DNA from: an uncultured Planctomycetia bacterium
GTDB taxonomy: Bacteria > Omnitrophota > Gorgyraeia > 2-02-FULL-51-18
Length of the DNA stretch: 64,000 nt
Direction: 5' to 3'
Assembly: GCA_964606485.1 (NCBI GenBank)
Contig: CAZSGP010000001.1
Location: forward strand, 225,085-289,084
The notes beneath the pieces were generated by a model. That model saw only the letters and a list, made by a program, of their open reading frames with translations, was not told where the DNA came from and did no database searches. This document shows, piece by piece, positions 1 through 64,000 of this stretch. Numbering within the stretch: position 1 is the stretch's first letter; each line of letters begins with the position of its first letter. The translations under genes were made by a program, and so were the position numbers.

Positions 1-3000
1 TCGAAGTCCGGTTCGAACGGTCCGTGGATTCCAATTATGAACCCGATTTCCGGTTTGGCGAATATCCCGAACTCTGGTTCGCTGTCCTGGACAGTGCCCG
101 ATGATATCACCAACAACGCCTATGTGAAGGTAGACGCTGCATCCGGTCCCGCGGTGAGCACGAAATCTCCCGCACAATTTAAAATCATGGCGCGTTTTGT
201 CATCACGGCTCCCACCGGCGGCGCTGTTCTTCTGGCGGGTCAAGACCAAACGATTTCTTGGAATAAGTGGGGTTCTGCGGCAACCACGGTCAGAATTGAA
301 CTTGCGACCGATGGAAGTGGCAATCCTCCAACCTACAACAAAATTCTTGATTTGAGCGCGCCGGCCGGAACGAGCACAGGCTCTTATAACTGGGCTGTCG
401 ATAACCCTGTGTCAGCAGCCAATAACGTAACGCCCACTGCGCGTCTAAGGATATACGACACAACCGACATTGACAGCGCGGCAACTTCTTCTAGTAATTT
501 CATCATTCGCGCAAGCTTTACGATGAGCCCGCTGATCGGAAGCGTTCCGCTCAAAGTCGGTGACACTTACGACGTGGTTTGGGCTAAAGTCGGTAATATT
601 CCTCAAGTCCTATTGCAGTATTCTCCGTTTAACAACTTTGGTGTCGATGCCCGCAACATTGAAGGTTCTGCGGCGGGCCTTGTGGCGAATGTGGGAGATT
701 CGGGCAAAGGAGATGGGCCTAACACCGCTCGCTTTGTGTGGACGGTACCGGACATCGACCCGGCAGAAGCTGACCATGTTTACTTGCGCGTTTCGGATCC
801 GAACGACTCCGGCGCCAAGAGCGTTTCCAACGAATTTATGATCAAGCCGAAGTTTACCGTAACTTCTCCGAATGGAAATGCGGATCCGAATCTTGCCGAA
901 AAATGGAAAGTAGGTATTTCTTATCCAATTACCTGGACGAGCTCCTCTGCTTTAGTGAATACGCCCACTGTAAAAGTTTCGTACTCCATAACCGGCGGCG
1001 CCTCATGGGTTCCTATTGCTACCGTTAGCAATAACGGGACCCGCAATTGGACGGTTCCGGATGCAATTTCGGAAGACGCTAAAATCCGCGTGGAAGATGC
1101 CAATGACGCCACGGCCTTCGATGATTCCAATGAAAATTTCAAAATCATCTCCAATTTCACTTCGATGGCGCCCAATGGCGGGCAGGTTCTAACGGTGGGC
1201 GACCTCACGCCGATCACATGGGGTTATCAGGGAACGGTGTCGAATGTAGAATTGTCTTACTCCACAGCAGGCTCCGATTTTTCTGCGGCGACTATTTTTG
1301 TTCCGTTTACGCAGGCGAATAATATTTCAACAAATCCGAATAATGGATCTCTGCCGAGCCAATGGACTGTGCCGGATGCGATTGGCTACAACACTAGAAT
1401 CAGAGTGAAGAGCTTTAATGACGACGGATACATTATTTCCGCGAGCGATTTCAGAATTAAAGGTAAGATCGAATTTAACTACGGCCAAGCTCCGCTTTCG
1501 GCCCCCATTTTGAGCGAGCCGGTGCCGATCGGTCAGCCCTACACGATTAAATGGAAAACAACCGGCACTATTCCTAACGTGAAGATTTTATATGATGTGA
1601 ATGACGGCAACGGAGCCGACAATAATCCCGGCACCGGAGACGAATTCTTGGGTGTCATCACAAATTCTGTTGCGAACACCGGCTCCTATGTATGGCCGGC
1701 TGTACCCGACCAAGGAACGGCATTTGCCAAAATTCGTGTGATCGATGCGCGTGTCGCTGAGGCAGACGTAATGGGCGATTCGGCCAAATTCAATATCGTG
1801 GGTAATTTGAGTGTGGTGACTCCAGCCGGCGCTGAAGCGTGGAAAGTGAATACGGCTCAGCAAGTCACATGGCATTGGGGCGGCACGATTCAACGCATTA
1901 AAGTTTCTTACACGACGAATCCAGCGGTGCTGGCATCCGATTCCAACGCTTGGACAACGGTCGAGACTATTGATTACGGCGCCAATAGCGGAAATGGAAA
2001 TAACGGTGCCGATCTTAGAACCTACAACTGGGCAATTCCGGACAGCATTTCACCGACGGTGCGCGTGAAAGTTGAAAATGCGGATGATTCGTCGGTATAC
2101 AGTGTGTCTCAGACCTTCAAAATCGTTGGTTCATTTAGAATCACCGCTCCAAATGGAAATGCGGATGTGACGCTGACCGATCGCTGGGTGACGAACGATG
2201 TATGGAATATTACTTGGGAAACCAACGGTAATATTCCGGCCGTCAAACTTCAATATTCCAATGACAATTTTGTGAGCGATATTCACGTCATCGACAATGC
2301 CGCTCCAAACGTACCCAATGGTTATTCAGGCGCTTATCCCTATGTCAGCAGCTATGCATGGCAAATTCCTGACGTGGTTCTTAAAGATGTCGGAGGCGCA
2401 TACACCGGACCCAATTTGGTGAAGGTCAGAGTGATTGACGCCAATGACGCGGCGGTGACCGATGTCTCCGATGATCCCTTCAAGATTGATTACTACAAAG
2501 TGACGTGGTTGTTGCGCGACTTGTCAACCTTTAAAGTTTTAACGGAATTGGGTGTCAAAGAGGTGAAATCATCAGACGCTAATTTCGTTCAATGGGTCGA
2601 GGCTGGTGTGGCTCAAGAATCTGCTCCCGGCGTATTACCTCCTTATAACCGCATTCAACCAACTCCGGCGGGGAGCTGGCTAGCCACATGGACTAAGACC
2701 GGTTATGGCGATGTGTCTCAGCTTGTGCTCTTAAACAAGAATCAACCGACGCTAGATCCGAAATATGTTATTTTCATGGAAACGACGGCCGTGCACATTT
2801 ATTTGGCCGAATCCAAATACAGCTTTGATCCGGGTAACAGCACGGTGATCCCGGCAATTCCGACTAAACTCGATATTATTGGTTGGCTCTCTCGTGACGG
2901 CGCCATCATCTCGGGTGTGGTGAACGCCAAAGTCGAAATTTACGACGGCACGACGCTAGTTGGAGGCGCGGCTATTCCTCTAGCGAAAGTGTTGGATGCC

Positions 3001-4188
3001 GGCACCGGAGCGGATACAGGCCTTTGGAATGCGAGCCGAACCAACGTAACGATCGCACCAATGAGCTTGCAGGCTGGTAAAACCTATATCGGCAAATGCT
3101 ACATGCAGATTGCAAGCCAAGTCGACGAAGACGTGTGGTATCAAACGCCGTCTGCGTTTGAAATCACCGCGTCCGTGAAACTTGAAGAGGTGAGAGCGAC
3201 CGTTGAGAAAAATATCGATAAACCGCTGTCACAATTCGCCACTGAAATGCAAGCGACTTTGGATAATCAGACGACCACTCTAACATCCAAGTTAGATGCT
3301 CAAACGGTAACTATACAGAGCACTCTGGATGCTCAGACTCAAATTATCACGTCCGCCATCACAGACTTTAATAATAGCGTCGCTAGCGCTATCACGGATC
3401 TCAATACGGCGGCCGATCGAAGCTTGGACGCGGCGGAAAACTTGGAAGACACGGCCAACAAATTTTCATGGAAAGCCGTTGTGGCTCCAAACCCGGCTCT
3501 CACCGGTGACTCGGTGATGTTGCAGGCGCAGGGACCGCCGAATCTCAAGCCGATTGTCAGTGTTTATAACAACACGAACAAGCAGGTTATTGCCGCGGCC
3601 ATTATGGAAGAAGAGTCTTTGCGCCCGGGCAATTACAGCTACACCTTTAAAGCCATGTCCTCAAGCTTCACTCCTGGTCAAGCGTATACGTACATTGTGA
3701 CGGAAGACGTCACGGGTGGTTTGGTGGCCGGTTCCGGATTCGTTGAAAGTATTTCGCTGACTGCCGTTGCCGGCTTGGCTAGCGCCGCACCTGCCGCTGA
3801 AAAAGCAGCCAAAGAAGCTGTGGAAGCCATCAAAGAACTTGAAACCACTATGGCTCGCGGCGGTGATTTGAAGAAAGCCCTTGTGAATTTACAGCGCTCC
3901 GTTGATTCCCTGCCGGATCAAGTCAGCAAGGTGAGCGGAGACACCAAGGGCGTTCGCTCTGCGGTGAACGAAATTTCCACTCGCTTGCAACAGCTCGCCG
4001 GAAACCAAGGGCTCGACTTTACTCAACTTTTTGCAAAAGCATTGGACGAAAATGCTAAAATAGAAGACATTCGCACCCGTTCCGGTGCCATTGTGAATTC
4101 ACTGGAACTCTTGGGGGCGATCGTCGAGAAGAGACTGGGTGGCGGCGACGAGCCGATTGTAGCGACCTTCCTGGAAGCTGCATCTTAA
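1..4188 (+). CDS. Giant secreted/cell-surface protein, 5'-truncated at the window edge. It has >=9 tandem ~90-100 aa Kre9/KNH-like (PF10342-like) beta-domains and a C-terminal coiled-coil region.
   Basis: The ORF is open to position 1 (first Met at 37). A recurring module reads 'F.I...F.ITAP.GG..L..G....ITW.......V.I.YS..G..W..I......W.VPD.IS..A.IRV.D.ND....D.SNE.FKI', with W(T/A)(V/I)PD motifs seen about 9 times. The C-terminal third has heptad-like 'LDAQT' repeats and a Lys/Ala/Glu coiled coil. Confidence 0.6.
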   Translation, partial: SKSGSNGPWIPIMNPISGLANIPNSGSLSWTVPDDITNNAYVKVDAASGPAVSTKSPAQFKIMARFVITAPTGGAVLLAGQDQTISWNKWGSAATTVRIELATDGSGNPPTYNKILDLSAPAGTSTGSYNWAVDNPVSAANNVTPTARLRIYDTTDIDSAATSSSNFIIRASFTMSPLIGSVPLKVGDTYDVVWAKVGNIPQVLLQYSPFNNFGVDARNIEGSAAGLVANVGDSGKGDGPNTARFVWTVPDIDPAEADHVYLRVSDPNDSGAKSVSNEFMIKPKFTVTSPNGNADPNLAEKWKVGISYPITWTSSSALVNTPTVKVSYSITGGASWVPIATVSNNGTRNWTVPDAISEDAKIRVEDANDATAFDDSNENFKIISNFTSMAPNGGQVLTVGDLTPITWGYQGTVSNVELSYSTAGSDFSAATIFVPFTQANNISTNPNNGSLPSQWTVPDAIGYNTRIRVKSFNDDGYIISASDFRIKGKIEFNYGQAPLSAPILSEPVPIGQPYTIKWKTTGTIPNVKILYDVNDGNGADNNPGTGDEFLGVITNSVANTGSYVWPAVPDQGTAFAKIRVIDARVAEADVMGDSAKFNIVGNLSVVTPAGAEAWKVNTAQQVTWHWGGTIQRIKVSYTTNPAVLASDSNAWTTVETIDYGANSGNGNNGADLRTYNWAIPDSISPTVRVKVENADDSSVYSVSQTFKIVGSFRITAPNGNADVTLTDRWVTNDVWNITWETNGNIPAVKLQYSNDNFVSDIHVIDNAAPNVPNGYSGAYPYVSSYAWQIPDVVLKDVGGAYTGPNLVKVRVIDANDAAVTDVSDDPFKIDYYKVTWLLRDLSTFKVLTELGVKEVKSSDANFVQWVEAGVAQESAPGVLPPYNRIQPTPAGSWLATWTKTGYGDVSQLVLLNKNQPTLDPKYVIFMETTAVHIYLAESKYSFDPGNSTVIPAIPTKLDIIGWLSRDGAIISGVVNAKVEIYDGTTLVGGAAIPLAKVLDAGTGADTGLWNASRTNVTIAPMSLQAGKTYIGKCYMQIASQVDEDVWYQTPSAFEITASVKLEEVRATVEKNIDKPLSQFATEMQATLDNQTTTLTSKLDAQTVTIQSTLDAQTQIITSAITDFNNSVASAITDLNTAADRSLDAAENLEDTANKFSWKAVVAPNPALTGDSVMLQAQGPPNLKPIVSVYNNTNKQVIAAAIMEEESLRPGNYSYTFKAMSSSFTPGQAYTYIVTEDVTGGLVAGSGFVESISLTAVAGLASAAPAAEKAAKEAVEAIKELETTMARGGDLKKALVNLQRSVDSLPDQVSKVSGDTKGVRSAVNEISTRLQQLAGNQGLDFTQLFAKALDENAKIEDIRTRSGAIVNSLELLGAIVEKRLGGGDEPIVATFLEAAS

Positions 4189-4213
4189 GGATTGATAAAT
4201 TGAGGGTGAATGA

Positions 4214-5002
4214 ATGAACGCTCGAAAAATTCTTCTGCTTACTTTATTCACAGCGCTTGTAGCTTCGTGGGCCGCTCACGAAGCTTATTCGGCGAGTGTT
4301 AAAATGAGAGTCGTGGTCGTTAATCCTTCCGATAAAAAAGAGCAAACCAAGTCCGTTCGCACTGAACTGCCGAAGGAAGTGAAGCAGAAAGACATTTTAG
4401 ATGCCGGTGGATTGGACATAGAGTACGATACCGAAAAGGGCGCTTTTTATGCCTCCAAAAATGACATTCCGCTAGCTCCTCTCGAGACTAAAATTTTTGA
4501 AATTGTCATGAACGACGTTTGGATTTGGCCTAAGGAAAACCTCGATTTCTTCCGTGAACAAACCAAAAAAATTGTGGCCAAATTAAAAGACACGTCGTTT
4601 GGCGAGCAGGCTGAACTCATCGCTAAAACCATTTATGGGCGTCTGGATGAAATTGAAACCAATCAGAACGATCAAAATGTTTCGCGTCAGCAGCACGTGG
4701 CGTATTTCCGCGAAGCCAATAAGACCATTGAGTCGGTGAAGGCGGATATCGAGCGACTGCAGAAACTGCTGATCACAGCAGGCGGCACGCCGAATCTCGA
4801 TCTTGTCGAAAACGCTGACGTGAAACTCAAATCCCCCAATACCAAAACGACCTGGATCGTTATCTTTGCCGTGATCTTGTTCGTCGCGATCTTGAGCGGC
4901 ACGTTTTACTTTACGTGGCTCAGGCAGTCCAGTAACTCGGACGCAGTATTTAAAAAAGAAAAAGACGCTTCTTTCGCTGAATTCAAACCCAAAAAAGAAT
5001 AG
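4214..5002 (+). CDS. Hypothetical exported protein with an N-terminal signal peptide and a C-terminal transmembrane anchor.
   Basis: The N-terminus 'MNARKILLLTLFTALVASWAAHEA' looks like a signal peptide. A single hydrophobic segment 'TTWIVIFAVILFVAILSGTFYF' lies near the C-terminus, followed by a Lys-rich tail. There is an 8-bp gap to the downstream epsilon gene. Confidence 0.45.
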   Translation: MNARKILLLTLFTALVASWAAHEAYSASVKMRVVVVNPSDKKEQTKSVRTELPKEVKQKDILDAGGLDIEYDTEKGAFYASKNDIPLAPLETKIFEIVMNDVWIWPKENLDFFREQTKKIVAKLKDTSFGEQAELIAKTIYGRLDEIETNQNDQNVSRQQHVAYFREANKTIESVKADIERLQKLLITAGGTPNLDLVENADVKLKSPNTKTTWIVIFAVILFVAILSGTFYFTWLRQSSNSDAVFKKEKDASFAEFKPKKE

Positions 5003-5009
5003 CGTATAA

Positions 5010-5255
5010 ATGGCGCTGACCCCGATTGAGGTGAAAGTCTTAAGTCCTCAGCGGCTCATTTTTGAAGGGCAAGCAAAGAGCATCATTCTCCCGGGAGAAT
5101 CGGGTGTTTTTGAAATTGCCCCGCATCACAAGCGTTTACTTTCCAGATTATTAGGCGGTTTTGTCATTATTGACAATAAGCGCATGTCGATTAAGCGCGG
5201 TGTAGTCAAGGCAGGCTTAAACAAAGTGACAATTATCGTTGAAGAAGATGATTAA
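5010..5255 (+). CDS. atpC: F-type ATPase epsilon subunit, N-terminal beta-sandwich domain only (81 aa). The C-terminal helical hairpin is absent.
   Basis: 'LTPIEVKVLSPQRLIFEGQAKSIILPGESGVFEIAPHHKRLLSRLLGGFVII' matches the epsilon consensus (LxVVTPE...PG..G..GILP.HAPLLT.L.PG.V.I). The protein stops after ~80 aa, with no helical domain. Confidence 0.7.
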   Translation: MALTPIEVKVLSPQRLIFEGQAKSIILPGESGVFEIAPHHKRLLSRLLGGFVIIDNKRMSIKRGVVKAGLNKVTIIVEEDD

Positions 5256-6804
5256 AAAAAACGCTCCGGTTATATTTATTTTTTTGATGGGGATTGGCCT
5301 TTATGTCAATTCTCTCTGCGGCCCATTTATCTATGACGATCTAGAGCTCGTCCGGAACAACGGCAAACTCCAAAGTTTCCAGGCTCTTTCGCAATCCTTT
5401 AAGCAGGATATTAATTTATCGACGGGCCGGACCGGTTTTTTTTACCGGCCCTTTCTTCAGGTGACTTATGCCTTGGACAGTCATTTTTGGAAGGGAAGGG
5501 TTTATGGGTATCATGCCACGAGCATTGTGCTTCACGCGCTTGCGGCTTTGGCGCTCGCTTCTTTAATTTTCATTCTTTTTGGAGATAAACTCGTCGCGTT
5601 TTTAACAGCTCTTTTGTGGCTCGTGCACCCTGTGCATACCGAAGCTGTTTCTTATATTTCAGGACGCGCCGATCCTCTGGCAGCACTCCTACTTTTGTTG
5701 GCGCTTATTTTTTATGTGAGGGGAGACTATGCACACCGGCTGCGAAATCTTTCCCTGCTCATCATTTTTTATGCGCTTGCACTCCTATCTAAAGAACATA
5801 GCCTTATTTTTTTAGCCCTGATCGCTCTCGTTCATCTTGTTTTTAAGAAGCGAATTCAGTGGCCGGCGCTAATTGCGGTAGCGACACTTTCTCTTTTTTA
5901 CGGTTTTTTACGATTTTCTCAGTTACAGACCTTGCTTTCAAATCCTCTCAATCCCAGTACACTTGCGGAGCGTTTACCCGGTTTTTTTGTGGCAGTTGCT
6001 AAATATTTCAAACTTCTCGCGTGGCCTACGAATCTGCGAATGGAGTATGGCCTAAAAATATTCACATTTGCGGACCCTAGAGCCATAGTGGGGGTTGGTA
6101 TTTTAGCGGCCCTCTTTGCCTCTCTCTATTTTTTAAGAAAAAACCGTGTCTGGGTTTTTGGAATCGGCTGGTTTCTCATCACACTTTTACCGGTATCCAA
6201 TCTTTTTCCCATCAATGCATTTATGGCGGAGCACTGGCTCTATCTGCCCTCAATGGGGCTATGGCTCGCTTTTGCCGGCTTATTTTCAAGGGTGCTCCAG
6301 TCTCGCAAGCGTCTAGTTGCGGCACTCGCTTTGGCTGCACTCGCTTCGATGTATAGCCAGGCGACAATGGCTCAAAACAGTTATTGGAGTGACGCGGTAC
6401 TCTTTTACGAACGCACGTTGAAATTTGAACCCAATAATGCGCGCATGTGCAATAACCTCGCCGGAGTTTACAAAGATAGGGGAGACTTTGAGAGCGCAAA
6501 AACTTTCTACCAAAAAGCAATTACCATTGATCCGAATATTGCCGATGTTTATTTTAATTTGGGGACGATTTACGCTCAGGAGAATGATTTGGGAACAGCC
6601 ATGGATTGTTACCAGAAAACCGTTGAGCTGAATCCCAATTTTGCGCTGGCCTACAACAACATGGGCGCGCTTTACCAGGCGCACGGTCAAAATGAGCTCG
6701 CTTTGCTACAATACGAAAAGGCACTAAAACTCAATCCAAACTACAAGCGAGCCGCTGAAAATCTTTCAAATATTAAAATGAGATTGGGGAAGAGCAATGG
6801 ATAA
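5239..6804 (+). CDS. TMTC/PMT-like GT-C family membrane glycosyltransferase (DUF1736-type) with C-terminal TPR repeats.
   Basis: About 10 predicted TM helices. 'FIYDD' acidic motif in loop 1 and 'HPVHTEAV' motif. The C-terminus has about 4 TPR units ('NNLAGVYKDRGDFESAKTFYQKAITIDPN...'). The start overlaps the atpC stop by 17 nt and the stop overlaps the atpE start by 8 nt. Confidence 0.7.
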   Translation: MKKMIKKNAPVIFIFLMGIGLYVNSLCGPFIYDDLELVRNNGKLQSFQALSQSFKQDINLSTGRTGFFYRPFLQVTYALDSHFWKGRVYGYHATSIVLHALAALALASLIFILFGDKLVAFLTALLWLVHPVHTEAVSYISGRADPLAALLLLLALIFYVRGDYAHRLRNLSLLIIFYALALLSKEHSLIFLALIALVHLVFKKRIQWPALIAVATLSLFYGFLRFSQLQTLLSNPLNPSTLAERLPGFFVAVAKYFKLLAWPTNLRMEYGLKIFTFADPRAIVGVGILAALFASLYFLRKNRVWVFGIGWFLITLLPVSNLFPINAFMAEHWLYLPSMGLWLAFAGLFSRVLQSRKRLVAALALAALASMYSQATMAQNSYWSDAVLFYERTLKFEPNNARMCNNLAGVYKDRGDFESAKTFYQKAITIDPNIADVYFNLGTIYAQENDLGTAMDCYQKTVELNPNFALAYNNMGALYQAHGQNELALLQYEKALKLNPNYKRAAENLSNIKMRLGKSNG

Positions 6805-7015
6805 AAATGTCGCTATTATTTTGGTCTTCACGCTTTGCATTTTGGGGCCAACCGCCATTATTGCCGCGGCAGGGCATGCCAGTATTTCAGCTCTCGGCCG
6901 TAATCCCTCGGCCGCTCCCAAGATCTTTACCGCTATGACGATGATGCTCATCTTTGGCGGTATGATTTCCATTGTGGCTCTGCTTGTTCTTTTTCAGCTT
7001 TACGCTACCAAATAA
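6797..7015 (+). CDS. atpE: F-type ATPase subunit c-like proteolipid (72 aa helical hairpin). It apparently lacks the conserved ion-binding Glu/Asp in helix 2.
   Basis: Two hydrophobic helices joined by the polar loop 'ALGRNPSAAPK' (compare the conserved c-subunit 'ARQP(E/D)' loop). Helix 1 is Ala/Gly-rich ('IIAAAGHASISALG'). It sits directly upstream of the b/delta gene. No acidic residue occurs anywhere in helix 2 ('IFTAMTMMLIFGGMISIVALLVLFQLYA'). Confidence 0.6.
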   Translation: MDKNVAIILVFTLCILGPTAIIAAAGHASISALGRNPSAAPKIFTAMTMMLIFGGMISIVALLVLFQLYATK

Positions 7016-7074
7016 AGACAGCCCCCCTCCTTGCTTTTTTTGTTAATTTTTGTTAAAATTTAGATAAAATTTAA

Positions 7075-7151
7075 TGTCATTGCGAGGAGCTTTTGCGACG
7101 AAGCAATCTAGATTTTAGAGCGAGATTGCTTCGCTGACGCTCGCAATGACA
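7075..7151. repeat. Copy 1 of a ~77-bp palindromic intergenic repeat (REP/MITE-like double-stem hairpin).
   Basis: tgtcattgcgag...gaagcaatct..agattgcttc...ctcgcaatgaca. The outer 12-bp and inner ~10-bp inverted repeats are shared with copies at ~22234 and ~25578. Coordinates are +/-2 nt. Confidence 0.75.
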
Positions 7152-7165
7152 AATAGGGGAGTTCG

Positions 7166-7894
7166 ATGCTATTTTTAGTTCTAGTGGTTATTCAGCTCGT
7201 CATCTTCGGTGTCCTGATTTTTCTCCTTAAAAACGTCCTCACCCGCAATGTCCGCACGGCGACCGCGCACCTGAATGAGTTGAACCAAGACTACACTCAA
7301 AAAATGGACGAAGCCAATAAGCGCATGCACGAAGCGGAAAAATTTTACGATGACGCGATTTTGCGATCCAAGACCGATGCCGAACGAGCAAAAATGGAAA
7401 TTTTAAAAGAGGCGCGGTCGCAAGATGAGCAGATTGTAGGGGATGCGCGAAAACAAAGCACCGAAATTTTGGAGCAGGCGCGCCGCGCGCGGGATCTCAT
7501 GATTGAAGAGATTGAACAGAAAATTGAAGTCCGCGCTGTTGAAAGGGCGAGCGAGTTTCTGGCTCAGATCCTTCCTTCTGAAATCAGTATGGATATGCAC
7601 ACTAAATGGACCGAGCAAATCCTTAAAAAAGGATTTTCGGATTTGTCGCGCATGAATTTTCCGGACGGGGAGCTCAAAGTAAAAATTATTTCGGCTTACG
7701 AATTGACAGCGGATCAAAAATCTCAAATCGAAGAAATTCTCCGCACCGCGCTCAAGCGTGAATTTTCTCTGGAAACAGCGTCCGACGTCAGTTTGGTTGC
7801 CGGTATCCAGGTAACAGTGGCCAGTATCGTGATTGACGGAACACTGAAATTTAAGATCCGGGAGATAGCCCGCCGTGCCCAACGAACTGAATAA
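7166..7894 (+). CDS. atpFH: Compact F-type ATPase b-delta fusion stator subunit. It has an N-terminal TM helix, a b-like coiled coil and a delta/OSCP C-terminal domain.
   Basis: N-terminal TM 'LFLVLVVIQLVIFGVLIFLL'. A charged coiled coil typical of subunit b. The C-terminus 'LVAGIQVTVASIVIDGTLKFKIREIARRA' matches the delta C-terminal consensus (LLGGV.V.IGD.VIDGSVRGRLERLA). At 242 aa it is too short to contain a delta N-terminal domain. Confidence 0.7.
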   Translation: MLFLVLVVIQLVIFGVLIFLLKNVLTRNVRTATAHLNELNQDYTQKMDEANKRMHEAEKFYDDAILRSKTDAERAKMEILKEARSQDEQIVGDARKQSTEILEQARRARDLMIEEIEQKIEVRAVERASEFLAQILPSEISMDMHTKWTEQILKKGFSDLSRMNFPDGELKVKIISAYELTADQKSQIEEILRTALKREFSLETASDVSLVAGIQVTVASIVIDGTLKFKIREIARRAQRTE

Positions 7895-8028
7895 TTGGCC
7901 GAAAAAGCCCATCTGCTGCGTTGCTCTCTGCGCTTCCTCAGTCGACGTACGTAAGCGTACGCCTTCTTCGGTCGCTTGGTCGCGCCTTGCATATAGGCTT
8001 TTTGGACCAATTATTGAAGACGGTGAAA

Positions 8029-9501
8029 ATGGCTCCTGATACGACTACGGCGCAGTTTGAAATGCGCGAAGTAGGGCATTTAAAATCCATTAAGCGCTTT
8101 ATTGCTGTGACCGACGACTTGAACTCCTGTATCAATGGCCAGCTCGTGGAGTTTGAAAAAGGAGCGCGCGGCATTGTCATGGGATTTACACACGACAAAA
8201 TTCAAATTTTAGTTCTAGGGCCCACCCAAGGAATCCGTTTGGGGGACGAAATTTATAATCGCGGCGAGTCCTTCAATCTCCCAGTGGGTGAAAAATTTAA
8301 AGGCCGCGTGGTGACCGCTCTCTGCGAGCCAGCGGACGGGCTCGGACCCATTCATGCAGATGACCGGTACCCGGTTTTTCAAGACGCACCCGGCATTATT
8401 GACCGCGAACAGCTCACCGAAACCATGGAAACCGGAACATTTGCGCTCGATGCCGGTATTCCTATTGCCAAAGGACAGCGCCAGCTTTTAATCGGCGACC
8501 GTGGAACGGGAAAAACAACAATCGGCATTGACGCCATTCTCAATCAAAAGGGAAAAGGTGTTATCTGTATTTATTGCGTGATTGGGAAACCGTATTCGAG
8601 CCTTGTCAAAACCTTAGGTCTCCTTCATGAACAGGGGGCGATGGAGCACACGATTGTCGTGAGTGCGGTCGCATCGACCTCTCCTGGTGAGCAGTACATC
8701 GCGCCGTACACTGCGGCGATGCTGGGCGAATATTTCATGAAATCCGGTCGTGATGTGCTTTGCATTTTTGACGATCTCACGAAGCACGCGTGGGTTTACC
8801 GACAAATTTCACTGCTCCTCGAGCGACCTCCGGGTCGCGAAGCGTATCCGGGTGACATTTTTTATATTCACTCTCAACTTTTAGAGCGCGCCGGGCGATT
8901 CACCAAAGATTTAAAGGGCGGTTCGATGACATTTTTACCGATTGTCGAAGTGCTGCAGGGGGACGTGACGGGTTACATCCCCACCAATATTATTTCCATC
9001 ACCGACGGGCAAACGTATTTTTCGACGAACCTTTATAACAAAGGCCACAAGCCCCCGATCGATTTCGGTTTGTCGGTGTCGCGTATTGGAAATAAGGGAC
9101 AGTGGTCGGCCATGAAAGACGTGTCGAAGAGTCTCCGCTTGGAATACCTTCAGTACCAGGAAATGCTTCAGATGACTCAGCTTCGCTCCGGAGGCCTTTC
9201 AAAAGACTCGGAGGCGCGTTTAAAGCGCGGGGAAGCGCTGACGCAGCTTTTAGTGCAGACCAAAAATAAACCGGTTTCTATTCCAGAACAAGTGTTTTTT
9301 TTAATTGCGCTCGGAAAAGGGGTTCTTGACCCGCTTCCTGCGGCACAGATCAAAAAATTTAAAGTGGAAATTTCCGACTTCGTCGATAAAAAAGACCCTG
9401 CAATTTTAAAAGAGCTCAACGAAACAAAAAAACTAACGGACGCAAACAAAGAAAAAATCGTGAACTGTTTAAAGCAGTATTTTGAAAGCGTGGGAGGCTA
9501 A
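8029..9501 (+). CDS. atpA: F-type ATPase alpha subunit.
   Basis: P-loop 'GDRGTGKTTIGIDAILNQKG' and overall F1-alpha architecture. The internal Met at 8029 was chosen because the upstream 36 codons look non-native. Confidence 0.9.
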   Translation: MAPDTTTAQFEMREVGHLKSIKRFIAVTDDLNSCINGQLVEFEKGARGIVMGFTHDKIQILVLGPTQGIRLGDEIYNRGESFNLPVGEKFKGRVVTALCEPADGLGPIHADDRYPVFQDAPGIIDREQLTETMETGTFALDAGIPIAKGQRQLLIGDRGTGKTTIGIDAILNQKGKGVICIYCVIGKPYSSLVKTLGLLHEQGAMEHTIVVSAVASTSPGEQYIAPYTAAMLGEYFMKSGRDVLCIFDDLTKHAWVYRQISLLLERPPGREAYPGDIFYIHSQLLERAGRFTKDLKGGSMTFLPIVEVLQGDVTGYIPTNIISITDGQTYFSTNLYNKGHKPPIDFGLSVSRIGNKGQWSAMKDVSKSLRLEYLQYQEMLQMTQLRSGGLSKDSEARLKRGEALTQLLVQTKNKPVSIPEQVFFLIALGKGVLDPLPAAQIKKFKVEISDFVDKKDPAILKELNETKKLTDANKEKIVNCLKQYFESVGG

Positions 9502-10358
9502 TGCTCCCAGCAACGTTCATCAAGCGGCAGATTGATTTCAATAAACAATTCCGCTCGCTCTTGGACGTGATGAAACTTGTGGCCGTATCCCAGTACCATA
9601 TTTTGGAAAAAAAGCTTCAGTATTTTGATTTGTTCGGTGAAGTGCTCACAGAGTTTTTTGATTCGATTGATGTGAGCCGTGTGAATCACCCTTTTTTAAA
9701 CGGGGGAGACAAGCCGGTAGGGGTTTTGGCGATCACGTCCGACGGGGGACTTTTAGGTGGCATGAACATGCAGGTCATTGCAAAGGCGGTGGATATTTTG
9801 TCGCGTCAGCCAGGAAAGCTGATCATCGTGGGGGAACGTGGACAGATTTATGCGCAGGGTTTTGGAATGTCCTTCACCTACTTTACCGGGATCATCGACA
9901 ACGAGCGCTACGCGCAGGCGATGACGGTGCGGGATTATGTGACGCAGGAAATTTTAAATGGAAATTTAGGGGGATTAAAAGTGGTGTTTCCGAGAGCGTT
10001 GTCGCTCGTGATGAATAAAATTGAAGTCGAGACGCTCGTACCCTTTACGCGTAAAGACGCCGAGGGTGCCGCGCCTAAAACTGGCGGAAGTCTAGCGCAA
10101 GTGATTTTAGAAACGCGCCCTGAAGACATTGCGGAATACTTGGTTTACTTGTACGTAGGGGAGCGGCTATACGAAGTGTTTGGCATGGCGCGACTCGCCG
10201 AACAAGCGGCACGTTTTGTGCACTTGGAAGAAAGCTGTCAAAAAATTCAGGATATGAACAATAAATTGCTCCTTCAGTATTTTAAACGACGTCATGAAAT
10301 TATCGATTCCAATATGCGCGAACTTTTTTCCGCAAAGAAAGCTTATGCCGATGGCTGA
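9501..10358 (+). CDS. atpG: F-type ATPase gamma subunit.
   Basis: 285 aa, gamma-like N- and C-terminal helices ('...LYVGERLYEVFGMARLAEQAARFVHLEES...'). It overlaps the alpha stop by 1 nt and the beta start by 8-14 nt. Confidence 0.8.
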   Translation: MLPATFIKRQIDFNKQFRSLLDVMKLVAVSQYHILEKKLQYFDLFGEVLTEFFDSIDVSRVNHPFLNGGDKPVGVLAITSDGGLLGGMNMQVIAKAVDILSRQPGKLIIVGERGQIYAQGFGMSFTYFTGIIDNERYAQAMTVRDYVTQEILNGNLGGLKVVFPRALSLVMNKIEVETLVPFTRKDAEGAAPKTGGSLAQVILETRPEDIAEYLVYLYVGERLYEVFGMARLAEQAARFVHLEESCQKIQDMNNKLLLQYFKRRHEIIDSNMRELFSAKKAYADG

Positions 10359-11757
10359 GGATAAGAAAATTTTAACGCCGGGAAAAGTAGTGGGTGTTCA
10401 AGGTCCCGTGGTGGACGTGCGGTTTACCCTTCAAAAGGACGTGCCCGATATTTACAACGTCATTCATGTTCAGTCCATGGACAACCGAAAAGTAACGCTT
10501 GAAGTCGTGGAGCATTTGCCTGGAAATTTAGCGCGCTGTATCGCCATCGAATCCACTCAAAATCTTCAGCGTTTTGCCGTGGGCCAACCGTCTGGAAAAC
10601 CCGTTGAAATTCCGGTCGGGGACTGTCTTTATACGCGCTGCGTGAATGTGCTCGGCCAGCCCATCGACAAAATGGGTCCGATTGAGTCTAATCTTTACAT
10701 GCCTATCCGCCGGCCGGAGTCGGGCACGCGAGTTCCGGACTTTAGTAAACAAAAGCGCCGTGGCGAAGAAGTGCTAGAAACGGGTATTAAAATTATCGAT
10801 CTGCTTTACCCGCTCGTCAAAGGAACAAAAACGGGGATCTTAGGGGGAGCGGGTCTTGGAAAAAGCGTTATCACGCTCGAAGTCATTCACCACGTCGTGC
10901 AAAAACATCAGGGTTCGTGCGTTTTTGCGGGTATCGGAGAGCGCTTGCGCGAAGGAAACGAACTTTTTTATGAACTGCGTGAACATGATCTTCACACCAA
11001 AACCATGCTCGTGTTTGGACAGATGAATGACCCGCCCGGCGCGCGTTTCGGTGTGGCTATGACCGGAATCACCATGGCTGAAGCCGTGCAAAAACAAAAC
11101 AAAGACGTGATCTTCTTTGCCGACAACGTGTTTCGTTTTATTCAAGCCGGAGCCGAAATTTCGACCCTGCTTGGCCGCGTGCCGTCCGAAACAGGGTATC
11201 AACCGACACTCATTTCCGAGTCGAGCGAATTTCATGAACGCATCCGCGAAGGGCAGGGCACCGGCGGATCGATCACCTCTATTGAAGCCGTTTACGTTCC
11301 CGCCGACGACATGACCGACCCTGCCGTCGTGGCCATCTTCTCATTTTTAAATTCTTTAATGGTGCTTTCCCGCGAACGCGTGCAGATGGGACTTTACCCA
11401 GCGATTGACCCGCTTCAATCGTCCTCGTCTAATTTAGATCCGGACGTGGTGGGCCAGCGCCATTACGACGCCTCCCAAGAAGTTATGCGCGTGTTCCAAA
11501 AATACGAAGAACTCCGCCGCATCGTTATGGTGATCGGAATCGACGAATTGTCCAAAGCCGACCGTACGATTTACGAACGCGCCCGGAAAATGCAATTTTT
11601 TCTGACTCAGCCTTTCGCCGTAGCAGAACGCTACACCGGCAAAAAGGGCGAGCACGTCCCCATCCGCAACACGCTAGATGGCTGTGAAAGAATATTATCT
11701 GGTAAAATGGACCGCAAACCTGAGCAAGAGTTTTACATGATCGGATCATTGGTTTGA
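10351..11757 (+). CDS. atpD: F-type ATPase beta subunit (catalytic).
   Basis: Walker A 'GGAGLGKSV', 'VFAGIGERLREGNELF' and DELS motif 'DELSKADR'. The start is at MAEDKK (10351) or MPMAEDKK (10345). Confidence 0.9.
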   Translation: MAEDKKILTPGKVVGVQGPVVDVRFTLQKDVPDIYNVIHVQSMDNRKVTLEVVEHLPGNLARCIAIESTQNLQRFAVGQPSGKPVEIPVGDCLYTRCVNVLGQPIDKMGPIESNLYMPIRRPESGTRVPDFSKQKRRGEEVLETGIKIIDLLYPLVKGTKTGILGGAGLGKSVITLEVIHHVVQKHQGSCVFAGIGERLREGNELFYELREHDLHTKTMLVFGQMNDPPGARFGVAMTGITMAEAVQKQNKDVIFFADNVFRFIQAGAEISTLLGRVPSETGYQPTLISESSEFHERIREGQGTGGSITSIEAVYVPADDMTDPAVVAIFSFLNSLMVLSRERVQMGLYPAIDPLQSSSSNLDPDVVGQRHYDASQEVMRVFQKYEELRRIVMVIGIDELSKADRTIYERARKMQFFLTQPFAVAERYTGKKGEHVPIRNTLDGCERILSGKMDRKPEQEFYMIGSLV

Positions 11758-11776
11758 TAAACCACAAAGGAAAAAT

Positions 11777-12232
11777 ATGCTTCTAGGAGAACGCTTAGTC
11801 AGACTCGGTAAAATTACCGAAGATCAATTGAATGAAGCGCTGACAGAGCAAAAAAATACGAGTGAGTTTTTGGGGAATATTTTGCTCCGGCGTGCTTGGA
11901 TTCGTGAAGACGACTTAACCGAAGTTTTATCCGAGCAGTTCGAGATGCCTTTTATGAAACTCAAGAACGAGTATCTTGACTGGAATTTGATTTTGACATT
12001 TTCGTCAACACTTGTCGTAGAACACAAATGCGTCCCCTTTCGAAAAGACGAAAAAGGGTACACGGTTGCGATCACCAATCCTTTAGACGCGATGGCTATC
12101 AGTGAGGCAGAGAAGCTGGCGCAAAGGGGAGACCGGGTTTCGATTGTTTTGGTGACGCCCAGTCAGATGCATACGGTGATTCGTGAGTATCAAAAACGTT
12201 TATCCGATAAAATAAAAGGACTATTGGGGTAA
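11777..12232 (+). CDS. Stand-alone MshEN/T2SSE_N domain protein (GspE N-terminal domain, a likely c-di-GMP-binding module).
   Basis: 'LGERLVRLGKITEDQLNEALTEQ' fits the MshEN motif RLG..L(V/I)..G.I....L..AL..Q. A good RBS lies 20 nt after the atpD stop. Confidence 0.65.
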   Translation: MLLGERLVRLGKITEDQLNEALTEQKNTSEFLGNILLRRAWIREDDLTEVLSEQFEMPFMKLKNEYLDWNLILTFSSTLVVEHKCVPFRKDEKGYTVAITNPLDAMAISEAEKLAQRGDRVSIVLVTPSQMHTVIREYQKRLSDKIKGLLG

Positions 12233-12238
12233 AAGCGC

Positions 12239-14404
12239 GTGATTACTAAAATTGACACCACGCTCGTCAAACTTCTCGTCGAAAAAAATTTAATCGACCA
12301 GGAAACACTTTCGCCCTTTATCGAAGAAGCGGGAAAATCCAAAGACAATCTTTATGTGCTCCTTTTGCGCTCCGGAAAATTTCCAGAAGAGCGTTTGCTT
12401 TTAGGGCTTTCAGAGGCAATGAAAGTTCCGCTGGTGGAGCTTGGGTCTAAGCAGCCGGACACCACGGTGATTGAAAAAGTACCGCTTAAGATTGCCGAGT
12501 ACTATAAACTCGTTCCGCTCAAAATCGAAAATCGAAGGCTCACTATTGCCATTTCAGCGCCCTTTGATGTCCGCACCCAAGATGACATTCACACTCATTT
12601 GGGCTTTGATCTGGACCTGGTTTTAGCCAGAGAGAAAGATGTCTTAGACGCCATTAAACGTTTCTACGGATTCGCGACCGGAACCATCAATGAAATGATC
12701 GCGTCCGGTTCAGATATTGCGACAACCCTGCCGGACCGCGCTTTTGAAGCCGTGGAAAACATTGAAAAGCTCGCCGGTGACGCATCGATTGCAAAGCTTG
12801 TGAATCAGATTATTCTAGAGGCATTTCGAAAACGCGCGACCGATATTCACTTAGAGCCTTACCGCGGAAAAGTAAAACTACGCTACCGCATTGACGGCAC
12901 GCTGTACAACGCGAACGTTCCGCCTGAAATTGGCCGTTTTATTTTGCCTATTTTGTCGCGCATTAAAATCATGTCGAATTTAAACATCGTCGAAAAACGT
13001 CTCCCGCAAGACGGGCGCGCGATTGTAAAAATTGAAGACACTCAGCTTGACCTTCGCGTGTCCTCGATCCCCACGCCTTACGGCGAAAGTGTGGTGGTGA
13101 GAATGCTCCCCATGAACCGCGTGATCAGTCTCACTCAACTCGGGCTCGGCAACCGGGAACTCAATTTATTTCAGACGATGATTAAAAAACCACACGGAAT
13201 TATTTTTATCACGGGTCCGACCGGCAGCGGAAAAAGCACGACTCTTTACGCGTGTCTCAATCAGCTCAACTCCGACGACCGGAAAATTATCACGATTGAA
13301 GATCCGGTTGAATACGAAATGGAGGGCGTCACTCAAATTCAAGTGGCCGGCAACATTGGCCTTGATTTTGCAAAAGGTTTGCGCAGTATCCTGCGTCATG
13401 ACCCAGACGTCATCATGGTGGGAGAGGTTCGCGATCTCGAGACTGCTGAAACAGCCATCCGCGTCGCACTCACCGGACATCTTGTTTTTTCAACGCTTCA
13501 CACCAACGATTCGGCAAGCTCTGTTACGCGTTTAGTGGATATTGGTGTTGAGCCGTATCTTGTTTCCTCGAGCGTTGAAGCGTTTATTGCTCAGCGACTT
13601 GTGCGAACGATTTGTTCGCATTGTAAACAAGAAGACAAGACGATGACGCAGTACGAAGCCAAAAAATTAATCGCCAAAGAAACGGACACCAAAGTAGACG
13701 ATGTGCGGCTTTTTTATGGCAAAGGATGCAATCAGTGCAATAACACTGGCTTCTGGGGACGCGTGGCCATTTATGAAATTCTTCTCATGAACGACAAGTT
13801 GAGAGATCTTGTGATGCAGAAAGCGTCGGCGGAAGAAATTAAAAAACTAGCCGTGGCTCAAGGCATGCGCACGCTTCGCCAGGATGGTTGGGAAAAAGTG
13901 TTGGCCGGTGTCACGACGCCGGAAGAAATTTTAAAAGTAGCCCCGGCAGATAAGGCAGGGGAGATTCTCTCGCCCGAACTTAGATCTGAAGAACCCGTTT
14001 CCACGAAGGAAGCAGCGGAAAATATTATTTCCCGTTACAACGATCGCCGTCAATTTGAACGCTTAAAAGACACGGTGAATATTCGTTACCGGATTATCAA
14101 ATCCAAAGACCCGATTCGCAAAATGGCTCCGAGCTCCGAAGAGTACACCGTCACGAAAGACGTGTCTGCGGGCGGACTACTGCTTGTCACGCGAGAAAGT
14201 ATTCCGGTCGGATCGATACTCGAGCTAAAAGTAGAATTGCCCGACGGACCCCCAGCTATTGAATGTTTAGCGAAGGTGATGCGCGAAGAGGAGCTCGTCA
14301 AAGAAAATATGTTTCAGCTCGGCATTTGCTTTTTAGATCTCACGGGTTCTCAGCGAGCGCGTTTGTTCAAGTATGTTGAGACGGAAGGCGGAGTGGCCGC
14401 ATGA
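12239..14404 (+). CDS. gspE: Type II secretion / type IV pilus assembly ATPase (GspE/PilB family) with a C-terminal PilZ domain.
   Basis: T2SSE_N N-terminal domain. Walker A 'GPTGSGKST', Walker B 'DPDVIMVGEVRD', His-box 'LVFSTLHTNDSAS' and tetracysteine 'CSHCK...CNQCNNTG'. C-terminal extension with PilZ motifs 'DRRQFER' and 'DVSAGGLLL'. Probable GTG start. Confidence 0.9.
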   Translation: MITKIDTTLVKLLVEKNLIDQETLSPFIEEAGKSKDNLYVLLLRSGKFPEERLLLGLSEAMKVPLVELGSKQPDTTVIEKVPLKIAEYYKLVPLKIENRRLTIAISAPFDVRTQDDIHTHLGFDLDLVLAREKDVLDAIKRFYGFATGTINEMIASGSDIATTLPDRAFEAVENIEKLAGDASIAKLVNQIILEAFRKRATDIHLEPYRGKVKLRYRIDGTLYNANVPPEIGRFILPILSRIKIMSNLNIVEKRLPQDGRAIVKIEDTQLDLRVSSIPTPYGESVVVRMLPMNRVISLTQLGLGNRELNLFQTMIKKPHGIIFITGPTGSGKSTTLYACLNQLNSDDRKIITIEDPVEYEMEGVTQIQVAGNIGLDFAKGLRSILRHDPDVIMVGEVRDLETAETAIRVALTGHLVFSTLHTNDSASSVTRLVDIGVEPYLVSSSVEAFIAQRLVRTICSHCKQEDKTMTQYEAKKLIAKETDTKVDDVRLFYGKGCNQCNNTGFWGRVAIYEILLMNDKLRDLVMQKASAEEIKKLAVAQGMRTLRQDGWEKVLAGVTTPEEILKVAPADKAGEILSPELRSEEPVSTKEAAENIISRYNDRRQFERLKDTVNIRYRIIKSKDPIRKMAPSSEEYTVTKDVSAGGLLLVTRESIPVGSILELKVELPDGPPAIECLAKVMREEELVKENMFQLGICFLDLTGSQRARLFKYVETEGGVAA

Positions 14405-15654
14405 TTTATTCGTACCGGGCTAAAAAAGGGCCCAAAGAGCTCGTAGAAGGAACGATAGAAGCGCTGACTGTCGAGGATGCGATTGAGCGGCTCAGCGAAA
14501 AAGGGCTTTTGCCAATCGACGTTCAAGAAGCTAAAGTTCAAGCGGTCGAAGCGCCGAGTCCCCGCGCATCGACGAAGCCTTTACCGCGCAGTCAGCCGGG
14601 CCGCATTACACTTTTTGGAGGGATACGGTCGTCCGAGATCACTGTTCTTTCCCGGCAATTGGCGAGCCTGCTCAAAGCGGGCGTGCCTATTTTGCAAGGT
14701 CTTTGGATTTTGTCCGAACAAACTCAAAATCCGAAACTTAAAAAAGTTTTGACGCACATTCAAGAAGAGGTTAATAACGGTAAATCTCTCTCAGCGATTT
14801 TTTCGCTCTACCCAAAATATTTTCCTCCTATTTACATTGCCATGATTCGCACCGGAGAAGATAGCGGCACGCTTGACTCGGCCCTTTCTCGAATTGCCGA
14901 ATACCGCCGCAAACAGGAAGAAATGCGCTCGCGTGTTCTTTCGGCGATGGCGTACCCGATTCTCATGGCCATCACCGGAGCGGGAACCGTGATATTTATG
15001 CTCACGTTCGTGATTCCAAAGCTAACCAAACTATTTGCAAATTTAGGCCAGAGTCTGCCGGCTCCCACGCGCATTCTGATGACGATGAGTGAATTTTTAA
15101 AACAGCCGGCATTTTGGGGTGTGATCGGCATTCTTGTTGTGGCATTTAATTTATGGGTAAGACTTGCTCCGCAAATGGCACGCGCGGCGTGGAGCGCATT
15201 TAGTTTGAAATTGCCCATCATTAAAGGATTTGTGATGAAATCCGAGATGGCGCGTTTTTCAAGAACCATGGAGCTTCTTTTAAAATCGGGCGTCACGGTT
15301 TTAAGAGCCATTGAAATTACGACGCCGGTTTTAAAGAATGTAATTTTGCGCGCTGAATTTTCAAAGGCCTACCAATCCATCACCGGGGGAGGGTCGCTCG
15401 GAAAATCTTTAAAGGAATCCAAAATAGTGCCGATGTTTGTTTCAAACCTGATCTCGATTGGCGAAGAATCCGGAAAATTAGACGACACAATGAGCGAAAT
15501 CGCGGACTTATATGAACGCGAAACCGACGAGGCGATCCGCGTGATGACCTCGCTGATGGAACCGCTGATGATTTTAGTGATGGGCGGCATTGTGGGTTTT
15601 ATTGTGATTGCGATGATGTTGCCGATGTTTGAATTGAATATGGCAGTTAAATGA
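14401..15654 (+). CDS. gspF: T2SS/T4P platform protein (GspF/PilC family).
   Basis: Duplicated GspF domain architecture with three TM segments. The 4-nt start/stop overlap with gspE is typical. Confidence 0.9.
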   Translation: MIYSYRAKKGPKELVEGTIEALTVEDAIERLSEKGLLPIDVQEAKVQAVEAPSPRASTKPLPRSQPGRITLFGGIRSSEITVLSRQLASLLKAGVPILQGLWILSEQTQNPKLKKVLTHIQEEVNNGKSLSAIFSLYPKYFPPIYIAMIRTGEDSGTLDSALSRIAEYRRKQEEMRSRVLSAMAYPILMAITGAGTVIFMLTFVIPKLTKLFANLGQSLPAPTRILMTMSEFLKQPAFWGVIGILVVAFNLWVRLAPQMARAAWSAFSLKLPIIKGFVMKSEMARFSRTMELLLKSGVTVLRAIEITTPVLKNVILRAEFSKAYQSITGGGSLGKSLKESKIVPMFVSNLISIGEESGKLDDTMSEIADLYERETDEAIRVMTSLMEPLMILVMGGIVGFIVIAMMLPMFELNMAVK

Positions 15655-16535
15655 ATGCAAAACAATCGCAAAACGTCGACGGGTCCTGCCGGCGGTTGTC
15701 CGTTCGGAACCACCTGCGGTGGCTTCCGAGACGGACGCCTACCGCCGTCACCCCTCGACGTTTCGCGATTTTAAGCATTCTCGCTCTATCGATCTGCTGG
15801 TGTTTGGGGGTAGGGGCAGCCGACTGGCAAGAAGTCAAAGGCGATCACTTCATCGTGTATTACATGCAGAACGAGAAGTTCGCCAAAGACACAGCGCATA
15901 AAGCCGAGCAGTATTATGTGAGCATTGCCGACGAACTGGGGTATCCGCGCTACTCCAATTTTTGGCAGTGGGATAACCGGGTTAAAATTTATATTTACCC
16001 AACCCAAGCGGATTATTTAAAGGGGTCGGGCGAGCCAGCGTGGTCGAAGGGCTTCGCGCGCTACAAAACGAAGGACATTTTGACGTATGAGTGGAGCGAC
16101 AGTTTTTTAGAAGCTTTGCTCCCGCATGAAATTACCCATTTAATTTTTAGGGATTTTGTTGGATTCAAAGGCGAAATTCCTCTCTGGATGGACGAGGGGG
16201 TTGCGCAGTGGCAGGAGCCTAAGAAACGGGAAGCTGCCAAAGAAATTGCGAGATATCTTTTAAAGAACCAAAAAGCATTTACGTTTGAATCGCTGATGCA
16301 AATGGACATTCGCGGTTCAAAAAATGAAGAAGAAGTTTACAATTTTTACATGCAATCGGTGACGATTGTGGATTTTATGGTCAAGCGCTACGGCGCGCAA
16401 AGTTTTACCGAGTTCTGCCGGCAGTTGCGGGATGGGAAATCGCTGAATGAAGCTTTGCGGTTTGCTTACCCTGCATCGGGCGGGAATATTGAAAATTTGG
16501 AGAAAGAATGGAAAAAAGTCGTGATGGAGGAATGA
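15651..16535 (+). CDS. Membrane-anchored HExxH-motif protein (putative zinc metallopeptidase-like) embedded in the secretion/pilus operon.
   Basis: Arg-rich N-terminus, then one TM ('FAILSILALSICWCLGVGAA'). 'LPHEITHLIF' HExxH motif. ATGA overlap with the gspF stop. Confidence 0.5.
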   Translation: MNAKQSQNVDGSCRRLSVRNHLRWLPRRTPTAVTPRRFAILSILALSICWCLGVGAADWQEVKGDHFIVYYMQNEKFAKDTAHKAEQYYVSIADELGYPRYSNFWQWDNRVKIYIYPTQADYLKGSGEPAWSKGFARYKTKDILTYEWSDSFLEALLPHEITHLIFRDFVGFKGEIPLWMDEGVAQWQEPKKREAAKEIARYLLKNQKAFTFESLMQMDIRGSKNEEEVYNFYMQSVTIVDFMVKRYGAQSFTEFCRQLRDGKSLNEALRFAYPASGGNIENLEKEWKKVVMEE

Positions 16536-16948
16536 TGATGAAGAACAATAAAAGTGGTTTTACCCTGATCGAATTGATGCTCGTGGTTATTATTATCGGC
16601 GCGCTCGTGGCGATGGTGATGCCGCGTTTAGCCGGTCGTTCCGAGCAAGCCAAAACAGCGGCCGCTCAAGCGGATATCAGTGCCAATATTGCAACCGCTC
16701 TCAAGTTGTACGAGCTCGATAACGGGCACTATCCCGGAACGGATGAGGGCGGACTAAGCGCGCTGCAAACCAAGCCCGGCAACGCTAATAATTGGAAGGG
16801 TCCTTATATTGAAAAGAAGCCTCTGGATCCATGGGGCCGTGAATATCAATACAAGTGTCCGGGCCAACACCGCACTTATGATTACGATCTCTATTCTCTG
16901 GGTCCTGACGGCCAGGAAAGCACGGATGATCCCAAAAACTGGCAATAA
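16532..16948 (+). CDS. gspG: Major pseudopilin (GspG / type IV pilin-like).
   Basis: Class III signal 'KSGFTLIELMLVVIIIGAL' with G|F cleavage and Glu+5. C-terminal GspG-like 'GPYIEKKPLDPWGREYQY'. Confidence 0.85.
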   Translation: MMMKNNKSGFTLIELMLVVIIIGALVAMVMPRLAGRSEQAKTAAAQADISANIATALKLYELDNGHYPGTDEGGLSALQTKPGNANNWKGPYIEKKPLDPWGREYQYKCPGQHRTYDYDLYSLGPDGQESTDDPKNWQ

Positions 16949-17321
16949 GGGGTTTACGCTCGTTGAGCTGATGGTCACGGTGTCCGTTTTGTCTTTGGGC
17001 CTCGTGCTTATCAACGGGTCTTTGCTTCGGATTGCGGACTTGCTAAGCCGCTACAATAATTCACTTGCAGGTTACCGCTGGATGAACGAAAAAATCTGGG
17101 AGTCCAAAGAAGCTTTGTTTTATTCTGAGGAGCCCTCTTCCAGTACCAGTGGTACTGGTGTGATGTCCTTAAACCGAAAGGATGCTTATTGGGTGTTGAG
17201 AGATGAAGATGTTGCCGGTGCCAAAGGAACGCATCTGCTCGACTTGTCTCTCGGGTGGCAACAGGGGCAGGAATTTATTAAGATTACGAAAACGTGTTAT
17301 GCCTCCAGGTCGACGACCTAG
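16926..17321 (+). CDS. Minor pseudopilin (GspH/I-like).
   Basis: 'NKGFTLVELMVTVSVLSLGL' prepilin signal. The internal Met start overlaps the gspG 3' end. Confidence 0.7.
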   Translation: MIPKTGNKGFTLVELMVTVSVLSLGLVLINGSLLRIADLLSRYNNSLAGYRWMNEKIWESKEALFYSEEPSSSTSGTGVMSLNRKDAYWVLRDEDVAGAKGTHLLDLSLGWQQGQEFIKITKTCYASRSTT

Positions 17322-17916
17322 ACTTACCGGTGGATGCGCGGGATTTTCTCTCGTCGAGCTTCTCATCGTTGTTACGCTTGTTCCGATTATTTCTTTAGCG
17401 ATATTTTTTTGTTTCCGCAACTCTACGCTTTTATGGCAGACCTTAAATCAAGAGATGCCCGAAGAAAATATCGCTATTTTTAATCTTCGCGCCGAAACGG
17501 ATTTTAGACAAGCGCTGAGGTATAAAACCATTCCATTTTTTGGATCCGCTCAAGAAGTCTCTTTTGCGGATTATGTTCAAACTCTCGAAACCGTTGGGGG
17601 CGAACACGGAATCGGGGAAGTGAAATACCGCTACGATGAAACGAAGCAGATCGTGATTCGTGAAGAGAGGAATATGAGCGATCTCCACACTCAAAAGCTT
17701 AGAATGTCGAAGGTTGTTTTGCAAAACGTCGACAATTTTTTACTCAGCTACTTAGGGAAGAACGAGCAGACTCACCAGTATGTTTGGCACGAAGAGTGGC
17801 AGCAGCCCGGACGCAAGAGTCTTCCGTGCGCCGTGAAACTTGACTATACCCAAACCACCAGTTTGGGCAATCAGACTTACACCGCCGTTTTTGAAATTCC
17901 GACGGGCGAAGGCTAA
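17299..17916 (+). CDS. Minor pseudopilin (GspJ-like).
   Basis: 'AGFSLVELLIVVTLVPIISLAIFF' prepilin signal. The start was chosen at the internal Met upstream of the signal. Confidence 0.65.
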   Translation: MPPGRRPRLTGGCAGFSLVELLIVVTLVPIISLAIFFCFRNSTLLWQTLNQEMPEENIAIFNLRAETDFRQALRYKTIPFFGSAQEVSFADYVQTLETVGGEHGIGEVKYRYDETKQIVIREERNMSDLHTQKLRMSKVVLQNVDNFLLSYLGKNEQTHQYVWHEEWQQPGRKSLPCAVKLDYTQTTSLGNQTYTAVFEIPTGEG

Positions 17917-17919
17917 GGC

Positions 17920-18933
17920 ATGCGCCAATCTTCAAAAGGGAGCATTTTAGTTTTGTCCTTGTGGGTGCTGGCACTCACGAGCTCTTTTGCTGTAAGTTTG
18001 GGTTATGGGGTTCGTCAGAAAATGACGCTGCTCTCCAGATTAGAAACGCACGCCATACAGTTCCCAATCACCGAAACGGGTGTTCAAAAAGCGCGCGGCA
18101 TGCTGATGGCCGCCGGACCCGTTCAAACCTGGGATTGTCTTTTTGATCCCTGGTATAACAATAAAAGCGCATTCGCCTCGATAGAACTGCCGGAAGGGAC
18201 TTGCCGCGTCACGACGGAGATTTCAGACGGCCACAGCGACACCAAAAAAACGATCTATGGAATAATCGATGAAGAGCGGAAAATTAACATCAACGTATCC
18301 GACGCCAAAACAATTTCCCGCTTGATTCAAAAAGCGGCGTCACTGAGTGAAGGTGAGGCGGATAGTTTGGCCTACAACATCGTCGATTGGCGAGACTCCG
18401 ATTCTTTTTACGGACACCCTAATTTTGGCGCGGAAGATAAGGACTACGAGGATAATAATCCGCCATACGAAGCCAAAGATTCGAATTACGAAACGATTGA
18501 AGAATTATTTTTGGTAAAAGACATAACGGGTAAAATTTTTGCTAAAATAGCGCCTTATCTTACGGTGTACGGTGAAGGCGCCGTGAATATCAACACAGCT
18601 TCCGAGGAAGCGCTGTTTGCGCTTGGATTTGACGAGGGGCTGCTGGATAAAATTTTTCAATACCGCGCCGGAGTCGACCGCGAAGAAGGCACCGCCGATG
18701 ACCGTGTTTTTAGGGAAGCTCAAAATATCGTGAGCGATTTAAATGGTTTTGTGCTTCTGAATCCCACTGAAAAAATTCCTTTGGAAAATGCGGTGGATAA
18801 AGAGATTGTTGGAGTTAGCTCTCTGCACTTTCGAGTTCACTCGGTGGGGCTTCTCAAAAAAGAAGTGCCGCCCATGGAAATTGATGCGGTGGTCACAAAA
18901 AAAGGTCAGATAGTGTCGCTGAGGATTCTGTAA
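17920..18933 (+). CDS. gspK: Minor pseudopilin GspK.
   Basis: 'RQSSKGSILVLSLWVLALTS' GspK-type N-terminus. Helix-hairpin-helix-like 'NINTASEEALFALGFDEGLLDKIFQYRA'. Confidence 0.7.
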   Translation: MRQSSKGSILVLSLWVLALTSSFAVSLGYGVRQKMTLLSRLETHAIQFPITETGVQKARGMLMAAGPVQTWDCLFDPWYNNKSAFASIELPEGTCRVTTEISDGHSDTKKTIYGIIDEERKININVSDAKTISRLIQKAASLSEGEADSLAYNIVDWRDSDSFYGHPNFGAEDKDYEDNNPPYEAKDSNYETIEELFLVKDITGKIFAKIAPYLTVYGEGAVNINTASEEALFALGFDEGLLDKIFQYRAGVDREEGTADDRVFREAQNIVSDLNGFVLLNPTEKIPLENAVDKEIVGVSSLHFRVHSVGLLKKEVPPMEIDAVVTKKGQIVSLRIL

Positions 18934-18937
18934 TCGC

Positions 18938-20383
18938 ATGAAAAAGACCGGAGATTTTTTAGGAATTGAGATCGGGGCGACGCATCTTAAGATTGCGCAC
19001 GTGCGCTCGACAGGTTTGCGGCGCGAAGTAGTGGATTTGATCGCTCAAGAAATCCGGGAAATGAACGACGAAGATGTCGCGGCTTTTATCAAGCGTTCAA
19101 CTGCGTCTCTTAATTTAAAGGATCCTGTTGTTTATTTGAGCGTGCCGCTTCATGCCGTGATCACGCGAAGCATTGAAATTCCATCCCGCGATCCCGAAGA
19201 AATTAAGGAAATCGTAAATCTCCAAGCTAGCCGCCACACTCCCTACTCGCGCTCGGAAATTATTATCGATATGTCAACGCTCGGTGTGGTTCGGGAAAAC
19301 TACACCAAAGTGCTTCTTGTTATAGCGCCCAGAGATTTGGTCACGCGCCAAACAAAAATACTTCAGCGCGCGGGGATGGCCCTTAAGAAAGTGATTTTTT
19401 CACCCGAAGGTCTTTGTATAGCCGTTTCAAAAATTTTAAATATCGAAAATTCTGATGCCACCGTGGCCGTGATTCACATGGACTCGGCCTATACGAGTTT
19501 TTTAGTCACCCAGCGCTCTAAAATCTTGTACGTGAGAGGCATTTCGATTGGGGCTGAACAGCTGATGAATGAAAGGGAATTGTACGCTGAAAAATTTGTC
19601 GACGAATTGACTAAGTCGCTCGAATCTTACACCGCTGACGAAGCGGGCCCCAAAATTTCTCAGGCGGTGTTAACCGGTGTACTGGGCGAGGCAACGGATC
19701 TGGATGACCTTTTCCGGGAATCCCTTCAAATGTCAATTCGACACCAGACTTACTTCAACACATTTACCATTTCGGCGGGTGCTCGGGCCGTGGCAGTCGC
19801 TTCCAAAATGGTTTCTTTTTTTGGAGTGGTCAGCTCGCTCTTACTGTTTGATAAGATAAAAATCGATCTCGTGACCGAAGAGCGGAGGCTAGAGCTCGAA
19901 CTGCATGCACGCGCTAAGCAAATGCTCACGACCGGCGTTTTAACATTGATCGTCCTTGTGTTTTTATTCACCACGTTTACGAGTAAAATCTATTTTAAGA
20001 AAACCTATCTCCATAATTTAATCGCCCGTTACCAGCACACGAAAGAGGAGGCCAAGGGTCTTGAAGAAGTGTTTTCAAAGACACAGGTGATAAAGGATTA
20101 TTTGTCGGGCCGCGGCCAGTCGCTCGAGGCCTTGACACAGGTGTATGATGCGCTTCCTGGGGATGTAAGGGTGGTTGGACTGCGCTACGACGAAGCAGAG
20201 AGATTTACGGTCCGAGGAACATCACGCAGCATGTCGTCCGTGTTTGCATTTGTGACGAATCTAGAAAAATCAAGCGAGTTTCAGAACGTCAAAGCCAAAT
20301 ATGTCACTGCGCGCGCCGAGGAAGGCCAGGACGTGCAAGATTTTGAGATTTCCATGATGATTGAGAAAGGTTCGGGAGCCTAA
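18938..20383 (+). CDS. GspL-like assembly protein. It has a PilM-type actin-like cytoplasmic domain fused to a TM and a PilN-like periplasmic domain.
   Basis: N-terminus 'FLGIEIGATHLKIAHV' (PilM/actin-like fold). A mid-protein TM 'LTLIVLVFLFTTFTS'. Position in the cluster. Confidence 0.55.
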   Translation: MKKTGDFLGIEIGATHLKIAHVRSTGLRREVVDLIAQEIREMNDEDVAAFIKRSTASLNLKDPVVYLSVPLHAVITRSIEIPSRDPEEIKEIVNLQASRHTPYSRSEIIIDMSTLGVVRENYTKVLLVIAPRDLVTRQTKILQRAGMALKKVIFSPEGLCIAVSKILNIENSDATVAVIHMDSAYTSFLVTQRSKILYVRGISIGAEQLMNERELYAEKFVDELTKSLESYTADEAGPKISQAVLTGVLGEATDLDDLFRESLQMSIRHQTYFNTFTISAGARAVAVASKMVSFFGVVSSLLLFDKIKIDLVTEERRLELELHARAKQMLTTGVLTLIVLVFLFTTFTSKIYFKKTYLHNLIARYQHTKEEAKGLEEVFSKTQVIKDYLSGRGQSLEALTQVYDALPGDVRVVGLRYDEAERFTVRGTSRSMSSVFAFVTNLEKSSEFQNVKAKYVTARAEEGQDVQDFEISMMIEKGSGA

Positions 20384-20943
20384 TGCTTTCAAAATTCTCC
20401 GCGTTTTATCAAAAATTTTCTAAAAGAGAAAAACAAATCTTTTGGGGGACCGCTTTGGTTGTCGGGTTCCTTGTTGTTGACCGCGTAGCTCTCGGTCCTG
20501 CCGTCGGAAAAGTGGGGCAGTTAGACTCTCAGATCAAGCAGGAAGAATCCGCCATCCGTAAATCCATGAGTGTGTTGCTTAGAAAAGAGCAGATTGCTCA
20601 GGAAAGTAAGCAGTTTGAGGTTTTTTCGGTAGAAGCCAAAAATCCCGAAGAAGAGATGGTTGGTTTTTTAAAGGAACTTGAAACCATCGCGAGCCAATCC
20701 TCTGTCAATCTTTCGTACGTGAAGCCCGGAAGTTCCGATGAGTCCGGCGGAAAAACACGGAAGTATTACGCTTCTTTGGAATGCGAAGCGCAAATGGAGC
20801 AGATCGCCGGATTTTTCCATAGCCTCGAAAGTTCGACCAAGCTACTTAAAATTGAAAAATACGAAATCCAGCCAAAATCAAAAGAGTCGAGCCTCGCTCG
20901 CTGCACCATGACGGTTTCAAAAACCGTTCTTCTTAAAATTTAA
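20383..20943 (+). CDS. GspM/PilO-like inner-membrane assembly protein.
   Basis: Single N-terminal TM ('IFWGTALVVGFLVV'), then a periplasmic domain. Last gene of the cluster, with an ATGA overlap. Confidence 0.4.
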   Translation: MLSKFSAFYQKFSKREKQIFWGTALVVGFLVVDRVALGPAVGKVGQLDSQIKQEESAIRKSMSVLLRKEQIAQESKQFEVFSVEAKNPEEEMVGFLKELETIASQSSVNLSYVKPGSSDESGGKTRKYYASLECEAQMEQIAGFFHSLESSTKLLKIEKYEIQPKSKESSLARCTMTVSKTVLLKI

Positions 20944-20947
20944 ATTG

Positions 20948-21646
20948 TTAGGATTTTAAAGGTTCCGCGGCAGAATTGTCTGCGGCGGGAGGTTCAGAGG
21001 GATTTTGGCGAGCCTCTTTTTTCTTGATCCAATCTTCCAGCTGTTTCGCGTAGCTTAGAGAGCCCATCAGCTTGAGTTGACCAGCCTGTTTAAAGGCAGA
21101 GTTTTTATCACCCAGTTGGTAATAGGCGCCACCCAGCCCCAAATACGCTTCCTCGAAGCGGGGATTGAGCGCCACGCTTTTTTCATAGGCTTCAACAGCT
21201 TCTTTGAAATTGCCGGACCCAGCATTTAAGAGGCCTAGTTCATACCAGACCTTAAAACTAGCAGGGGATAGTTCCAGTGCTTTTTTATAAGCTTCTTTAG
21301 ACTTTTGGATGTCCGCTTTGTTGGCATAAATCAAAGCAAGATTCCGGTACGCTTGGAAGTTAGGGTCGAGCTTTACTGCCTTCTCAGCGTGGGAGACCGC
21401 CTTATTCATTTCGCCGATGTTTCCGTAAGCGAGCGCAATGAAAAGATGAGCTTTTGGATTATTGGGCTCTAGTTTTAAAGCGTCTTGGTAAAAAGAGACA
21501 GCTTTTTGATAGCTGCGGGCCCGAATGGATTCAGATGCTTTTTGAAGGAGCTCTTCAGCGCTTTCCGCACGAGCGAAGGCTGAAGCTAGAACAACGGGTG
21601 TCAGCAGTAAAAGAAAGGTAAGACGGCTAAGATATTTTTTTTTCAC
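20948..21646 (-). CDS. Secreted TPR-repeat protein.
   Basis: Signal peptide 'MKKKYLSRLTFLLLLTPVVLASAFA'. About 5 TPR units. Confidence 0.7.
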   Translation of the reverse strand: MKKKYLSRLTFLLLLTPVVLASAFARAESAEELLQKASESIRARSYQKAVSFYQDALKLEPNNPKAHLFIALAYGNIGEMNKAVSHAEKAVKLDPNFQAYRNLALIYANKADIQKSKEAYKKALELSPASFKVWYELGLLNAGSGNFKEAVEAYEKSVALNPRFEEAYLGLGGAYYQLGDKNSAFKQAGQLKLMGSLSYAKQLEDWIKKKEARQNPSEPPAADNSAAEPLKS

Positions 21647-22182
21647 TACTTCAGATAGATCCGAGTAATCTTCTGCTCGGACAAGGGTTTGTCGCTTGAA
21701 TCGGTTTGGGTCTGGCTAATTTTTTGAACAATGTCATAACCCGAAATAACCTCTCCAAAAATCGTGTGACGATTATTGAGATGCGGCGTTGGAACAGTGG
21801 TGATGAAAAACTGGCTTCCGTTCGTGCGCGGCCCGCGATTGGCCATGGCAAGCAGGCCCGGACGGTCGAACTGAATTTTGTCAGAGAATTCGTCTGCAAA
21901 GTCTTCACCCCATACCGATTCTCCGCCCATACCCGTTGCCGTGGGGTCTCCGCCTTGAACCATAAAATTTTTAATGACGCGGTGAAATACGGTGCCGTCG
22001 TAGTAGTGTTTTTCGGCAAGCTTGATCAGATTTTCACACGCCTTAGGGGCGATGTCAGGGAAGAGTTTTACTTCGAACGATCCTTGATTGGTTTCAAAAA
22101 CAACAACCGGATTTTCAGCAGCCTTGCAGTTTGTGTTGAGTAAAAAAAGAAAAGAGGCGAACAGGATTGAGATTTTTTTCAT
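21646..22182 (-). CDS. ppiA: Periplasmic cyclophilin-type peptidyl-prolyl cis-trans isomerase.
   Basis: 'FHRVIKNFMVQGGDP', 'ANRGPRTNGSQFFITT' and 'HTIFGEVISGYDIV'. The signal peptide begins at the internal Met (MKKISILFASFLF). Confidence 0.85.
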   Translation of the reverse strand: MKKISILFASFLFLLNTNCKAAENPVVVFETNQGSFEVKLFPDIAPKACENLIKLAEKHYYDGTVFHRVIKNFMVQGGDPTATGMGGESVWGEDFADEFSDKIQFDRPGLLAMANRGPRTNGSQFFITTVPTPHLNNRHTIFGEVISGYDIVQKISQTQTDSSDKPLSEQKITRIYLK

Positions 22183-22233
22183 AATAGAAGTTAATTTACT
22201 ATTTTTAAGCATTCTTGTCAAACGGTTGGCGAT

Positions 22234-22309
22234 TGTCATTGCGAGCGAAGCGAAGCAATCTCGCTTTTAAGAGCATGATTGCTTCGTCGCTGCGCTTCTC
22301 GCAATGACA
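22234..22309. repeat. Copy 2 of the ~77-bp palindromic intergenic repeat.
   Basis: tgtcattgcgagcgaagcgaagcaatctcgc...gattgcttcgtcgctgcgcttctcgcaatgaca. It lies between divergent genes. Confidence 0.75.
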
Positions 22310-22374
22310 CGAGACGTTTCTTTAATTGCGAAGCCACCCATTTTTGTTTAGAATAACCCCCGAATCGAGTAAAA

Positions 22375-22719
22375 ATGATTAAAAAAATAGTAGCTCTCGT
22401 TTGGATTGGTTTTGCGCTTAACCTCGAGTTTGTTTCAGCGGCAGAGGATAAAGCCTTAAAAAGCTCTGATGGAGCTAATTTTGAGTACAAAACCGTTACC
22501 ACCAAAGAGGGTTTGGTGTTTCGCGTGCCGGATGATATGCCGATCGAAGAGCGAAGTGGCGTGCAGGCCCCGATTCCCTTCGATGAGTACGTATACGGAA
22601 AATTTAAAAAGATGGAAAATCGCTTTAAAGCCCTCAACGAAAGAATGGACCGCCTGGAGAAAGATTTGGAGTTGTTGAAACCCGCAAAAGAAAAAGAAAA
22701 GGCTATTCTTAAAACATGA
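22375..22719 (+). CDS. Small secreted protein with a C-terminal coiled coil.
   Basis: Signal peptide 'MIKKIVALVWIGFALNLEFVSAAED'. The charged coiled-coil tail reads 'MENRFKALNERMDRLEKDLELLK'. Confidence 0.45.
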   Translation: MIKKIVALVWIGFALNLEFVSAAEDKALKSSDGANFEYKTVTTKEGLVFRVPDDMPIEERSGVQAPIPFDEYVYGKFKKMENRFKALNERMDRLEKDLELLKPAKEKEKAILKT

Positions 22720-23528
22720 TGATTTCCCGAAGCCGGACTTTTTCAAACTTTTTTTTAGCCGTTCTCGCAGGTGTTGCTTTATTTGTGAATGGTTGTGCCC
22801 ACGCGCCGCGAGTAAGCACGCCGCCTTCGTTTCAGATGCCAGCGCCGAGCGGCGGCATTCCCATTCAGCACACCGTGATTCGCGGGGAAACGCTTTACCG
22901 GATCGCCAAAACTTACAACGTAGACGTGAGTGATGTGATGCGCGCCAATCATATTTACAATCCCACGCAACTAGCTTCCGGACAAATTCTTATTATTCCT
23001 CAGCCAGCCGTGCCCGTGATTACTCCTGGTATTCAAGAACCGATAACGCTGGAAGCGATGGAAAAAATAACCGGCCCCAAAAAAAATGTTTATCCGTGGG
23101 AGACGATTACTGTTCATCACAGCGGAACTCTCACGGGAAGTGCGCGGCTTTTTGACAAAGATCATCGTCGCCGCAAAATGGGCGGACTCTTCTATCATTT
23201 TGTAATCGGCAATGGAACACGCACGCCCGAAGGTTCGGTGGAGTTGGGGTGGCGATGGCTCAAGCAGGTTAAGGCCAATCGACCTAACGACATTCAGATT
23301 TGTTTAGTCGGAAATTTCGATGAGCAGAACGTTTCGGAGCGCCAGCTGAATTCGTTGGTTAATTTGACAGCACTTTTACAACACCAGTACAACATCCCAT
23401 TGTCCGCGGTCCGTCAGCATTGCGACATTCCTGGTAAGCATACCGATTGCCCTGGTAAAAAATTTCCATTTTCAAAGCTTTTGTCTAAACTCTCTCAAAA
23501 ATCCACCGATCCCTACTTCCGGAAATGA
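22716..23528 (+). CDS. LysM-domain N-acetylmuramoyl-L-alanine amidase (amidase_2/PGRP-like) lipoprotein.
   Basis: Lipobox 'FVNGC'. LysM 'HTVIRGETLYRIAKTYNVDVSDVMRANHIYNPTQLASGQILIIP'. The amidase_2-like 'ITVHHSG...HCDIPGKHTDCPG'. Confidence 0.7.
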   Translation: MMISRSRTFSNFFLAVLAGVALFVNGCAHAPRVSTPPSFQMPAPSGGIPIQHTVIRGETLYRIAKTYNVDVSDVMRANHIYNPTQLASGQILIIPQPAVPVITPGIQEPITLEAMEKITGPKKNVYPWETITVHHSGTLTGSARLFDKDHRRRKMGGLFYHFVIGNGTRTPEGSVELGWRWLKQVKANRPNDIQICLVGNFDEQNVSERQLNSLVNLTALLQHQYNIPLSAVRQHCDIPGKHTDCPGKKFPFSKLLSKLSQKSTDPYFRK

Positions 23529-23585
23529 TTCGCCTCGTCATCCTGAGGCGTTTTTTGCCGAAGGATCTTTTCCGGACGATAGGAT

Positions 23586-24650
23586 ATGAAAACAAAGATT
23601 CTTAAGGCAAACCCCCCATCCATTAAGCTAGCCGCAAAAATTCTAAAAAAAGGCGGCCTTGTCGCATTTCCCACTGAAACCGTTTACGGTTTGGGGGCCG
23701 ATGCGTTCAACTCGCGAGCCGTTGCTAAAATTTTCGAAGCGAAAAACCGCCCGCATTTCGACCCCTTGATTGTGCATATTTCAAGTTTCGATCAACTTGA
23801 AACGCTTTGGAAAGAATTTTCGCCGACCGCTAAAAAATTAGCGCACGCTTTTTGGCCGGGTCCTCTAACGCTGGTGCTACCCAAAAAAAGGGAAGTGCCG
23901 GATTTGGTGACAGCGGGGCTTGAGACTGTTGCTGTGCGCATGCCCGCGCATCCGGTGGCGCTGAAACTCTTACAGGTATTTGGGTCGCCGATTGCCGCAC
24001 CGAGCGCCAATCTATTCAATCGCACGAGCCCCACTCAGGCCGAGGCAGTTCGGGATGATTTGGGTGGCCGAATCGATCTTATTTTGGACGGAGGCCCTTG
24101 TCGCGTGGGGGTGGAGTCAACCGTTTTGAAATTAGAAGGCAGTAAGGCGATTCTTCTGAGGCCGGGAGGCGTGCCAGTCGAGGCTATTCGAGCCATTTGC
24201 CCGGTGCATTTAGAGCGTCGTAAAAAAGGAGTTAAAAAATTTTATTCCCCCGGCGAACAAGAAACGCATTATGCGCCGCTCACTCCATTTGTCATGATGG
24301 GGGAGAGCCGAGCGCAGTTCCAAAAATCGCTTCGGCGATATTTTAAAATTTGCACCGAACAAAAAATTAGAACTCCCCGGATAGGCGGAATTTTTTTTAA
24401 AAAGCCGCTTCAAAGCCCGCTTCTTCGGAAAACGCTGACGCTTTCCAAAACGGGAAGTTTGACCGAGAGCGCTTCAAATCTCTTTAAAATGATCCGTGGG
24501 CTTGATAAAATCAAACTTGATTTGATGATCGCAGAGCCGGTGAAGTCTAAAGAGTTAGGCGTTGCCATCACGAACCGTTTGAGCAAGGCCACCTCCGGAA
24601 AAGTTGGAATCAAAATTTTTTTTAACGATTGGATAAGGAAAAACAGTTAG
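23586..24650 (+). CDS. tsaC: L-threonylcarbamoyladenylate synthase (Sua5/YrdC family, long form).
   Basis: 'VAFPTETVYGLGADAFN' and 'KNRPHFDPLIVHI'. A Sua5 C-terminal domain is present. Confidence 0.85.
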   Translation: MKTKILKANPPSIKLAAKILKKGGLVAFPTETVYGLGADAFNSRAVAKIFEAKNRPHFDPLIVHISSFDQLETLWKEFSPTAKKLAHAFWPGPLTLVLPKKREVPDLVTAGLETVAVRMPAHPVALKLLQVFGSPIAAPSANLFNRTSPTQAEAVRDDLGGRIDLILDGGPCRVGVESTVLKLEGSKAILLRPGGVPVEAIRAICPVHLERRKKGVKKFYSPGEQETHYAPLTPFVMMGESRAQFQKSLRRYFKICTEQKIRTPRIGGIFFKKPLQSPLLRKTLTLSKTGSLTESASNLFKMIRGLDKIKLDLMIAEPVKSKELGVAITNRLSKATSGKVGIKIFFNDWIRKNS

Positions 24651-24659
24651 AGGAGAACG

Positions 24660-25577
24660 ATGAAGCCTGCCATGGAAAATAGCGCACCCGTTATGGAAAC
24701 CAAGCTCCCGCTTAAACTTTTAAATCGCGGAAAAGTGCGCGATATTTATGAGGTGAGCTCCGATCGATTATTGATTATCACGACCGATCGCCTGAGCGCA
24801 TTTGACGTTGTGCTTCCGACACCCATCCCTGACAAGGGAAAAGTCTTGAATCAGATTTCTTTATTTTGGTTTGAGAAATTTAAAGATCTTTTGCCAAATC
24901 ACATTATCGCATCGGACGTTTCAAAGATGGGTTTTGACCGCTCCTTTGTTTCCGAGTATGGAAGAGTTTTAGAAGGCCGCTCAATCTTGGTGCACCGGGC
25001 AAAGCCCATGCCGGTTGAGTGCGTGGTGCGCGGGTTTATCGCAGGCTCCGGTTGGAACGACTATAAAAAAACGGGCGCTGTTTGTGGGCACGTTTTACCG
25101 CAGGGCTTAAAGCAATGCCAGGAACTTGCCGAGCCACTCTTTACGCCGTCCACTAAGGCCACCGAAGGTCACGACCTCAACATCGGTTTCAAAGAAACGG
25201 TGGATCTGGTTGGTAAAGAAATTGCCGAAAAGCTCCGCGACTTCACCATTCTTATATATAAGGAAGGGGTGAAGTTTGCCAAAACAAAGGGCATCTTGAT
25301 TGCCGACACGAAGTTTGAATTTGGAATGTTTAACGGAAAACTGATTCTGATTGATGAGGTCTTAACCCCGGATAGCTCCCGTTTCTGGCCGAAGGATACC
25401 TATAAAGAAGGTCAGGACCAGCCGAGTCTCGACAAGCAGATTGTCCGCAATTTTCTAACCGAATCCGGTTGGGACAAAACCCCTCCGGGTCCTGTATTGC
25501 CCACGACCATCATGGAGCAAACTTCAAAAGCGTATAAGGATGTGTTTAAGCGTCTCACGGGCGCAGAACTCGCTTGA
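24660..25577 (+). CDS. purC: Phosphoribosylaminoimidazole-succinocarboxamide (SAICAR) synthase.
   Basis: 'LLNRGKVRDIYEV', 'LLIITTDRLSAFDVVLP' and 'ILIADTKFEFG'. Confidence 0.9.
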   Translation: MKPAMENSAPVMETKLPLKLLNRGKVRDIYEVSSDRLLIITTDRLSAFDVVLPTPIPDKGKVLNQISLFWFEKFKDLLPNHIIASDVSKMGFDRSFVSEYGRVLEGRSILVHRAKPMPVECVVRGFIAGSGWNDYKKTGAVCGHVLPQGLKQCQELAEPLFTPSTKATEGHDLNIGFKETVDLVGKEIAEKLRDFTILIYKEGVKFAKTKGILIADTKFEFGMFNGKLILIDEVLTPDSSRFWPKDTYKEGQDQPSLDKQIVRNFLTESGWDKTPPGPVLPTTIMEQTSKAYKDVFKRLTGAELA

Positions 25578-25654
25578 TGTCATTGCGAGGAGCGAAGCGA
25601 CGAAGCAATCTCGTTTTTAAAATCAAGATTGCTTTGCTAGCGCTCGCAATGACA
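25578..25654. repeat. Copy 3 of the ~77-bp palindromic repeat, starting immediately after the purC stop codon.
   Basis: tgtcattgcgaggagcgaagcgacgaagcaatctcg...gattgctttgctagcgctcgcaatgaca. Confidence 0.75.
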
Positions 25655-26341
25655 ACAATTGCTTTTCTTTGCGCTGACCCACCAGTTTATTCGAAAGGCA
25701 ATCTTTCGATTTGCATGGCTACGGTTAAGCGCGTGGATTTAAAAAACGATCAAGGCGAGTGGATTACCGTGATCGAACCGGACAAGGCTATCGACATCGA
25801 AAACGATCCGCTTTCCATTTCTTTTTTTAATAGCGGACGCATCCCTGCGGGAAATTATGAAAATTTTAGAGTGGTGTTGTCCGAACACTTTCAGTTTTCA
25901 GGCGAGGACCACGGTAATTTCACCACCGAAGGCGGGGAGTTGGAGCTTAGAGGGGATGCGAAGCTTGCTAAGAATCTCCCGGGAATTATAACCGCGTTCA
26001 AAGAAAAAGCTCCCACCTGGAACGATAAAACCGAAGGCATGATGAAAGAGCATTTTAATTTTAACAATGCCGACCCGGATGACGACATTACGATTGTTGC
26101 GGATTCGGACTTAAAGAGCCCCATCAAAATCGCCAAAGGCTCTTTTGTGCAGATTGAAGTTGAAATTCATACGGGCGGGTCTCTGCGTTTTGCCTCTTCG
26201 GACGTGATTAGTTTTAATTTGCTCCCATCCTCCCGGAAGGGGATGTTGTTTTTGTTTCCCAATCAAATCGAAAATCTAGTGGTTACGGTGGACGGCGATC
26301 AGCGGATCATCCCCGGCGAGCAGGTCAAAATCGCCCTTTAG
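25649..26341 (+). CDS. Hypothetical protein. The start is uncertain because the N-terminus of the long ORF is encoded by the palindromic repeat.
   Basis: ORF 25574-26341. The first ~25 codons overlap repeat copy 3, so an internal Met (~25649 or later) is the likely start. No recognisable motifs. Confidence 0.35.
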   Translation: MTTIAFLCADPPVYSKGNLSICMATVKRVDLKNDQGEWITVIEPDKAIDIENDPLSISFFNSGRIPAGNYENFRVVLSEHFQFSGEDHGNFTTEGGELELRGDAKLAKNLPGIITAFKEKAPTWNDKTEGMMKEHFNFNNADPDDDITIVADSDLKSPIKIAKGSFVQIEVEIHTGGSLRFASSDVISFNLLPSSRKGMLFLFPNQIENLVVTVDGDQRIIPGEQVKIAL

Positions 26342-26555
26342 CCAAATCAAGTCTTGTTAAGCATTGTTAATTTATAGGTAAGCGCCTATGTTTTTAGCAA
26401 TGAATCAATTTTTTTATTGCAATCAGCATATTTATTTAGTAAGTTGTCTGTATTCATAGGGATTTAAAGAGGCGCATTCCTATTTTTTAATAAACCCGCG
26501 CGGCTTTAAACCAGAACACAAATCACTTTTAACAATTCTAAATGGAGAATGAAAT

Positions 26556-28631
26556 ATGAAAAAATGGATTTCTGGATTTTTAGCGGTCACGATGATCGCC
26601 GTATGGGCAACACCTAGCTTTGCCGTTCAAACAACAGCCGGTACTCCCGAGGCTATTGTGGCGGAAGGTATATTGAACGGGGTTACATTTGGTGGCGCCC
26701 ATGTTCTTACAGTTGCAGATAACGAAAATATCAACACCGCTGCTAATGCGGTTGGTGTAACTTCAGGTGCGGATGGTCAGGGTACGATTACTTTTGCGGG
26801 TACTTCAACGGTATCGGGCACTGTGGGTACAAACGCTGCTAACGATCTATTAGCAATCAACGCTGGAGCCGCGGGAGAAACGGTCACACTTTCGGGCAAC
26901 GCTTTTATTTTAACATCGACGGTAACGGGAACTGGTACTTTGGCGTTGGGAGCTAATCTCACAGGAACGTCAGTTGCGTTTGGCGCGGACGGAACAGTTA
27001 CGGCGGCTAGCGGAAACACGATTGCGGCCGCTTTTACGGGCGCTGCAAATGTGGGAACTATTACCTATGCCGGCGGAAATACACAAACTGGAAATATCGG
27101 AAATAACGGCGTCAAACAGGTGAATATCACAACTGGTGATGTGAACGTGACGGGTAACGTTCTAGCTTCTCGCGTGGCGACAAGCACTGGGGATTTAATC
27201 ATTACCGGAACTTTCAATAATACGATGGCCGGTGACACACCCGCGATAAATTCGACGGTAGCGGGACCTCTAGCCACTCAGTACGGTCAAATCACAAGTG
27301 GCGGCGCGGCAACCGTTGTTGCGGATACTTTGGTTACGTTGAATGTGACCGGTTATATTGCAAACGGAACTACGTTGACCATTGTTGACGGAACCGGTGG
27401 TGCGGGCGTAGCAACATTGTCCAGCGCTATCGTGGACAATAGCGCCAATTTGTCCTTTGCTCAAGATGCAGCAGATACAGCCAACCTAGTTTTAACGGCA
27501 ACACGCTTAAGTACGTCTTCAGTTACAACCTCCGCCAATGCGAATTCAGTTGCAACAGCAGCTACGGCAGCGGCAACAGCAGCTCCAACGAGCGCGCTTG
27601 CTACTGATATTGGTCAAATCGATAAGCTATCAACGGTAACAGCAACGGATGCAGCGTATTCCCAGCTCGACCCTAATGTTAGCGGGGGAGCTGTTGGTGG
27701 ATCTATGAGTGCTTTGAACGGCGGCATTCAATCCATCACATCTCGCAATGAAAGCGTTCGCGGTGGAACCTCCAGCGGTATTTCAGCGGGTGATCTTTGG
27801 CAGAGCGCTGAGATTTGGGCAAAGGGTTTTGGAAATTTTGCCGACCAAGATAACCGTGGCGGCGTGAACGGTTACGACGCTGACACATGGGGAACCACGA
27901 TCGGTGTGGACGGACCTATTAACGAAGAATGGCGTTTGGGCGGTGCGGGTGGTTATGCCATCAGTGACGTCGATACCAAAAACGAAAATAGCACGGCTGA
28001 TATCGACAGCGTCCAAGGAAGCATTTACGCAACCTATGACAGCGGCCCGTGGTTTTTGGATACGTCATTTACCTTCGCGTGGAATATGTACGATGCCGCG
28101 CGTGGTATTGCGTTTGGAACCATTAATCGTGTTGCATCCAGCGACTATGACGGACAGCAGTATTCCGGATATGTCGGCACCGGCTACGTTTACGCGTACG
28201 AGGGTTGGGAAATTACCCCCATGGCCTCGTTCCAGTATACGCATATCGCCATCGACGGTTACACAGAAACAGGCGCTGGAGCTTTGAATCTCGTCGTTGA
28301 TTCTCAGGATTATGATGTGGCCCAATCTGGTTTAGGGATTAAGTTTGCTTACCCTGTTAAAGATCAGAGCGGCACGTTTACACCCGAAGTTCATACGAAA
28401 TGGCTGTATGACTTTGTCGGAGATGAACAAGCGACAACCTCCACTTTTACGGGTGGCGGCGCTTCGTTTAGCACTCGCGGTTACGATCCTGCCCAGCATA
28501 GCTTCAATGTGGGCGGCGGACTCTCGTGGAAATCCAAAGGAAACTGGACGGTTGAAGGCACCTATGATCTTGAACTGAAAGAAGATTTTAGCGCACACAC
28601 CGGCCTTTTAACGGTGAAATACGCTTACTAA
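26556..28631 (+). CDS. Autotransporter (type Va) outer-membrane protein with a Thr/Gly/Ala-rich passenger and a C-terminal beta-barrel translocator.
   Basis: Signal peptide 'MKKWISGFLAVTMIAVWATPSFA'. A repetitive T/G/A/N passenger. The autotransporter beta-domain signature reads 'WAKGFGNFADQDNRGG...DADTWGTTIGVD'. The C-terminus 'TVKYAY' ends with an aromatic residue. Confidence 0.8.
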   Translation: MKKWISGFLAVTMIAVWATPSFAVQTTAGTPEAIVAEGILNGVTFGGAHVLTVADNENINTAANAVGVTSGADGQGTITFAGTSTVSGTVGTNAANDLLAINAGAAGETVTLSGNAFILTSTVTGTGTLALGANLTGTSVAFGADGTVTAASGNTIAAAFTGAANVGTITYAGGNTQTGNIGNNGVKQVNITTGDVNVTGNVLASRVATSTGDLIITGTFNNTMAGDTPAINSTVAGPLATQYGQITSGGAATVVADTLVTLNVTGYIANGTTLTIVDGTGGAGVATLSSAIVDNSANLSFAQDAADTANLVLTATRLSTSSVTTSANANSVATAATAAATAAPTSALATDIGQIDKLSTVTATDAAYSQLDPNVSGGAVGGSMSALNGGIQSITSRNESVRGGTSSGISAGDLWQSAEIWAKGFGNFADQDNRGGVNGYDADTWGTTIGVDGPINEEWRLGGAGGYAISDVDTKNENSTADIDSVQGSIYATYDSGPWFLDTSFTFAWNMYDAARGIAFGTINRVASSDYDGQQYSGYVGTGYVYAYEGWEITPMASFQYTHIAIDGYTETGAGALNLVVDSQDYDVAQSGLGIKFAYPVKDQSGTFTPEVHTKWLYDFVGDEQATTSTFTGGGASFSTRGYDPAQHSFNVGGGLSWKSKGNWTVEGTYDLELKEDFSAHTGLLTVKYAY

Positions 28632-28640
28632 TTTAGAGCG

Positions 28641-29516
28641 TTGAACACTTCGGCAAAAGCCCTCGCGCAAAACGCGGGGGCTTTTGTTTTTCTGCTATTG
28701 CTCTCAGGCTGCGCCACTGTCGCGTCCTCTTTAGACAGGCAGGCCGGTATCAATGACTTTGGTCGCCGGCATGGATTTGTCCGCGAAGCGGTTCCCACTT
28801 CATTTTTTAAGCTGACCGCATTTTCTAAAATTAAAAAACAGGGCGAACCCCTTCACATTTACATTGAGGGGGATGGAAGAGCGTGGCTTTCTAAAACAAG
28901 AATCTCAGATGACCCTACACCGTTTCACGCGATGGCTCTGGAGCTCGCGTCCAAAGACCCCGCTCCCAATGTGGTGTATTTGGCGAGGCCCTGCCAATTT
29001 ACCCCGATGTCAGAAGAGCCTCACTATGATTCTGACTATTGGTCCACCAAGCGTTTTTCAAAAGAAGTGATTGATTCTGAAAACGAAGCGATCGATTTTT
29101 TTAAACAGAAGTCTGGTGCTAGGAAAGTAGAGTTGACGGGGTATTCTGGGGGTGCCGCGGTAGCTGTTCTTATTTGTGCGAGGCGTCAAGATATTCAAGC
29201 CTTACGAACAGTGGCTGGAAATTTGGACCCCGAAGCGCTCAACCGGCATCACCGGGTCGATTCGCTGGATGGCTCTTTAGACCCCATGGATGCGGCGTAT
29301 TGGATTGCAAAAATTCCCCAAAGACATTTTATTGGCGGCAAAGACAAGATTGTGCCCCCATTCATCGTGAATAATTTTGCTCTAAAAATGGGCCCTTCGA
29401 ATGTTTTTTCAATCACCGCGGTAAAGGACGCGTCCCATACCGAAGGTTGGGTGGAGAAATGGCCAGCTTTATTGGCGCTCCCGTTGGAGTCGGCCGAGAA
29501 CAGTGTGGTAGAATAG
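28641..29516 (+). CDS. Lipoprotein with a serine-hydrolase (alpha/beta-hydrolase-like) nucleophile elbow.
   Basis: Lipobox 'LLLLSGC'. 'GYSGGAAVAVLI' GxSxG. The start is uncertain (TTG) and the N-terminus overlaps a terminator hairpin. Confidence 0.45.
   Translation: MNTSAKALAQNAGAFVFLLLLSGCATVASSLDRQAGINDFGRRHGFVREAVPTSFFKLTAFSKIKKQGEPLHIYIEGDGRAWLSKTRISDDPTPFHAMALELASKDPAPNVVYLARPCQFTPMSEEPHYDSDYWSTKRFSKEVIDSENEAIDFFKQKSGARKVELTGYSGGAAVAVLICARRQDIQALRTVAGNLDPEALNRHHRVDSLDGSLDPMDAAYWIAKIPQRHFIGGKDKIVPPFIVNNFALKMGPSNVFSITAVKDASHTEGWVEKWPALLALPLESAENSVVE
28659..28691 (+). terminator. Rho-independent terminator downstream of the autotransporter gene.
   Basis: A 9-bp GC-rich stem gccctcgcg/cgcgggggc (one G·U) with loop caaaa, followed by ttttgttttt. 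It overlaps the TTG-initiated start of the next ORF. Confidence 0.5.
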
Positions 29517-29520
29517 CGCT

Positions 29521-29874
29521 ATGGGTGAACAGGACAATCGAAAAGATCCCCGCGTTTCTCATGGATTTATCGTTCAGTACCGCTTGTCGCCCGGCGAAAA
29601 TCCGTGGAACGCATCGCCCGTTTTAGATCTGAGTGTCACGGGTTGCCGCTTAAAAACGGGCACTGCGTTTAGCTCAGGCCAGCAAGTTGAGCTCCGGCTA
29701 AGGATTGCCGGACAGGGCCAGCCGTTTAATATTATGGGCACAGTGATGCACGCCCGAAAACTTGAGGGCGGGCTTTTTGAAATCGGGCTAAAGTTTGAAG
29801 CTCTTGATGAAACACAGTTAAATATTTTAAAAGAAACCATTAATTTTTTTATCAAACCACAAGGCAGGTCTTAA
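29521..29874 (+). CDS. Stand-alone PilZ-domain protein (c-di-GMP receptor).
   Basis: 'NRKDPRVSHG' (RxxxR) and 'DLSVTGCRLKT' (DxSxxG). Confidence 0.7.
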   Translation: MGEQDNRKDPRVSHGFIVQYRLSPGENPWNASPVLDLSVTGCRLKTGTAFSSGQQVELRLRIAGQGQPFNIMGTVMHARKLEGGLFEIGLKFEALDETQLNILKETINFFIKPQGRS

Positions 29875-29876
29875 TT

Positions 29877-30458
29877 ATGGCACTCACACCCTCCACGATG
29901 ATCGCGCTTAAAACGAAGGCGCCCGATTTTTCTTTGCCGGACGTGATATCGGGTCGCAAAATTTCTCTTCATAATTTTGAAAAGAAAAAAGCGCTACTCG
30001 TAATGTTTATTTGTTCCCATTGTCCGTATGTTCAGCACATTAAGCATGGACTCGCACGCTTAGGGAAGGATTACGCAACCAAAGATTTGGGTATTGTGGC
30101 CATTAGCTCCAACGATGCCATAAAGTACCCGGATGATTCTCCGAAGGGTCTTGCTGGAATGGCTAAGACGCTCGGATTTAATTTCCCATTTTGTTTCGAT
30201 GAATCGCAGGAAGTTGCAAAAGATTACTCGGCGGCGTGCACACCCGATTTTTTCTTGTTCGATAAAAAGAGAGAGCTTGTTTACCGGGGTCAGCTGGACG
30301 ATAGCCGTCCTGGAAACGGAAAGCCGGTAAACGGGAAGGATTTGCGCGCGGCCATTGAGGCTGTGCTTGCCGGGAAGCCGGTGAGCGCCGCTCAAAAAGC
30401 GAGTGTGGGTTGTAACATTAAATGGAAAACTGGAAACGAACCGGATTACGCTAGCTAA
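29877..30458 (+). CDS. Thioredoxin-fold redoxin-family protein (thiol-disulfide oxidoreductase).
   Basis: 'MFICSHCPYV' CxxC in a redoxin/TlpA-like context. Confidence 0.6.
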   Translation: MALTPSTMIALKTKAPDFSLPDVISGRKISLHNFEKKKALLVMFICSHCPYVQHIKHGLARLGKDYATKDLGIVAISSNDAIKYPDDSPKGLAGMAKTLGFNFPFCFDESQEVAKDYSAACTPDFFLFDKKRELVYRGQLDDSRPGNGKPVNGKDLRAAIEAVLAGKPVSAAQKASVGCNIKWKTGNEPDYAS

Positions 30459-30460
30459 CG

Positions 30461-31081
30461 ATGAACTTTAATAAAATTTTAGCCGCCGTTACACTTCTTT
30501 TTTTATGCATCGCTTCTGTGTTTGGAGCAAAGCTTTTAAGGACTTCTTTCCTGAAACCCTTTGACCGCAATGCGGCGCGTTCGGTGGGCCCTGTGGACGC
30601 TCCGGTCCAAGTCATTGAGCATATGGATTACCAATGCCACACCTGCAAGCAAGCTTCTGGTCAGATTGAGAAATACTTAGAGGAATATCCTGGCACGATT
30701 CGCCTTCAGATCCAGTTTCATTATTTCGATTCTCATCCGTCTGGCCGAAAAGCTGCAATTTTTGCCGAATGCGCGTCTCACGAGGGGAAATTTTGGCCGT
30801 TCCATAAGCTTCTTTTCGAGCGGCAAGAAGATTGGATAAAGGCGCCGAATCTGGATACCATTTTTTCCGGCTACGCCAAGGAGATGGGAATTCAAAATGA
30901 AAAATTTCAAAACTGCGTCGACAGTTTAGAAACACTTAAAACGGTAAAATCCGAACGCGATTACGGGACAGTTTTGGGAGTGGAGTACACGCCCACTTTT
31001 TTTATTAACGGGAAGATGGCTGTGGGCTCCGAAGGTTTTGAAAAAGAGATTCAGTCTCAATTGCCCAGGAGATCGAAATGA
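30461..31081 (+). CDS. DsbA-like thiol:disulfide interchange protein, membrane-anchored.
   Basis: N-terminal TM. 'YQCHTCKQ' CxxC. DsbA-like length and context. Confidence 0.6.
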   Translation: MNFNKILAAVTLLFLCIASVFGAKLLRTSFLKPFDRNAARSVGPVDAPVQVIEHMDYQCHTCKQASGQIEKYLEEYPGTIRLQIQFHYFDSHPSGRKAAIFAECASHEGKFWPFHKLLFERQEDWIKAPNLDTIFSGYAKEMGIQNEKFQNCVDSLETLKTVKSERDYGTVLGVEYTPTFFINGKMAVGSEGFEKEIQSQLPRRSK

Positions 31082-31515
31082 TTTGGATTTTTAGAATTTT
31101 AATCGGCGCTCTGTTTACGTTTTCAGGATTCATGAAACTAATTCATCCCGTTGAAAATTTTACGGCGGTGCTTCAAAGCTACGACCTGTTTAGCGCGTCC
31201 ATTTCTGCTATCATCGCAAATACTTTTCCGTGGATGGAGTTTATCACCGGGGTATTTTTGTTGCTGGGTCTCTGGACCCGGATTGCTTTAGCGATTAGCT
31301 TTCTCATGAACCTTGTGTTTATCTCCATTTTAAGCCAGGCGCTGGTGCGCGAGCTTCCGGTAACGGATTGCGGATGTTTTGGGGGAGCCTTTTTTCTCAA
31401 GCCTTGGCAAACGCTCGTGATGGATATTGGCATTGCCCTTATTTTTATTTGCTTATTCATTTCTCTCCGGCAGACAAAATCGTTAAGTCTTGACCGCTTT
31501 TTTGATCACGACTAA
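31078..31515 (+). CDS. DoxX/MauE-family membrane protein.
   Basis: Four TM helices. 'TDCGCFGG' motif characteristic of MauE/DoxX-like proteins. It is coupled to the upstream DsbA-like gene. Confidence 0.6.
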   Translation: MIWIFRILIGALFTFSGFMKLIHPVENFTAVLQSYDLFSASISAIIANTFPWMEFITGVFLLLGLWTRIALAISFLMNLVFISILSQALVRELPVTDCGCFGGAFFLKPWQTLVMDIGIALIFICLFISLRQTKSLSLDRFFDHD

Positions 31516-31544
31516 ACCCAAGCCGTACAAACTCGAGACAGAAA

Positions 31545-32369
31545 ATGAAGTCTAAAATCAGCCTGCTTGTTTTTTCCTCAATTCTTTTAAGTACAAGTCT
31601 AAGCTTTGCGGCGCTTCCCGATCATCCATTGATAGACAAAGCTAAAAGCAACCGAGCGGAGCGTGTGGATTATGCACTGAAGAGCGGTGCAACGGTTAAA
31701 CTCACCCAAGATCAAAAAAGCTATGTGCTCACCTGGTTTCCCGAGGGGACAGATGAAAGCCATTTGCCGCCGATAGTGGTAACCCTTCATGGGCATGGGG
31801 GGTATGCATTCGATGATTTTTATGTTTGGCACCCTTTTCTGAAGCAGCGCGGGTACGGTTTTATGGCTATTCAGTGGTGGATCGGGGACAGCGAGAAAAC
31901 GAGCGATTATTTGATGCCGCAGGAAATTTACCGGATTATCGACCAAAATTTTAAAAAGTTGGGTGTAGAGCCGGGACGTGCAATGCTTCATGGGTTTAGT
32001 CGCGGTTCGGCCAATATTTACCCTGTTGCGGCCATGGATCAGAGTTTGAAGAATCATTATTTCTCTCTTTTTGTGGCCAATGCGGGACGCGCCAACTCTG
32101 GCTATCCGCCGGTTCATGAAATTGAACAGGGAAGATTCGGTGAGAGACCATTTGAGGGCACACATTGGGTGACGTTCGCGGGTGGGAAGGACACAAATCC
32201 CGATCGTGACGGAATTCCAGGTATGCGCGAAACGGGGGATTGGATTCAGCGGTACGGTGGAACGCTAGATCTTGCCATTGAAGATCCAAGCGCCGATCAT
32301 GGCGGGTTTCACCGAAGCCCTAAGAACTGCGAAGCTGCGTTAGACGTTTTTGATCGATTAAGAGTATAA
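31545..32369 (+). CDS. Secreted alpha/beta-hydrolase (esterase/depolymerase-like).
   Basis: Signal peptide. 'LHGFSRGS' GxSxG. 'HGHGG' oxyanion-like motif. Confidence 0.55.
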   Translation: MKSKISLLVFSSILLSTSLSFAALPDHPLIDKAKSNRAERVDYALKSGATVKLTQDQKSYVLTWFPEGTDESHLPPIVVTLHGHGGYAFDDFYVWHPFLKQRGYGFMAIQWWIGDSEKTSDYLMPQEIYRIIDQNFKKLGVEPGRAMLHGFSRGSANIYPVAAMDQSLKNHYFSLFVANAGRANSGYPPVHEIEQGRFGERPFEGTHWVTFAGGKDTNPDRDGIPGMRETGDWIQRYGGTLDLAIEDPSADHGGFHRSPKNCEAALDVFDRLRV

Positions 32370-32700
32370 TCCCCACCTATGAAAAAGCTTTTTCTTCAAA
32401 CTTTCGGTTGCCAGTTGTATCTCGAACTTAAACTTTTCAAATACCAAGTCTGCTCCTAATTCTCCTCCCCAAGAAGTAAATTCAAACATCTTTCTAGTCT
32501 TTCAAGCCGTCGCAGGGGGCTTACAAACAGCCCTTGCGGATAAGCCAGAGGCTATTTCATGACATCAATGACGCTAAAAAATCCAGAAGTAGTTGAGGTT
32601 GAAGCAAATGTCACCTATTTGCCTGGTATTAAAGGACATGGGGAAGTTTGTGTCAGTCTACCAAAGAAATTAACAAGCCAAAAATTCGGAGTTTAAGGGT

Positions 32701-33207
32701 ATGGGATATGAACCTGTAAAAGATGAGACGAAAGGGCAATACCTAAAGATCTGGACCCATTATTGCGTTGGACACATGAGCCAGGAGGAGCTCGCCAAGC
32801 TCTTCAATTGCAGCCAGGACACGGTCGCAAATGCCATTAACTGGGCCGCAGAGAACAGGACGCAGTTCAATACGCCAATCCTGGCTGAAGCGGCCAAAGA
32901 GTCTCTAGAAAGCCGCTTGCGGGAACTTAAGAATGACCTTGTAAGAATTAAGGAGTCGGAGCCCGTGAACTGGAATGCCGTTATTGGCATGAATAAGCTC
33001 ATTAAAGAGAATGAAGAGCTTCTGTGGAAGCTTCAAGCTGTAATACAGGATAGAAGCGTCATTACGTTGAATGCATCACAAATTAACCAGGTGGTAAAAG
33101 CGCGGGACGAAATATTGGAAGGAATGACAGATGACGAACGGCAAGCCCTCATATCCGGAATTAGACAAGCTATTACAAGGCAAGACAACGACCAAAAAGG
33201 AGATTGA
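32701..33207 (+). CDS. Putative phage terminase small subunit (HTH protein).
   Basis: HTH 'SQEELAKLFNCSQDTVANAINWA'. A coiled-coil C-terminus. Position upstream of, and overlapping, the large terminase. Confidence 0.45.
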   Translation: MGYEPVKDETKGQYLKIWTHYCVGHMSQEELAKLFNCSQDTVANAINWAAENRTQFNTPILAEAAKESLESRLRELKNDLVRIKESEPVNWNAVIGMNKLIKENEELLWKLQAVIQDRSVITLNASQINQVVKARDEILEGMTDDERQALISGIRQAITRQDNDQKGD

Positions 33208-34687
33208 GGATCTTCTTTGGTTGTTGGAACATCCCGAATATGAATACCGGGTTGTGGATATCCGGACTTTCATTGAGAGTCCTGACTACCTAAACGCCAA
33301 AGCCGAGTGTTGGCCGAGCATTGTAGAGGACCTTGAACAACTCTTTAATGGCGCTTACACAGAAGCTGTATTTTGCGAAGGCATCGGCAGCGGAAAGTCC
33401 TACAAGTCCTCTATCATTATTACCTATATGGTCTATAGAGTCCTTTGCCTTCGGGAGCCTCAAAGATATTTCAATCTAGCCAAGGGGAGCCCCATTTGTT
33501 TTATCAACTTGTCGGTCCGGGCAGAACAAAGTAAAAAGGTCGTGTTTGGTGAAATAAAAAGCCGTGTTGATAATAGTCCCTGGTTCAGAAACCACTACCC
33601 TCCAGATTCAGATATAAAGTCTGAATTGAGATTCCCAAAAAATATTGCCGTATTCCCCGGTAACTCTCGGGAAACATTTCCTTTGGGGTTCAATGTTCTG
33701 GGTGGCGTCATGGACGAAGCCGCTTTTTATACAGAAACCGATGACCATGACGTTGCCGAGGAAATGTTTAATGCTCTTCATAGCCGCATCAAAAATCGAT
33801 TCGGTGACAAAGGACTACTTGTCATGATCAGCTCGCCTCGCTATATAGATGACTTCATTGAGCTTAAAATGAAAGAAGCCGAAACCAATCCCAATATATT
33901 CAGCCGCAGAAAAATGCTCTGGGACTCAAAGCCCGCACATGCCTTCTGCGGAAAGCGAATCGATTTCCAAGAATATAAAATCCCGATTGAGTTTGAGCTC
34001 GAAGCTAAACGAAATCCTGAAACTTTCAAGCGAGATTTTATGGCTATTCCTGCCATGGCGCTTGAACCTTTTTTCAAATGTACTGATCTTGTGGAAAAGT
34101 GTATCGACCCAAAATTAGAACATCCGTTTGATGAATACGGGAAATTTAAGCCATGGTTTAAGGGTAAGCCCAGCCTTTATCACTACATTCACGTCGATCT
34201 TGGTCACAAAAGAGATGCCACAGGAATAGCGATGGCGCATGACGAGGGTGATAATGTTATTGTCGATTTTATGCGCCGTATCAAAGCGCCGCCGGGAGGG
34301 GAGATCTTTTTTAAAGACATTCGAGAAATGATTCTTCACATGAAGAATAAACTTCAATTCAAGATAGACAAGGTCACCTTCGACGGCTGGCAGTCTATTG
34401 ATAGTATCCAAATCCTAAAAGAAAATTGGATCAAATGTGAGGTCTTGAGTATTGATAGGGATACTGAGGCCTATGACACGTTAAAGGAAAAGATGTATCA
34501 GGGTCAGCTAAAGTGCTATCGGTATGAACCTTTTTTCGATGAACTTAAAAGACTGGAGCTGCTTGCAGGGACTAAAGTGGATCACCCACCGCATGGCTCC
34601 AAGGATGTGGCTGACGCCGTTGCTGGGGCGGTCCATGGAGCTGTTGAGAACGCAGGGAAGATCCGCGAGGTTCGGGTTTACTACTAA
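33131..34687 (+). CDS. Phage terminase large subunit.
   Basis: Walker A-like 'CEGIGSGKSYKS'. Walker B 'GGVMDEAAFY'. C-terminal nuclease-like region with acidic residues. 518 aa. Confidence 0.6.
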   Translation: MTNGKPSYPELDKLLQGKTTTKKEIEDLLWLLEHPEYEYRVVDIRTFIESPDYLNAKAECWPSIVEDLEQLFNGAYTEAVFCEGIGSGKSYKSSIIITYMVYRVLCLREPQRYFNLAKGSPICFINLSVRAEQSKKVVFGEIKSRVDNSPWFRNHYPPDSDIKSELRFPKNIAVFPGNSRETFPLGFNVLGGVMDEAAFYTETDDHDVAEEMFNALHSRIKNRFGDKGLLVMISSPRYIDDFIELKMKEAETNPNIFSRRKMLWDSKPAHAFCGKRIDFQEYKIPIEFELEAKRNPETFKRDFMAIPAMALEPFFKCTDLVEKCIDPKLEHPFDEYGKFKPWFKGKPSLYHYIHVDLGHKRDATGIAMAHDEGDNVIVDFMRRIKAPPGGEIFFKDIREMILHMKNKLQFKIDKVTFDGWQSIDSIQILKENWIKCEVLSIDRDTEAYDTLKEKMYQGQLKCYRYEPFFDELKRLELLAGTKVDHPPHGSKDVADAVAGAVHGAVENAGKIREVRVYY

Positions 34688-34943
34688 ATGGGGTGTCAGT
34701 TCCGGCCTTTAACTTGCCCCGTTTATTTGAGATTAAACATACAATTTCGTCATCATTCTTGCCTAATTGATAGTCCACGATGCAGTAGCATTATGAACAG
34801 TAAGCACTTAGGGAAGTATTGATGCGATGGAGTTGTATTTCTGGTTTAGATTATTTGCGATTAAATCTACTATTTAATTATAAATAAACTGAGTGATCAG
34901 GAAACCGAGATGATACGAGTGACAACGGAAAGGGACGCGCCAG

Positions 34944-35858
34944 ATGAAGCAGGAAATAGCCGAGTTTTTAGCTTATAAGGCCACAGAAAGGGGGCTCACA
35001 CCCCGGACTATAGAGGCATATCGCCACGATTTGGCTAAATTCGGGCAATTTGTAGCCAAAGAAACGGGTTCGCAAGCCACTATTGCCAATATCGACCAAT
35101 ATACGATCAAAGCGTATTTGCAGTTTCTGGCAAATACCGGTATTAAGAAAAGCAACGCTACCGTTACGAGGGGCAGGAAACTCGCGACCCTCAAATCCTT
35201 TTTTAAATATCTTGCCGTTGAGGGTAAGGTTAAGACCGATCCCGCCAATTTGGTGAAGATGCCAAAGGTCAAACGGAAAGAGCCATCCTACCTTACCGAG
35301 CAGGAATATAAGCGGCTTATACGAACGGTCCAGAAGAACGCTACTCAATACTTCAAGCTCCGGGATATTGCTATCATCAATATGCTTTTGGGGATGGGAC
35401 TACGTTTAAGCGAATTGGTAGGGTTGAATGTTGGGAGCGTTAATTTTGAAGACGGAGTTATCAAAGTCACCAGAAAGGGAAACCAGGAGAGAACTCTTCC
35501 CACAAATGACGACGTAATGATTTGTCTACAACGCTATTTAAAGAGTAGGAAAGATGTCTTGTATGCTTCGCCTTTATTTTTGAGCAAACGCAATCAGCGG
35601 ATTGATGGCGCTACCGTTTGGTATCTCGTTAAGAAATATCTGAAACAGGCTCAAATTGAAAAAGACAAATTGTCCCCACATACCTTGCGACATACATTTG
35701 CAACCACTTTATTAAAGCAGGGTGTTAACATACTTGCCATAAAGGAATTGATGTCGCACCGTAATCTACGCACCACAGAGCGATATCTTCATATTGCTGG
35801 TGCAGATCTACGAGCAGCTGTTGGAAAGATTCAATTAAACGTTAAAGAAAATGATTAG
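34944..35858 (+). CDS. Tyrosine site-specific recombinase/integrase (XerC/D-phage integrase family).
   Basis: 'HTLRHTFATTLLKQGVNILAIKELMSHRNLRTTERYLHI' (R...HxxR...Y catalytic box). Confidence 0.85.
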   Translation: MKQEIAEFLAYKATERGLTPRTIEAYRHDLAKFGQFVAKETGSQATIANIDQYTIKAYLQFLANTGIKKSNATVTRGRKLATLKSFFKYLAVEGKVKTDPANLVKMPKVKRKEPSYLTEQEYKRLIRTVQKNATQYFKLRDIAIINMLLGMGLRLSELVGLNVGSVNFEDGVIKVTRKGNQERTLPTNDDVMICLQRYLKSRKDVLYASPLFLSKRNQRIDGATVWYLVKKYLKQAQIEKDKLSPHTLRHTFATTLLKQGVNILAIKELMSHRNLRTTERYLHIAGADLRAAVGKIQLNVKEND

Positions 35859-35944
35859 ACGTAGCGTATTTTTCCGCATGATGCCAATACGCTAGAAAAT
35901 AGTTCTCGTTAATGTAAATAAAATTTGCTAGAATCCTTAGCGTC

Positions 35945-36232
35945 ATGAAACAAAAGCTGCTAATAAAAATTGTTTTCACTTTCTTGCTTGCGATTGCCTC
36001 ATTTCATTTGAGTGGCATCGAGTCGGCTTTTTGTGATGACGGGATCGTATCCGGAAATGTCGAATCACATGGTTGCATGATTTGTCAGTCTGGCAATCAC
36101 TCAATAAGCCTTGAGAAAGGCATCGTTTCAATTTTCACCGAAATTCCCGTATCGTTCATTTCTCCCGAAGTATTCCTCCAGAGGCTCCAAACGCCTACTC
36201 GCTATATTCTTCGACCCCCGATTTCCGCTTAA
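35945..36232 (+). CDS. Small secreted Cys/His-containing protein (possible metal-binding).
   Basis: Signal peptide 'MKQKLLIKIVFTFLLAIASF'. 'HGCMICQSGNH'. Confidence 0.3.
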   Translation: MKQKLLIKIVFTFLLAIASFHLSGIESAFCDDGIVSGNVESHGCMICQSGNHSISLEKGIVSIFTEIPVSFISPEVFLQRLQTPTRYILRPPISA

Positions 36233-36299
36233 CCATAGCACGTCCTTTTTCGTTCTAAATTAATCAAAACAGCAGTTGTTTTCTACCTATAGGTGAAAT

Positions 36300-37595
36300 G
36301 TGTATAAGTCTATTTTTTATACGATGCATTGGGTCTTGGTCGCACTACTCATGACGACAAGCGCATTTGCTGATACGGATGCGTTAAATTCCGACATTTT
36401 GGTAAGCGAAGTCTTGGAAAAAAATCCAGAGCTAAAAATATTTGAAGCCGAAATTACCGCAGCAAAAGGTTCTCGTACGACCGCTGGACTTTGGGTTAAT
36501 CCTGAAGTCAGCGGCTCGCTTGGTCAAAAACGTGTTTGGAATAAAGACGATGAGCTGACTGGTAAAGGCAAGACAGGTGACCTATCGGTCGCGCAGACAT
36601 TTGAATGGCCGGGACGAATCGGTTTGCGAAAAGCAATTGCAAGTAAGGACATTGAATTAGCAGAATTGGGATTGGAGCAATTTAAGGCGCTACTTGTATC
36701 ACGCACGAAGGTCGCAATCTATGAATTACTTGCGGCGCAGGAAAAGGCTGTGGCAACACGTGAAGTCGCCGAGCATTTCAGCGCTTTGCGTGAGGTGCTT
36801 GTCCAGCGTGGACAGGCGGGACTCACGCCTCAGCTTGAAACCCGCGTGATCGAGGCTATGGAACTAAATATGCAGAGGAAGGCAAGCCAGGCATCTCTTG
36901 CAGCCCAAGCCGCACTGTTTGACCTGAACCAACTAAGAGGTTCTTCACCTGATGCCATAGCGCCTCTTGCCCGGTTAAATTTCTCATTTGGCCCGCTTGA
37001 AAAAGATCAAAAAACGCTTGTGACGCTCGCAAAGTCGGCTGATTTTGTGGTTCGCCAGAGAAAGATTGAGCTGGCTCGACAGAATTTTAAGGTAGGTCTT
37101 GCAGAAAACGAGCGCTTGCCAGCCGTTTCTATCGGACCTTCTATTTCACAGGAAAGAGCGGGGGATCGCGAGCGCGTTATTGCCGCAGCTGTATCCGTGC
37201 CGCTGCCGTTATGGGATCGCAATCAAGGAAATATTGATTCGACGAGAGCGCAGAGAGTTCAGGCCGAGACAGCCTTAACGCTCGCCGAGCGTGAAGCAGA
37301 GCGGCGGGTGATCGAAGCAGTGGCCACGTACGAAATCAAACTCAAAGAAATGACAAAGTGGCAGCCAGATTCTATTGAACATTTTAGAGAAGCCGCAGAG
37401 CTTGCCGACCGTCACTACAGGTTGGGAGCGGTGCCCGTTTCGACTTATATCGAACTTCAAACGCAGTATCTTGAAACCATCGAAGGTTTGCAGGATACCA
37501 AGAAAGAAGCGCTCGAAGCCGCAAATCAATTGGATATTTTAACAGGAGTAAATCTGAAGCTCGCCTCTATTGCTACCGGGGAGGCAGCCAAATGA
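36300..37595 (+). CDS. czcC: Outer-membrane efflux protein (TolC/CzcC family).
   Basis: Signal peptide. Two-repeat OEP architecture. Operon with an MFP and an RND pump. Confidence 0.8.
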   Translation: MYKSIFYTMHWVLVALLMTTSAFADTDALNSDILVSEVLEKNPELKIFEAEITAAKGSRTTAGLWVNPEVSGSLGQKRVWNKDDELTGKGKTGDLSVAQTFEWPGRIGLRKAIASKDIELAELGLEQFKALLVSRTKVAIYELLAAQEKAVATREVAEHFSALREVLVQRGQAGLTPQLETRVIEAMELNMQRKASQASLAAQAALFDLNQLRGSSPDAIAPLARLNFSFGPLEKDQKTLVTLAKSADFVVRQRKIELARQNFKVGLAENERLPAVSIGPSISQERAGDRERVIAAAVSVPLPLWDRNQGNIDSTRAQRVQAETALTLAEREAERRVIEAVATYEIKLKEMTKWQPDSIEHFREAAELADRHYRLGAVPVSTYIELQTQYLETIEGLQDTKKEALEAANQLDILTGVNLKLASIATGEAAK

Positions 37596-38344
37596 AGTCT
37601 TCCAGGTTTTTCAACTATTTTCTGATGTTCTTAATGGCCGTATCTTTAGCAGGATGCGGCGCGAAGGAAAGTAAGGACGCCGAACATGAGGAGTCGCCGT
37701 CTGGCGCGTCATTTAAGCCCGGCAAGGGCGTCATGTTTACTGATGAGACGAGTAAAATCCTCGGTCTTGAGACCGTAGAAGTCATTGAAGAAAATCTACC
37801 GCAAGTAGTTCGCTTTAACGTTCAGATTTTTGGAGAAACACATCGGTTTACACATTTGAATATGGATCACACGGGATGCGATGTGCACGGCTCCGGATTT
37901 CTGACAGCGGAAAAAGCGTCTCTCGTAGAGGCGAAACAGCCAGTTAAATTACTGACAGATGGTAATGAAATATTAGACGGCTTTGTCGTAGCGGTTCAAA
38001 AGCAACTTGCCTATGACGAAACCGAGGTCATAGTCGGCGTTACTAGCGCAACCGCAAAACTCAAAGACGGAGAGTTTGTGGCTGCTACGATTACGCTGCC
38101 CCGCGAAAAAGCGGTAACTGTGGTTCCCAAATCGTCGCTTCTGCGCACTTCAGGTGGCATGTTTGTCTATGTGACAAACGGCAACGCCTATTCTCGAACC
38201 GCTGTAAAGACAGGAACTGAATCTGACAATAAAATTGAAATAACCGATGGTTTATTCGCGGGTGATTACGTTGTGGTAAAGCCCGTTGAAACCCTCTGGC
38301 TTATCGAGCTTCGTGCTACCAAAGGAGGGGGACACTCCCACTAA
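37592..38344 (+). CDS. czcB: Short, hairpin-less membrane-fusion (periplasmic adaptor) lipoprotein of an RND system.
   Basis: Lipobox 'SLAGCG'. MFP beta-barrel/membrane-proximal C-terminus 'VPKSSLLRTSGGMFVYV...GDYVVVKPVETL'. Only 250 aa with no alpha-hairpin region. A His-rich tail 'GGGHSH'. Confidence 0.6.
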   Translation: MKSSRFFNYFLMFLMAVSLAGCGAKESKDAEHEESPSGASFKPGKGVMFTDETSKILGLETVEVIEENLPQVVRFNVQIFGETHRFTHLNMDHTGCDVHGSGFLTAEKASLVEAKQPVKLLTDGNEILDGFVVAVQKQLAYDETEVIVGVTSATAKLKDGEFVAATITLPREKAVTVVPKSSLLRTSGGMFVYVTNGNAYSRTAVKTGTESDNKIEITDGLFAGDYVVVKPVETLWLIELRATKGGGHSH

Positions 38345-38346
38345 TT

Positions 38347-41300
38347 ATGCTAAACCAAATTTTAGAGTTTTCCGTTCGACAGAGGATGATTGTGATCATT
38401 GCCACGCTGGGCCTTGTTGGCATTGGTGTCTGGTCAGCAATTCGCTTGCCCATCGACGCAGTGCCCGATATCACCAATATTCAGGTGCAGGTTAACACGG
38501 AAGTGCCAGCACTTGCTCCCGAGGAGATCGAAAAGCTTGTCACGTTTCCGATAGAAAACGAAATGGCAGGTATTCCGGGGTTGACTGATCTTCGTTCCCT
38601 ATCCAAGTTTGGTCTCTCACAGGTCAACCTGGTCTTTAAGGATGGGACGGACATTTACCGTTCTCGACAACTTGTGAGCGAGCGTTTGCAAACGGTGACG
38701 GATGAACTTCCATCAGGTCTCACGCCGAAGCTTGCACCCATTAGCACCGGCCTTGGAGAAATATTTTATTACGTGATTGAGTATGCGCCTGATGCGCCTA
38801 AAAAATCTGCCACGCGTGAAGAGCAGCTTATGGAGCTTAAGCTCATTCACGATTTTCTCATTAAGCCACGCCTACGCTCGACCCCAGGTCTGGCAGAAGT
38901 CAATGCTTCAGGCGGTTACGAAAAGCAAATCGTTATTGAGGCCAACCCCGACAAACTTAAAAGTGTAGGTATGTCCTTTAGTGAAATTGCCGAGTCTATC
39001 GGCGAGAACGTAGAAAACGCAGGTGGTAGCGTGATCCAGATTGGCGGCGAACAGGTGGCTGTTCGGGCGGCGGGCCGGGTGCAAAGTATAGCGGAAATCG
39101 AGCAGTTGCCGCTTAAGTTCGGTGCGAGGGCAACACCGCTTCGGGTAAAGGATGTAGCCGAGGTTATTATCGGAAAAGCCGTGCGGGGCGGCGCTAGCAC
39201 TTACAACGGTGAAGAATGTGTCCTGGGTTCTGCGCTCATGCTTGCAGGGGAAAATAGCCGATTGGTCGCAAAAGCTGTTGATGAGAAGCTGAAAGAGCTA
39301 GGAAGCAAACTGCCTGAGGGCGTAAAGATTATCCCAGTTTATGACCGAACATTACTTGTTGACCGCACGATTCATACGGTCGAATCGAGTTTATTTGAAG
39401 GCGCAATCCTTGTTGTTGCCGTTTTACTTGTGATGTTAGGCAACTGGCGGGCTGCGCTAATTGTGACATTGGCCATTCCGCTTTCTATGCTCTTTGCCAT
39501 CACAGGCATGGTGCAAGGCAGGGTCTCAGGAAATCTTATGAGTTTGGGGGCCATTGATTTTGGACTCATAGTAGACGGTGCGGTTGTGATGGTTGAAAAC
39601 ATTATTCGCCATCTTGCTGAGAAACAGCATGAGCTTAAAAGGCGGCTCACTCCACCCGAGCGAACGCAAGAGGTGCTCTTAGCGACAAAAGAAGTGGCTA
39701 ATCCCATGTTTTTTGGAGTTCTTATTATTACGGTCGTTTATTTTCCGATCCTTGCGCTCACAGGTATCGAAGGAAAGATGTTTAGGCCTATGGCCATTAC
39801 CGTAATTTTTGCGCTGATGGGCTCACTTGTTCTAGCGCTGACCTTAATGCCTGCTCTGTGCTCTTACTTTTTGGGAGGTAACATTAAGGAAAAGGATTCG
39901 TGGCTCGTAAGTATGGCCAAGAAAGCGTATACACCGACTCTCGTTTTTGCGCTACGCTCAAGAAAAATTGTGATCGGCGTGGGTGTGACTCTGGTTATTT
40001 TAGCAATGCTTGTCTTTAATCGGCTGGGGGCAGAATTTGTCCCGCAGCTTGATGAAGGTTCATTTGCTACACATATGATCCGCACCACAAGCATTGACAT
40101 TGATGCCAGCATCGATATGCAGAAGCGTGGTGAGAAGATGCTCTTAGAAAAGTTCCCCGAGGTGGATTATATTTTTAGTCGCCTAGGAACGGCAGAAGTT
40201 GCCACCGACCCCATGGGTGTCAATGTCGCTGACACCTATATCATGTTCAAACCGCAGAATACTTGGCGAAAAATAAACGGGAGGCGTGCCACTAAAGATG
40301 ATTTAGCAAATCTTATGACGATGGAACTTGGCAAACATGTCCCCGGAGAGGCGCATCTGTTTAGCCAGCCCATTGAAATGCGTTTTAACGAAATTCTTGA
40401 AGGGACTCGAGCTGACATCGCTGTAAAAATATTTGGTGAAGATTTTGCAGTGATTGAAAAGATTGCGAGTGAGGCTCGTGAGATACTCGAGAAAGTGCCG
40501 GGTGCGGCAGACGTTGAGTTTGATGCCATGGGTAGAGCGCCGCTGCTGGAGATCATTCCAAAGCGATCTGCTATGAGCAAATATAATCTACACGCTGCAG
40601 AACTGAATCGAGTGGTGGAGACTGCCCTTGCCGGGCAGGAAGTTGGTAAATTAATTGAAGGCAACCGCCGCTTTGACATTGTGGTGCGTCTTAGCGAGGA
40701 TCTTCGGGAAAATATAGATGAGCTCAAGCGCTTGCCTGTGCGTGTGGACGATGGCGGGCTATTGACGCTTGGGCAAGTGGCTGATTTTCGTGTGGGCGAA
40801 CAGGTGGCGGCCATATCTCGCGAATACAGTCAGCGCCGTGGAGCTATCATGATCAATCTTCGAGGCCGGGATGTAGAAAGTTTTGTCCTTGAAGCACAGA
40901 AGAAAATCGCTGCAGAGATCAAGCTTCCTGAGGGCTACAGTATCGAGTTTGGTGGCCAGTTTAAGAACCTTATCGATGCAAAACGTCGGTTAGCTGTGGT
41001 TGTTCCGGGGGCGATGTCGCTCATCTTTATCCTGATTTTTGTAGCGCTTCGCAGTTTTCGTCAATCGCTTCTTGTTTTCTTGGCGGTGCCTCTGGCTGTA
41101 ACCGGGGGGATATTTGCGCTTGGACTCAGAGGGCTGCCGTTTAGTATTTCAGCGGGGGTCGGTTTTATCGCTGTAAGCGGCATCGCGGTCTTGAACGGCC
41201 TCATGATCATTACGTTCTTTAATCAGCTCAGGACGCGAGGAACGGATCTTCATACAACCGTTAAGGATGGGTCCCTTCTTCGTTTGCGTCCCATGCTTAT

Positions 41301-41499
41301 GACAGCACTCGTCGCTTCGCTTGGTTTTGTCCCAATGGCTATTGCCACCGGTGCCGGAGGCGAAGTCCAGCGCCCTCTGGCTACGGTAGTCATAGGTGGG
41401 ATTATCACTTCAACTTTTCTGACACTCGTATTGTTACCTGTGCTTTATGAGTGGATGGAAGGAAAAAATGCTAACGGAAAAATAGGAGTAAAAATATGA
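38347..41499 (+). CDS. czcA: Heavy-metal efflux RND transporter (CzcA/HME family).
   Basis: 1050 aa, 12-TM RND architecture. HME-type motifs (e.g. 'AIDFGLIVDGAVVMVEN'). Confidence 0.9.
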   Translation: MLNQILEFSVRQRMIVIIATLGLVGIGVWSAIRLPIDAVPDITNIQVQVNTEVPALAPEEIEKLVTFPIENEMAGIPGLTDLRSLSKFGLSQVNLVFKDGTDIYRSRQLVSERLQTVTDELPSGLTPKLAPISTGLGEIFYYVIEYAPDAPKKSATREEQLMELKLIHDFLIKPRLRSTPGLAEVNASGGYEKQIVIEANPDKLKSVGMSFSEIAESIGENVENAGGSVIQIGGEQVAVRAAGRVQSIAEIEQLPLKFGARATPLRVKDVAEVIIGKAVRGGASTYNGEECVLGSALMLAGENSRLVAKAVDEKLKELGSKLPEGVKIIPVYDRTLLVDRTIHTVESSLFEGAILVVAVLLVMLGNWRAALIVTLAIPLSMLFAITGMVQGRVSGNLMSLGAIDFGLIVDGAVVMVENIIRHLAEKQHELKRRLTPPERTQEVLLATKEVANPMFFGVLIITVVYFPILALTGIEGKMFRPMAITVIFALMGSLVLALTLMPALCSYFLGGNIKEKDSWLVSMAKKAYTPTLVFALRSRKIVIGVGVTLVILAMLVFNRLGAEFVPQLDEGSFATHMIRTTSIDIDASIDMQKRGEKMLLEKFPEVDYIFSRLGTAEVATDPMGVNVADTYIMFKPQNTWRKINGRRATKDDLANLMTMELGKHVPGEAHLFSQPIEMRFNEILEGTRADIAVKIFGEDFAVIEKIASEAREILEKVPGAADVEFDAMGRAPLLEIIPKRSAMSKYNLHAAELNRVVETALAGQEVGKLIEGNRRFDIVVRLSEDLRENIDELKRLPVRVDDGGLLTLGQVADFRVGEQVAAISREYSQRRGAIMINLRGRDVESFVLEAQKKIAAEIKLPEGYSIEFGGQFKNLIDAKRRLAVVVPGAMSLIFILIFVALRSFRQSLLVFLAVPLAVTGGIFALGLRGLPFSISAGVGFIAVSGIAVLNGLMIITFFNQLRTRGTDLHTTVKDGSLLRLRPMLMTALVASLGFVPMAIATGAGGEVQRPLATVVIGGIITSTFLTLVLLPVLYEWMEGKNANGKIGVKI

Positions 41500-41957
41500 A
41501 AACAGTATTCGCCTTATTCGCTCTCGTAGGAGTTCTCTGCGCTGCGCCTGCTATTTTAAACGCCGAAACAGGCCATGACCATGATCACAAGCAGTCGGGC
41601 GGCCCTAAAGGTGGGCGTTTTCTTGAAAATACGGACCCTCGCGCCGAGTTTTATGTCGAAAAAGATAACACAGTTACCGTTACTTTTTACGATGATGCAC
41701 TAAAGCCTGTTGCCGCTACTGACCAAAGCGTGACCGTCATTGCCGAGGCCAATGGCGAAAAAACACAGCTTGAGTTTGAAAAAAATGGCGATGTGCTTGT
41801 GAGTAAAGGAAAATTACCCGAAGCCGAAGGCTCTAATCTTGTCGTGCAGTTTAGGCAGTCAGTGGAGGCCAAACCGATCAACTTCCGGTTTGCATTGGAA
41901 AAAGGGATGTGCGACGTGTGCAAGCGGGCAGAGTACGCCTGTATTTGCGAACATTAA
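41496..41957 (+). CDS. Periplasmic His-rich / C-terminal Cys-cluster metal-binding protein.
   Basis: Signal peptide. 'ETGHDHDHKQSGG'. C-terminus 'CDVCKRAEYACICEH'. Confidence 0.5.
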   Translation: MKTVFALFALVGVLCAAPAILNAETGHDHDHKQSGGPKGGRFLENTDPRAEFYVEKDNTVTVTFYDDALKPVAATDQSVTVIAEANGEKTQLEFEKNGDVLVSKGKLPEAEGSNLVVQFRQSVEAKPINFRFALEKGMCDVCKRAEYACICEH

Positions 41958-42598
41958 AGGCACGACTACGAGGACATCTAGTGACTAAGTGTGGATGCAA
42001 TGATACGCCAAACGAAATAAATCCTGGATTCAGAAAGGCGGTCAAGATCGTCGCCCTCTTGAATCTGAGTTATTTTTTCATCGAGTTTGTTGTGGCTCGC
42101 AGCATTGGCTCTGTTTCTCTCTTTGCCGACAGCGTCGATTTCTTAGAAGATGCGTCGGTAAATCTCTTGATTCTTATTGCGATGAATTGGAGCAGCGTTC
42201 ATCGCGCCCGTGTGGGCATGTTACTGGCAGCTCTTATTCTCATTCCCGGCGCATCGGCACTTTGGGCGGCAGGGCAAAAGTTCTTTCTGTTTATCCCCCC
42301 GTCACCGGTTTCGCTATCAATTACGGGCGCAGGGGCGCTAGTTGTAAACTTCTCATGCGCACTTTTATTGACACGCTATCGGGAGCATTCGGGAAGCATG
42401 GCACGGGCAGCATTTCTTTCTGCCAGAAATGACGTGCTAGCCAATATTGCAATCATAGCCGCAGGGCTTATCACTGTTCTCATTCCCACCGCATGGCCAG
42501 ATTTAGTTGTCGGGCTTGCCATAGCTTTTATGAACATTGGAGCGGCTAAAGAGGTTTTTGAGGCAGCAAAGGAAGAACACGAGGAAGCCAGCGCTTGA
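41909..42598 (+). CDS. czcD: Cation diffusion facilitator family transporter (CzcD-like), N-terminal portion only.
   Basis: CDF-like TM helices ('IVALLNLSYFFIEFVVARSIGSVSLFADSVDFLEDA'). No cytoplasmic C-terminal domain. The start is uncertain and possibly an internal GTG. Confidence 0.6.
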   Translation: MRRVQAGRVRLYLRTLKARLRGHLVTKCGCNDTPNEINPGFRKAVKIVALLNLSYFFIEFVVARSIGSVSLFADSVDFLEDASVNLLILIAMNWSSVHRARVGMLLAALILIPGASALWAAGQKFFLFIPPSPVSLSITGAGALVVNFSCALLLTRYREHSGSMARAAFLSARNDVLANIAIIAAGLITVLIPTAWPDLVVGLAIAFMNIGAAKEVFEAAKEEHEEASA

Positions 42599-42663
42599 TC
42601 AAGCTTGTATAGTGACTATCATTGCTATCTGTATTAGATAGAGCTATAATCAAAAAATAATAT

Positions 42664-43080
42664 ATGAGAACAATTTATAAAGCCACCTCAACAGCGTTAG
42701 TTGTTTTTTTTCTACTTGCCTGCAATTTCTGTTTGGTAGAATGCACGTTCGCTTCGGAAGAACACGACCATTCGGCGAAAGTAAATGATGCTTCCGATCA
42801 CCACCATGGATCAGAAGAAAACCAGCAGCAATCCGATTCAGAAAAGCATGATGCCGCGTCTTTATGCTGTTCTTCGCTAGTAGCAGTCAAAAATATTTCA
42901 GATATTTCTGCAGGCTCAAAATATCTTAAAGAATCATTTTCTCAGGTTGCAGTATTTGAAGGAATTATTCCAAAGTTAAATAATGACTCTAAGTACGAAA
43001 TCGAATTTCCTCCGGGGGTATCACCGCCCTCGGTTTTTCTTTTAACCCACTTCACCCACGCACCTCCGGTTTCCCTCTAA
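42664..43080 (+). CDS. Secreted His-rich protein (putative metal-binding).
   Basis: Signal peptide. 'HDHSAKVNDASDHHHGSEEN'. Confidence 0.4.
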   Translation: MRTIYKATSTALVVFFLLACNFCLVECTFASEEHDHSAKVNDASDHHHGSEENQQQSDSEKHDAASLCCSSLVAVKNISDISAGSKYLKESFSQVAVFEGIIPKLNNDSKYEIEFPPGVSPPSVFLLTHFTHAPPVSL

Positions 43081-43154
43081 GCATTTCTTCGGAAAAAGCT
43101 AATTAGTAGCTTTTTCTTTCTTTTATTATTTTCAAATCAACGAAATGGTGGTTT

Positions 43155-44516
43155 ATGAATCGAAAAAAGAACTTATCTGTTCTATGTTTTCTTTTAGGAA
43201 ACTTATCCGCCCAAGTAGCGATGGCGGGCGATGCGGATCTTGCCAGGATCTCAAAAGACGTCTCTTCTCGAATTGATTTCAAAGTAGAGAGGACAAAATC
43301 AAGCACAGCGGGTGATTCTCAAGCTTTTTTCAAAGCGCCGCTTACAGTTGAAAGCGCTGTCCAAACGGCTCTTTCAAACAATCAATCCCTCCAAGCTGTT
43401 TTAGAATCTTGGGGTATCGCTAAAGCAGATTTTAATAGGACGCGACTACCTGAGAAGCCTGTCTTTGATGCCAGTTATCGAGTTCCGGATCACGACATTA
43501 ACGACAATGTTGAATTTGCCATCGAACAAGATTTCCTGAGCTTTGTTCTTTTTCCTTTAAAGAGCAACCTCGCTGGAGCCGAGCTTCACAAGGCGGAGCT
43601 CGAGATCACAAAAGAAGTCTTGGATCTGGTTTTCGACGTGAAATCCGCTTTCTATGAAGTCCAAGGTGAAACGGCGATGCTTGCCATGCGTAAAAGAGTG
43701 CTGGTGCAGGCCGAAGCTTCAGAAGAGTTGGCCAAGCGGCAGTTTGAAGCAGGTAACATCAGCGAACTTAAACTCGCAAGCGAAAGATCCATTTATCAAG
43801 ATAACAAACTTGAATACTTAAAAGCGGAAGCCGATCTCGTCCTAAAGACCGAAAGCTTAAATCGCCTCATGGGGTTTGGCGGAGAAGATCCATCATGGGA
43901 AGTAAAGGAAGAACTCGAGGAAATCCATGTTTCTGAGCCGTCTTATGACGAGCTTCTTTCAATAGGAATGTCAAAAAGGCTCGATCTTCTTATTGCCAGA
44001 AAAAATGTTGAAGCGCTAAGACACGCGCTATCGCTTAATCGTTTCGGCGTCTTGGGTCACCCGGAAGTAGGAATTAGCACCGAGAAAGATGTCGAAGGTG
44101 GGCGTGTCACAGGCCCTACCTTGCGGACGGAAGTTCCTATCTATGATCTTGGGCAGACTGAAGTTTCAAGGTCGGGTGCCGAGCTGAAACAGGCAGAGCT
44201 TAAACTTAAAGCTCTTGAAAACGACGTTCGCTCACAAATCAAACAGAAGAGAGACCATCTTTTTGCGATGCGGACACTTGTCGAGCAATATAAAAATTCT
44301 GTTATTCCAATCAAAGAAAAAGTAACAGGTGAAACGCTCAAACATCAGAACTACATGCTGGTGGGCAATTATGAACTCATTCGCGCCAAGCAAGAAGAGA
44401 TCCTTGCGAATAAAGAATACATAGAAGTCTTAAAGGACTATTGGATTGCAAGGTCTGATCTTGAGAAGGCTGTCAGCTCAAAGCTGCCAAATCACCAGGG
44501 AGGAACTCATGAGTAA
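43155..44516 (+). CDS. Outer-membrane efflux protein (TolC/CusC-like).
   Basis: Signal peptide. OEP repeat architecture. 453 aa. Confidence 0.75.
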   Translation: MNRKKNLSVLCFLLGNLSAQVAMAGDADLARISKDVSSRIDFKVERTKSSTAGDSQAFFKAPLTVESAVQTALSNNQSLQAVLESWGIAKADFNRTRLPEKPVFDASYRVPDHDINDNVEFAIEQDFLSFVLFPLKSNLAGAELHKAELEITKEVLDLVFDVKSAFYEVQGETAMLAMRKRVLVQAEASEELAKRQFEAGNISELKLASERSIYQDNKLEYLKAEADLVLKTESLNRLMGFGGEDPSWEVKEELEEIHVSEPSYDELLSIGMSKRLDLLIARKNVEALRHALSLNRFGVLGHPEVGISTEKDVEGGRVTGPTLRTEVPIYDLGQTEVSRSGAELKQAELKLKALENDVRSQIKQKRDHLFAMRTLVEQYKNSVIPIKEKVTGETLKHQNYMLVGNYELIRAKQEEILANKEYIEVLKDYWIARSDLEKAVSSKLPNHQGGTHE

Positions 44517-45933
44517 GAAATTTTTATTCGCATTATTGGTTGGTTTTTTTCTAGTCCAAGGCCCTACTGTGAAAGCCGAGGATTTGCCCTATACACCTGT
44601 TGTTACACTAAATGGCTCAACGCTTCCCTGGAAAATGGTGGATGGGGTTAAGGAATTTCATTTGATTGCGGAGGCCGTTGAATGGGAAGTGGCTCCCGGG
44701 ATGAAAATCAAAGCTTGGGGTTATAACGGGCAAACCCCCGGACCTACGATCGAGGCGGTGGAAGGAGACCGCGTCAGGATTCTTGTGACCAATAATTTTC
44801 CGGAGCCTACAGCTGTTCACTGGCATGGCCTCATATTGCCAAGTGGCATGGATGGTGTTCAGGGGCTTAATCAAAAAGCTATCATGCCGGGTGAAACATT
44901 CTCTTACGAATTCACTCTTAACCAACATGGTACCCAAATGTATCACTCCCACGGAGATGAAATGGTTCAGATGGGAATGGGGGCCATGGGATTTTTTATC
45001 ATTCATCCCAAGCACAGATCTCCGAAGATCGATAGAGATTATGCAATTTTTTTAAACGAATGGTTTGTCGAGCCAGGAAGTTCAAGACCTGACCCGAATG
45101 TGATGACTGAATTCAATATTTTTACGTTCAATAGCCGTGCGTTTCCAGGCACTGCACCTCTTCTTGCAAGACCAGGAGAACGTGTTCGCGTCCGTGTAGC
45201 GCATGTGGGACAGGATTTCCACGCGATTCACATGCATGGGCACAACTTCAAGATAGTGGCCACAGACGGTGGGGATATCCCCGAATCCGCCCAGTGGCCT
45301 GAAACCACGGTGGCTATTGGTCCCGGTCAAACACGGGACTACGAGTTTATTGCTATTCCTGGCGACTGGGCGCTTCACTGTCATTTGCGCCACCACCCCA
45401 TGAATGCAATGGGCCATGCTATTCCCAATCTCTTGGGAGTCAGCCAAAAAGGCATTGAGGAAACGATCAAAAAAGAGATCCCGGAGTACATGGCTATGGG
45501 TGAAACCGGCATGGGTGAACACGCCGATCACGCCAAGCACATGAAAGGCCCTGATAACACGCTTCCCATGATGGGTGGCGACGGCCCTTTTGGAAATGTC
45601 GGCATGGGTGGCATGTTTACTATTCTCAAAGTGCATGATGATATTCCAAATTTCAAAAACGCTGAGGAATATACAAAACAGGTGCAGCTACCCGGTGATT
45701 TTGGATGGTATAAAAACCCTCCCGGAACCGTGTCAGATATAGCGCCTGGCTATGAACAAAAAATGGATGTTTCCGGAAAGATTTACGTCTGCCCTATGCA
45801 TTCGGAAGTGCGGCAAAATACCCCAGGGCAATGTCCGAAATGCGGAATGAATTTAAAGCCTGAGTTAGATGCAGAAAGTAAGGAGGGTGACCCCAATACT
45901 TTCAAAGCAGTCGCTCCTCCGCACAAACATTAA
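44509..45933 (+). CDS. Multicopper oxidase (CopA/CueO-like) with a C-terminal CPMH...CPKCGM heavy-metal-binding domain.
   Basis: Signal peptide at the internal Met. Copper ligands 'HWHG', 'HSHGDE', 'HAIHMHGH' and 'HCHLRHH'. A Met/His-rich insert. C-terminus 'YVCPMHSEVRQNTPGQCPKCGM'. Confidence 0.8.
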   Translation: MSKKFLFALLVGFFLVQGPTVKAEDLPYTPVVTLNGSTLPWKMVDGVKEFHLIAEAVEWEVAPGMKIKAWGYNGQTPGPTIEAVEGDRVRILVTNNFPEPTAVHWHGLILPSGMDGVQGLNQKAIMPGETFSYEFTLNQHGTQMYHSHGDEMVQMGMGAMGFFIIHPKHRSPKIDRDYAIFLNEWFVEPGSSRPDPNVMTEFNIFTFNSRAFPGTAPLLARPGERVRVRVAHVGQDFHAIHMHGHNFKIVATDGGDIPESAQWPETTVAIGPGQTRDYEFIAIPGDWALHCHLRHHPMNAMGHAIPNLLGVSQKGIEETIKKEIPEYMAMGETGMGEHADHAKHMKGPDNTLPMMGGDGPFGNVGMGGMFTILKVHDDIPNFKNAEEYTKQVQLPGDFGWYKNPPGTVSDIAPGYEQKMDVSGKIYVCPMHSEVRQNTPGQCPKCGMNLKPELDAESKEGDPNTFKAVAPPHKH

Positions 45934-45948
45934 AAAAGGGAGGTTCCT

Positions 45949-46311
45949 ATGAAAAAGAAGGTGACGCTTTTACTTTTGGTCGTGGCTGGGTTTATTGCTG
46001 CGCCCATGTATTCCTTGGCTGAAAACCAGGGATTAAAAGCGAATGAAGTTTGCATGATGAACAACAAGTTCTTTGGAAAGGAACAAATCCCAGTCGAGGT
46101 GGAAGGGAAAACTTATTACGGTTGTTGCCAAGGTTGCAAAACAACCTTAAAAGAGAACCCGGCGACCCGCAAGTCCATTGACCCCTACACAGGAAAGGAG
46201 GTTGATAAAGCCGATGCCTTTATTGTTAAAAAGCCAAACGGATCGGACGAAGTTCTCTACTTTGAATCTAAAGAAACTTACGAGAGCTTTATAAAGAAAC
46301 ACATACAATAA
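45949..46311 (+). CDS. Secreted YHS/TRASH-like metal-binding protein.
   Basis: Signal peptide. 'GKTYYGCCQGCKTTLKENP'. Confidence 0.45.
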   Translation: MKKKVTLLLLVVAGFIAAPMYSLAENQGLKANEVCMMNNKFFGKEQIPVEVEGKTYYGCCQGCKTTLKENPATRKSIDPYTGKEVDKADAFIVKKPNGSDEVLYFESKETYESFIKKHIQ

Positions 46312-46325
46312 CAAAAGGAGACGAA

Positions 46326-46730
46326 GTGATGAAAAAAGCATTAGCATTAGGAATTGCATTGGGCTTACCGGCTTTTTTGGGATGGGGCATGGCTTTTGCT
46401 GAAGAAGGGCACCATGACCACGGAGGTCATGATCATACGGCAGGTGGTTCGGTAACAATTAAAGGCGAGCTTGTCGACTCGCTCTGCTACGTGGGAATGG
46501 CAGCCAAAGGGCCCGGGCACAAGCAGTGCGCGATTGATTGCGCGAAAGCAGGTATCCCGATAAGTATCGTTGAAGATGGAACCGGAAAAACGTATACGGT
46601 TCTTCCAAAAGAAGATAAAACAGGCTACCCCGCAGATGTTATTAGTAAAATGGGCGACAAGGTCACCCTGAAAGGCGACCTTTATGAAAACGGCGGCAAT
46701 AAGTATGTGGCCGTCGAGTCGGTGGAGTAA
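46326..46730 (+). CDS. Periplasmic His-rich metal-binding protein.
   Basis: Signal peptide. 'EEGHHDHGGHDHTAGG'. Cys pairs. Confidence 0.45.
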   Translation: MMKKALALGIALGLPAFLGWGMAFAEEGHHDHGGHDHTAGGSVTIKGELVDSLCYVGMAAKGPGHKQCAIDCAKAGIPISIVEDGTGKTYTVLPKEDKTGYPADVISKMGDKVTLKGDLYENGGNKYVAVESVE

Positions 46731-46733
46731 GCC

Positions 46734-47204
46734 ATGTTAGAGGGAGCGCGGCACTTACAGAATATTCACCCGCTTGTGATTCATTTTCCCATCGGGCTTC
46801 TGATGGGGGCTGCGCTCTTTTATTTTGCGGCATGGATTTTTAAGAAAGACGATCTTGCCAAGACAGGGTTCTGGGTGCTTTTACTCGGAGCCCTGTCTTT
46901 GGCGGTCGCCGTAGTAACAGGGCTTTATGCCGAGCAAGGAGTCATGGTCCACTTGTCGGTCAGAGACAAGATTCTTTCCCCCCACAAGAATTTCATGATT
47001 GCTACGGCAATCCTATGCGTGATGGCAACGCTGTGGGCCCTAATCCAAAGACCATTCCCAAAAAAAGGTAGGATTCTTTTTCTTTTATTGCTCTTAGCGA
47101 TGGTAGGCGCAATGACTCTTGGTGCGGACTTCGGCGGGAGACTCGTGTATGACTATAACGCCGGAGGAAATGCTTGCCCGCAACCAATCAAGTTTAAATT
47201 ATAG
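46734..47204 (+). CDS. 4-TM membrane protein (DUF2231-like), paralog 1.
   Basis: 'HPLVIHFPIGLL' N-terminal motif, shared with the next gene. Confidence 0.45.
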   Translation: MLEGARHLQNIHPLVIHFPIGLLMGAALFYFAAWIFKKDDLAKTGFWVLLLGALSLAVAVVTGLYAEQGVMVHLSVRDKILSPHKNFMIATAILCVMATLWALIQRPFPKKGRILFLLLLLAMVGAMTLGADFGGRLVYDYNAGGNACPQPIKFKL

Positions 47205-47226
47205 ATAAATTGTAAGCGGAGGACAC

Positions 47227-47793
47227 ATGTCTGAATTACTTGTGAGTGTGAAATGGGGTCTTGAAGGGGTTAAAGAGCTTATGAACGTTCACCCTCTTTT
47301 TACCCATTTTCCAATTGCTCTTCTTTTGTCTTCTCTAGGCTTTTATCTTTTGGGATTAGTATTTAAAAAAGAACATTTTTTGAAAACCGGGCAATGGACG
47401 CTTTATTTTGGGACGCTTGGATCGGCTTTCGCTGTCTGGACAGGGTTACAGGCAGGAAGTACCGTGCCTCATGATGATACGACTCATACCATGATCTTGG
47501 CGCATCAGTATTTAGGGATTACAGTGCTTGTGTTGAGTGCTCTTTTAAGCATTTGGCTTCTTGTATCAAAATCAAGTCTTCCGAAAACCAAGCCTGTTTT
47601 TGTAGGAGGATTATTCTTGATTGCGATTATTCTCCTTCAGCAGGTAGATTTTGGGGGACGTCTTGTTTTCTTCCACGGCGTGGGAATGGGACGGAAGAGT
47701 TTTGTGCTTAAAGACAAGACCCCTTCTACAATAGTAGGAATGGACGAGGTAATGCAAACGGAACATCACGAGCATGGGCAACACGCTCATTAG
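47227..47793 (+). CDS. 4-TM membrane protein (DUF2231-like), paralog 2, with a His-rich C-terminus.
   Basis: 'HPLFTHFPIALL'. C-terminus 'TEHHEHGQHAH'. Confidence 0.45.
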   Translation: MSELLVSVKWGLEGVKELMNVHPLFTHFPIALLLSSLGFYLLGLVFKKEHFLKTGQWTLYFGTLGSAFAVWTGLQAGSTVPHDDTTHTMILAHQYLGITVLVLSALLSIWLLVSKSSLPKTKPVFVGGLFLIAIILLQQVDFGGRLVFFHGVGMGRKSFVLKDKTPSTIVGMDEVMQTEHHEHGQHAH

Positions 47794-47826
47794 AGGTAGG
47801 CTTATAGAAGGGTAGAGGTCTAACTT

Positions 47827-48459
47827 GTGACAGAGCAGAATACTTTAAACTCACAACATTTGGCAAAAGTAGACGATGCGGGGGAAGATTGGTCGGTTTA
47901 TGCCAAGTTTGAAAAAGGTGATAAAGCGGCATTTCACCAGCTGTTTGATCGATACAAGAACAGGATTTTTAATCTTTCTTATCGTTTTGTTAAAAATGCC
48001 GCGACAGCTGAGGATATCGCGCAAGATGTCTTAATCAAAATCTATGAAAAAAAGGTCGAATTTCGTCCAAACACTAAATTCTCAACATGGATTTACCGTG
48101 TAACTGCGAACGCCTCTTTGGATCACATAAGAAAGAAGAGATTCTCCGGATTCTCGTTGAATCAGCCAATGGGTAATAACGAGGAAGAGGATGCGACTCC
48201 TGTCTTGGAAGTCATCGGAAACACAGATTTAGGTTCGCCATCCAAGGAATTAGAGAAAAAAGAGCTCAAGACAGTTGTAGAAAATGCCCTTCAGGCGCTG
48301 CCTGAGCGCCTAAGAGTCCCGATCATTCTTTTTCAATTCGAAGAAAATTCCTATCAGGAAATTGCTGGCATTCTCCAGATTTCAGTAAAAGCTGTTGAAC
48401 GCAGGATTTACCATGCAAAAGAGATTCTCCGGGATAAATTGTCCAAAAATCTCTCATAA
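47827..48459 (+). CDS. ECF-family RNA polymerase sigma-70 factor.
   Basis: Region 2 ('FHQLFDRYKNRIFNLSYRFVKNAATAEDIAQDVLIKIY'). Region 4 HTH ('YQEIAGILQISVKAVERRIYHAKEILRDKL'). Confidence 0.8.
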   Translation: MTEQNTLNSQHLAKVDDAGEDWSVYAKFEKGDKAAFHQLFDRYKNRIFNLSYRFVKNAATAEDIAQDVLIKIYEKKVEFRPNTKFSTWIYRVTANASLDHIRKKRFSGFSLNQPMGNNEEEDATPVLEVIGNTDLGSPSKELEKKELKTVVENALQALPERLRVPIILFQFEENSYQEIAGILQISVKAVERRIYHAKEILRDKLSKNLS

Positions 48460-48568
48460 GTCTTTTATTTTGATACAGATAAAATTTGTGGGGGTTTGAG
48501 AGAAGTTGAACGTTTAAATAAGTGGAAGCATTAAGATGAAACAGAAGGTTTAAACGGAGGATGCAGCC

Positions 48569-48784
48569 ATGAAAAAGATAGTCAGTGTAATGGGGCTTTT
48601 AGCGATGATAGCAACTTCAGCTTATGCTGTAGAAAGCGCGGGGACCGCGAAGCTATCGATCATTCAGTTCTCGGAAGCGCCTGAAAATCGGGGTATTCAC
48701 GGGCGGTTACTGGAAAGAAGGTACGAGGAATATAGGAACGGTCGCTTCGCCGTTACCACGCTGGATACAGCGCATTTGAGATAA
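48569..48784 (+). CDS. Small secreted hypothetical protein.
   Basis: RBS ggagg. Signal peptide 'MKKIVSVMGLLAMIATSAYA'. Confidence 0.3.
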   Translation: MKKIVSVMGLLAMIATSAYAVESAGTAKLSIIQFSEAPENRGIHGRLLERRYEEYRNGRFAVTTLDTAHLR

Positions 48785-49283
48785 TGCGCGTTAAGACAAA
48801 ATCTTGGGCTTGAGGATCGAGTGTTTGGATTCGGTCCAAAAGTCCAAGAGTGTTTTGGATAAAGAGTTTGAAATCAGCTGTTTCGGGACAGCAAGATGAA
48901 GCCTTCTCAAGTAAGGCCCGAGATTTTGGGATGTTCTTTTGATAGAGATATAAGCAGGCTAGATTGTAGGCGGCCTCGGAATCATTGGGGTTCAAAGCTA
49001 ATAGTTTTTCAAGGCAAGTCATTGCCTCAGTAAAGTTTTGGGTTGAAAAATGCGCAACAGCCAAATTGAAATAGACATCTTTAAAGTACGGATCTAGCGA
49101 GAGCGCATTCTTATAAGCTTCTATGGCAGCAACGGCTTGACCGTTTCTTAGGAGCTGGTCCCCTGAAGACTTAAGGGTTGTGGCGCTTATTGCTGATTCC
49201 TGCGCGCCAGAAGCTGATGATAGACCTATCGATAAGACGCCTACAAGGACCACCAGTTGAACTAAGGGTTTTTTAAGTTTCAT
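48753..49283 (-). CDS. Secreted TPR-repeat protein.
   Basis: Signal peptide. About 3 TPR units. Confidence 0.6.
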   Translation of the reverse strand: MKLKKPLVQLVVLVGVLSIGLSSASGAQESAISATTLKSSGDQLLRNGQAVAAIEAYKNALSLDPYFKDVYFNLAVAHFSTQNFTEAMTCLEKLLALNPNDSEAAYNLACLYLYQKNIPKSRALLEKASSCCPETADFKLFIQNTLGLLDRIQTLDPQAQDFVLTRIISNALYPAW

Positions 49284-49392
49284 ATAAAAACTATAGCCTA
49301 TGGTTGTTACGGGTGGGTAACGGGGGAATTAAGAAATTTTTTAGGGGGTTTGCGGGTTCTGGTGCGTTTCATGGGTAGGTGAAGGGGGAAGG

Positions 49393-49899
49393 GTGATATC
49401 AATGAAAAAGCTCTGCGGGCTGGACAAAAAAGAATTGATGAAATGGGTCGACGGGGCTCTTGACGGCAATAAAGCGGCGATCGTTTCTGGGCATCTTAAA
49501 GGATGCGTCTCGTGTCGCCAAGAGGAAGAAGCCATTCATCGTTTAAACGGGCTTTTACGAAGTCCTCAAGAGAATATCGAGGTTTCGCGAGGTTTTGAAA
49601 CCGTTTTTTGGTCAAAAGTTTCCGAGCGGCAAAGTTTACCGTGGCTTGAAAGACTACTGAATAGTCTTGAAGCTTTGGTCCCTACGCCAAATTTCAGGCA
49701 AGCCGTTGCGTTCTCGATCTTAGCATTTTTTATCGGAAACATAGGCGGATTTGGTTGGGAGCTTGGGCAAGGTGCTTTTGCCGCAACATCTCCGGCGTCC
49801 ATCCGTCATTTTTCAGGTTTACAGGAGTTTAAAGGCATTTCGTCTTCTTCACTAGCTGCAACTTATTTAACGGCAGTCCAAATCGAGGGTTCTAAATGA
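49393..49899 (+). CDS. Putative zinc-finger (zf-HC2) anti-sigma factor.
   Basis: 'HLKGCVSCRQ' H-x3-C-x2-C. A mid-protein TM ('AFSILAFFIGNIGGFGW'). Downstream of the ECF sigma. Confidence 0.5.
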   Translation: MISMKKLCGLDKKELMKWVDGALDGNKAAIVSGHLKGCVSCRQEEEAIHRLNGLLRSPQENIEVSRGFETVFWSKVSERQSLPWLERLLNSLEALVPTPNFRQAVAFSILAFFIGNIGGFGWELGQGAFAATSPASIRHFSGLQEFKGISSSSLAATYLTAVQIEGSK

Positions 49900-50363
49900 A
49901 AAAATTACTCCTCTTCACAGTGATCGTGTCCGCCGTGACTTTGGGGGGACTCTGGAGCGGTAAAAAATTCTGCAGCATGATGTCGATGCCAGGGCGTTCC
50001 AGCCAAGCTATGTATTCTGAGATGGGCTTGGACGCTTCTCAGACAGAGTCCGTGAGAAAGCTTGAAACAGCTTTTCGTAAAGAGGTGGATGCCCTTTGTA
50101 TGCGAATTTGTGAAGAGCGCGTGGATCTCCTTAAAGAGATCAAAAATAAACGCATCAGTCATGAAGCCATCGACAAAAGAGTGGAGGAGATCGGTCAACT
50201 TCAAATTTCTCTCGAGAAAAAAGTTATTTCTCATATTCTCCAGGTGGATAAGGGCCTGACGCCTTCCCAAAGCGCCGCGTATCTCGAAAGGATTTATCAG
50301 AGACAGTGTCAGATGGCTGCTCAAAGCGGGTACGGTGAGAATCTTAATAAGATGAAAGAGTGA
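49896..50363 (+). CDS. Periplasmic Spy/CpxP/ZraP-family (LTxxQ) protein.
   Basis: Signal peptide. 'LDASQTESV' and 'LTPSQSAAYLERI' LTxxQ motifs. Confidence 0.55.
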   Translation: MKKLLLFTVIVSAVTLGGLWSGKKFCSMMSMPGRSSQAMYSEMGLDASQTESVRKLETAFRKEVDALCMRICEERVDLLKEIKNKRISHEAIDKRVEEIGQLQISLEKKVISHILQVDKGLTPSQSAAYLERIYQRQCQMAAQSGYGENLNKMKE

Positions 50364-50366
50364 AAA

Positions 50367-50699
50367 ATGAACACCACAATCACTGATACTATTGATCTCT
50401 GGCGGCGCTTAGGATTGGAAGAGCTGTATGAGCAAGTCCGCAAGACGGAAGAGGCAACTCAAGCTTTCGGCCAAACGCTTAAGAGTCTTCCTAAGTGCAA
50501 GAAGTGTGCACGTTCGATGCTTCTCCTCGGACTTCAAGAATCTGGCGACAAACTTAGTGTGCAACTTATCAGTCTTGGAATATTATCTTCTGCTCTCAAA
50601 GATGCGGTTGCGGCTGCGGAGAAAGCTTGCGCAGACATGGGGCAAAACGCGTCATCGCCGTGCTGCTGTGCAGGAGAGCCTTGCATGTGTCACGACTGA
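50367..50699 (+). CDS. Small Cys-rich protein (C-terminus 'CCCAGEPCMCHD'), possible cytoplasmic metal-binding protein.
   Basis: ORF with RBS. Cys cluster at the C-terminus. It overlaps only the non-native 5' extension of the next ORF. Confidence 0.4.
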   Translation: MNTTITDTIDLWRRLGLEELYEQVRKTEEATQAFGQTLKSLPKCKKCARSMLLLGLQESGDKLSVQLISLGILSSALKDAVAAAEKACADMGQNASSPCCCAGEPCMCHD

Positions 50700-50715
50700 C
50701 CGGGGGAGAATTTCA

Positions 50716-52008
50716 TTGAAAAATAAAATAAAAGTTATATTTTTTGGGACGTTGTTTGTTTTGTCCAATGCTTTTGCGGCAAGTGAAAATATTACACTTC
50801 CGAAAGCAGTCGATGTAGTGAGCCTTCATGGTCTTGTTAACGATGCGCTTACAAAGAGTCCCGCCATTCAATCCAAAAAATCGCAGTATGAAGCTCTTCG
50901 GGCAAAAGTTATCAAGGCATGGCTTCCTGAAGACCCGATGGTCGGTGTTGACGTTGAGGGACAGCCGGAACTATTCAAGACGGGCGAGAGAATGAATTAT
51001 GAGTATATGGTTACGCAATCTGTTCCTTTTCCGACAAAACTTATTCTTAATGGGGTCATTGCTTCTAAAGAAGCCGACATGGCCTACCAGATGTACAAAG
51101 AAGAAGAGCGGGCTGTCGCTTGGAGAATAGAGCAGCCCTCTTATCAGCTTTTTTTGTCAAAGCGGACTCTCTTGGCGCTCAAAGAGAACAAGCAGCTCCT
51201 AGACCAGCTCTCCGGCATTGTCAGATCCCGCTATGAGGCTAACAAGACAGATCAATCGGACTATCTTAAAGTGAGGATCGAACTCGACCAAATATCGATT
51301 GAAATATTCGATTGGCAGCAAAAGTCCCACATCGCGGAGGCTGCGGTTTCAAGGCAGTTGAATAAGCCTTTGGATACCGCCTATCCGGTTAAAGAGCAGC
51401 TTAAACGTGTTCCGTTTTCTTTGACGCTTCCCGAGCTTGAAAAGATCGCTTTAGAAAAAAGACCTGAGCTTAAATCATTTGAAGTTGGCGTGGAACGCGC
51501 CAAAGCCTCAAGGCTTCTTTCCCAAACTGAATGGCTTCCGGACATTACAGGAAGAATTGAAGCAAGAAAATTCAACGGAGAGGATGAAATCCGTGAATAT
51601 GACAACTTTATCGGTTTTTCGGTGCCGGTCTGGTCGCTTTTAAAGGGGATCGGCGGGGGATGGGCAAGCGCTAAAAAGGATGTCGATGCTGCCCAATACC
51701 TGTATGCCGATATGAAAAACGAGACTCTTTTTAGGGTTTATGAGGCTTATGCCAAATTTGAATCTGCTCAAAATGCTCTCAATACCTATGAAAGCAGTAT
51801 TTTGCCCACCGCTAAACAGCAAGTGGATATCGCGATTTCATCCTACGAAGCAGGAAGGACCGATATTTTGAATCTCATAGACGCACAAAGAACTTTTAAA
51901 AATACTCAAATCGGCTATTACAAAGCCATGTCCGATTACGAGATGGCTTTGTCCGACCTTCGGCTCGTCGTTGGAGACGATTTGAAGAACGAGGGAGAAA
52001 GCGCATGA
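50716..52008 (+). CDS. cusC: Outer-membrane efflux protein (CusC/TolC family).
   Basis: The signal peptide begins at in-frame TTG ('LKNKIKVIFFGTLFVLSNAFAA'). OEP architecture. Operon with CusB and CusA. Confidence 0.75.
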   Translation: MKNKIKVIFFGTLFVLSNAFAASENITLPKAVDVVSLHGLVNDALTKSPAIQSKKSQYEALRAKVIKAWLPEDPMVGVDVEGQPELFKTGERMNYEYMVTQSVPFPTKLILNGVIASKEADMAYQMYKEEERAVAWRIEQPSYQLFLSKRTLLALKENKQLLDQLSGIVRSRYEANKTDQSDYLKVRIELDQISIEIFDWQQKSHIAEAAVSRQLNKPLDTAYPVKEQLKRVPFSLTLPELEKIALEKRPELKSFEVGVERAKASRLLSQTEWLPDITGRIEARKFNGEDEIREYDNFIGFSVPVWSLLKGIGGGWASAKKDVDAAQYLYADMKNETLFRVYEAYAKFESAQNALNTYESSILPTAKQQVDIAISSYEAGRTDILNLIDAQRTFKNTQIGYYKAMSDYEMALSDLRLVVGDDLKNEGESA

Positions 52009-53369
52009 AAATAAAGAAGGGTATTATTTTTATATTGATTGCCTTGGCCGTAGCTGGAGGAGTTGCGGTTGTTTTTCTGAATAAATCAAACCCCGCCGCA
52101 AATCATGCTCAGGCTGTTTATTATTGCCCAATGCATCCCACCTATACGTCCGACAAATCGGGAGATTGCCCGATCTGCAATATGAAACTTGTGAAGCGTG
52201 AAAGCGTTGAGCCATCAGTAGAGAAAGGTAATCCTCAGAAAGCGGAAGATATTTGCTACATGCACAATTGCCCAATGATGAAAAAGGGACAGAAGTGCCC
52301 AATGATGGTTATCGCCAAGGCCGGAGAGGCGGTTTCCTGCCCTGTTTGTGGTACGCACGTGGCTGAAGCAGGCACAACTGCCTCTGCAAAAAAGATTCTT
52401 TATTGGACAGATCCCATGATGCCTGGTTACAAGGCAGATAAGCCTGGGAAATCACCGATGGGCATGGATTTAGTCCCTGTCTATGACGAAACAGTCATGG
52501 AATCAGCGTCTGGGAGTTCTGTGCCTTCGGGGTACGCGCCGATTCTCGTCACACCGCAAAAGCGTCAATTTATTGGCGTTCGAACGGCAAAAGTTGAAAA
52601 GCGTGTGATCTCAAAGACGATACGTGCTGTAGGCCGTATTGCCTATGATCCTGAACTCTATCAAGCCGAGCAGGAATATATCTCGTCTACCCGGGCGTGG
52701 AAAGAGGCTGAAAAAAATACAAATCCTGAAGTCGAAGTAAATACCAAACGTCTTGTGGAATCAAGCCAAATGCGCCTTAGACTTCTCGGATTAAGCAAAG
52801 AACTGATTGATGAAGTTGCCACCTGGGATGGTCCTGACAAAAGTCTTCTATTGACTGACCCAAGCGGCAAGGCATGGCTTTATGCGCCGATCTATGAATA
52901 TGAATTGCCTTTGGTGAAAGTTGGTCAAACAATTTCAGTCGAGACTTCAGCGACCCTTGGGAAAACCCTGACCGGCACGATCCGTTCCATTGATTCGGTG
53001 TTTGATCCTATGACGCGTACCGCAAAGGTGAGGGCTGTTCTTACTGATCCTGATGGCGGTTTAAGGCCTGAAATGTTTGTGAATGCTTCGATCGCCGTAA
53101 ATTCCGGAGAAGTGCTCGCCATCCCAGAAGAGGCTGTTTTCAATACAGGAACAAAGCAAATCGTTTTTGTCGACAAGGGCCAAGGTATTTTCGAGCCTCG
53201 TGACGTAAAAGTAGGTTTCAAAGCGGATGGATTTTACGAATTAAAAGAGGGTGCTGTGGAAAGCGAGTCTGTTGTCACCAGCGGAAATTTCCTAATTGAT
53301 TCAGAAAGCCGGTTAAAGGCGGCTTTGGATGGGATGGGTGAAGGCGGTGGACACCAACATGGACAGTAA
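52005..53369 (+). CDS. cusB: Membrane-fusion protein (CusB-like) with an N-terminal CPMHP...CPxC metal-binding domain.
   Basis: 'YYCPMHPTYTSDKSGDCPICNM'. Additional Cys/Met motifs 'CYMHNCPMMKKGQKCPMM'. MFP beta-barrel C-terminus. Confidence 0.8.
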   Translation: MKIKKGIIFILIALAVAGGVAVVFLNKSNPAANHAQAVYYCPMHPTYTSDKSGDCPICNMKLVKRESVEPSVEKGNPQKAEDICYMHNCPMMKKGQKCPMMVIAKAGEAVSCPVCGTHVAEAGTTASAKKILYWTDPMMPGYKADKPGKSPMGMDLVPVYDETVMESASGSSVPSGYAPILVTPQKRQFIGVRTAKVEKRVISKTIRAVGRIAYDPELYQAEQEYISSTRAWKEAEKNTNPEVEVNTKRLVESSQMRLRLLGLSKELIDEVATWDGPDKSLLLTDPSGKAWLYAPIYEYELPLVKVGQTISVETSATLGKTLTGTIRSIDSVFDPMTRTAKVRAVLTDPDGGLRPEMFVNASIAVNSGEVLAIPEEAVFNTGTKQIVFVDKGQGIFEPRDVKVGFKADGFYELKEGAVESESVVTSGNFLIDSESRLKAALDGMGEGGGHQHGQ

Positions 53370-56300
53370 TTCAGAACACCCATCGCTTAAACGCGGTGGG
53401 GTGATTGAAAAAATTATCGAGTTTTCAGCCCACAATAAATTTCTGGTGCTTATTTTTGTAGCTGTGGCACTTGGTTGGGCCGTTTGGGCGATGAAAAATG
53501 TGCCACTCGATGCCATACCGGATTTGTCCGACACGCAGGTTATTATCTACTCTCGGTGGGATCGAAGCCCGGACATTATTGAAGATCAGGTGACATACCC
53601 AATCGTGACGGCGATGCTGGGGGCTCCTCGCGTCAAAGCAATTCGTGGCTTTTCCGATTTTGGATTTTCTTATGTATATGTCATTTTCAAAGATGGAACG
53701 GATATCTACTGGGCCAGAAGCCGCACAATCGAATATTTAAGTAAAATTACACCGCGACTGCCGGAAGGAGTCCGCACCGAAATGGGACCTGATGCCACCG
53801 GTGTCGGGTGGGTGTTTCAATACGCGCTGGTGGACACTACTGGCAAAAATGATCTTCAGCAGTTAAGAAGTTTTCAAGACTGGTATCTCCGGTACTATCT
53901 TCAGAGCGTTCCTGGCGTCGCCGAAGTCGCCTCTATTGGAGGTTTTGTCAAACAATACCAAATCACCATTGATCCAAATCGATTAGTTGCTTATAACATT
54001 CCTCTTACCAAAGTAGTTGAAGCCATTCGGCAGTCCAACCAGGAGGTTGGTGGGCGGCTCTTGGAATTCTCCGGCGCTGAATACATGGTGCGAGGGCGAG
54101 GCTATGTCGAATCTGTACAAGACTTGGAGAAAGTCGTTGTTGGCACCGATCAAAAAGGAACGCCCATTCTTATTAAGAACGTCGGGTCGGTCGCATTGGG
54201 CCCTGATATTCGAAGAGGTTTGGCTGATCTTGATGGACAGGGAGACGTGGTGGGTGGCACCGTTATTATGCGCTCCGGCGAAAACGCTCTTAACGTCATC
54301 AACCGTGTGAAGGCGAAAATAAAAGAGATTGAGCCGTCTCTTCCTCCAGGCGTTAAATTAGAGGTTACGTATGATCGATCAGAGCTTATCCTTGAGGCAA
54401 TACACAACTTAAAAGAAAAGCTCATTGAGGAAATGATTATCGTTAGTATCGTGATCCTCATTTTCTTATGGCATTTTCCGTCAGCTGTCATTCCTATCGT
54501 CACAATCCCGATTTCAGTAATTCTGGCCTTTATCCCGTTTTATGGATTAGGTTTGACGTCCAATATTATGTCCTTGTCTGGTATTGCAATTTCAATCGGC
54601 GTTCTCGTGGATGGCGCGATTGTCGAAGTAGAAAATGCTTATAAACGTCTTGAGCAGTGGATCGAAGGCGGCCGAAAAGGGGATTATCATGTTGTTCGTC
54701 TCAATGCTTTGAAGGAAGTCGGTCCCTCCGTATTTTTTTCGCTCCTTGTGATCGCAGTGGCCTTCATGCCGATTTTTACGCTGATCGATCAAGAAGGCAG
54801 GCTTTTTAAACCACTGGCATGGGCAAAAAATCTTGCCATGGCAATTGCCGCGATACTCGCTATCACACTGGACCCGGCGATGCGAATGCTTTTTACCCAT
54901 ATGGAACCTATTCAAATTCGCTGGCCGTGGAAAAAGAAAATAGCCGCGCAAAGCCGTTCGGAAGCTATTGCTTCAAAAGTTGTCACCACTCTTGCCGTAG
55001 GAACCTATTACCAGGAAGAGAAACATCCGGTCAGTAAAGTTCTTTTCCGTGTGTACGAGCCTGCCTGTCGTTTTGTATTAAAGCATCGGAAAGGCACGAT
55101 CATTGCGGCTTTATTATTGGTTTTGAGCACTATTCCTGTCTATCTTAGTCTTGGCACGGAATTTATGCCTCCCCTTAAAGAAGGGGCGCTACTTTACATG
55201 CCGACAACTCTTCCCGGTATTTCTGTCACCGAAGCGCAAGCTCTCCTCCAAAAACAAGACCAGGTGCTAAAAAGTTTTCCCGAAGTCGAGCGCGTGTTCG
55301 GCAAATCGGGACGCATTGAAAGTTCCACCGATCCCGCTCCTTTTTCGATGATGGAAACCGTGGTTGTTCTTAAACCGGAAGAAGAATGGCGGAGAGTGAA
55401 ACGCTGGTACTCCTGGCTGCCCGATTGGATGGAGGCGCCTTTTCGTCCTTTTTGGCCGTGCCACATTTCATATGAACAGCTGATCGACGAAATGGATCAG
55501 TCGCTCAAAATCACGGGAGTCACCAACGCCTGGACGATGCCCATCAAAAACCGCATTGACATGTTGACCACGGGAGTCCGCACGCCGATTGGCATCAAAA
55601 TATTCGGTGCTGATGTCAAAAAGATTGAGGAACTTGGAACACATGTTGAGATGATTTTGAAAGATGTGAAGGGCACGAGGAGTATTTATGCCGAGCGGGT
55701 TGCTGGAGGTTATTTCGTTGATTTTAAGCTTAATCGCGATGAGATTGCGCGGTATGGATTGAGTGTCGCTGATGTCCAGATGGTGATCATGACAGCCATT
55801 GGCGGTGAGACCATCACGACGACCGTCGAAGGTCGCGAACGTTATTCCATCAATGTCCGCTATTCTCGGGAATTTCGTGATGATATCGAGAAGCTAAAGC
55901 GTGTGCTGGTGCCCACCGAAAGCGGCCAGCATATTCCGCTTGTCCAACTTGCGGATATACGGCTTGTCTCGGGCCCCTCAATGATTAGGAACGAAAATGG
56001 ACTTTTGGCAGGTTACGTCTATGTGGATATGGCGGGACGCGACATTGGCGGTTATGTGGAGGAAGCAAAAAAGATAGTCGCCAAAGAACTGAAACTGCCG
56101 CCCGGCTATTCACTCCTATGGAGCGGACAATATGAAAATATGATGAGAGTCAAGGAACGACTTAAAGTCATTCTCCCCCTTACAATTTTCATTATCTGCC
56201 TTTTGCTTTATATGAATACGAAATCTATCGTCAAAGCGGGCATTGTGATGCTCGCCGTACCGTTTTCGCTTATAGGGGCGGTTTGGCTGTTATGGGCTTT

Positions 56301-56727
56301 GGGGTATAACGTTTCGATTGCGGTGTGGGTGGGGATGATCGCGCTCATGGGGCTTGATGCCGAGACGGGTGTGTTCATGCTTTTATTTTTGGATTTGTCC
56401 TACCACGATGCGGTGGATAAGAAAAAAATGAGGAACGAAAAAGATCTTGAAGAGGCCATCATTCACGGAGCCGTTAAGCGGGTGCGGCCCAAAATGATGA
56501 CGGTAATGGCAGCGTTTATGGGACTTCTACCGATCATGTGGTCAACGGGGGCAGGCGCCGATGTCATGAAACGTATTGCCACTCCGATGGTGGGAGGACT
56601 CATTACCTCGTTTATGCTCGAGCTTCTGGTTTATCCTGCCGTCTACGCTATTTGGAAGTGGAAATTTGAGATGCGTGAAGGAAAAGCGGCGTGGGTTCTA
56701 AAGCAGAACGAAGTGGTGTCTTCGTAA
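53359..56727 (+). CDS. cusA: Heavy-metal efflux RND transporter (CusA-like).
   Basis: ~1120 aa RND pump. Met-rich HME/Cu-type features. The start was chosen at MDSNSEHP. Confidence 0.9.
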   Translation: MDSNSEHPSLKRGGVIEKIIEFSAHNKFLVLIFVAVALGWAVWAMKNVPLDAIPDLSDTQVIIYSRWDRSPDIIEDQVTYPIVTAMLGAPRVKAIRGFSDFGFSYVYVIFKDGTDIYWARSRTIEYLSKITPRLPEGVRTEMGPDATGVGWVFQYALVDTTGKNDLQQLRSFQDWYLRYYLQSVPGVAEVASIGGFVKQYQITIDPNRLVAYNIPLTKVVEAIRQSNQEVGGRLLEFSGAEYMVRGRGYVESVQDLEKVVVGTDQKGTPILIKNVGSVALGPDIRRGLADLDGQGDVVGGTVIMRSGENALNVINRVKAKIKEIEPSLPPGVKLEVTYDRSELILEAIHNLKEKLIEEMIIVSIVILIFLWHFPSAVIPIVTIPISVILAFIPFYGLGLTSNIMSLSGIAISIGVLVDGAIVEVENAYKRLEQWIEGGRKGDYHVVRLNALKEVGPSVFFSLLVIAVAFMPIFTLIDQEGRLFKPLAWAKNLAMAIAAILAITLDPAMRMLFTHMEPIQIRWPWKKKIAAQSRSEAIASKVVTTLAVGTYYQEEKHPVSKVLFRVYEPACRFVLKHRKGTIIAALLLVLSTIPVYLSLGTEFMPPLKEGALLYMPTTLPGISVTEAQALLQKQDQVLKSFPEVERVFGKSGRIESSTDPAPFSMMETVVVLKPEEEWRRVKRWYSWLPDWMEAPFRPFWPCHISYEQLIDEMDQSLKITGVTNAWTMPIKNRIDMLTTGVRTPIGIKIFGADVKKIEELGTHVEMILKDVKGTRSIYAERVAGGYFVDFKLNRDEIARYGLSVADVQMVIMTAIGGETITTTVEGRERYSINVRYSREFRDDIEKLKRVLVPTESGQHIPLVQLADIRLVSGPSMIRNENGLLAGYVYVDMAGRDIGGYVEEAKKIVAKELKLPPGYSLLWSGQYENMMRVKERLKVILPLTIFIICLLLYMNTKSIVKAGIVMLAVPFSLIGAVWLLWALGYNVSIAVWVGMIALMGLDAETGVFMLLFLDLSYHDAVDKKKMRNEKDLEEAIIHGAVKRVRPKMMTVMAAFMGLLPIMWSTGAGADVMKRIATPMVGGLITSFMLELLVYPAVYAIWKWKFEMREGKAAWVLKQNEVVSS

Positions 56728-56736
56728 GAGGATCTC

Positions 56737-57105
56737 ATGAAAAATTTTAAGGGGCTGTTTGGACTTATTGGCATCGGTTGTTCGAGCCTTTGCTTTTTGG
56801 GATTGCCGGTTTTCATGGCACTTATTCCATTCGAATGGATGGGGTCTACACTCTTTCAGTGGACCATAAGAATTATGGTTTTTATTTCGCTTTATTTCTC
56901 GATATCGGCTGCATACGAAAGTTTCAAACTTCATCGTAACTTTGGACCCTTACTGATTCTATTACCAGTAAGTATTGTTTTAGTTTTGCTATCGTTTTAT
57001 TTGGTTCCAAGACCAATAGGCTGGCTGGCATTTGGCGTTTTTATTGTTTCTTGGTTTTGGAATCACATGCTTCTTCGGAAGATTTGCAATGTATCTTGCC
57101 ATTAG
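56737..57105 (+). CDS. Small 4-TM membrane protein.
   Basis: Hydrophobic throughout. 8 bp after the cusA stop. Confidence 0.35.
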   Translation: MKNFKGLFGLIGIGCSSLCFLGLPVFMALIPFEWMGSTLFQWTIRIMVFISLYFSISAAYESFKLHRNFGPLLILLPVSIVLVLLSFYLVPRPIGWLAFGVFIVSWFWNHMLLRKICNVSCH

Positions 57106-57342
57106 AGAGATGAGTCATGACTGAAGAAGATAAACAAAAGGAAAGAGAGATGGAAGGCCATTTCAAGGAACTGCGGCTTGCAGAACATGCGTTTTTTCGG
57201 GAAGCGTTTAAGGATATTAAAACAAAGTATCGACATTATGTTCTTTGGGTTCTTTTTATTTGCTTAATCCTTGTTCTTTTATGGTGCTTTTTTTCGTGCC
57301 CCTGGCTTCATAAGATAGGCCTTTGTCCAATGAGTCATTAAA

Positions 57343-58464
57343 ATGATAGCCACAATCACAATTAATCCATCCATCGATCAACACATGGTAATTGACAAGC
57401 TTGTCAAAGACGACGCTGTTCGTGTGCGCGAGATCAGTCGTTATCCAGGGGGCAAGGGAATCAATGTCTCGCGGGTTATTAAGGAGCTTGGTGGGGAAAC
57501 GATGGCCTTTTCAGTTGCGGGTGGTTGTGCAGGTTACATGTTAAAAAGTCTCATTAGTGATCAAGGATTTCCTTTTGAAACTATTGATGTTCTCGAAGAA
57601 ACACGGATTAACGTGATCATTACCGACAAGTCGGATCGCACGCAGACGCGGCTGCACGCCGATGGCCCCTTTGCCTCTTTGGATGTCACAGATCGCCTTT
57701 TCAGCTGCGTTTCGGGCTATGAGCCAATGCCTGAGTGGTGGGTGTTGGGTGGCAGCCTTCCTCCCGGCGCTCCCACTGATTTCTATGCGCGATTTATTCA
57801 ATTTTTCAAGGACGCGGGGGTCAAATGTTTTCTTGATGCGGATAACGATGCCCTTAAACTCGGTATTGAAGCCAAGCCATATTTTATTAAACCGAACGAA
57901 TATGAAATGAGCCGTCTTGCGGGCCGTGCTTTGCCAGATGAGGCTTCGATAATTGATGCTGCTTACGAAATCATAAATGGTGGAGTAGAAGTTGTTGCCG
58001 TAACACGCGGCCCCAAGGGGGCCCTTGTTATTACGAAGGAGTCTGTTTTGCGTGCCCAATCGCCCGATATCGAAACGAAAAGTAAGGTGGGTGCTGGAGA
58101 TTCCTTTCTTGCGGGGTGTGCTCTTGCATTATCGAGGGGACAAACAATGGAGGAGGCGCTCCGTTTGGGCATGGCAGCGGGAACTGCGGCTGTGATGCAC
58201 GAAGGAACATCGTTGTGTCGACGGGAAGATGTGGAGAAAATTGTTAGCCAGATTATTATTGAGAACGTAGAGCGTAAGAGCCAACCACCGGTTCGGACGT
58301 CCATTCAGAAGAAGCTCGATGTGGTTTGTGGGATGCAAGTAGATCCTAACCTCGCGCCGTTTGAGGCAAGCTATGAAGGCGAAGATTTCCGGTTTTGCTC
58401 GTTGAAGTGTGAAGAGCGGTTTTTGAAAGATCCCAAGCGATACACCAAAGATGTGGTGCGTTAA
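57343..58464 (+). CDS. PfkB-family carbohydrate kinase (1-phosphofructokinase/tagatose-6-P kinase-like) fused to a C-terminal YHS metal-binding domain.
   Basis: 'TINPSIDQ', 'GGKGINVSR' and 'GAGDSF' PfkB motifs. C-terminus 'VVCGMQVDPN...GEDFRFCSLKCEERF' YHS. Confidence 0.65.
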   Translation: MIATITINPSIDQHMVIDKLVKDDAVRVREISRYPGGKGINVSRVIKELGGETMAFSVAGGCAGYMLKSLISDQGFPFETIDVLEETRINVIITDKSDRTQTRLHADGPFASLDVTDRLFSCVSGYEPMPEWWVLGGSLPPGAPTDFYARFIQFFKDAGVKCFLDADNDALKLGIEAKPYFIKPNEYEMSRLAGRALPDEASIIDAAYEIINGGVEVVAVTRGPKGALVITKESVLRAQSPDIETKSKVGAGDSFLAGCALALSRGQTMEEALRLGMAAGTAAVMHEGTSLCRREDVEKIVSQIIIENVERKSQPPVRTSIQKKLDVVCGMQVDPNLAPFEASYEGEDFRFCSLKCEERFLKDPKRYTKDVVR

Positions 58465-58534
58465 GGATGTAGTTTGTTTGTAATAATGTGATGGCAATGT
58501 AAGTACGTCTGTTTTAAAAACATAGGAGGGATAG

Positions 58535-58756
58535 ATGAAAAAGCTCGGAATTCTGATGTTGGGACTGATGATGATGGCGCCGATGGTCGGCGCTGAGGAA
58601 GAAACCGTGAAGGTTTTCCAGTGCCCGATGGACGGTTATATGGTTGCCGCCAAATGCCCGCACTGCGGAATGGATATGGAGAAAAAGGAAGTGAAAATCG
58701 CGGAGTATCAGGCCGCTATCGAAAAACAGCAAGCGAAGATGAAGGGACGTTCTTAA
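58535..58756 (+). CDS. Small secreted protein carrying the CPM..CPHCGM heavy-metal-binding motif.
   Basis: Signal peptide 'MKKLGILMLGLMMMAPMVGA'. 'FQCPMDGYMVAAKCPHCGMDM'. Confidence 0.55.
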   Translation: MKKLGILMLGLMMMAPMVGAEEETVKVFQCPMDGYMVAAKCPHCGMDMEKKEVKIAEYQAAIEKQQAKMKGRS

Positions 58757-58770
58757 TCATTCAGCCCGGG

Positions 58771-58806
58771 CCAGCAGGCGACGAATCGTCTGCTGGTCTT
58801 TTTTGA
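58771..58806 (+). terminator. Rho-independent terminator.
   Basis: ccagcag-gcgacgAATcgtc-tgctgg hairpin followed by tcttttttg. Confidence 0.55.
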
Positions 58807-59138
58807 GATCAACATTGAATCTATCTGGACCAAAAGTTTAAGGTGTTATGCTTTGCAGGGATGGGGGACTATCTGGGGATGAGTAACCGTAGCTATTTCC
58901 CTGATAGACAATCAAGCAGTTGCCCTGATTTCGTAATGTTTGTCCTTGAATTAAGATGCCCCAGAGAAGGTGTATCCGCTTCATAAACTGAAACAGATTA
59001 CGAGGAAGATGGTAAAACCATTCTGGCTACTTTGAAGCCCGCTGCTCTGCTGGCGATGTTTAACACACACCCCAACTAGAAGGGGTGGCGCGGGAAGTGG
59101 AGGATACGATCTTAAAGATCATGAAGGAGGCGAAGTAA

Positions 59139-59381
59139 ATGGGTAAAAATCGTGGATTATGGATGATGTTAGGTTGTGCCTTGCCGCTGCTTTTAATTTT
59201 TGTGTTACCTCGTTTTGGAATAAGCGGAGGGGGTTCTTTATTCATCTTTATTATTTTAATGTTCGCCTGCCACTTATTCATGATGGGTGGACACGGAGGG
59301 CATGGCGAGCACAATGATAACGAAGAGGGTGGGCAAAGCAAACATAAAGACAAAAAGGAGGCTGGGCATGGGTGCCATTAA
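59139..59381 (+). CDS. Small membrane protein with a His-rich C-terminal tail.
   Basis: Two TM segments. 'GGHGGHGEHNDNEEGGQSKHKDKKEAGHGCH'. Confidence 0.45.
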   Translation: MGKNRGLWMMLGCALPLLLIFVLPRFGISGGGSLFIFIILMFACHLFMMGGHGGHGEHNDNEEGGQSKHKDKKEAGHGCH

Positions 59382-59646
59382 TATAAAAAGGTTCGGCTTC
59401 GCTTTTGGAGCCACATTTGCGTTGTTACGTCTAGGTTGCTTTTTTGTTATGGCTACCGTAGGAAAAGACATTTCGATTCGTTTCTTTAATAGTCTTTTGC
59501 ACGGCCTTGACGTAACTTCAATCATTAGGATGAATATGTCCATAGGAGAGATGGCTATAGGCATCATTGAGATATTTATTTTGGGCTGGCTTACCGGAGC
59601 CACAATCGCAAGTATCTACAATTGCGCCTGCCGAGTAAAAAACTAA
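59368..59646 (+). CDS. Small 3-TM membrane protein.
   Basis: In-frame Met within ORF 59287-59646, overlapping the previous gene's stop. Hydrophobic. Confidence 0.3.
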   Translation: MGAINIKRFGFAFGATFALLRLGCFFVMATVGKDISIRFFNSLLHGLDVTSIIRMNMSIGEMAIGIIEIFILGWLTGATIASIYNCACRVKN

Positions 59647-59675
59647 CACCGAATTATAAAGAAAGAAGGAGAAAA

Positions 59676-59861
59676 ATGAAAACATCGAACCCTGTAACCA
59701 AAGATCCTATCTGCGGAATGACCGTAGACGAATCATCCGCTATCTCTACAAAGCGCGATGGACAGACATTCTACTTTTGCAGTGACAACTGTAAACAAAA
59801 GTTTCTGTCCACACCCGCTGGCACAAAGCCCGAAGAAAAGTCTCACGGTTGTTGCGGTTAA
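59676..59861 (+). CDS. YHS-domain metal-binding protein.
   Basis: RBS aaggag. 'ICGMTVDE...GQTFYFCSDNCKQKF'. C-terminal 'HGCCG'. Confidence 0.6.
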   Translation: MKTSNPVTKDPICGMTVDESSAISTKRDGQTFYFCSDNCKQKFLSTPAGTKPEEKSHGCCG

Positions 59862-59917
59862 CATCAAAGCAGAAAAAAATAAAGAATAACCAAGATATAA
59901 TTAACATAGGAGAATAA

Positions 59918-60031
59918 ATGAAAAAACTACTATTTCTAGTCTTAATTACGTTAATGGTTGGAACTGTCTCAGGATGTCAAAATAGCGCCAACGACCATAA
60001 CATGTCTGCGGAGCAACACGCGAAGATGTAA
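59918..60031 (+). CDS. Small (37 aa) putative lipoprotein.
   Basis: Strong RBS aggagaataaATG. 'MKKLLFLVLITLMVGTVSGC' lipobox. Not in the ORF track (<60 aa). Confidence 0.3.
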   Translation: MKKLLFLVLITLMVGTVSGCQNSANDHNMSAEQHAKM

Positions 60032-60057
60032 ATAATGCAAACTAGGATAATATCTTT

Positions 60058-62169
60058 ATGATTTACACATGTCCCATGCACCCGGAAGTGGTTCAGGAGG
60101 GGCCGGGCTCTTGTCCTAAATGCGGAATGTCTCTCGAACCGAAAGACGCTTCCGTCTCGGTAGAAAATAAGGAATACCAAGACATGTCCCGCAGGTTCTG
60201 GGGTAGTCTTTTTCTTTCGCTTCCCATCATTCTTCTGGCATTTGGAGAAATGCTGCCAGGCAAGCCAATAGGGAAGATCCTTTCGATGAAGCTTGTAAAT
60301 TGGATTGAGTTTTTATTTGCCACGCCGGTTGTCTTGTGGGGTGGGTTTCCGTTTTTTGAACGCGGAATTGCTTCCGTGATCAGGCGTAGCTTGAATATGT
60401 TTACGCTAATCGCTTTGGGGGTGGGCGTGGCCTACGTTTACAGCACCATCGCTACCATCATACCGTGGATTTTTCCTTCAAATTTCCAGGGACATGGCGG
60501 GGAGGTTCTTGTCTATTTCGAGGCAGCCGCTGTAATCACCGTTTTGGTTTTATTGGGCCAGGTTTTGGAACTCAAAGCCCGCACCCAAACAAGTGAAGCG
60601 ATCAAAGCTCTTTTAAATCTCGCGCCAAAGATGGCAAGAATCATTGCTTCTGATGGAACAGAAAATGACATTCCGCTAGAGCAGGTGAAGCGTGGTGATA
60701 GGCTACGTATCCGACCGGGTGAAAAAGTGCCCACAGACGGCGTTGTTCTTGAAGGCTCAAGTTCCGTGGATGAATCGATGGTCACCGGTGAATCCATTCC
60801 AATAGAAAAAGTAAAAGACCTGAAAGTCATAGGTGGCACCGTGAACGGTACGGGAGCATTGATTGTTCAGGCTGAACGCGTTGGTAGCGAAACATTACTT
60901 TCTCAGATCGTTCATATGGTAAGCGAAGCTCAACGAAGCCGTGCGCCGATCCAGCGTCTGGCTGACACAGTCTCTGGTTATTTTGTTCCGCTTGTGATTT
61001 TCGTAGCAATTTTAACCTCGCTTATCTGGGGGTTCTTTGGCCCTGAACCGAGAATGGCCTATGCTCTCGTGAATGCGGTCGCAGTTCTTATCATCGCTTG
61101 TCCTTGCGCGTTGGGGCTTGCCACGCCTATGTCCATCATGGTGGGGGTGGGTCGCGGCGCCACAGCTGGAGTTCTTATCAAAAATGCGGAAGCTCTCGAG
61201 GTTTTTCAAAAGGTTGACACGTTAATTTTTGATAAAACGGGAACTCTTACAGAAGGCAAGCCGAAACTTGTTTCCCTGACAACAGAAGTAGGGTTAAGCG
61301 AAATGGAATTCTTACATCTTGCGGCCAGTCTTGAACGTGGGAGTGAGCACCCACTAGCACAAGCGATTGTGAAAGAAGCTGAATCTAAAAGCGTCTCGTT
61401 AGTTGAAGCCAAAGATTTTAAATCAATAACGGGTAAGGGTGTCATGGGAACTGTGGATGGTAGAAGTATCGTTCTTGGAAATCAAAAATGGATCGAGGAG
61501 CTTGGCATCTCACCGGCAAGATTTACTACTAAGGCCGATGAATTACGAAAAGACGGGCAAACTGTCATGTTTTTGGCGGATAAGGCACGGGCGCTTGGAA
61601 TTCTAGGCGTTTCCGATTCTATTAAGTCATCGACTCCTGAGGCGATCCAATTGCTTCACAAAGAAGGCCTTAAGCTCATCATGGTTACCGGCGATAATCA
61701 AGTCACCGCCGAAGCCGTAGCAAAAAAATTGGGCATCGATGAAGTAAGGGCGGGGGTTTTGCCTGAACAAAAAGGCGAGATTATCAAAGAGCTTCAGTCC
61801 AAAGGCAGGCACGTCGCGATGGCTGGGGATGGTGTGAATGATGCTCCGGCACTTGCCATAGCGAATGTTGGGATCGCGATGGGTACGGGAACGGATGTAG
61901 CCATGCAAAGTGCAGGAGTGACTCTGGTCAAGGGAGATTTGCGTGGGATTGCAAAAGCTAGGAAACTCAGTCGAGCCACAATGAGAAACATTCGTCAGAA
62001 TTTATTTTTTGCCTTTATTTATAATATTTTAGGCGTGCCCATTGCAGCAGGGATTCTTTACCCCTTCTTTGGAATACTACTCTCTCCGGTCATTGCGAGT
62101 GCGGCGATGAGTTTTAGTTCGGTGTCCGTCGTAGCCAATGCCTTGAGATTGCATAGAACTTCGTTATAG
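60058..62169 (+). CDS. copA: Copper-translocating P1B-type ATPase with an N-terminal CPMHPE...CPKCGM metal-binding domain.
   Basis: '[22 protein letters not shown]'. TM 'CPC' motif ('[12 protein letters not shown]'). 'DKTGTLT', 'GDGVNDAP' and 'HP' motif ('SEHPLA'). Confidence 0.9.
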
Positions 62170-62329
62170 AGACAGTTTTTCAATTAGTTTTGGATGAAAT
62201 TTTAGATCAAAAATGGTATAATATCTATAGTCGAAAAATCTCGCCTTTACGTTTCCCTTTCATAGCTCGGCTTGTTGAAGTTGCTTCGCTTAAATTAAAA
62301 AGTCTTAATCCTGTTTTCATGCGTCGTTA

Positions 62330-63643
62330 ATGGAAACACATGTAAAGTCTATCAGGAGTTCCTGTATGAAAGAAAAAGACCAATCGATCGAGACCCTACG
62401 GGGTCTTGCTATAATTCTCGTCGTAGCCGGATACATTATCCGAGACGACTTAGGCCATAATGGCCATACGCTGATTTCCTCCGCATTAAACTTTTCCTAT
62501 TATCTGCTTAAGCCGATCCGAATGCCTCTTTTTACTGTCATATCGGCATATCTTTATGCTGAATCTCCTGCTATACGTGAGACGTTTAAGAAACTGGTGA
62601 CTGGTAAGGCTCGTCGTATCGTGATCCCATTTACTGCTGTATCGGCGATGCAATATATTTTTTATCATATTTTTCATGTGAAGGGTCCGCACCCTTTACA
62701 GGAAATCTATAAAATTTACCTGTGGCCTTTTGAGCAATTCTGGTTCCTGTATTCCATTTTCTGCATTTTCATTTTCGTTGGCTTTATGGACTCCATAAAG
62801 GCATTCGATACCTTTAAGAAATGGAGTCTATGGTTTGTTTTAGCGTTGGCACTTAACGCTGCTTTTGAGCCAACTCGTCTTTTCTCAATAAATGGAACTA
62901 ATTACCTTCTACCGTTCTTCTTGTTGGGTTACGGAATCAGGCGCTACACGAAAGAACTTTTTACACCTCGAATGGTAGCTGTTTACTTTGGGGTTGCGTC
63001 AACCGCTTACGCATATTACGTTTCTATGTATGTAAGGCATTTGACGGACAATCCCAAATTGATCGCTCTTTTAATTTCAATTTCAGCAGTGCCTTTAATT
63101 TTCCATTATCGAAGGACTGTTCCATTTTTTGCAAAAATCGGTTACTACGCTTTCGGCATCCATGTTTTTAACAAAATAGCCTCTACATTTCCAAGAATGG
63201 TATTTGAGTGCTATGGCATTCGTGAGGATGGCATTCTTTTCGTGACCTATTTGACTGTAGGTATTAGCCTGGCCATTCTCATGCAACTTATTGCCGAGCA
63301 GTATTCATTTACTAGGAAATACGTGCTCGGGCTTAAAGATCCTCTTAAAAGCAAACCGACAGTTGAGTTTAGGCCTTTACCGGTTTTTCATTCATGGGCT
63401 CGCGTTAGAGCCTCGTTAGTAGCCGTCACGGCAATAATGGGGCTTTTTGTTATGAATCGCGCATCACTCGCCAACGCTTTAGATAGAATCGCTTTTCAGA
63501 CAACAGGCTCATGCATTGGAATGCATCAAAGTCATGAATGCACTTTTGTTTGCAAAAATTGTAAAAGCTCGTGTCATCACCCTAACCCTAAATCCCACCA
63601 AAACCCCGCCAACTCATCCACGTTTTCAAAGTCAGCTTTATGA
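62330..63643 (+). CDS. Acyltransferase family 3 (OafA/YrhL-like) membrane protein with a Cys/His-rich C-terminal tail.
   Basis: 'ETLRGLAIILVVAGYI' acyltransferase_3 N-terminal signature. About 10 TM segments. C-terminus 'CIGMHQSHECTFVCKNCKSSCHHPNPKSHQNP'. Confidence 0.6.
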   Translation: METHVKSIRSSCMKEKDQSIETLRGLAIILVVAGYIIRDDLGHNGHTLISSALNFSYYLLKPIRMPLFTVISAYLYAESPAIRETFKKLVTGKARRIVIPFTAVSAMQYIFYHIFHVKGPHPLQEIYKIYLWPFEQFWFLYSIFCIFIFVGFMDSIKAFDTFKKWSLWFVLALALNAAFEPTRLFSINGTNYLLPFFLLGYGIRRYTKELFTPRMVAVYFGVASTAYAYYVSMYVRHLTDNPKLIALLISISAVPLIFHYRRTVPFFAKIGYYAFGIHVFNKIASTFPRMVFECYGIREDGILFVTYLTVGISLAILMQLIAEQYSFTRKYVLGLKDPLKSKPTVEFRPLPVFHSWARVRASLVAVTAIMGLFVMNRASLANALDRIAFQTTGSCIGMHQSHECTFVCKNCKSSCHHPNPKSHQNPANSSTFSKSAL

Positions 63644-64000
63644 TGATTATTTGGGATACTACTGGGATACATCACTGCCTCCATTAAATGCATCTGGATG
63701 GCACTAGAAGCATAAGAACTCCAGAGTGTTATGAGAAACTACCCTCTTAAAGCAAAAATGTGGTACAATCCCAATACAATTAAATAACAAATCAAAGCGA
63801 TCCAGCATCGCGTAGGTTTGACACGGTATGGCAAGGTATGGCTGGGTTACGACACGGTTTGGTGTGTCATAGCCTGGCCTTTTTTATTTCCAGGGCGTAG
63901 CAAATGAAGAGCAGTTTACGAAACAATTAACATTTAAAATATAGAAAGGACATGAAAATGATTTACCAGTTAGGTTACGCAAAAGGAGTGCAAGGCGGTC

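Follow-up and report, generated by a model that had tools for sequence, protein, structure and literature searches.

In Omnitrophota, genes of the F-type ATPase are known to be located near those of the type-4a pilus: the two sets were at most 10 kb apart on 57 of 66 contigs, and a role of the co-located genes in attachment or motility was proposed (Seymour et al., 2023; PMC10066038). The original prediction held that a chimeric system of this kind would be novel; the co-location had already been published. Several features of the locus described here were not met in the literature that we searched, namely the lack of subunit a, the degenerate glutamate of the c subunit, an epsilon subunit made of its N-terminal domain only, the fusion of b to a partial delta, the 262-aa anchor of a giant protein, the PilZ domain on GspE, and a stand-alone MshEN protein ahead of GspE.

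Layout of the locus

The window, by which we mean the whole 64-kb stretch of DNA analysed, begins with 19 successive genes on the + strand, which fill bases 1-20943 and are followed by a convergent gene:

1..4188, + strand: giant surface protein, C-terminal 1,395 codons; tandem Ig-like (Kre9_KNH-type) repeats, then helical regions
4214..5002, + strand: 262-aa anchor module of the giant protein (AlphaFold2 model, pLDDT 82.5)
5010..5255, + strand: epsilon N-terminal beta-sandwich domain, 81 aa (Pfam ATP-synt_DE_N, E = 5.9e-13)
5248..6804, + strand: multi-pass membrane protein, 518 aa, with C-terminal TPR repeats (Pfam: TPR only)
6797..7015, + strand: c-subunit homologue, 72-aa hairpin (Pfam ATP-synt_C 23.8 bits, just under the cut-off of 24)
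7166..7894, + strand: b-delta fusion, 242 aa, peripheral stator (Pfam OSCP, profile positions 100-170 of 172)
8026..9501, + strand: F1 alpha, 491 aa from ATG (NCBIfam atpA 527.8 bits, cut-off 484.45)
9501..10358, + strand: F1 gamma, 285 aa, rotor shaft (Pfam ATP-synt, E = 1.2e-35)
10351..11757, + strand: F1 beta, 468 aa (NCBIfam atpD 551.3 bits, cut-off 462.85)
11777..12232, + strand: stand-alone MshEN-domain protein, 151 aa (Pfam MshEN; NCBIfam c-di-GMP_motif 63.9 bits, cut-off 38)
12239..14404, + strand: GspE/PilB-type assembly ATPase, 721 aa (Pfam T2SSE, E = 1.7e-129; MshEN; PilZ)
14401..15654, + strand: GspF/PilC-type inner-membrane platform protein (Pfam T2SSF, E = 6.9e-65)
15651..16535, + strand: exported zinc metallopeptidase Peptidase_MA_2 (HEITH motif, signal peptide)
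16508..16948, + strand: GspG-type major pseudopilin (NCBIfam GspG equivalog 138.4 bits, cut-off 88.85)
16935..17321, + strand: minor pseudopilin (prepilin N-terminal methylation motif)
17329..17916, + strand: GspJ-like minor pseudopilin (Pfam T2SSJ, E = 1.1e-7; N_methyl)
17920..18933, + strand: GspK-like minor pseudopilin (Pfam T2SSK_1st, E = 2.8e-16; NCBIfam GspK 66 bits, under the cut-off of 130)
18938..20383, + strand: PilM-PilN fusion (Pfam PilM_2, PilN; NCBIfam pilM 87.5 bits, under the cut-off of 133)
20383..20943, + strand: PilO/GspM-like protein, last gene of the array (weak Pfam PilO; NCBIfam GspM 32 bits, under the cut-off of 60)
20948..21646, - strand: convergent periplasmic TPR protein (signal peptide without lipobox; weak PilW/Tgl-like scores)

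The predicted union of ATPase and type II secretion (T2SS)/pilus-like genes in one same-strand array was confirmed with its coordinates and gaps, while the count of 20 consecutive genes between 5010 and 20943 has to be corrected to 17, or 19 if the two upstream genes are included. All genes of the array are intact reading frames, spaced by -28 to +25 nt with two exceptions of about 130-150 nt (c to b-delta, 150 nt; b-delta to alpha, 131 nt). The giant gene and the 262-aa anchor gene are 25 nt apart, and the latter is separated from epsilon by 7 nt. Beta and the MshEN gene are separated by 19 nt containing an AAGGA ribosome-binding site, and no terminator-like site was found at this junction (11757-11777). 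Part of the 150-nt gap ahead of b-delta is occupied by a dispersed, mobile-looking palindromic repeat of 77 nt. No secretin, prepilin peptidase, or retraction ATPase was found within the window. The convergent TPR protein is a possible accessory of the system, although its membership is uncertain; at least six relatives have an opposite-strand TPR match after PilO.

Components of the three modules

Alpha and beta exceed the atpA and atpD cut-offs and, judging from these scores, are bona fide F-type subunits. The best PDB relatives of alpha are canonical bacterial F1 alpha subunits; it aligns to atpA profile positions 20-498, with about 19 N-terminal residues of the canonical subunit missing, and its ORF is open from TTG 7921, the gene caller's start, which corresponds to 526 aa. 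Alignment of beta to solved beta subunits showed that the P-loop GGAGLGKS, GERLREGNE, and Walker B FADNVFRF are intact and that YVPADDMTDPA and DELSKAD are also kept. Epsilon matches positions 2-79 of the 130-position NCBIfam profile and lacks the C-terminal helical domain, as do its counterparts of 74-90 aa in 59 of 59 relatives. In the b-delta protein, a transmembrane helix at the N-terminus is followed by a b-type coiled coil, and of delta/OSCP the C-terminal part alone is present; among NCBIfam models it scores best against the long b subunit of the alternate (N-type) F1Fo (45 bits, far below the cut-off), and its orthologue in one relative (L058) also matches ATP-synt_B.

Sequence comparison identifies the c subunit as a genuine F-type homologue without the ion-binding carboxylate in the window. 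The c sequence of a relative matches solved c subunits (9itj_H, E = 3.7e-6), its E aligning with the ion-binding E; the window has G at this position. Among 61 c sequences the column contains E (19), Q (21), A (8), T (5), S (3), G (2), V (2), or L (1) and is non-acidic in 42, while the rest of the subunit is conserved and the cytoplasmic loop ALGRNPSxAPKIFTAM, which faces gamma and epsilon, is nearly invariant. About one third of the family keeps the c-ring Glu, and some ion-related role is possible in those lineages. Neither the cluster nor the large ORFs scanned over the 64 kb yielded a gene for subunit a. There is also no room for it in relatives, where epsilon and c are a median of 18 nt apart, and c and b-delta 101 nt; it is absent between epsilon and b-delta in every locus examined, the larger inserts there being unrelated genes. 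These observations support the earlier description of the F1Fo-like motor as non-translocating.

The 518-aa gene between epsilon and c was considered as an ATPase subunit and rejected, its product being a multi-pass membrane TPR protein. A match at the epsilon/c position was found only in the closest relative (L005), a weak TPR match in L067 lying elsewhere, and the N-terminal domain had no match among PDB sequences; we class the gene as a lineage-specific insertion outside the core system. Its N-terminal YDD-containing region may resemble GT-C/TMTC-type glycosyltransferases.

The giant gene begins upstream of the window, and its protein ends without a transmembrane helix; orthologues in two relatives are of 8,065 and 4,130 aa. 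The following 262-aa protein starts with a signal peptide, which precedes an Ig-like beta-sandwich and a three-helix bundle; it ends in a C-terminal transmembrane helix with a short tail in the cytoplasm, and had no match in Pfam or NCBIfam. The tail is conserved, and the transmembrane helix highly so, with W214, F223, L227, F231, T234, W235, and Q238 invariant. A separate gene in the window, it forms one reading frame with the giant gene in 38 of 63 relatives; the module occurs in 962 representative clusters, in many of them at the C-terminus of proteins of 1,000-5,013 aa. We take the 262-aa gene to encode the part that anchors the giant Ig-repeat protein in the membrane.

In the secretion-like module, the stand-alone MshEN protein is a predicted c-di-GMP receptor, and 63 of 96 loci have a separate MshEN-type gene between beta and GspE. 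The assembly ATPase carries MshEN at its N-terminus and PilZ at its C-terminus and scores almost equally as GspE (573 bits) and PilB (568 bits), both slightly under the cut-offs. The window has both PilZ motifs, RRQFER and DVSAGG; in 108 complete orthologous ORFs, 104 have the length of the PilZ fusion (about 675-760 aa) and 97 have both motifs. The platform protein scores higher as GspF (371 bits) than as PilC (315 bits), the median identity of GspG among relatives is 73%, and the PilM-PilN fusion, of GspL-like architecture, is part of the assembly platform. Peptidase_MA_2, present in 49 loci of the first relative set, is a conserved accessory of the cluster.

Gene order in relatives

All relatives carrying the cluster belong to Omnitrophota; a gamma homologue search found 338, with the 120 listed being 48-86% identical. 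Phylum-wide, alpha has a median identity of 63% and beta one of 67%. In relatives whose gamma is only 42-57% identical, GspE-PilZ follows beta at a distance of at most 2.5 kb in 62 of 63 loci and, because of this recurrence, the arrangement is far beyond chance. When the search was reversed and began from the metallopeptidase in metagenome contigs, 23 of 28 loci had beta upstream, and insertions account for three of the other five. The adjacency is therefore not incidental. On the upstream side, anchor, epsilon, and c precede b-delta in this order in 49 of 51 loci, and in 46 of 49 the giant gene immediately precedes the anchor. Gene calls on six contigs, one of them the source genome, gave a spacing of -1 to 19 nt between beta and the next gene, with the beta stop overlapping the next start codon in two of the six. 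Adjacency across deep divergence, this close spacing, and the lack of a terminator at the junction support the co-transcription and functional linkage originally suggested. The gene order indicates co-inheritance and probably co-expression; it does not imply contact between the modules.

The sole exception of the 63 is L058, in which ExeA-like, GspC-like, secretin, and TPR genes are directly upstream of a b-delta-alpha-gamma-beta block that has no epsilon, c, or anchor and no adjoining giant gene. Insertions between modules include the TPR membrane protein in the window and toxin-antitoxin-like genes in L073, and in L019 and L160 about 10 kb separates GspF from the rest.

Proposed mechanism and its alternatives

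We lean, with somewhat better than even confidence, towards a three-module Omnitrophota operon in which an ATP-hydrolysing, ion-uncoupled rotary motor works with a giant fibre and a secretion-like machine upon contact with host or prey. Its modules are an Ig-repeat envelope fibre with a C-terminal anchor module; an F1Fo-derived ATPase (alpha3beta3, gamma, epsilon N-domain, c-ring, and b-delta stator) without subunit a and without an obligatory c-ring carboxylate; and a type II secretion/type IV filament machine of GspE-PilZ, GspF, GspG, three minor pseudopilins, PilMN, PilO, and the exported metallopeptidase. The ATPase would run in the hydrolysis direction only, because epsilon has no inhibitory C-terminal domain and there is no proton or sodium path. 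ATP hydrolysis would rotate gamma, epsilon, and the c-ring against the b-delta stator. The c-ring would be retained for its use in the membrane as rotor or bearing and not to carry ions, and torque might be passed to an adjoining membrane partner, most plausibly the giant-fibre anchor, through its transmembrane helix and tail, or the GspF/PilMN/PilO platform. Physical coupling of the motor to the fibre or the secretion machine is what we infer. A link to the upstream fibre partner appears at least as strongly indicated as a physical ATPase-T2SS chimera, since just 7 nt separate the gene of the giant protein's transmembrane anchor from epsilon. With a secretin whose gene lies elsewhere, the secretion-like machine may deploy either the fibre or the peptidase across the outer membrane, gated by c-di-GMP that acts on the MshEN protein and on the PilZ domain. 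The system would probably let the cell attach to, move on, or attack its host or prey.

It is possible, if doubtful, that the modules are co-regulated and physically independent, the F1-like ATPase serving the giant fibre only and the secretion-like system separately exporting the metallopeptidase or other cargo, with an operon shared for host contact. The position of the ATPase directly after the anchor, the anchor-giant fusions, and the insertions tolerated between ATPase and T2SS genes and inside the T2SS part are consistent with such independence, and the L058 block indicates that sub-blocks are separable. However, the adjacency of beta to GspE/MshEN is as conserved as that of anchor to epsilon, the stop and start codons after beta can overlap, and the ATPase block of L058 adjoins secretin genes and not a giant gene.

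An export or unfolding ATPase, after the FliI/FliH/FliJ comparison drawn in the original prediction, whose F1-like head would dock on the membrane platform and feed or drive the export of the giant protein or of pseudopilins with no c-ring torque, is unlikely. Type III export ATPases are homologues of F1 (NCBIfam FliI/SctN gives 150-190 bits on alpha and beta), and the cluster contains a candidate for a very large exported substrate. Nevertheless, the head is of the true alpha/beta heterohexamer type, the cluster already has a dedicated ATPase in GspE, and gamma, the epsilon foot, and c with its near-invariant loop are kept, which argues against an export ATPase because it would not need rotor parts.

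Very unlikely, in our judgement, is a conventional ion-translocating ATP synthase or ATPase with subunit a encoded elsewhere and secretion genes adjacent without mechanistic meaning. Canonical atpA and atpD scores and the Glu kept in 19 c subunits would fit it, and, the search for subunit a having covered the 64-kb window, a gene elsewhere in the genome is conceivable; the reading is opposed by carboxylate replacement in an otherwise conserved c, the loci without an a gene between epsilon and b-delta, an epsilon uniformly without its regulatory domain, and near-universal synteny with T2SS genes. Incidental adjacency or a decaying, functionless ATPase, for which apart from the general possibility only the palindromic repeat speaks, is effectively refuted by an order kept in >100 loci at gamma identities down to 42%, intact reading frames, conserved catalytic motifs, the c loop, and the seven invariant residues of the anchor helix.

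Among known systems, FliI/FliH/FliJ of type III secretion resemble the ATPase module by analogy only, and a motor serving the giant fibre alone, internal and with external legs, would be likened to the gliding machinery of Mycoplasma.

Organization and conservation of the gene array

The forward strand of the window carries 19 back-to-back genes between positions 1 and 20943, in which the genes of an F-type ATPase stand between those of a giant protein and a secretion/pilus-like set.

1-4188, +, C-terminal 1,395 codons of the giant protein (tandem Ig-like repeats, then helical regions)
4214-5002, +, 262-aa protein without a family match
5010-5255, +, epsilon N-domain
5248-6804, +, 518-aa multi-pass membrane protein with TPR repeats
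6797-7015, +, c-like protein (72 aa)
7166-7894, +, b-delta fusion (stator protein)
8026-9501 (ORF open from 7921), +, alpha
9501-10358, +, gamma
10351-11757, +, beta
11777-12232, +, MshEN protein (151 aa)
then in order, +, GspE with a C-terminal PilZ domain, and GspF
then in order, +, Peptidase_MA_2 metallopeptidase with a signal peptide, GspG, and three minor pseudopilins (two of them GspJ-like and GspK-like, respectively)
last in order, +, ending at 20943, PilM-PilN fusion and PilO/GspM-like protein

The reading frame of the giant protein is already open at base 1 of the window. Intergenic gaps range from -28 to +25 nt, except for 150 nt before b-delta and 131 nt before alpha. The original prediction of one same-strand array had the coordinates and gaps right and counted 20 genes from 5010 to 20943, where there are actually 17. 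It also suggested co-transcription of the ATPase and secretion genes; at the junction (11757-11777), the beta stop codon and the MshEN gene are separated by a 19-nt gap with a ribosome-binding site inside and without a terminator-like hairpin. A promoter-like match at 11754-11781 (9 of 12) was rejected as an internal promoter because it overlaps the MshEN start codon, and promoter-like matches in the junction region were only modestly above those in shuffled sequence.

The array ends at 20943, where it is followed by genes for a convergent periplasmic TPR protein and a cyclophilin; the remainder of the window is made up of housekeeping genes plus an autotransporter, an integrase and a heavy-metal resistance island. 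Within 34944-62169, the tyrosine recombinase/integrase gene (34944-35858) precedes this island, which is probably mobile and encodes two RND efflux systems (with their outer-membrane and membrane-fusion proteins) as well as a multicopper oxidase, a cation-diffusion facilitator, an ECF sigma factor and a P-type ATPase, with HMBD or YHS metal-binding domains in several of these proteins. Rfam models at gathering thresholds and a tRNA scan gave zero matches over the whole window. Part of the 150-nt gap between c and b-delta consists of a ~77-nt dispersed palindromic repeat (GTCATTGCGAGGAGC...GCTCGCAATGAC) found at 7076-7152 (+), 22232-22308 (-) and 25579-25655 (+), all intergenic, which looks like a REP or MITE-type element. 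This gap folds at -46.7 kcal/mol (z = -4.4) into a very stable nested hairpin formed by the repeat; a system-specific regulatory RNA was rejected because the same repeat is dispersed over three sites. The 518-aa TPR membrane protein between epsilon and c had a match at the same position only in the closest relative (locus L005). Its N-terminal membrane domain gave no match in a PDB sequence search or in Pfam, and its YDD motif may point to a GT-C/TMTC-like glycosyltransferase.

Conservation of the array was examined among relatives of the present genome. The gamma search returned 338 homologues, and a scan limited to one genome per species gave 141 relatives, from which the best 80 of 141 loci were used for synteny counts. 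These 80 come almost all from Omnitrophota MAGs/SAGs, and otherwise from MAGs with automatic labels such as "Planctomycetia," "Planctomycetales," "Deltaproteobacteria," or "uncultured bacterium." When all window proteins were mapped by tblastn onto the loci of relatives, GspE-PilZ was found within 2.5 kb downstream of beta in 62 of the 63 loci that extend far enough downstream; the 262-aa gene, epsilon, and c stood in this order upstream of b-delta in 49/51 loci, and the giant gene was directly upstream of the 262-aa gene in 46/49. The gene order was the same in four contigs read out in full, in three of which gamma is just 50-51% identical, and the spacing from beta to the next gene was -1 to 19 nt by gene calls in six contigs, one of them the present genome. 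In the reverse test, which started from the metallopeptidase in metagenome contigs, beta was found upstream in 23 of 28 loci. Among the other five, GspE lies at the very edge of the fetched flank in two, two are without such an explanation, and the fifth is a contig with ~10 kb inserted (L019). Adjacency of the ATPase and secretion genes is not incidental, and the array is very probably one functional unit.

The sole exception in the forward test is the locus L058, where ExeA-like AAA_22, GspC-like, secretin, and TPR genes are directly upstream of b-delta-alpha-gamma-beta; this variant locus (3306-12609) has an IS200-type transposase downstream, and its upstream side is without epsilon, c, anchor, and giant gene. 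Because of the ExeA-like, GspC-like and secretin genes, it is still linked to secretion-system genes, in a second arrangement, and it may hint at where the secretin module of the system sits in other genomes. The contig with the ~10-kb insert (357,304 bp, recovered as both L019 and L160) carries a split cluster: beta-MshEN-GspE-GspF is followed by ~10 kb of other sequence, beyond which a second copy of GspE (565 aa, without PilZ) is present upstream of the metallopeptidase and pseudopilin genes.

An F-type ATPase with a missing or degenerate ion path

Alpha scored 527.8 bits against the NCBIfam atpA model (cut-off 484.45) and beta 551.3 bits against atpD (cut-off 462.85), and the closest solved relatives of both are ordinary bacterial F1 subunits. 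By alignment, beta retains the P-loop, the catalytic Glu of GER(x)REGNE, Walker B, the adenine-pocket motif, and a DELSxxD-like loop. A catalytic alpha3beta3 head, as in canonical F1Fo, is indicated by these scores together with the P-loop, catalytic Glu, and Walker B.

Subunit a was not found, since none of the large ORFs scanned in the 64-kb window matched ATP-synt_A. Room for it is also lacking in the relatives, where the median spacing is 18 nt between epsilon and c and 101 nt between c and b-delta. The few large inserts in this interval were considered as a hiding place for subunit a and rejected: those in the relative's locus L073 are nucleotidyltransferase/toxin-antitoxin-like genes, and the window has the 518-aa TPR membrane protein there. 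The c-like gene encodes a true c subunit, as the sequence of a relative matched c subunits of known structure (9itj_H, E = 3.7e-6) and its Glu aligns with their ion-binding Glu. The residue at this position among 61 relatives is E in 19, Q in 21, A in 8, T in 5, S in 3, G in 2, V in 2 and L in 1; it is G in the window. Small residues are characteristic of the window's own clade (gamma at least 50% identical), and E or Q of more distant clades. The column was set by alignment with canonical c sequences, and the PDB alignment confirms it independently. The cytoplasmic loop of c, ALGRNPSxAPKIFTAM, is nearly invariant; in F-ATPases this loop contacts gamma and epsilon.

Epsilon consists of the N-terminal beta-sandwich alone (81 aa, profile positions 2-79 of 130), and it has 74-90 aa in all 59 relatives, with the C-terminal domain absent throughout. 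In bacterial F1 it is the C-terminal domain of epsilon that inhibits ATP hydrolysis. In the b-delta protein, a transmembrane helix and a b-type coil are joined to no more of delta than its C-terminal part (OSCP positions 100-170 of 172), and alpha, aligned from profile position 20 onwards, is without ~19 N-terminal residues. The N-terminal residues of alpha and the N-terminal domain of delta normally bind each other, and with both missing the attachment of the stator to the head must be of a different kind.

With few exceptions, rotary ATPases convert energy by coupling to ions. In the present complex, which is widespread and strongly conserved, the rotor (gamma, the epsilon foot, and the c-ring) and the stator (b-delta) are kept, subunit a is missing from the cluster, and the c carboxylate is gone in most lineages. 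This pattern indicates strong constraint on rotor and stator but not on the parts for ion translocation, and it implies that torque is used for something other than ion transport. We consider the ATPase to be probably uncoupled from ions.

The secretion module, the giant protein and a proposed mechanism

The best description of the module downstream of beta is a T2SS-flavoured type IV filament machine, whose secretin would be encoded elsewhere. Its major pilin is of the GspG rather than the PilA type and passes the equivalog cut-off (138.4 vs. 88.85). GspF scored 371 against its own model (cut-off 424), which outscores the PilC model on the same protein, and the GspE and PilB models were nearly equal on the ATPase of the module (573 vs. 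a cut-off of 630, and 568 vs. 676, respectively). Scores for the remaining NCBIfam models were weaker, with GspK at 66 (cut-off 130), GspM at 32 (cut-off 60), and PilM at 87.5 (cut-off 133); PilN and PilO were recognized by Pfam. Among the large ORFs scanned in the window there was no secretin (GspD or PilQ), GspC, PilP, prepilin peptidase, or PilT. The exported metallopeptidase, with its HExxH motif, belongs to the module as a constant component. The convergent periplasmic TPR protein (20948-21646, -) has a signal peptide, no lipobox, and weak PilW/Tgl-like scores; an opposite-strand TPR match follows the PilO-like gene in at least six relatives, and this protein could be a secretin-assembly factor.

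Two putative c-di-GMP receptors are encoded next to each other. The PilZ domain of GspE, with the motifs RRQFER and DVSAGG, is predicted to bind c-di-GMP; of 108 complete orthologous GspE ORFs, 104 are of PilZ-fusion length (~675-760 aa), and 97 carry both motifs. The 151-aa MshEN protein passes the c-di-GMP-motif model NF053729 (63.9 vs. a cut-off of 38), and a separate MshEN protein is located upstream of GspE in 63/96 loci.

The 262-aa protein, whose gene directly precedes epsilon with a 7-nt gap, was modelled with AlphaFold2 (pLDDT 82.5) as a signal peptide, an Ig-like sandwich of seven strands, a bundle of three helices, and, at the C-terminal end, a long transmembrane helix. This helix is the most conserved stretch of the protein, with W214, F223, L227, F231, T234, W235, and Q238 invariant in 30 sequences, and it leads into a conserved cytoplasmic tail with a conserved FSEFK-type motif. 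The homologous region is in frame with the giant ORF and without a signal peptide in 38 of 63 relatives, as in the read-through ...SPIVSTSLQLGS-VRFRITAANPS... of the locus L044. Judging from these fusions and the model, the 262-aa protein is the membrane anchor of the giant protein. Fibre and anchor are therefore split into two genes in the present genome, and the ancestral state was probably a single giant protein anchored in the inner membrane. A profile search of 1.84 billion representative proteins with the anchor module gave 962 clusters, comprising stand-alone proteins of ~260-300 aa, the very C-termini of 1,000-5,013-aa proteins, and proteins of 420-690 aa. The last group, which accounts for many clusters (e.g., the representatives P0192 and P0214), has a signal peptide, two to three tandem modules of Ig domain plus three-helix bundle, and the conserved transmembrane helix.

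The giant gene encodes 8,065 aa in one relative (on CAZXLF010000002.1) and 4,130 aa in another. The start of the giant ORF in the locus L027 resembles the middle of a repeat, unlike a true start, and the giant protein's last 562 aa, used as a query, gave just five matches, none of them a full-length giant. The autotransporter at 26556-28631 (+) has a C-terminal beta-barrel domain (E = 1.3e-68). The presence of this gene and of OEP-family genes means that the organism has an outer membrane, which matters for the route of an inner-membrane-anchored giant fibre to the surface.

We propose that ATP hydrolysis would turn gamma, epsilon, and the c-ring against b-delta. Because subunit a is absent, a different component of the membrane would have to take up the torque; conserved membrane proteins encoded nearby are limited to the anchor and to the GspF/PilMN/PilO platform, and one or both of them are thus the favoured partners. 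The secretion-like machine would bring the fibre, or else the peptidase, through the outer membrane, and deployment at contact with a host or prey would be gated by c-di-GMP. In the main rival explanation, the ATPase serves the fibre alone, as in the gliding machinery of Mycoplasma, and the secretion system works alongside without contact. The M. mobile motor is associated with the giant membrane-anchored surface proteins Gli349 and Gli521, which resemble the giant anchored fibre encoded here. Direct mechanical coupling is the mode that we favour, as a possibility falling somewhat short of probable, and we lean narrowly towards the proposed explanation as a whole.

In its fullest form, the proposal is of a new envelope nanomachine, in which an ion-free F1Fo-derived motor, through ATP-driven rotation of the c-ring, would do mechanical work across the inner membrane, turning, reeling, or swinging a giant fibre of Ig repeats (4,000-8,000 aa) via its conserved transmembrane anchor, together with a c-di-GMP-gated T2SS/pilus-like apparatus. 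This full form is tentative, and we hold it to be rather doubtful. If true, ultra-small predatory or epibiotic bacteria would thereby grapple with other cells, or move on them, in a way that is new, and F1 would have been recruited for motility or adhesion a second time, independently of Mycoplasma. The fixed neighbours, namely the membrane anchor of the giant fibre and the c-di-GMP-controlled secretion/pilus machine, are concrete candidate partners of the motor, and the hypothesis is testable in the enrichment-cultured predator Velamenicoccus archaeovorus, which belongs to Omnitrophota. It bears on host attachment and attack by nanobacteria, on the re-purposing of rotary motors in evolution, and on the purpose of the giant genes of this phylum.

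Comparison with known systems

The original prediction drew an analogy with FliI-FliH-FliJ, where a secretion apparatus is likewise combined with an F1/V1-related ATPase and FliJ and FliH correspond to gamma and b-delta, respectively. FliI is homohexameric and works without a c-ring, whereas the present proteins are true F-type alpha and beta (150-190 bits for FliI/SctN models vs. 528-551 for atpA/atpD).

The system resembles N-ATPases (atpDCQRBEFAG) in its long b subunit (~245 aa) and in the absence of a separate delta. The best NCBIfam match of b-delta was in fact alt_F1F0_F0_B, almost over its full length, at 45.1 bits vs. a cut-off of 224.7; the other alt_F1F0 models gave 486.7 vs. 750.5 for alpha, 499.5 vs. 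752 for beta, and 34.8 vs. 282 for gamma. N-ATPases pump ions. Unlike them, the present cluster has a different gene order and is without AtpQ, AtpR, and subunit a.

With canonical F1Fo, the system shares homologues of alpha, beta, gamma, epsilon, c, b, and delta, and likewise the order c-b/delta-alpha-gamma-beta. The cluster departs from it in that subunit a is absent and atpI was not found, that the epsilon gene comes first and encodes a single domain, that the c Glu/Asp is dispensable, that delta is incomplete and the alpha N-terminal residues are gone, and that the genes stand between a giant-protein anchor and T2SS genes.

T2SS, type IVa pili, and MSHA pili share with the secretion module GspE/PilB, GspF/PilC, GspG, the GspJ-like and GspK-like proteins, PilM-PilN (GspL-like), and PilO (GspM-like), and the c-di-GMP-binding MshEN domain is shared with MshE. 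Unlike T2SS and type IVa pili, the cluster (and the window) is without secretin, GspC, prepilin peptidase, and PilT; GspE carries the extra C-terminal PilZ domain, the MA-clan metallopeptidase is fixed, and the F-type ATPase is inserted upstream.

The Mycoplasma type 2 (the M. mobile G1-ATPase, MMOB1660/1670) and type 3 (MSC_0618/0619) ATPases are similar in being F1-derived, in serving a non-bioenergetic surface task, and in the absence of subunit a. The Omnitrophota system differs in that it retains c, b-delta, and epsilon, adjoins T2SS genes, and is encoded together with outer-membrane proteins (autotransporter and OEP-family); the Mycoplasma clusters are not known to have these three subunits, an outer-membrane context, or T2SS neighbours. 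Alpha and beta scored 397.5 vs. 600, 409.2 vs. 850, 293.2 vs. 520, and 372.1 vs. 570 against the Mycoplasma models, all below their atpA/atpD scores, and the M. mobile G1 beta in the PDB (9io5_A) gave 334 bits vs. 430-480 for canonical beta. By these profile scores the ATPase falls outside both the Mycoplasma type 2/3 families and the N-ATPases; it may work like the Mycoplasma type 2/3 ATPases.

Loci of the same type were described in Omnitrophota as "symbiotic" F-type ATPase/type-4a pilus loci, with F-type ATPase and pilus genes within 10 kb on 57/66 contigs and every class represented (Seymour et al., 2023, Nat Microbiol, PMC10066038). In that study, alpha and beta of a non-respiratory F-type adjoin pilus-type genes, for which involvement in attachment and motility was suggested. 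The present locus likewise has alpha and beta within 10 kb of pilus-type genes on one contig, with beta 19 nt from the MshEN/GspE genes. The novelty claimed in the original prediction does not survive this publication; its observation stands, and its interpretation is partly supported. Omnitrophota alpha was reported to cluster with the Mycoplasma type 2/3 F1-like ATPases (Seymour et al., 2023), which is not mirrored by our profile scores, where canonical atpA/atpD are higher; profile scores alone are a caution and not a refutation, and long-branch effects in the published alpha tree are possible.

In the accessible parts of the main text and supplements of Seymour et al. (2023), the analysis is confined to alpha and beta trees and to co-location and cluster distances, and these parts mention neither the loss of subunit a, the c subunit and its carboxylate, the truncated epsilon, and b-delta, nor the giant protein and anchor, the PilZ/MshEN sensors, and the metallopeptidase. 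A 2026 preprint goes no further than listing an "incomplete" F1Fo set, and West-Roberts et al. (2023) tied the giant genes of Omnitrophota to a different, gspD/rcpC-containing locus and did not mention an F-type ATPase. Beyond these reports, our literature search did not find an F-type ATPase without subunit a in the setting of a pilus or of secretion. The published loci are described as having type-4a pili, whereas the major pilin here is a GspG equivalog and the GspF score is higher than the PilC score. The locus is a further member of a published, experimentally untouched class, and its anatomy is more unusual than the literature states.

Follow-up and report, generated by a model that had tools for sequence, protein, structure and literature searches.

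Introduction

The uncultured nanobacteria of the phylum Omnitrophota are regarded as likely predators or parasites. An F-type c-ring is characterized by a carboxylate that binds the ion and by its pairing with subunit a. Partly lost ion sites are known in c-rings built from V-type proteolipids, archaeal duplicated c subunits, and Acetobacterium woodii c1. F1-related ATPases also work outside bioenergetics, as in the FliI/SctN-FliH/SctL-FliJ/SctO system, where such an ATPase with a b/delta-like stalk serves an envelope machine.

An Omnitrophota cluster was named a "non-respiratory/symbiotic" F-type ATPase by Seymour et al. 2023 (PMC10066038). Type-4 pilus genes were found alongside this non-respiratory F-ATPase in 57 of 66 contigs, and the Omnitrophota alpha subunit was compared with the mycoplasma F1-like family (PMC10066038). 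Within that family, the type 3 F1-like X0 ATPase is required for the MIB-MIP surface system and needs the Walker A lysine of beta (PMC12994834). The mycoplasma seven-gene cluster contains a 12-TM protein (TM, transmembrane) and a small cytoplasmic protein, is without a c, b, or delta homologue, and encodes, beside the epsilon-like gene, a large protein that bears a signal peptide and TM helices at its C-terminus (PMC12994834). Carboxylate-free hairpins are tolerated as structural ring members (PMC9171764).

Herein, a 64-kb stretch of DNA (the window), assigned to Omnitrophota through its nearest relatives, was analyzed. The original prediction for this DNA had described a c-subunit-like protein without the essential ion-binding carboxylate.

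Organization of the ATPase cluster

In the window, the alpha and beta genes lie within 10 kb of type-4-pilus/T2SS-like genes, which is how Seymour et al. delimited the Omnitrophota F-ATPase (PMC10066038). For comparison, 80 genome loci, nearly all from Omnitrophota, were retrieved via peptide patterns from the c loop and helix 2 and were ranked on similarity to the window protein. Their common order is giant surface protein, epsilon, c, b/delta fusion, alpha, gamma, beta, and T2SS/T4P-like genes. The features of the window are as follows.

37..4188, + strand: giant surface protein "BIG", C-terminal 1383 aa; the start lies before the window
4214..5002, + strand: p262, membrane-anchor module of the giant protein (AlphaFold2 model, pLDDT 83)
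5010..5255, + strand: epsilon subunit, N-terminal beta-sandwich domain alone, 81 aa (PF02823, 49 bits)
5239..6804, + strand: multi-TM protein with C-terminal TPR repeats, 521 aa (TPR family matches only)
6797..7015, + strand: c-subunit homologue, 72-aa hairpin with Gly55 in the ion-binding carboxylate column (profile, fold, operon context)
7077..7150, no strand: palindromic repeat element of ~75 nt in the c-b spacer (stable hairpin, z = -3.4)
7166..7894, + strand: peripheral-stalk b/delta fusion, 242 aa (PF00213 OSCP at residues 167-236, 49 bits)
7921..9501, + strand: F1 alpha subunit (TIGR00962 atpA, 528 bits, cut-off 484)
9501..10358, + strand: F1 gamma subunit, divergent (PF00231 over the whole length, 124 bits, cut-off 39.9; TIGR01146 under cut-off)
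10351..11757, + strand: F1 beta subunit (TIGR01039 atpD, 551 bits, cut-off 463)
11777..20943, + strand: T2SS/T4P-like genes (domain matches), on the same strand as the ATPase genes

BIG gave a single Kre9/KNH Ig-like domain match. Nearly every locus has a homologue directly 5' of the ATPase genes; in locus L001 it reaches 2683 aa at the locus end and is still incomplete. The p262 protein, which is a separate ORF in the window and is fused to BIG in many relatives, consists of a signal peptide, a beta-sandwich, a 3-helix bundle, a single C-terminal TM helix, and a short cytoplasmic tail. No match to p262 was found in Pfam or among PDB sequences. The product of the gene directly 5' of epsilon always terminates in a TM helix and tail that are strongly conserved, whether it is a separate p262 or the C-terminus of the giant protein. 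The TM motif TWxxIFxIxxFxGxLxxxxF[FY]FTW is conserved at this place in 63 loci, and the conserved cytoplasmic tail reads ..AKKSAFPE... The gap from this anchor gene to epsilon is usually 0-40 nt and is larger in some loci.

Epsilon is without its C-terminal helical domain; each of the 60 loci with an identified epsilon encodes a protein of 74-98 aa. The 521-aa multi-TM/TPR gene overlaps epsilon by 17 nt and c by 8 nt, and the N-terminal 360 aa of its product have no Pfam match. It is a lineage-specific insertion, not a conserved component: neither the closest relative (L084) nor the other loci have it between epsilon and c.

The c gene had been placed immediately upstream of b. A b-type gene does lie downstream; however, it is a fusion of b with the C-terminal part of delta and stands 150 nt away, with the palindromic repeat in between. 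Three copies of this repeat occur within the window, with a mean column identity of 83%. The fusion protein begins with a b-like N-terminal TM helix and coiled coil, followed by the C-terminal part of delta/OSCP, and is 236-270 aa long in all loci. Its ATP-synt_B match is weak; the NCBIfam model of the alt_F1F0 subunit B (TIGR03321) aligned over nearly the full length with an E-value of 1e-11, under the cut-off. Of the delta profile, 172 positions long, only positions 100-170 are covered, within the fusion with b, and the cluster encodes neither a separate full-length delta (OSCP) nor a full-length epsilon.

The catalytic alpha3beta3 head and the gamma shaft of F1Fo are both encoded. Alpha carries the Walker A motif GDRGTGKT and the Arg-finger motif SVSRIG; SVSR[IV]G was found in 64 of 65 loci. 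Beta carries GGAGLGKS, GERLREG, and FFADNVFR. Across the loci, GxxxxGK[ST] and GER.REG are each present in 56 of 56 beta subunits and the Walker B Asp motif in at least 53 of 56. The mechanical beta ORF opens at 10294, and 10351 is the start that matches the gene call in L001.

The T2SS/T4P-like genes are ordered as an MshEN-domain protein, GspE/PilB (MshEN and PilZ), GspF/PilC, Peptidase_MA_2, the GspG pseudopilin, GspJ, GspK, a PilM-PilN fusion, and a weak PilO. GspE/PilB starts 482 nt 3' of beta, the same order is found in ~60 Omnitrophota loci, and the GspE-GspF-p294 synteny is conserved across loci. A promoter and terminator scan around c gave counts no higher than shuffled sequence.

The c-subunit homologue

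The c ORF starts with ATG, with a purine-rich GGGGAAGAG a few bases 5' of the start, and the encoded protein is MDKNVAIILVFTLCILGPTAIIAAAGHASISALGRNPSAAPKIFTAMTMMLIFGGMISIVALLVLFQLYATK. D2 is its sole acidic residue, and helix 2 (K42-K72) contains no Asp or Glu, as the original prediction had stated. The match to PF00137 (ATP-synt_C) covers residues 6-66 with an E-value of 5.5e-5 and 23.8 bits, 0.2 bits short of the gathering score of 24.0; a precomputed PF00137 match is present for most close relatives. When the c-family profile was compared with PDB sequences, the best match was 9itj_H, an F-type c subunit, and V-type c subunits came next.

The position of the missing carboxylate was located by alignment. 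The PDB alignments set the family segment "ifgAais" on "AFTEALAI" and "IFAEALAL". The family was also aligned via hhalign with 17 canonical c subunits of the "GRNPEA...FAEAIAIY" type, giving a probability of 98.7% and an E-value of 1.5e-16. F53-G54-G55 was paired with canonical F57-A58-E59, in which the Glu is the same throughout the canonical set; G55 therefore stands in the carboxylate column. The Glu or Asp typical of the middle of helix 2 in ATP-synt_C is Gly55 in this protein. Both alignments thus agree with the earlier assignment of Gly to the conserved position, and neither places an acidic residue there.

The helical hairpin that had been expected was also obtained. The AlphaFold2 model, built with 29 relatives, is a two-helix hairpin (H3-35 and H37-70) with a mean pLDDT of 87. 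The 50 matches listed by Foldseek against PDB are c subunits, F-type except one, with query-normalized TM scores of 0.7-0.8 for the best-fitting F-type c subunits; the E-values are weak (at least 0.03) for this very short protein. In the family, the polar loop G34-R35-N36-P37 is invariant. In a HMMER search over 1.8 billion representatives, the family grades continuously into canonical GRNPE...FAEA c subunits. Relatives are encoded in more than 226 protein clusters and more than 300 stretches of species-representative genomes, a conservation that far exceeds chance; chance or pseudogene origin of the ORF was ruled out by it. The sequence profile, the fold, and the operon context agree that the ORF is a genuine F-type c-subunit homologue that has lost the ion-binding glutamate.

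Variation of the carboxylate column among relatives

The carboxylate column was compared across 81 related loci. It holds E in 33, Q in 28, A in 9, T in 5, S in 4, G in 1, and V in 1, so that a small residue occupies it in 20 of 81; these frequencies describe a biased sample, because the loci were retrieved by pattern and ranked by similarity. The loss proposed for the window protein is seen repeatedly among orthologues, as a small residue or an E-to-Q change. Column 55 is the second most variable among the 25 helix-2 positions of the family, and the I30-K42 loop, F53, L63, and Q67 are invariant or nearly so. In canonical c subunits, the carboxylate column is invariant.

A neighbor-joining tree of the beta subunits, of the simple kind without support values, was used to order these states. 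Basal lineages carry E in the c column, the clade including the window has small residues only, and a second clade has mostly Q with E interspersed. On this tree, the ancestral state of the column in the a-less cluster is read as Glu; this point, like the earlier report of the cluster in Omnitrophota, goes beyond the original prediction. The residue could retain some role in the a-less loci that keep it.

Within the carboxylate-less clade, c sequences share a mean pairwise identity of 73%, as do those of beta, and alpha sequences share 66%; of the codons that differ, 62% are synonymous. By these measures, the c gene is still under purifying selection. Some MAGs carry two copies of the cluster (L008/L009, with S and V in the column, and L040/L061, with Q and Q), and the carboxylate is absent from both copies in each.

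Search for subunit a

The loss of the carboxylate had been linked to the absence of subunit a, and the search results strengthen this link. No subunit a (PF00119) was found with c in the 64-kb window or in 83 related loci with up to 10 kb per side. The hydrophobic motif R-[LIVM]-x-[GAS]-N attributable to subunit a was not found in the window or in these 83 loci, and the loci contain no unassigned multi-TM ORF of 150-400 aa. In the multi-TM scan of the window, which covered all but three small ORFs with 2-3 TM helices, the ORFs were assigned to GspF, CDF, DUF2231, a P-type ATPase, and an acyltransferase, and the others were read as RND-type pumps or the TPR protein. The phylum-wide Omnitrophota cluster encodes every part of an F-type ATPase except the ion-channel subunit a.

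Several candidates for subunit a were rejected. Four six-frame matches to a or V-type a motifs in the window and the 83 loci were spurious, falling in unrelated ORFs of 195-1069 aa, one of them inside a GspF-type gene. The 521-aa multi-TM/TPR gene occupies the usual place of atpB and was rejected as a substitute because its membrane domain belongs to no Pfam family and it is absent from L084 and, between epsilon and c, from the other loci. A divergent subunit a in the form of p262 was discarded as well, as p262 has a signal peptide, a periplasmic beta-sandwich, a helical bundle, and one TM helix.

Proposed mechanism and alternative explanations

The cluster is proposed to encode an F-type motor that is driven by ATP, is not coupled to ions, and has an "ion-blind" c-ring and an output to the surface apparatus; we put the probability of this reading at about 60%. 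From the sequences we infer its three elements, namely ATP-driven rotation, absence of ion coupling, and mechanical output to a surface apparatus. The complex is probably not coupled to ions, and for the delivery of mechanical output to the surface system the chances are about even.

In such a motor, the F1 head would hydrolyze ATP and turn gamma-epsilon, which is the most likely behavior since all F1 catalytic residues are kept. The epsilon N-domain of canonical enzymes binds gamma and the c-ring. Here the c-ring would be held to gamma-epsilon via its invariant cytoplasmic loop and would act as an ion-blind membrane rotor or bearing, carrying neither proton nor sodium, so that the machine would neither synthesize ATP nor pump ions. 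The genetic link to the giant-protein anchor and the T2SS/T4P-like genes suggests that the motion would be handed on to this envelope apparatus. The machine probably spends ATP on mechanical work at the cell surface and not on ATP synthesis. The original prediction had reached the same reading, a "non-translocating rotor or anchor ring", and sequence alone does not separate rotor from anchor.

The stator and the load speak against a rotating motor. Without subunit a, nothing evident holds the single TM helix of b/delta against the ring, and unloaded rotation would be futile. The N-terminal domain of delta, which normally grips alpha, is missing, so that the usual means of stator attachment is lacking.

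In V-ATPases, type I membrane proteins (Voa1 and Ac45/ATP6AP1) place their C-terminal TM helices inside the lumen of the c-ring. The topology of p262 matches this type I topology, which is taken as a lead only. By this analogy, the conserved C-terminal TM helix of the giant protein (p262) might dock in or against the carboxylate-free c-ring, and the a-less motor might spin or crank the giant extracellular protein, perhaps with the pseudopilus machine, across the inner membrane. This is a speculative arrangement, and we consider it unlikely. If true, predatory or epibiotic bacteria of ultra-small size would possess a rotary mechanical actuator of a new class, an ATP synthase minus the ion path with the rotor, stator, and ring kept.

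The same genes could also form a static anchor, in which a carboxylate-free c oligomer only tethers the F1-like ATPase and the work is done without sustained rotation of the ring, via conformational pushes on the anchor tail of the giant protein or via an unfoldase/export-type role like that of FliI/SctN. Neither subunit a nor an obvious stator partner for torque is present, the ..AKKSAFPE.. tail could touch F1/epsilon directly, and the mycoplasma type 3 F1-like X0 ATPase likewise pairs with non-Fo membrane proteins. However, the complete rotor set is conserved (gamma, the epsilon N-domain, and the invariant c loop), and the peripheral stalk (b/delta) is retained. In F-ATPase mechanics, a peripheral stalk is needed only against rotor-stator torque. 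With these points on the two sides, a static anchor is a minority prospect, to be kept in mind and doubted. Ion coupling might instead persist if other parts of the genome encode a subunit a, and possibly also a c with Glu, that join these subunits in a mixed ring like the hetero-oligomeric c-rings. The window is 64 kb of a 546-kb contig, "respiratory" F-type or V-type ATPases occur in many Omnitrophota (Seymour et al., PMC10066038), and some MAGs have two cluster copies. Such coupling is nevertheless improbable: both copies in the two-copy MAGs are carboxylate-free, the a gene is absent within 10 kb in 80 loci despite an otherwise rigid gene order, and the free E/Q/A/G/S/T/V variation is the opposite of an ion-coupling constraint.

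The loss of the essential residue and of subunit a, together with the scores of gamma, epsilon, and c under curated NCBIfam/Pfam cut-offs, would also be expected of a decaying remnant of an ATP synthase operon whose c drifts after loss of function. Against such decay, c is conserved like alpha and beta across hundreds of species, the differences are mostly synonymous, and the loop is invariant; every locus retains intact reading frames and catalytic motifs, and synteny is rigid, which makes decay very improbable. Finally, the Pfam score just under its threshold and the weak Foldseek E-values of a 72-aa hairpin could point to an unrelated small membrane hairpin that only resembles a c subunit. 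The hhalign match to canonical c, the HMMER continuum into canonical c subunits, the Glu kept at exactly column 55 by relatives in the same cluster, and the location of the gene between epsilon and b/delta reduce this explanation to a negligible chance. The reading as an ATP-driven motor with an ion-blind ring is preferred over these explanations.

Significance of the finding

The cluster was already known as a non-respiratory F-ATPase. No earlier description of its missing subunit a or of the carboxylate loss in c was found in the available parts of Seymour et al., West-Roberts et al., a 2026 complete-genome preprint, and the wider literature. Hundreds of species keep the c-ring protein, both stalks, and an F1 head with intact catalytic motifs; subunit a has been dropped, and the carboxylate column varies freely across E, Q, A, G, S, T, and V. 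This is a natural experiment in which the structural or mechanical role of a c-ring is separated from ion carrying, and it suggests that a rotary ATPase has been turned to mechanical work at the Omnitrophota envelope. Calls of "F-type ATPase present" in Omnitrophota, and KO counts based on alpha and beta only, should not be taken as chemiosmotic capacity.

Comparison with known systems

The likeness to canonical F1Fo (atpIBEFHAGDC) is extensive. Alpha and beta pass the atpA and atpD equivalog cut-offs, gamma, the epsilon N-domain, a b-like stalk, and a c hairpin with the R-N/Q-P loop are present, and the catalytic residues are intact. The window cluster differs from F1Fo in that subunit a is absent, the c carboxylate is replaced, the C-terminal domain of epsilon is absent, and the C-terminal part of delta is fused to b. 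Its order is also different, being epsilon-c-b/delta-alpha-gamma-beta, set between the giant surface protein and the T2SS/T4P-like genes.

The N-ATPase (atpDCQRBEFAG) is a second non-canonical F-type operon, similar in its b of ~246 aa and in having no separate delta. However, N-ATPases keep subunit a, an ion-binding c-ring, and AtpQ/AtpR, which the window cluster does not; neither subunit a nor extra small membrane genes like AtpQ/AtpR were found in the cluster loci. Membership in this group was rejected by the scores against the alternative models (alpha 491 vs 750, beta 499 vs 752, b 45 vs 225, gamma 35 vs 282, and epsilon 14.5 vs 100). Rings that are partly carboxylate-free keep at least one carboxylate per subunit or ring together with subunit a, whereas the only c gene of the window cluster has none. 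The FliI/SctN complex is a homohexamer without a c-ring, and the window alpha and beta match FliI/SctN models far under the cut-offs.

Mycoplasma type 2 (gliding) and type 3 (F1-like X0, MIB-MIP) ATPases resemble the window cluster as non-respiratory, F1-derived ATPases tied to a surface system, with subunit a absent (PMC3369863, PMC11864180, PMC12994834). A further shared trait is the large protein with signal peptide and C-terminal TM anchor whose gene neighbors that of epsilon or its counterpart. Membership in the type 2/3 families was rejected, as the curated cut-offs were not reached: the scores were 397, 415, 293, and 372 bits against cut-offs of 600, 850, 520, and 570, all below the canonical atpA/atpD scores. 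The window cluster differs from the mycoplasma cluster in having c and b/delta in all loci and a multi-TM protein only as a lineage-specific insertion. The role would be comparable to that of the mycoplasma type 2/3 F1-like ATPases, and for structural biology the cluster offers an intermediate between the full F1Fo and the mycoplasma F1-like X0 motors.

Homology of the 72-aa ORF with c subunits

The ORF at 6797-7015 (+) opens with an ATG preceded by purine-rich GGGGAAGAG, and its 72-aa product is MDKNVAIILVFTLCILGPTAIIAAAGHASISALGRNPSAAPKIFTAMTMMLIFGGMISIVALLVLFQLYATK, with D2 as the sole acidic residue. Pfam ATP-synt_C matched residues 6-66 (E 5.5e-5, 23.8 bits, 0.2 bits below the gathering score). 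A database search brought up at least 226 protein clusters of relatives; most of them carry a precomputed PF00137 match, and the motif ALGRNPSAAPKIFTAM is nearly invariant. When a profile of 29 relatives was searched against PDB sequences, the top match was the F-type c subunit 9itj_H, followed by V-type proteolipids; in all printed alignments '..lifgAais..' of the family lay opposite '..AFTEALAI..' or '..LIFAEALAL..'. Among 1.8 billion representative proteins searched by HMMER, the family grades continuously into ordinary c subunits of the type 'GRNPEA...AFAEAIAIYALV'. Two distant relatives of 138-140 aa (P0123 and P0131) carry tandem double hairpins with RNPY loops and a Glu in each half, and are duplicated c subunits.

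The family was aligned by hhalign with 17 canonical 'GRNPEA' type c subunits (probability 98.7%, E 1.5e-16). F53-G54-G55 of the ORF was paired with F57-A58-E59, and E59 is invariant among the 17 sequences. The AlphaFold2 model is a two-helix hairpin (H3-35 and H37-70, pLDDT 87). Each of the 50 listed structural neighbours is a c subunit (F-type in all but one case), and the best-fitting have a query-normalised TM of 0.7-0.8. The profile alignments, hhalign, the hairpin model and its structural neighbours agree with the original prediction of c-subunit homology, and the placement of G55 on E59 bears out the predicted loss of the carboxylate. The ORF is thus confirmed as a c-subunit homologue in which Gly replaces the ion-binding carboxylate.

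Variation at the carboxylate position

With contigs of the window organism itself set aside, the residues at column 55 in 81 related loci are E 33, Q 28, A 9, T 5, S 4, G 1, V 1. In the 120 closest protein clusters the count was A 70, T 22, S 12, V 7, G 3, M 3, F 1, L 1, E 1. E and Q codons differ by one base. In the beta-subunit tree (neighbour-joining, without support values), E lies on deep branches, the clade including the window carries small residues only, and a second large clade is chiefly Q with E scattered within it.

Column 55 ranks second in variability among 25 helix-2 positions. Little or no variation is seen in the cytoplasmic loop (I30-K42) or at F53, L63 and Q67. Within the carboxylate-less clade, mean identity is 73% for c, 73% for beta and 66% for alpha, and 62% of the codons that differ are synonymous. 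Judged from these sequences, a variable column in an otherwise conserved protein indicates that constraint is relaxed on column 55 alone, with c overall strongly maintained.

Gene order

From 37 to 20943 every gene lies on the + strand, neighbours being separated by short gaps or overlapping, in the following order.

Genes of the cluster in the window, in order
Giant surface protein, C-terminal 1383 aa
4214-5002 (+), p262, 262 aa, signal peptide and one C-terminal TM helix
epsilon, 81 aa, N-domain only
5239-6804 (+), multi-TM + TPR protein, 521 aa, overlapping both epsilon and c
6797-7015 (+), c
b/delta-C-terminal fusion, 242 aa
alpha, gamma, beta
T2SS/T4P-like genes: MshEN protein, GspE/PilB (MshEN + PilZ domains), GspF, Peptidase_MA_2 protein
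Further T2SS/T4P-like genes: GspG, GspJ, GspK, PilM-PilN fusion, weak PilO

Alpha and beta score above the NCBIfam cut-offs for canonical atpA (528 vs 484) and atpD (551 vs 463). Both are much weaker on the mycoplasma gliding/type 3 and N-ATPase models, all below cut-off. The mechanically called beta ORF starts at 10294 and overlaps gamma by 65 nt (10294-10358); the start called in an identical Logan contig corresponds to 10351 (468 aa).

In the segment 11777-14404, the secretion/pilus ATPase has MshEN at its N-terminus and PilZ at its C-terminus, and the gene before it encodes an MshEN protein that stands alone. Both domain types bind c-di-GMP, a hint of c-di-GMP control over the whole apparatus. 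The c-b spacer holds a palindromic repeat of about 75 nt (7077-7150; core TCATTGCGAGGAGC..GCGACGAAGCAATC..GATTGCTTCGC..GCTCGCAATGA) that forms a long hairpin (z = -3.4); the other two of three copies in the window lie near 22277 (- strand) and 25597. One possibility is a REP/MITE-like element; another is a signal for mRNA processing or stability between the two genes.

A one-genome-per-species scan gave at least 300 stretches encoding relatives, and the best 80 loci were taken. These are nearly all from Omnitrophota MAGs or SAGs, with some auto-labelled 'Planctomycetia' bins that hold the same cluster. The genes keep to a rigid order: giant protein, (p262), epsilon, c, b/delta, alpha, gamma, beta, (MshEN), GspE, GspF, peptidase. 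In L046 (6703-9736) and L044, two alpha-like ORFs occur in succession, and in L046 alpha precedes epsilon; this is a rearranged, possibly duplicated cluster of a deep-branching, Glu-bearing lineage. Two MAGs carry the whole cluster twice on separate contigs, every copy with a carboxylate-less c: S and V at column 55 in one (L008 and L009, CAYJSE...) and Q in both copies of the other (L040 and L061, JAQURC...). These would be paralogous systems, or else strains mixed in the bin.

Membrane anchor of the giant protein

The gene directly 5' of epsilon encodes, in 63 loci, a C-terminal single TM helix, TWxxIFxIxxFxGxLxxxxF[FY]FTW, and a short tail, ..AKKSAFPE... The distance to epsilon is usually 0-40 nt and larger in some loci. 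The window and its near relatives encode this anchor module as a stand-alone protein (about 260-290 aa). Many other lineages have it as the C-terminal end of the giant protein, of which >3000 aa lie within the flank; loci named with the p262 module include L013, L015-L017, L022-L024, L026, L029, L035, L036 and L040-L042, among others. Separate and fused modules sharing the helix and tail imply that the giant protein's membrane anchor has undergone gene fission or fusion. The p262 model from AF2 (pLDDT 83) comprises a signal peptide, beta-sandwich and three-helix bundle, plus a long TM helix running into the cytoplasm; structure and sequence searches with p262 gave no informative neighbour. The strong conservation of the helix suggests that it may make a specific contact inside the membrane, with the c-ring or the b helix as candidate partners.

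Absence of subunit a

A motif scan of the 64-kb window detected no a-type Arg motif. Families assigned to the multi-TM ORFs were GspF, CDF transporter, DUF2231, P-type ATPase and acyltransferase; others were taken for RND-type pumps or are the TPR protein. No subunit a was thus found among the multi-TM ORFs of the window, three small ORFs with 2-3 predicted TM helices excepted. In 83 loci with up to 10 kb on each side, neither an a-type motif attributable to an a subunit nor an unassigned multi-TM ORF of 150-400 aa was found. A gap before epsilon in one locus is filled by two non-membrane inserts.

The TM + TPR gene (5239-6804) was ruled out as a substitute for a. It is absent from the closest relative, L084 (c 82% identical), and is therefore an insertion in the window lineage, not a replacement. 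Its membrane domain has no Pfam match. BLAST matches to this gene are located after beta in two distant loci (L066 and L083), and it may be a recurrent accessory association.

Other features of the window

26556-28631, 691-aa protein with a full autotransporter beta-domain (PF03797, 232 bits)
32701-35858, lone terminase-large-subunit-like gene (phrog_2, E 9e-22), with a tyrosine integrase (phrog_1, E 3.5e-50) about 250 nt downstream
36300-62169, dense apparent metal-efflux region after the integrase
38347-41499 and 53329-56727, two large 11-12-TM ORFs, putative RND-type pumps judged by appearance
41909-42598, CDF transporter
60058-62169, heavy-metal P-type ATPase

The metal-efflux region also encodes His-rich small secreted proteins and DUF2231 membrane proteins. 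The terminase-integrase segment may be a prophage remnant or a mobile-island border. The predicted autotransporter points to a diderm envelope with type V secretion.

Proposed mechanism and alternatives

The catalytic motifs are intact: GxxxxGK[ST] and GER.REG of beta in 56/56 each, the beta Walker B Asp motif in at least 53/56, and the alpha Arg-finger motif SVSR[IV]G in 64/65. In the best-supported reading, the complex would therefore hydrolyse ATP. Epsilon is 74-98 aa throughout, which is the beta-sandwich alone, and b/delta is 236-270 aa throughout. The rotor contact of F-ATPases is formed by the epsilon N-domain and the c loop, and the peripheral stalk serves to resist torque. The retention of these three elements argues that the ring would still be coupled to turning gamma-epsilon. 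With all rotor and stator parts retained, gamma-epsilon and the attached c-ring would rotate against alpha3beta3-b/delta. Ion transport would not occur, given that the cluster lacks the half-channel subunit and can dispense with the carboxylate. From synteny and the mycoplasma analogy, the output is probably mechanical, toward the giant-protein anchor and/or the pseudopilus machine.

Two observations sit awkwardly with this reading: b/delta lacks the delta N-domain by which the stalk would grip alpha, and Glu persists at column 55 in 33 of the 81 related loci. A static anchor is the strongest of the alternatives but unlikely, at about one chance in five. That a subunit a encoded in trans acts on a mixed ring is improbable, with no candidate for a in the flanks of the 83 loci. 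Decay of the system is very unlikely beside the strong maintenance of c outside one column, and non-homology of the ORF, which would set aside the agreeing profile and structural matches, is less credible still. The finding is real, and the original interpretation of the c ORF as part of a non-translocating rotor or anchor ring stands.

Comparison with known systems

A 'non-respiratory' F-type ATP synthase homologue beside type-4a pilus clusters was described in Omnitrophota by Seymour et al. 2023 (PMC10066038), in 56/111 Velamenicoccia species and co-located in 57/66 contigs. The cluster is thus already known as a non-respiratory F-type ATPase. Subunit c, the c-ring and subunit a are not mentioned in the main text or accessible supplements of that paper, and the wider literature search found no description of a missing a or a carboxylate-free c in this cluster. 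The a-less architecture with a retained c-ring, carboxylate-free or E/Q-variable, appears to be new.

The mycoplasma type 3 'F1-like X0' ATPase is required for the MIB-MIP surface system (PMC12994834). In the mycoplasma type 3 and type 2 gliding clusters, a large signal-peptide protein ending in TM helices is likewise listed beside an epsilon-like gene (PMC12994834). These mycoplasma clusters lack b, delta and c (PMC12994834), whereas the Omnitrophota cluster has c and b/delta. By this comparison the Omnitrophota machine is intermediate in form, an F1Fo complete except for subunit a and degenerate at its ion site.

Follow-up and report, generated by a model that had tools for sequence, protein, structure and literature searches.

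An Omnitrophota pilus/secretion assembly ATPase with a fused C-terminal PilZ domain and a stand-alone MshEN protein encoded directly upstream

Genes of the locus and its surroundings

The window analyzed here is a 64-kb stretch of DNA, in which two adjacent forward-strand genes encode a stand-alone MshEN protein of 151 aa (11777..12232, +) and a PilB/GspE-family assembly ATPase of 721 aa with a C-terminal PilZ domain (12239..14404, +), the latter assigned by domain profiles, alignments, AF2 modelling and Foldseek comparison. Directly upstream lie F-type ATPase genes (5010..11757, +), which were identified with Pfam and whose adjacency to the locus is shared with relatives. These are a candidate epsilon gene (5010-5255, +), a candidate c subunit gene (6797-7015, +), both proposed from position and length only, and the genes for delta/OSCP (7166-7894, +), alpha (7921-9501, +), gamma (9501-10358, +) and beta (atpD; 10294-11757, +), with a TPR gene inserted among them (5239-6804, +). 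The gap between atpD and the MshEN gene is 19 nt.

On the downstream side, the gene for a GspF/PilC platform protein (14401..15654, +; PF00482, 217 bits; TIGR02120, 371 bits) starts within the end of the ATPase gene, its start overlapping the ATPase stop by 4 nt. It is followed by a gene for a Peptidase_MA_2 metalloprotease-like protein with a HEITH motif (15651..16535, +; PF13485, 56.6 bits), which most related loci carry in the same place, after gspF and before gspG. The region 16508..20943 (+) encodes a GspG-like major pseudopilin, two minor pseudopilins, one of them GspJ-like, GspK, a GspL-like PilM-PilN fusion and a PilO-like protein, as judged from the Pfam models T2SSG, N_methyl, T2SSJ, T2SSK_1st, PilM_2 with PilN, and PilO. 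Together with GspE and GspF, these are the T2SS components in the window; no secretin and no prepilin peptidase was detected with Pfam among its ORFs of at least 120 aa. A search for diguanylate cyclases nearby, which the initial annotation had proposed, returned none within the 64 kb: neither GGDEF, EAL nor HD-GYP genes were found with Pfam in ORFs of at least 120 aa or with six-frame regular expressions (GG[DE]EF, EAL, HD-GYP), and the single EAL-like string in the window lies in an antisense ORF and represents a chance match. The same annotation had pointed to a third PilZ protein at 29521. This 117-aa protein (29521-29874; 58.3 bits) is real and carries RKDPR and DLSVTG, but nothing links it to the system; it lies 15 kb away among unrelated neighbours and shares 21% identity with the fused PilZ domain.

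The ATPase, its N1 domain and its PilZ tail

According to the ORF listing, the ATPase gene begins with GTG, and in the alignment the N-terminus of the protein is collinear with its homologues from Met1. Residues 179-565 form the T2SSE core (12773..13933, +), which matches PF00437 with 432.2 bits (curated cut-off 24.9 bits). The Walker A sequence GPTGSGKS (residues 326-333; 13214-13237) is invariant among 70 relatives, as are E354/D355, MVGE393-396 and H421 of the Asp box/Walker B and His box; the zinc tetracysteine Cys459/462/497/500 (13613-13738), a motif of the extension-ATPase subgroup, is likewise kept in 70/70. Hence, the GspE catalytic motifs and the tetracysteine noted initially were all recovered, and the protein appears to be a catalytically intact PilB/GspE-type ATPase of the hexameric type. 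It scores below the cut-offs of both NCBIfam equivalogs (573.4 against 630.25 for GspE, TIGR02533; 567.8 against 675.65 for PilB, TIGR02538) and falls outside both. In Foldseek comparisons, its core shares 45-47% identity with PilB/PilF and 37-44% with EpsE/GspE; G. metallireducens PilB matched with 46-47% identity and a TM score of 0.9.

The ATPase begins with an MshEN-like N1 domain of its own (residues 8-147; 12260..12679, +), which the initial annotation had missed. Pfam MshEN matches residues 62-147 with 64 bits, and the NCBIfam c-di-GMP motif profile NF053729 gave no match anywhere in the 721 aa. MshEN motifs require Gly3 and Gln24 (PMC12002112). In the N1 domain, Gly3 occurs in 0/70 relatives in motif I and in 6/70 in motif II, and Gln24 in 0/70 and 1/70, respectively; the fold is retained, and the residues for holding c-di-GMP in the MshEN manner are lost throughout the family.

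At the other end of the protein, a linker of about 35 residues (13934..14041, +) connects the ATPase core to the PilZ domain. It is predicted to be disordered, with pLDDT values below 50 at residues 575-603 in the AF2 model, and is considered flexible on the grounds of pLDDT and length variation; among relatives it spans 25-59 residues, unconserved in sequence and conserved in position. The PilZ domain itself (residues 602-714; 14042..14380, +) is of the canonical kind by profile, motifs and AF2 fold, and PF07238 matches it with 49.8 bits and E = 4.5e-13 (cut-off 22.5 bits). It carries the RxxxR motif (R604/R608 within 'DRRQFER'; 14048-14062, +) and the DxSxxG motif (D641/S643/G646 within 'DVSAGG'; 14159-14176, +). 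AF2 models it as a six-stranded barrel with a C-terminal helix (703-720) at a pLDDT of about 90, that is, a confidently modelled barrel on a disordered tether. Searching the PDB by sequence returned no useful match for the PilZ region. We infer that the fused domain binds c-di-GMP through RxxxR and D/NxSxxG. The proposal of a bona fide PilZ domain at the ATPase C-terminus has thus held up: a domain scan found T2SSE_N, T2SSE and PilZ, with PilZ covering the stretch of residues ~600-721, and both ligand motifs are retained on alignment, with R604, R608, D/N641 and G646 in 70/70 relatives and S643 in 68/70.

The stand-alone MshEN protein and the spread of the arrangement

The MshEN gene starts with ATG, preceded by an AGGA ribosome-binding site 6 nt upstream. 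Its product consists of a 53-residue c-di-GMP module followed by an MshEN_C/T2SSE_N subdomain: NF053729 ('c-di-GMP_motif, MshE-related') matches residues 3-54 with 63.9 bits (cut-off 38 bits), and Pfam MshEN (PF05157) covers residues 55-141. We compared the module with the consensus (R/K/L)LGxx(LVI)(LVI)xxG(LVI)(LVI)xxxxLxxxLxxQ, which is expected in two copies 5 residues apart. An alignment of 52 orthologues placed motif I at residues 2-25 (LLGERLVRLGKITEDQLNEALTEQ; 11780..11851, +) and, after a 5-residue spacer, motif II at residues 31-54 (FLGNILLRRAWIREDDLTEVLSEQ; 11867..11938, +). Both 24-residue motifs contain Gly3, Leu17, Leu21 and Gln24. Motif I departs slightly from the consensus in having Lys at position 11, and motif II in having Ala at position 10; motif II further has Phe at position 1. 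In motif I of the orthologues, Gly3 and Gln24 are present in 52/52, Leu17 and Leu21 each in 50/52, and position 1 is Arg in 22, Lys in 11 and Leu in 10; in motif II, Phe occupies position 1 in 48/52, with Gly3 in 52/52 and Gln24 in 49/52. The two c-di-GMP motifs are therefore intact. The suggestion of a stand-alone domain with an MshEN motif was correct for the domain and for both motifs, and needs amending at position 1, where motif I has Leu (M-LLGERLVRLGKITEDQLNEALTEQ) and not the Arg written initially; motif I fits the extended (R/K/L)LGxx...Q consensus (PMC11731258), and a K167L variant showed nanomolar affinity in the same study.

The fusion of T2SSE and PilZ is present in 120/120 best database matches of the ATPase and in at least 120 GTDB species representatives, nearly all of them Omnitrophota. 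A sister clade labelled Planctomycetota carries it as well, and in one Planctomycetota-labelled subclade the D/N of the second PilZ motif is lost. The initial description of the fusion as uncommon is accurate only for the model organisms that have been studied; Omnitrophota carry the fusion as a rule. In a search of representative sequences with the PilZ profile, in which full-length fusions collapse into few 50% clusters, the top matches were mostly contig-edge fragments of the fusion (P0127, P0148), and genuine stand-alone PilZ copies were also recovered (P0125). The conserved order in related loci is AtpB-[MshEN]-GspE-PilZ-GspF-peptidase-GspG. The MshEN gene is found in 47/62 complete loci, always directly before gspE, its stop codon in many cases running into the gspE start (-1 or -4 nt), and is absent from 15/62, which implies that it is not essential to the mechanism; the MshEN partner is an accessory, optional part of the locus and does not define it.

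These comparisons also bear on two other explanations of the gene layout. The MshEN ORF and the ATPase ORF share a frame here, with one TAA (12230-12232) and two codons between them, and tandem GSPII domains occur in Thermus PilF, so that the 151-aa ORF might be the N-terminal piece of a PilF-like multi-GSPII ATPase, cut off by a mutation or sequencing error or joined to the rest by read-through. We consider this very improbable. Across the 47 loci that have an MshEN gene, the two ORFs share a frame in about a third of cases, which is the chance expectation; the distance to gspE lies anywhere between -4 and +693 nt, and each of the three stop codons occurs. ATPase ORFs among the loci compared do not exceed 774 aa, and all 61 database homologues of the 151-aa protein are MshEN-only and about 150 aa long. 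Moreover, a separate ribosome-binding site precedes the MshEN gene, and the ATPase aligns with homologues from its first residue. The split-gene or read-through reading was rejected on this comparison of frames, gaps, overlaps and ORF lengths, and the shared frame is a coincidence. That the T2SSE-PilZ fusion is an artefact of assembly or gene calling has a negligible chance of being true: only the general risk attached to metagenome-assembled genomes speaks for it, whereas fusions of 698-745 aa with a continuous frame and a conserved linker position recur in hundreds of independent assemblies from differing studies and sources. The recurrence of the fusion in the 120 best matches and 120 GTDB species refutes this reading.

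Possible routes of c-di-GMP control

Two forms of c-di-GMP control are known for T4P/T2SS motors, an N-terminal MshEN domain on the ATPase and a non-binding PilZ adaptor that is a protein of its own and acts together with FimX. The first is represented by V. cholerae MshE (PDB 5HTL), M. xanthus PilB and C. perfringens PilB2, which bind c-di-GMP via their N-terminal MshEN domain. The present system resembles them in the ATPase family, in the proposal that a second messenger acts directly on the extension motor and in the 53-residue two-motif module of the 151-aa protein; it differs in that the motif of the ATPase's own N-domain is dead, the MshEN domain predicted to function is on a separate polypeptide and a C-terminal PilZ domain has been added. 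Thermus thermophilus PilF carries three tandem GSPII/MshEN domains, of which A is non-binding and B and C bind at 6 nM and about 0.3 uM, respectively. On a single motor, it unites MshEN-type domains that bind with others that do not, as the present system would, and its GSPII-B has Leu/Lys in place of Arg at position 1, as seen here. However, the PilF domains are part of one chain without PilZ, while here the putative binding domain is a separate, optional gene product. The PilB-PilZ-FimX system of Xanthomonas citri and P. aeruginosa PilZ (PA2960) share with our ATPase a PilZ fold in physical association with the T4P extension ATPase, through which c-di-GMP status is relayed there (PMC8389850) and would be relayed here; their PilZ is separate, non-canonical and non-binding, with FimX as the sensor, whereas the domain described here is fused and keeps the ligand-binding residues. 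Canonical PilZ barrels with RxxxR and D/NxSxxG that, by the same principle, place the sensor on the output machine are known from BcsA, Alg44 and YcgR/MotI(DgrA), of which YcgR/MotI act on flagellar motors, but the output enzyme differs, and a PilB/GspE-type fusion partner was not among the PilZ architectures in the available reviews.

We favour the reading, with a probability of roughly 60%, that the ATPase is the assembly (extension) motor of a T2SS/T4aP-like type-IV-filament machine characteristic of Omnitrophota, and that its c-di-GMP input has been re-partitioned. Because the MshEN motif is dead in the N1 domain, sensing would have moved to the PilZ domain in cis and the MshEN protein in trans. 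The double c-di-GMP wiring proposed initially thus remains as far as the fused PilZ and the adjacent MshEN are concerned; once the degenerate N1 domain is taken into account, cis-PilZ and trans-MshEN would replace the usual cis-MshEN. The barrel is expected to bind c-di-GMP through RxxxR and D/NxSxxG, by analogy with other PilZ domains with an affinity roughly in the micromolar range. Ligand-bound PilZ might then dock on or release the ATPase hexamer or the GspF/PilM-N platform and thereby gate pilus assembly. The MshEN protein probably binds c-di-GMP more tightly than PilZ, since Leu and Phe at position 1 of its motifs predict tight binding as in PilF GSPII-B, and could provide a second, lower-threshold input in trans. 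One possibility is that it pairs with the dead N1 domain, so that the multi-GSPII layout of PilF would be split over two proteins; another is that it competes for a GspL/PilM-like partner. What is controlled would probably be attachment to host or prey cells by means of pili or pseudopili, along with the 'symbiotic' F-ATPase and large surface-protein genes. Everything beyond the domain architecture is conditional in this scheme, and the ligand claims draw on motif conservation.

Two other readings concern the target of the MshEN protein and the ligand dependence of PilZ. The 151-aa protein could act on the F-type ATPase encoded upstream or on some other target, with PilZ alone wiring c-di-GMP to the motor. 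Its gene does lie between atpD and gspE, MshEN-regulated partners are varied and include glycosyltransferases and response regulators (PMC5013675), and 15 of the 62 loci manage without it. We nevertheless regard this as unlikely, given the strict position of the gene immediately 5' of gspE whenever it is present, the MshEN_C/T2SSE_N subdomain that the protein has kept and that is typical of PilB/GspE N1 domains, and its closest solved relatives, all of which are pilus-ATPase N-domains (PilF GSPII domains as the best PDB sequence matches, Geobacter and Myxococcus PilB N-domains, and V. cholerae MshEN 5HTL). Slightly less probable still is that the fused PilZ domain is an adaptor between proteins that needs no ligand, in the manner of the type II PilZ proteins XAC1133 (Xanthomonas) and PA2960 (Pseudomonas), and that the fusion hard-wires a structural cofactor. 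Trans complexes of PilB with a PilZ that does not bind nucleotide are established (PMC8389850), and the loss of D/N in the Planctomycetota-labelled subclade would be in line with such a role. On the other hand, non-binding PilZ proteins do not have the motifs that are conserved in 68-70 of the 70 Omnitrophota relatives. The structural comparison points in the same direction: the structures closest to the predicted fold in Foldseek were c-di-GMP-bound canonical PilZ domains (MotI/DgrA, Alg44, PP4397, YcgR and BcsA; TM 0.65-0.78), and the non-canonical Xanthomonas PilZ structures matched only at an rmsd of about 7 A.

A more far-reaching form of our favoured reading is a two-tier switch in Omnitrophota and part of Planctomycetota, in which the ancestral cis MshEN was inactivated, a low-affinity PilZ was fused in cis and a very high-affinity MshEN module, set free as a subunit of its own, docks on the dead N1 domain. 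We put this forward as speculation that could well be wrong. If it were true, nanomolar and micromolar c-di-GMP would set different motor states, e.g. recruitment versus firing, and pili, 'symbiotic' F-ATPase and giant adhesins would be coordinated while these nanobacteria attach to host or prey cells.

Omnitrophota are uncultivated, ultra-small bacteria that are host-dependent or predatory. A 'symbiotic' F-ATPase beside T4aP clusters and giant ORFs has been described for the phylum (Seymour et al. 2023, PMC10066038), and small pilZ genes near giant genes have been reported in a preprint (West-Roberts et al. 2023, bioRxiv 10.1101/2023.11.21.568195). Our locus corresponds to the published cluster in type and gene order, with the F-ATPase next to pilus/T2SS-like genes and downstream of a very large ORF. 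Neither paper mentions PilZ fused to the ATPase, its MshEN partner or c-di-GMP control of the motor. None of the consulted reviews on PilZ, MshEN and PilB and none of the Omnitrophota papers describes a fusion of T2SSE and PilZ, a coverage that lies mostly outside subscription journals. As far as we found, the motor ATPase with a PilZ tail and a preceding small MshEN protein is thus a phylum-wide arrangement that is apparently undescribed in the literature. It suggests that the pilus/F-ATPase/giant-protein cluster of Omnitrophota is under second-messenger control, a point that published genome surveys do not discuss.

How PilZ affects the activity of the PilB hexamer is poorly understood, and a natural covalent PilB-PilZ fusion with a seemingly intact ligand site offers a ready 1:1 construct for the structure and biochemistry of this action. 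Likewise, the pair of a dead MshEN in cis and a presumably live one in trans constitutes a natural experiment on the cooperation of GSPII domains. Some relatives carry, at the MshEN-gspE site, one more PilZ protein on its own as well as a histidine kinase/response regulator pair, which shows that regulatory inputs gather at this site.

A PilB/GspE ATPase with a fused PilZ domain

The 721-aa ATPase is encoded on the plus strand at 12239-14404 by an ORF with a GTG start, and a Pfam scan resolved the protein into three domains: a MshEN/T2SSE_N domain (within the N-terminal domain, hereafter N1; residues 62-147, PF05157, 64 bits), the T2SSE ATPase core (residues 179-565, PF00437, 432 bits) and a PilZ domain (residues 602-714, PF07238, 49.8 bits versus a gathering score of 22.5, E = 4.5e-13). 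We scored residue conservation in a 70-sequence alignment of orthologues drawn from related loci. Walker A, E354/D355, MVGE393-396 and H421 are invariant, as are all four zinc cysteines (459, 462, 497 and 500). The PilZ ligand residues are equally well kept (R604, R608, D/N641 and G646 in 70/70, S643 in 68/70), while the linker between core and PilZ domain spans 25-59 residues and is unconserved in sequence. These results bear out the initial annotation, which had described two adjacent ORFs of 721 and 151 aa, the larger being an ATPase with its catalytic motifs and zinc tetracysteine that ends in a bona fide PilZ domain with RxxxR and DxSxxG. That annotation overlooked the MshEN-like N1 domain in the ATPase itself and the loss of its motif.

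An AlphaFold2 model (83-sequence alignment, mean pLDDT 82.9) showed three confidently predicted parts: N1, the ATPase core and a PilZ barrel of six strands and a C-terminal helix. Residues 575-603 had a pLDDT <50 and were therefore interpreted as a flexible tether. Among solved structures, the core is nearest to Geobacter PilB and Thermus PilF (45-47% identity, TM about 0.9), followed by Vibrio EpsE and GspE (37-44% identity), and none of the solved chains matching the core continues into a PilZ domain. When the PilZ part was modelled separately for fold comparison, the best matches were c-di-GMP-bound canonical PilZ domains (MotI/DgrA, TM 0.78), with Alg44, PA, PP4397, YcgR and BcsA next; non-canonical Xanthomonas PilZ structures aligned only at an rmsd of about 7 A.

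The fusion is a conserved family and the rule within Omnitrophota. The best 120 matches from 5.8 billion proteins (707-759 aa, 54-65% identity over 99% of the length) all contain PF05157, PF00437 and PF07238, and those with a name are assigned to Candidatus Omnitrophota or Omnitrophica. A GTDB scan of one genome per species, with search patterns derived from the PilZ part only (alignment A2), found relatives encoded in at least 120 species; the labels of the 80 loci retained are nearly all Omnitrophota, with a few automated ones such as 'uncultured Planctomycetia'. The earlier description of the fusion as uncommon therefore applies to model organisms and the literature, but not to Omnitrophota. 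An assembly artefact as the origin of the fusion was refuted. A search seeded with P0228, the most divergent full-length fusion, led to a sister clade labelled Planctomycetota/Brocadiia, in which the C-terminal extension is present and RxxxR is kept throughout. In the Planctomycetota-labelled proteins P0343-P0355, this PilZ-like extension scores under the Pfam PilZ threshold. In one Planctomycetota-labelled subclade, RxxxR is kept but A/G replaces the D/N of D/NxSxxG, perhaps marking a transition to a domain that works without ligand. In some genomes a second GspE/GspF pair lies nearby (12057-14587 in locus L003, 17082-18569 in L010), and its ATPase has no PilZ extension; only one of the paralogous systems thus carries the fusion. 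The representative library also held a 3205-aa protein with ten separate PilZ-like stretches (P0251).

MshEN motifs in the ATPase and in the stand-alone protein

Measurable c-di-GMP binding requires Gly3 and Gln24 of the MshEN motifs, according to work on PilF (PMC12002112). In the ATPase N1 domain, which has the MshEN fold, a match to NF053729 was sought and not found. Across the 70 orthologues, Gly3 occurs in 0/70 of motif I and 6/70 of motif II, and Gln24 in 0/70 and 1/70, respectively. Judged from these residues, the ATPase's own c-di-GMP motif is dead family-wide.

The stand-alone protein (151 aa; 11777-12232, plus strand, ATG start) matches NCBIfam NF053729, 'cyclic di-GMP-binding domain, MshE-related', over residues 3-54 (63.9 bits, cut-off 38) and Pfam MshEN over residues 55-141. 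Its orthologues (n=52) have Gly3 in both motifs without exception, Gln24 in 52/52 (motif I) and 49/52 (motif II), Leu17 and Leu21 in 45-50/52, and a constant 5-residue spacer between the motifs. Position 1 is R, K or L in motif I (22, 11 and 10 of the 52) and Phe in motif II (48/52). The motif fit noted initially thus stands by the NF053729 score, but not the Arg assumed at position 1: the protein begins M-LLGERL..., motif I starts at residue 2 and the residue is Leu. This Leu is compatible with binding: the consensus from PilF GSPII-B has been widened to (R/K/L) and the K167L variant binds at 2 nM (PMC11731258). An N-terminal helix extension inhibits binding in the PilF work, and in the present protein one residue precedes motif I.

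The MshEN and ATPase ORFs share a frame in the window, with TAA and two codons between them, so that a split or read-through gene came into question. This was refuted by a census of 62 related loci in which atpD and the entire ATPase gene are present; 45 of them have one MshEN gene, two have two and 15 have none. Where the gene is present, frame relations are mixed, the distance to the ATPase gene lies anywhere between -4 and +693 nt, and each of the three stop codons is used; several MshEN genes run 1 or 4 nt into the ATPase gene. In these loci an ATPase ORF could reach 774 aa at most, and 61/61 database homologues of the 151-aa protein are MshEN-only and about 150 aa long. The shared frame is a matter of chance, given the mixed frames and gaps and the uniform homologues, and the MshEN gene is real but accessory.

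Operon and gene neighborhood

The pilus/T2SS-like operon is immediately preceded by F-type ATPase genes (5010-11757) with the same orientation. Packing is tight, with 19 nt between the end of atpD and the MshEN gene and 6 nt between the latter and the ATPase gene. The F-type genes comprise a candidate epsilon (5010-5255, plus strand), a candidate c subunit (6797-7015, plus) and OSCP/delta (7166-7894, plus), then alpha, gamma and beta (to 11757), with no recognizable a subunit among them. Relatives lack the gene for a TPR/membrane protein that is inserted at 5239-6804. The genes for the ATPase, GspF, Peptidase_MA_2 and GspG overlap one another, and minor pseudopilins, GspK, a PilM-PilN fusion and a PilO-like gene follow. 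The order AtpB-[MshEN]-GspE-PilZ-GspF-peptidase-GspG is repeated across Omnitrophota, and relatives carry a very large gene (2395 to 5919 aa) upstream of the F-ATPase genes. At that place the window encodes a 1383-aa protein with an Ig-like Kre9_KNH domain (37-4188), followed by a 262-aa protein without family match (4214-5002), where relatives have a conserved unannotated protein of ~260 aa.

The locus has the arrangement published for Omnitrophota, in which a 'symbiotic' type-2/3 F-ATPase, matched here by the F-type genes, stands beside type-4a pilus genes and giant ORFs; host-cell attachment or motility was proposed as its function (PMC10066038). West-Roberts et al. described T2SS-like loci and small pilZ genes close to giant genes. 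Neither source mentions the PilZ fusion or its MshEN partner.

In some relatives, the interval from the ATPase gene to gspF also contains an additional, stand-alone copy of the fused PilZ together with a PAS histidine kinase and a response regulator, and this operon position therefore collects regulatory inputs. In loci L083 (8001-11967) and L002 (9195-11219), a 122-aa near-copy of the fused domain directly follows the GspE-PilZ gene, and the kinase and a single-domain regulator precede gspF. Most of the 80 related loci also have, between gspF and gspG, the gene for the Peptidase_MA_2 protein (15651-16535), which bears a HEITH zinc motif and a hydrophobic segment near its N-terminus; it could act in processing or be a cargo. 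Among ORFs of at least 120 aa in the 64-kb window, no gene for a secretin or prepilin peptidase was found and none with GGDEF, EAL or HD-GYP; the diguanylate cyclase that the initial annotation proposed to look for was not found there.

Proposed c-di-GMP control and other genes in the window

The motor ATPase is intact, its cis MshEN site is dead and its PilZ domain is intact on a flexible tether, while an intact MshEN module resides on a separate polypeptide whose gene is tightly coupled to the ATPase gene. We propose that c-di-GMP binds both the PilZ and the MshEN modules, probably with different affinities, and that ligand-bound PilZ would dock on, or release, the hexamer or its platform, thereby gating assembly. 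The MshEN protein would act in trans, and could do so in two ways: it could pair with the dead N1 domain to make a split PilF, or it could compete for the GspL/PilM-like partner. That the fused PilZ is instead a ligand-independent adaptor is argued against by its invariant ligand motifs. It is possible that the MshEN protein serves the F-ATPase rather than the pilus ATPase, but the coupling of its gene to the latter and the nature of its closest relatives disfavor such a role.

MshEN receptors on these motors (PilB, MshE, PilF), PilZ proteins acting on PilB (Xanthomonas) and fused PilZ domains (BcsA, Alg44) are all known kinds of part. In the accessible literature, we found no description of their combination here, a canonical PilZ domain joined covalently to a PilB/GspE ATPase with an inactivated MshEN site and a detached MshEN subunit. 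Both proteins are already in public databases with automatic domain calls.

The third PilZ protein noted at 29521 (117 aa, 29521-29874) is real (58.3 bits), but was not counted as part of the system: it shares only 21% identity with the fused domain and lies 15 kb away between unrelated genes. A 691-aa autotransporter (beta-domain, 232 bits) is encoded at 26556-28631, a few kb past the end of the pilus operon. In the region 34944-62169, probably a mobile island, heavy-metal resistance genes follow a tyrosine integrase. They encode two RND pumps (38347-41499 and 53329-56727), a CusB-like adaptor and three OEP outer-membrane factors; a multicopper oxidase and a P-type ATPase, each with an HMBD domain; and, besides cation-efflux and MerC-like proteins, an ECF sigma factor with its anti-sigma partner.
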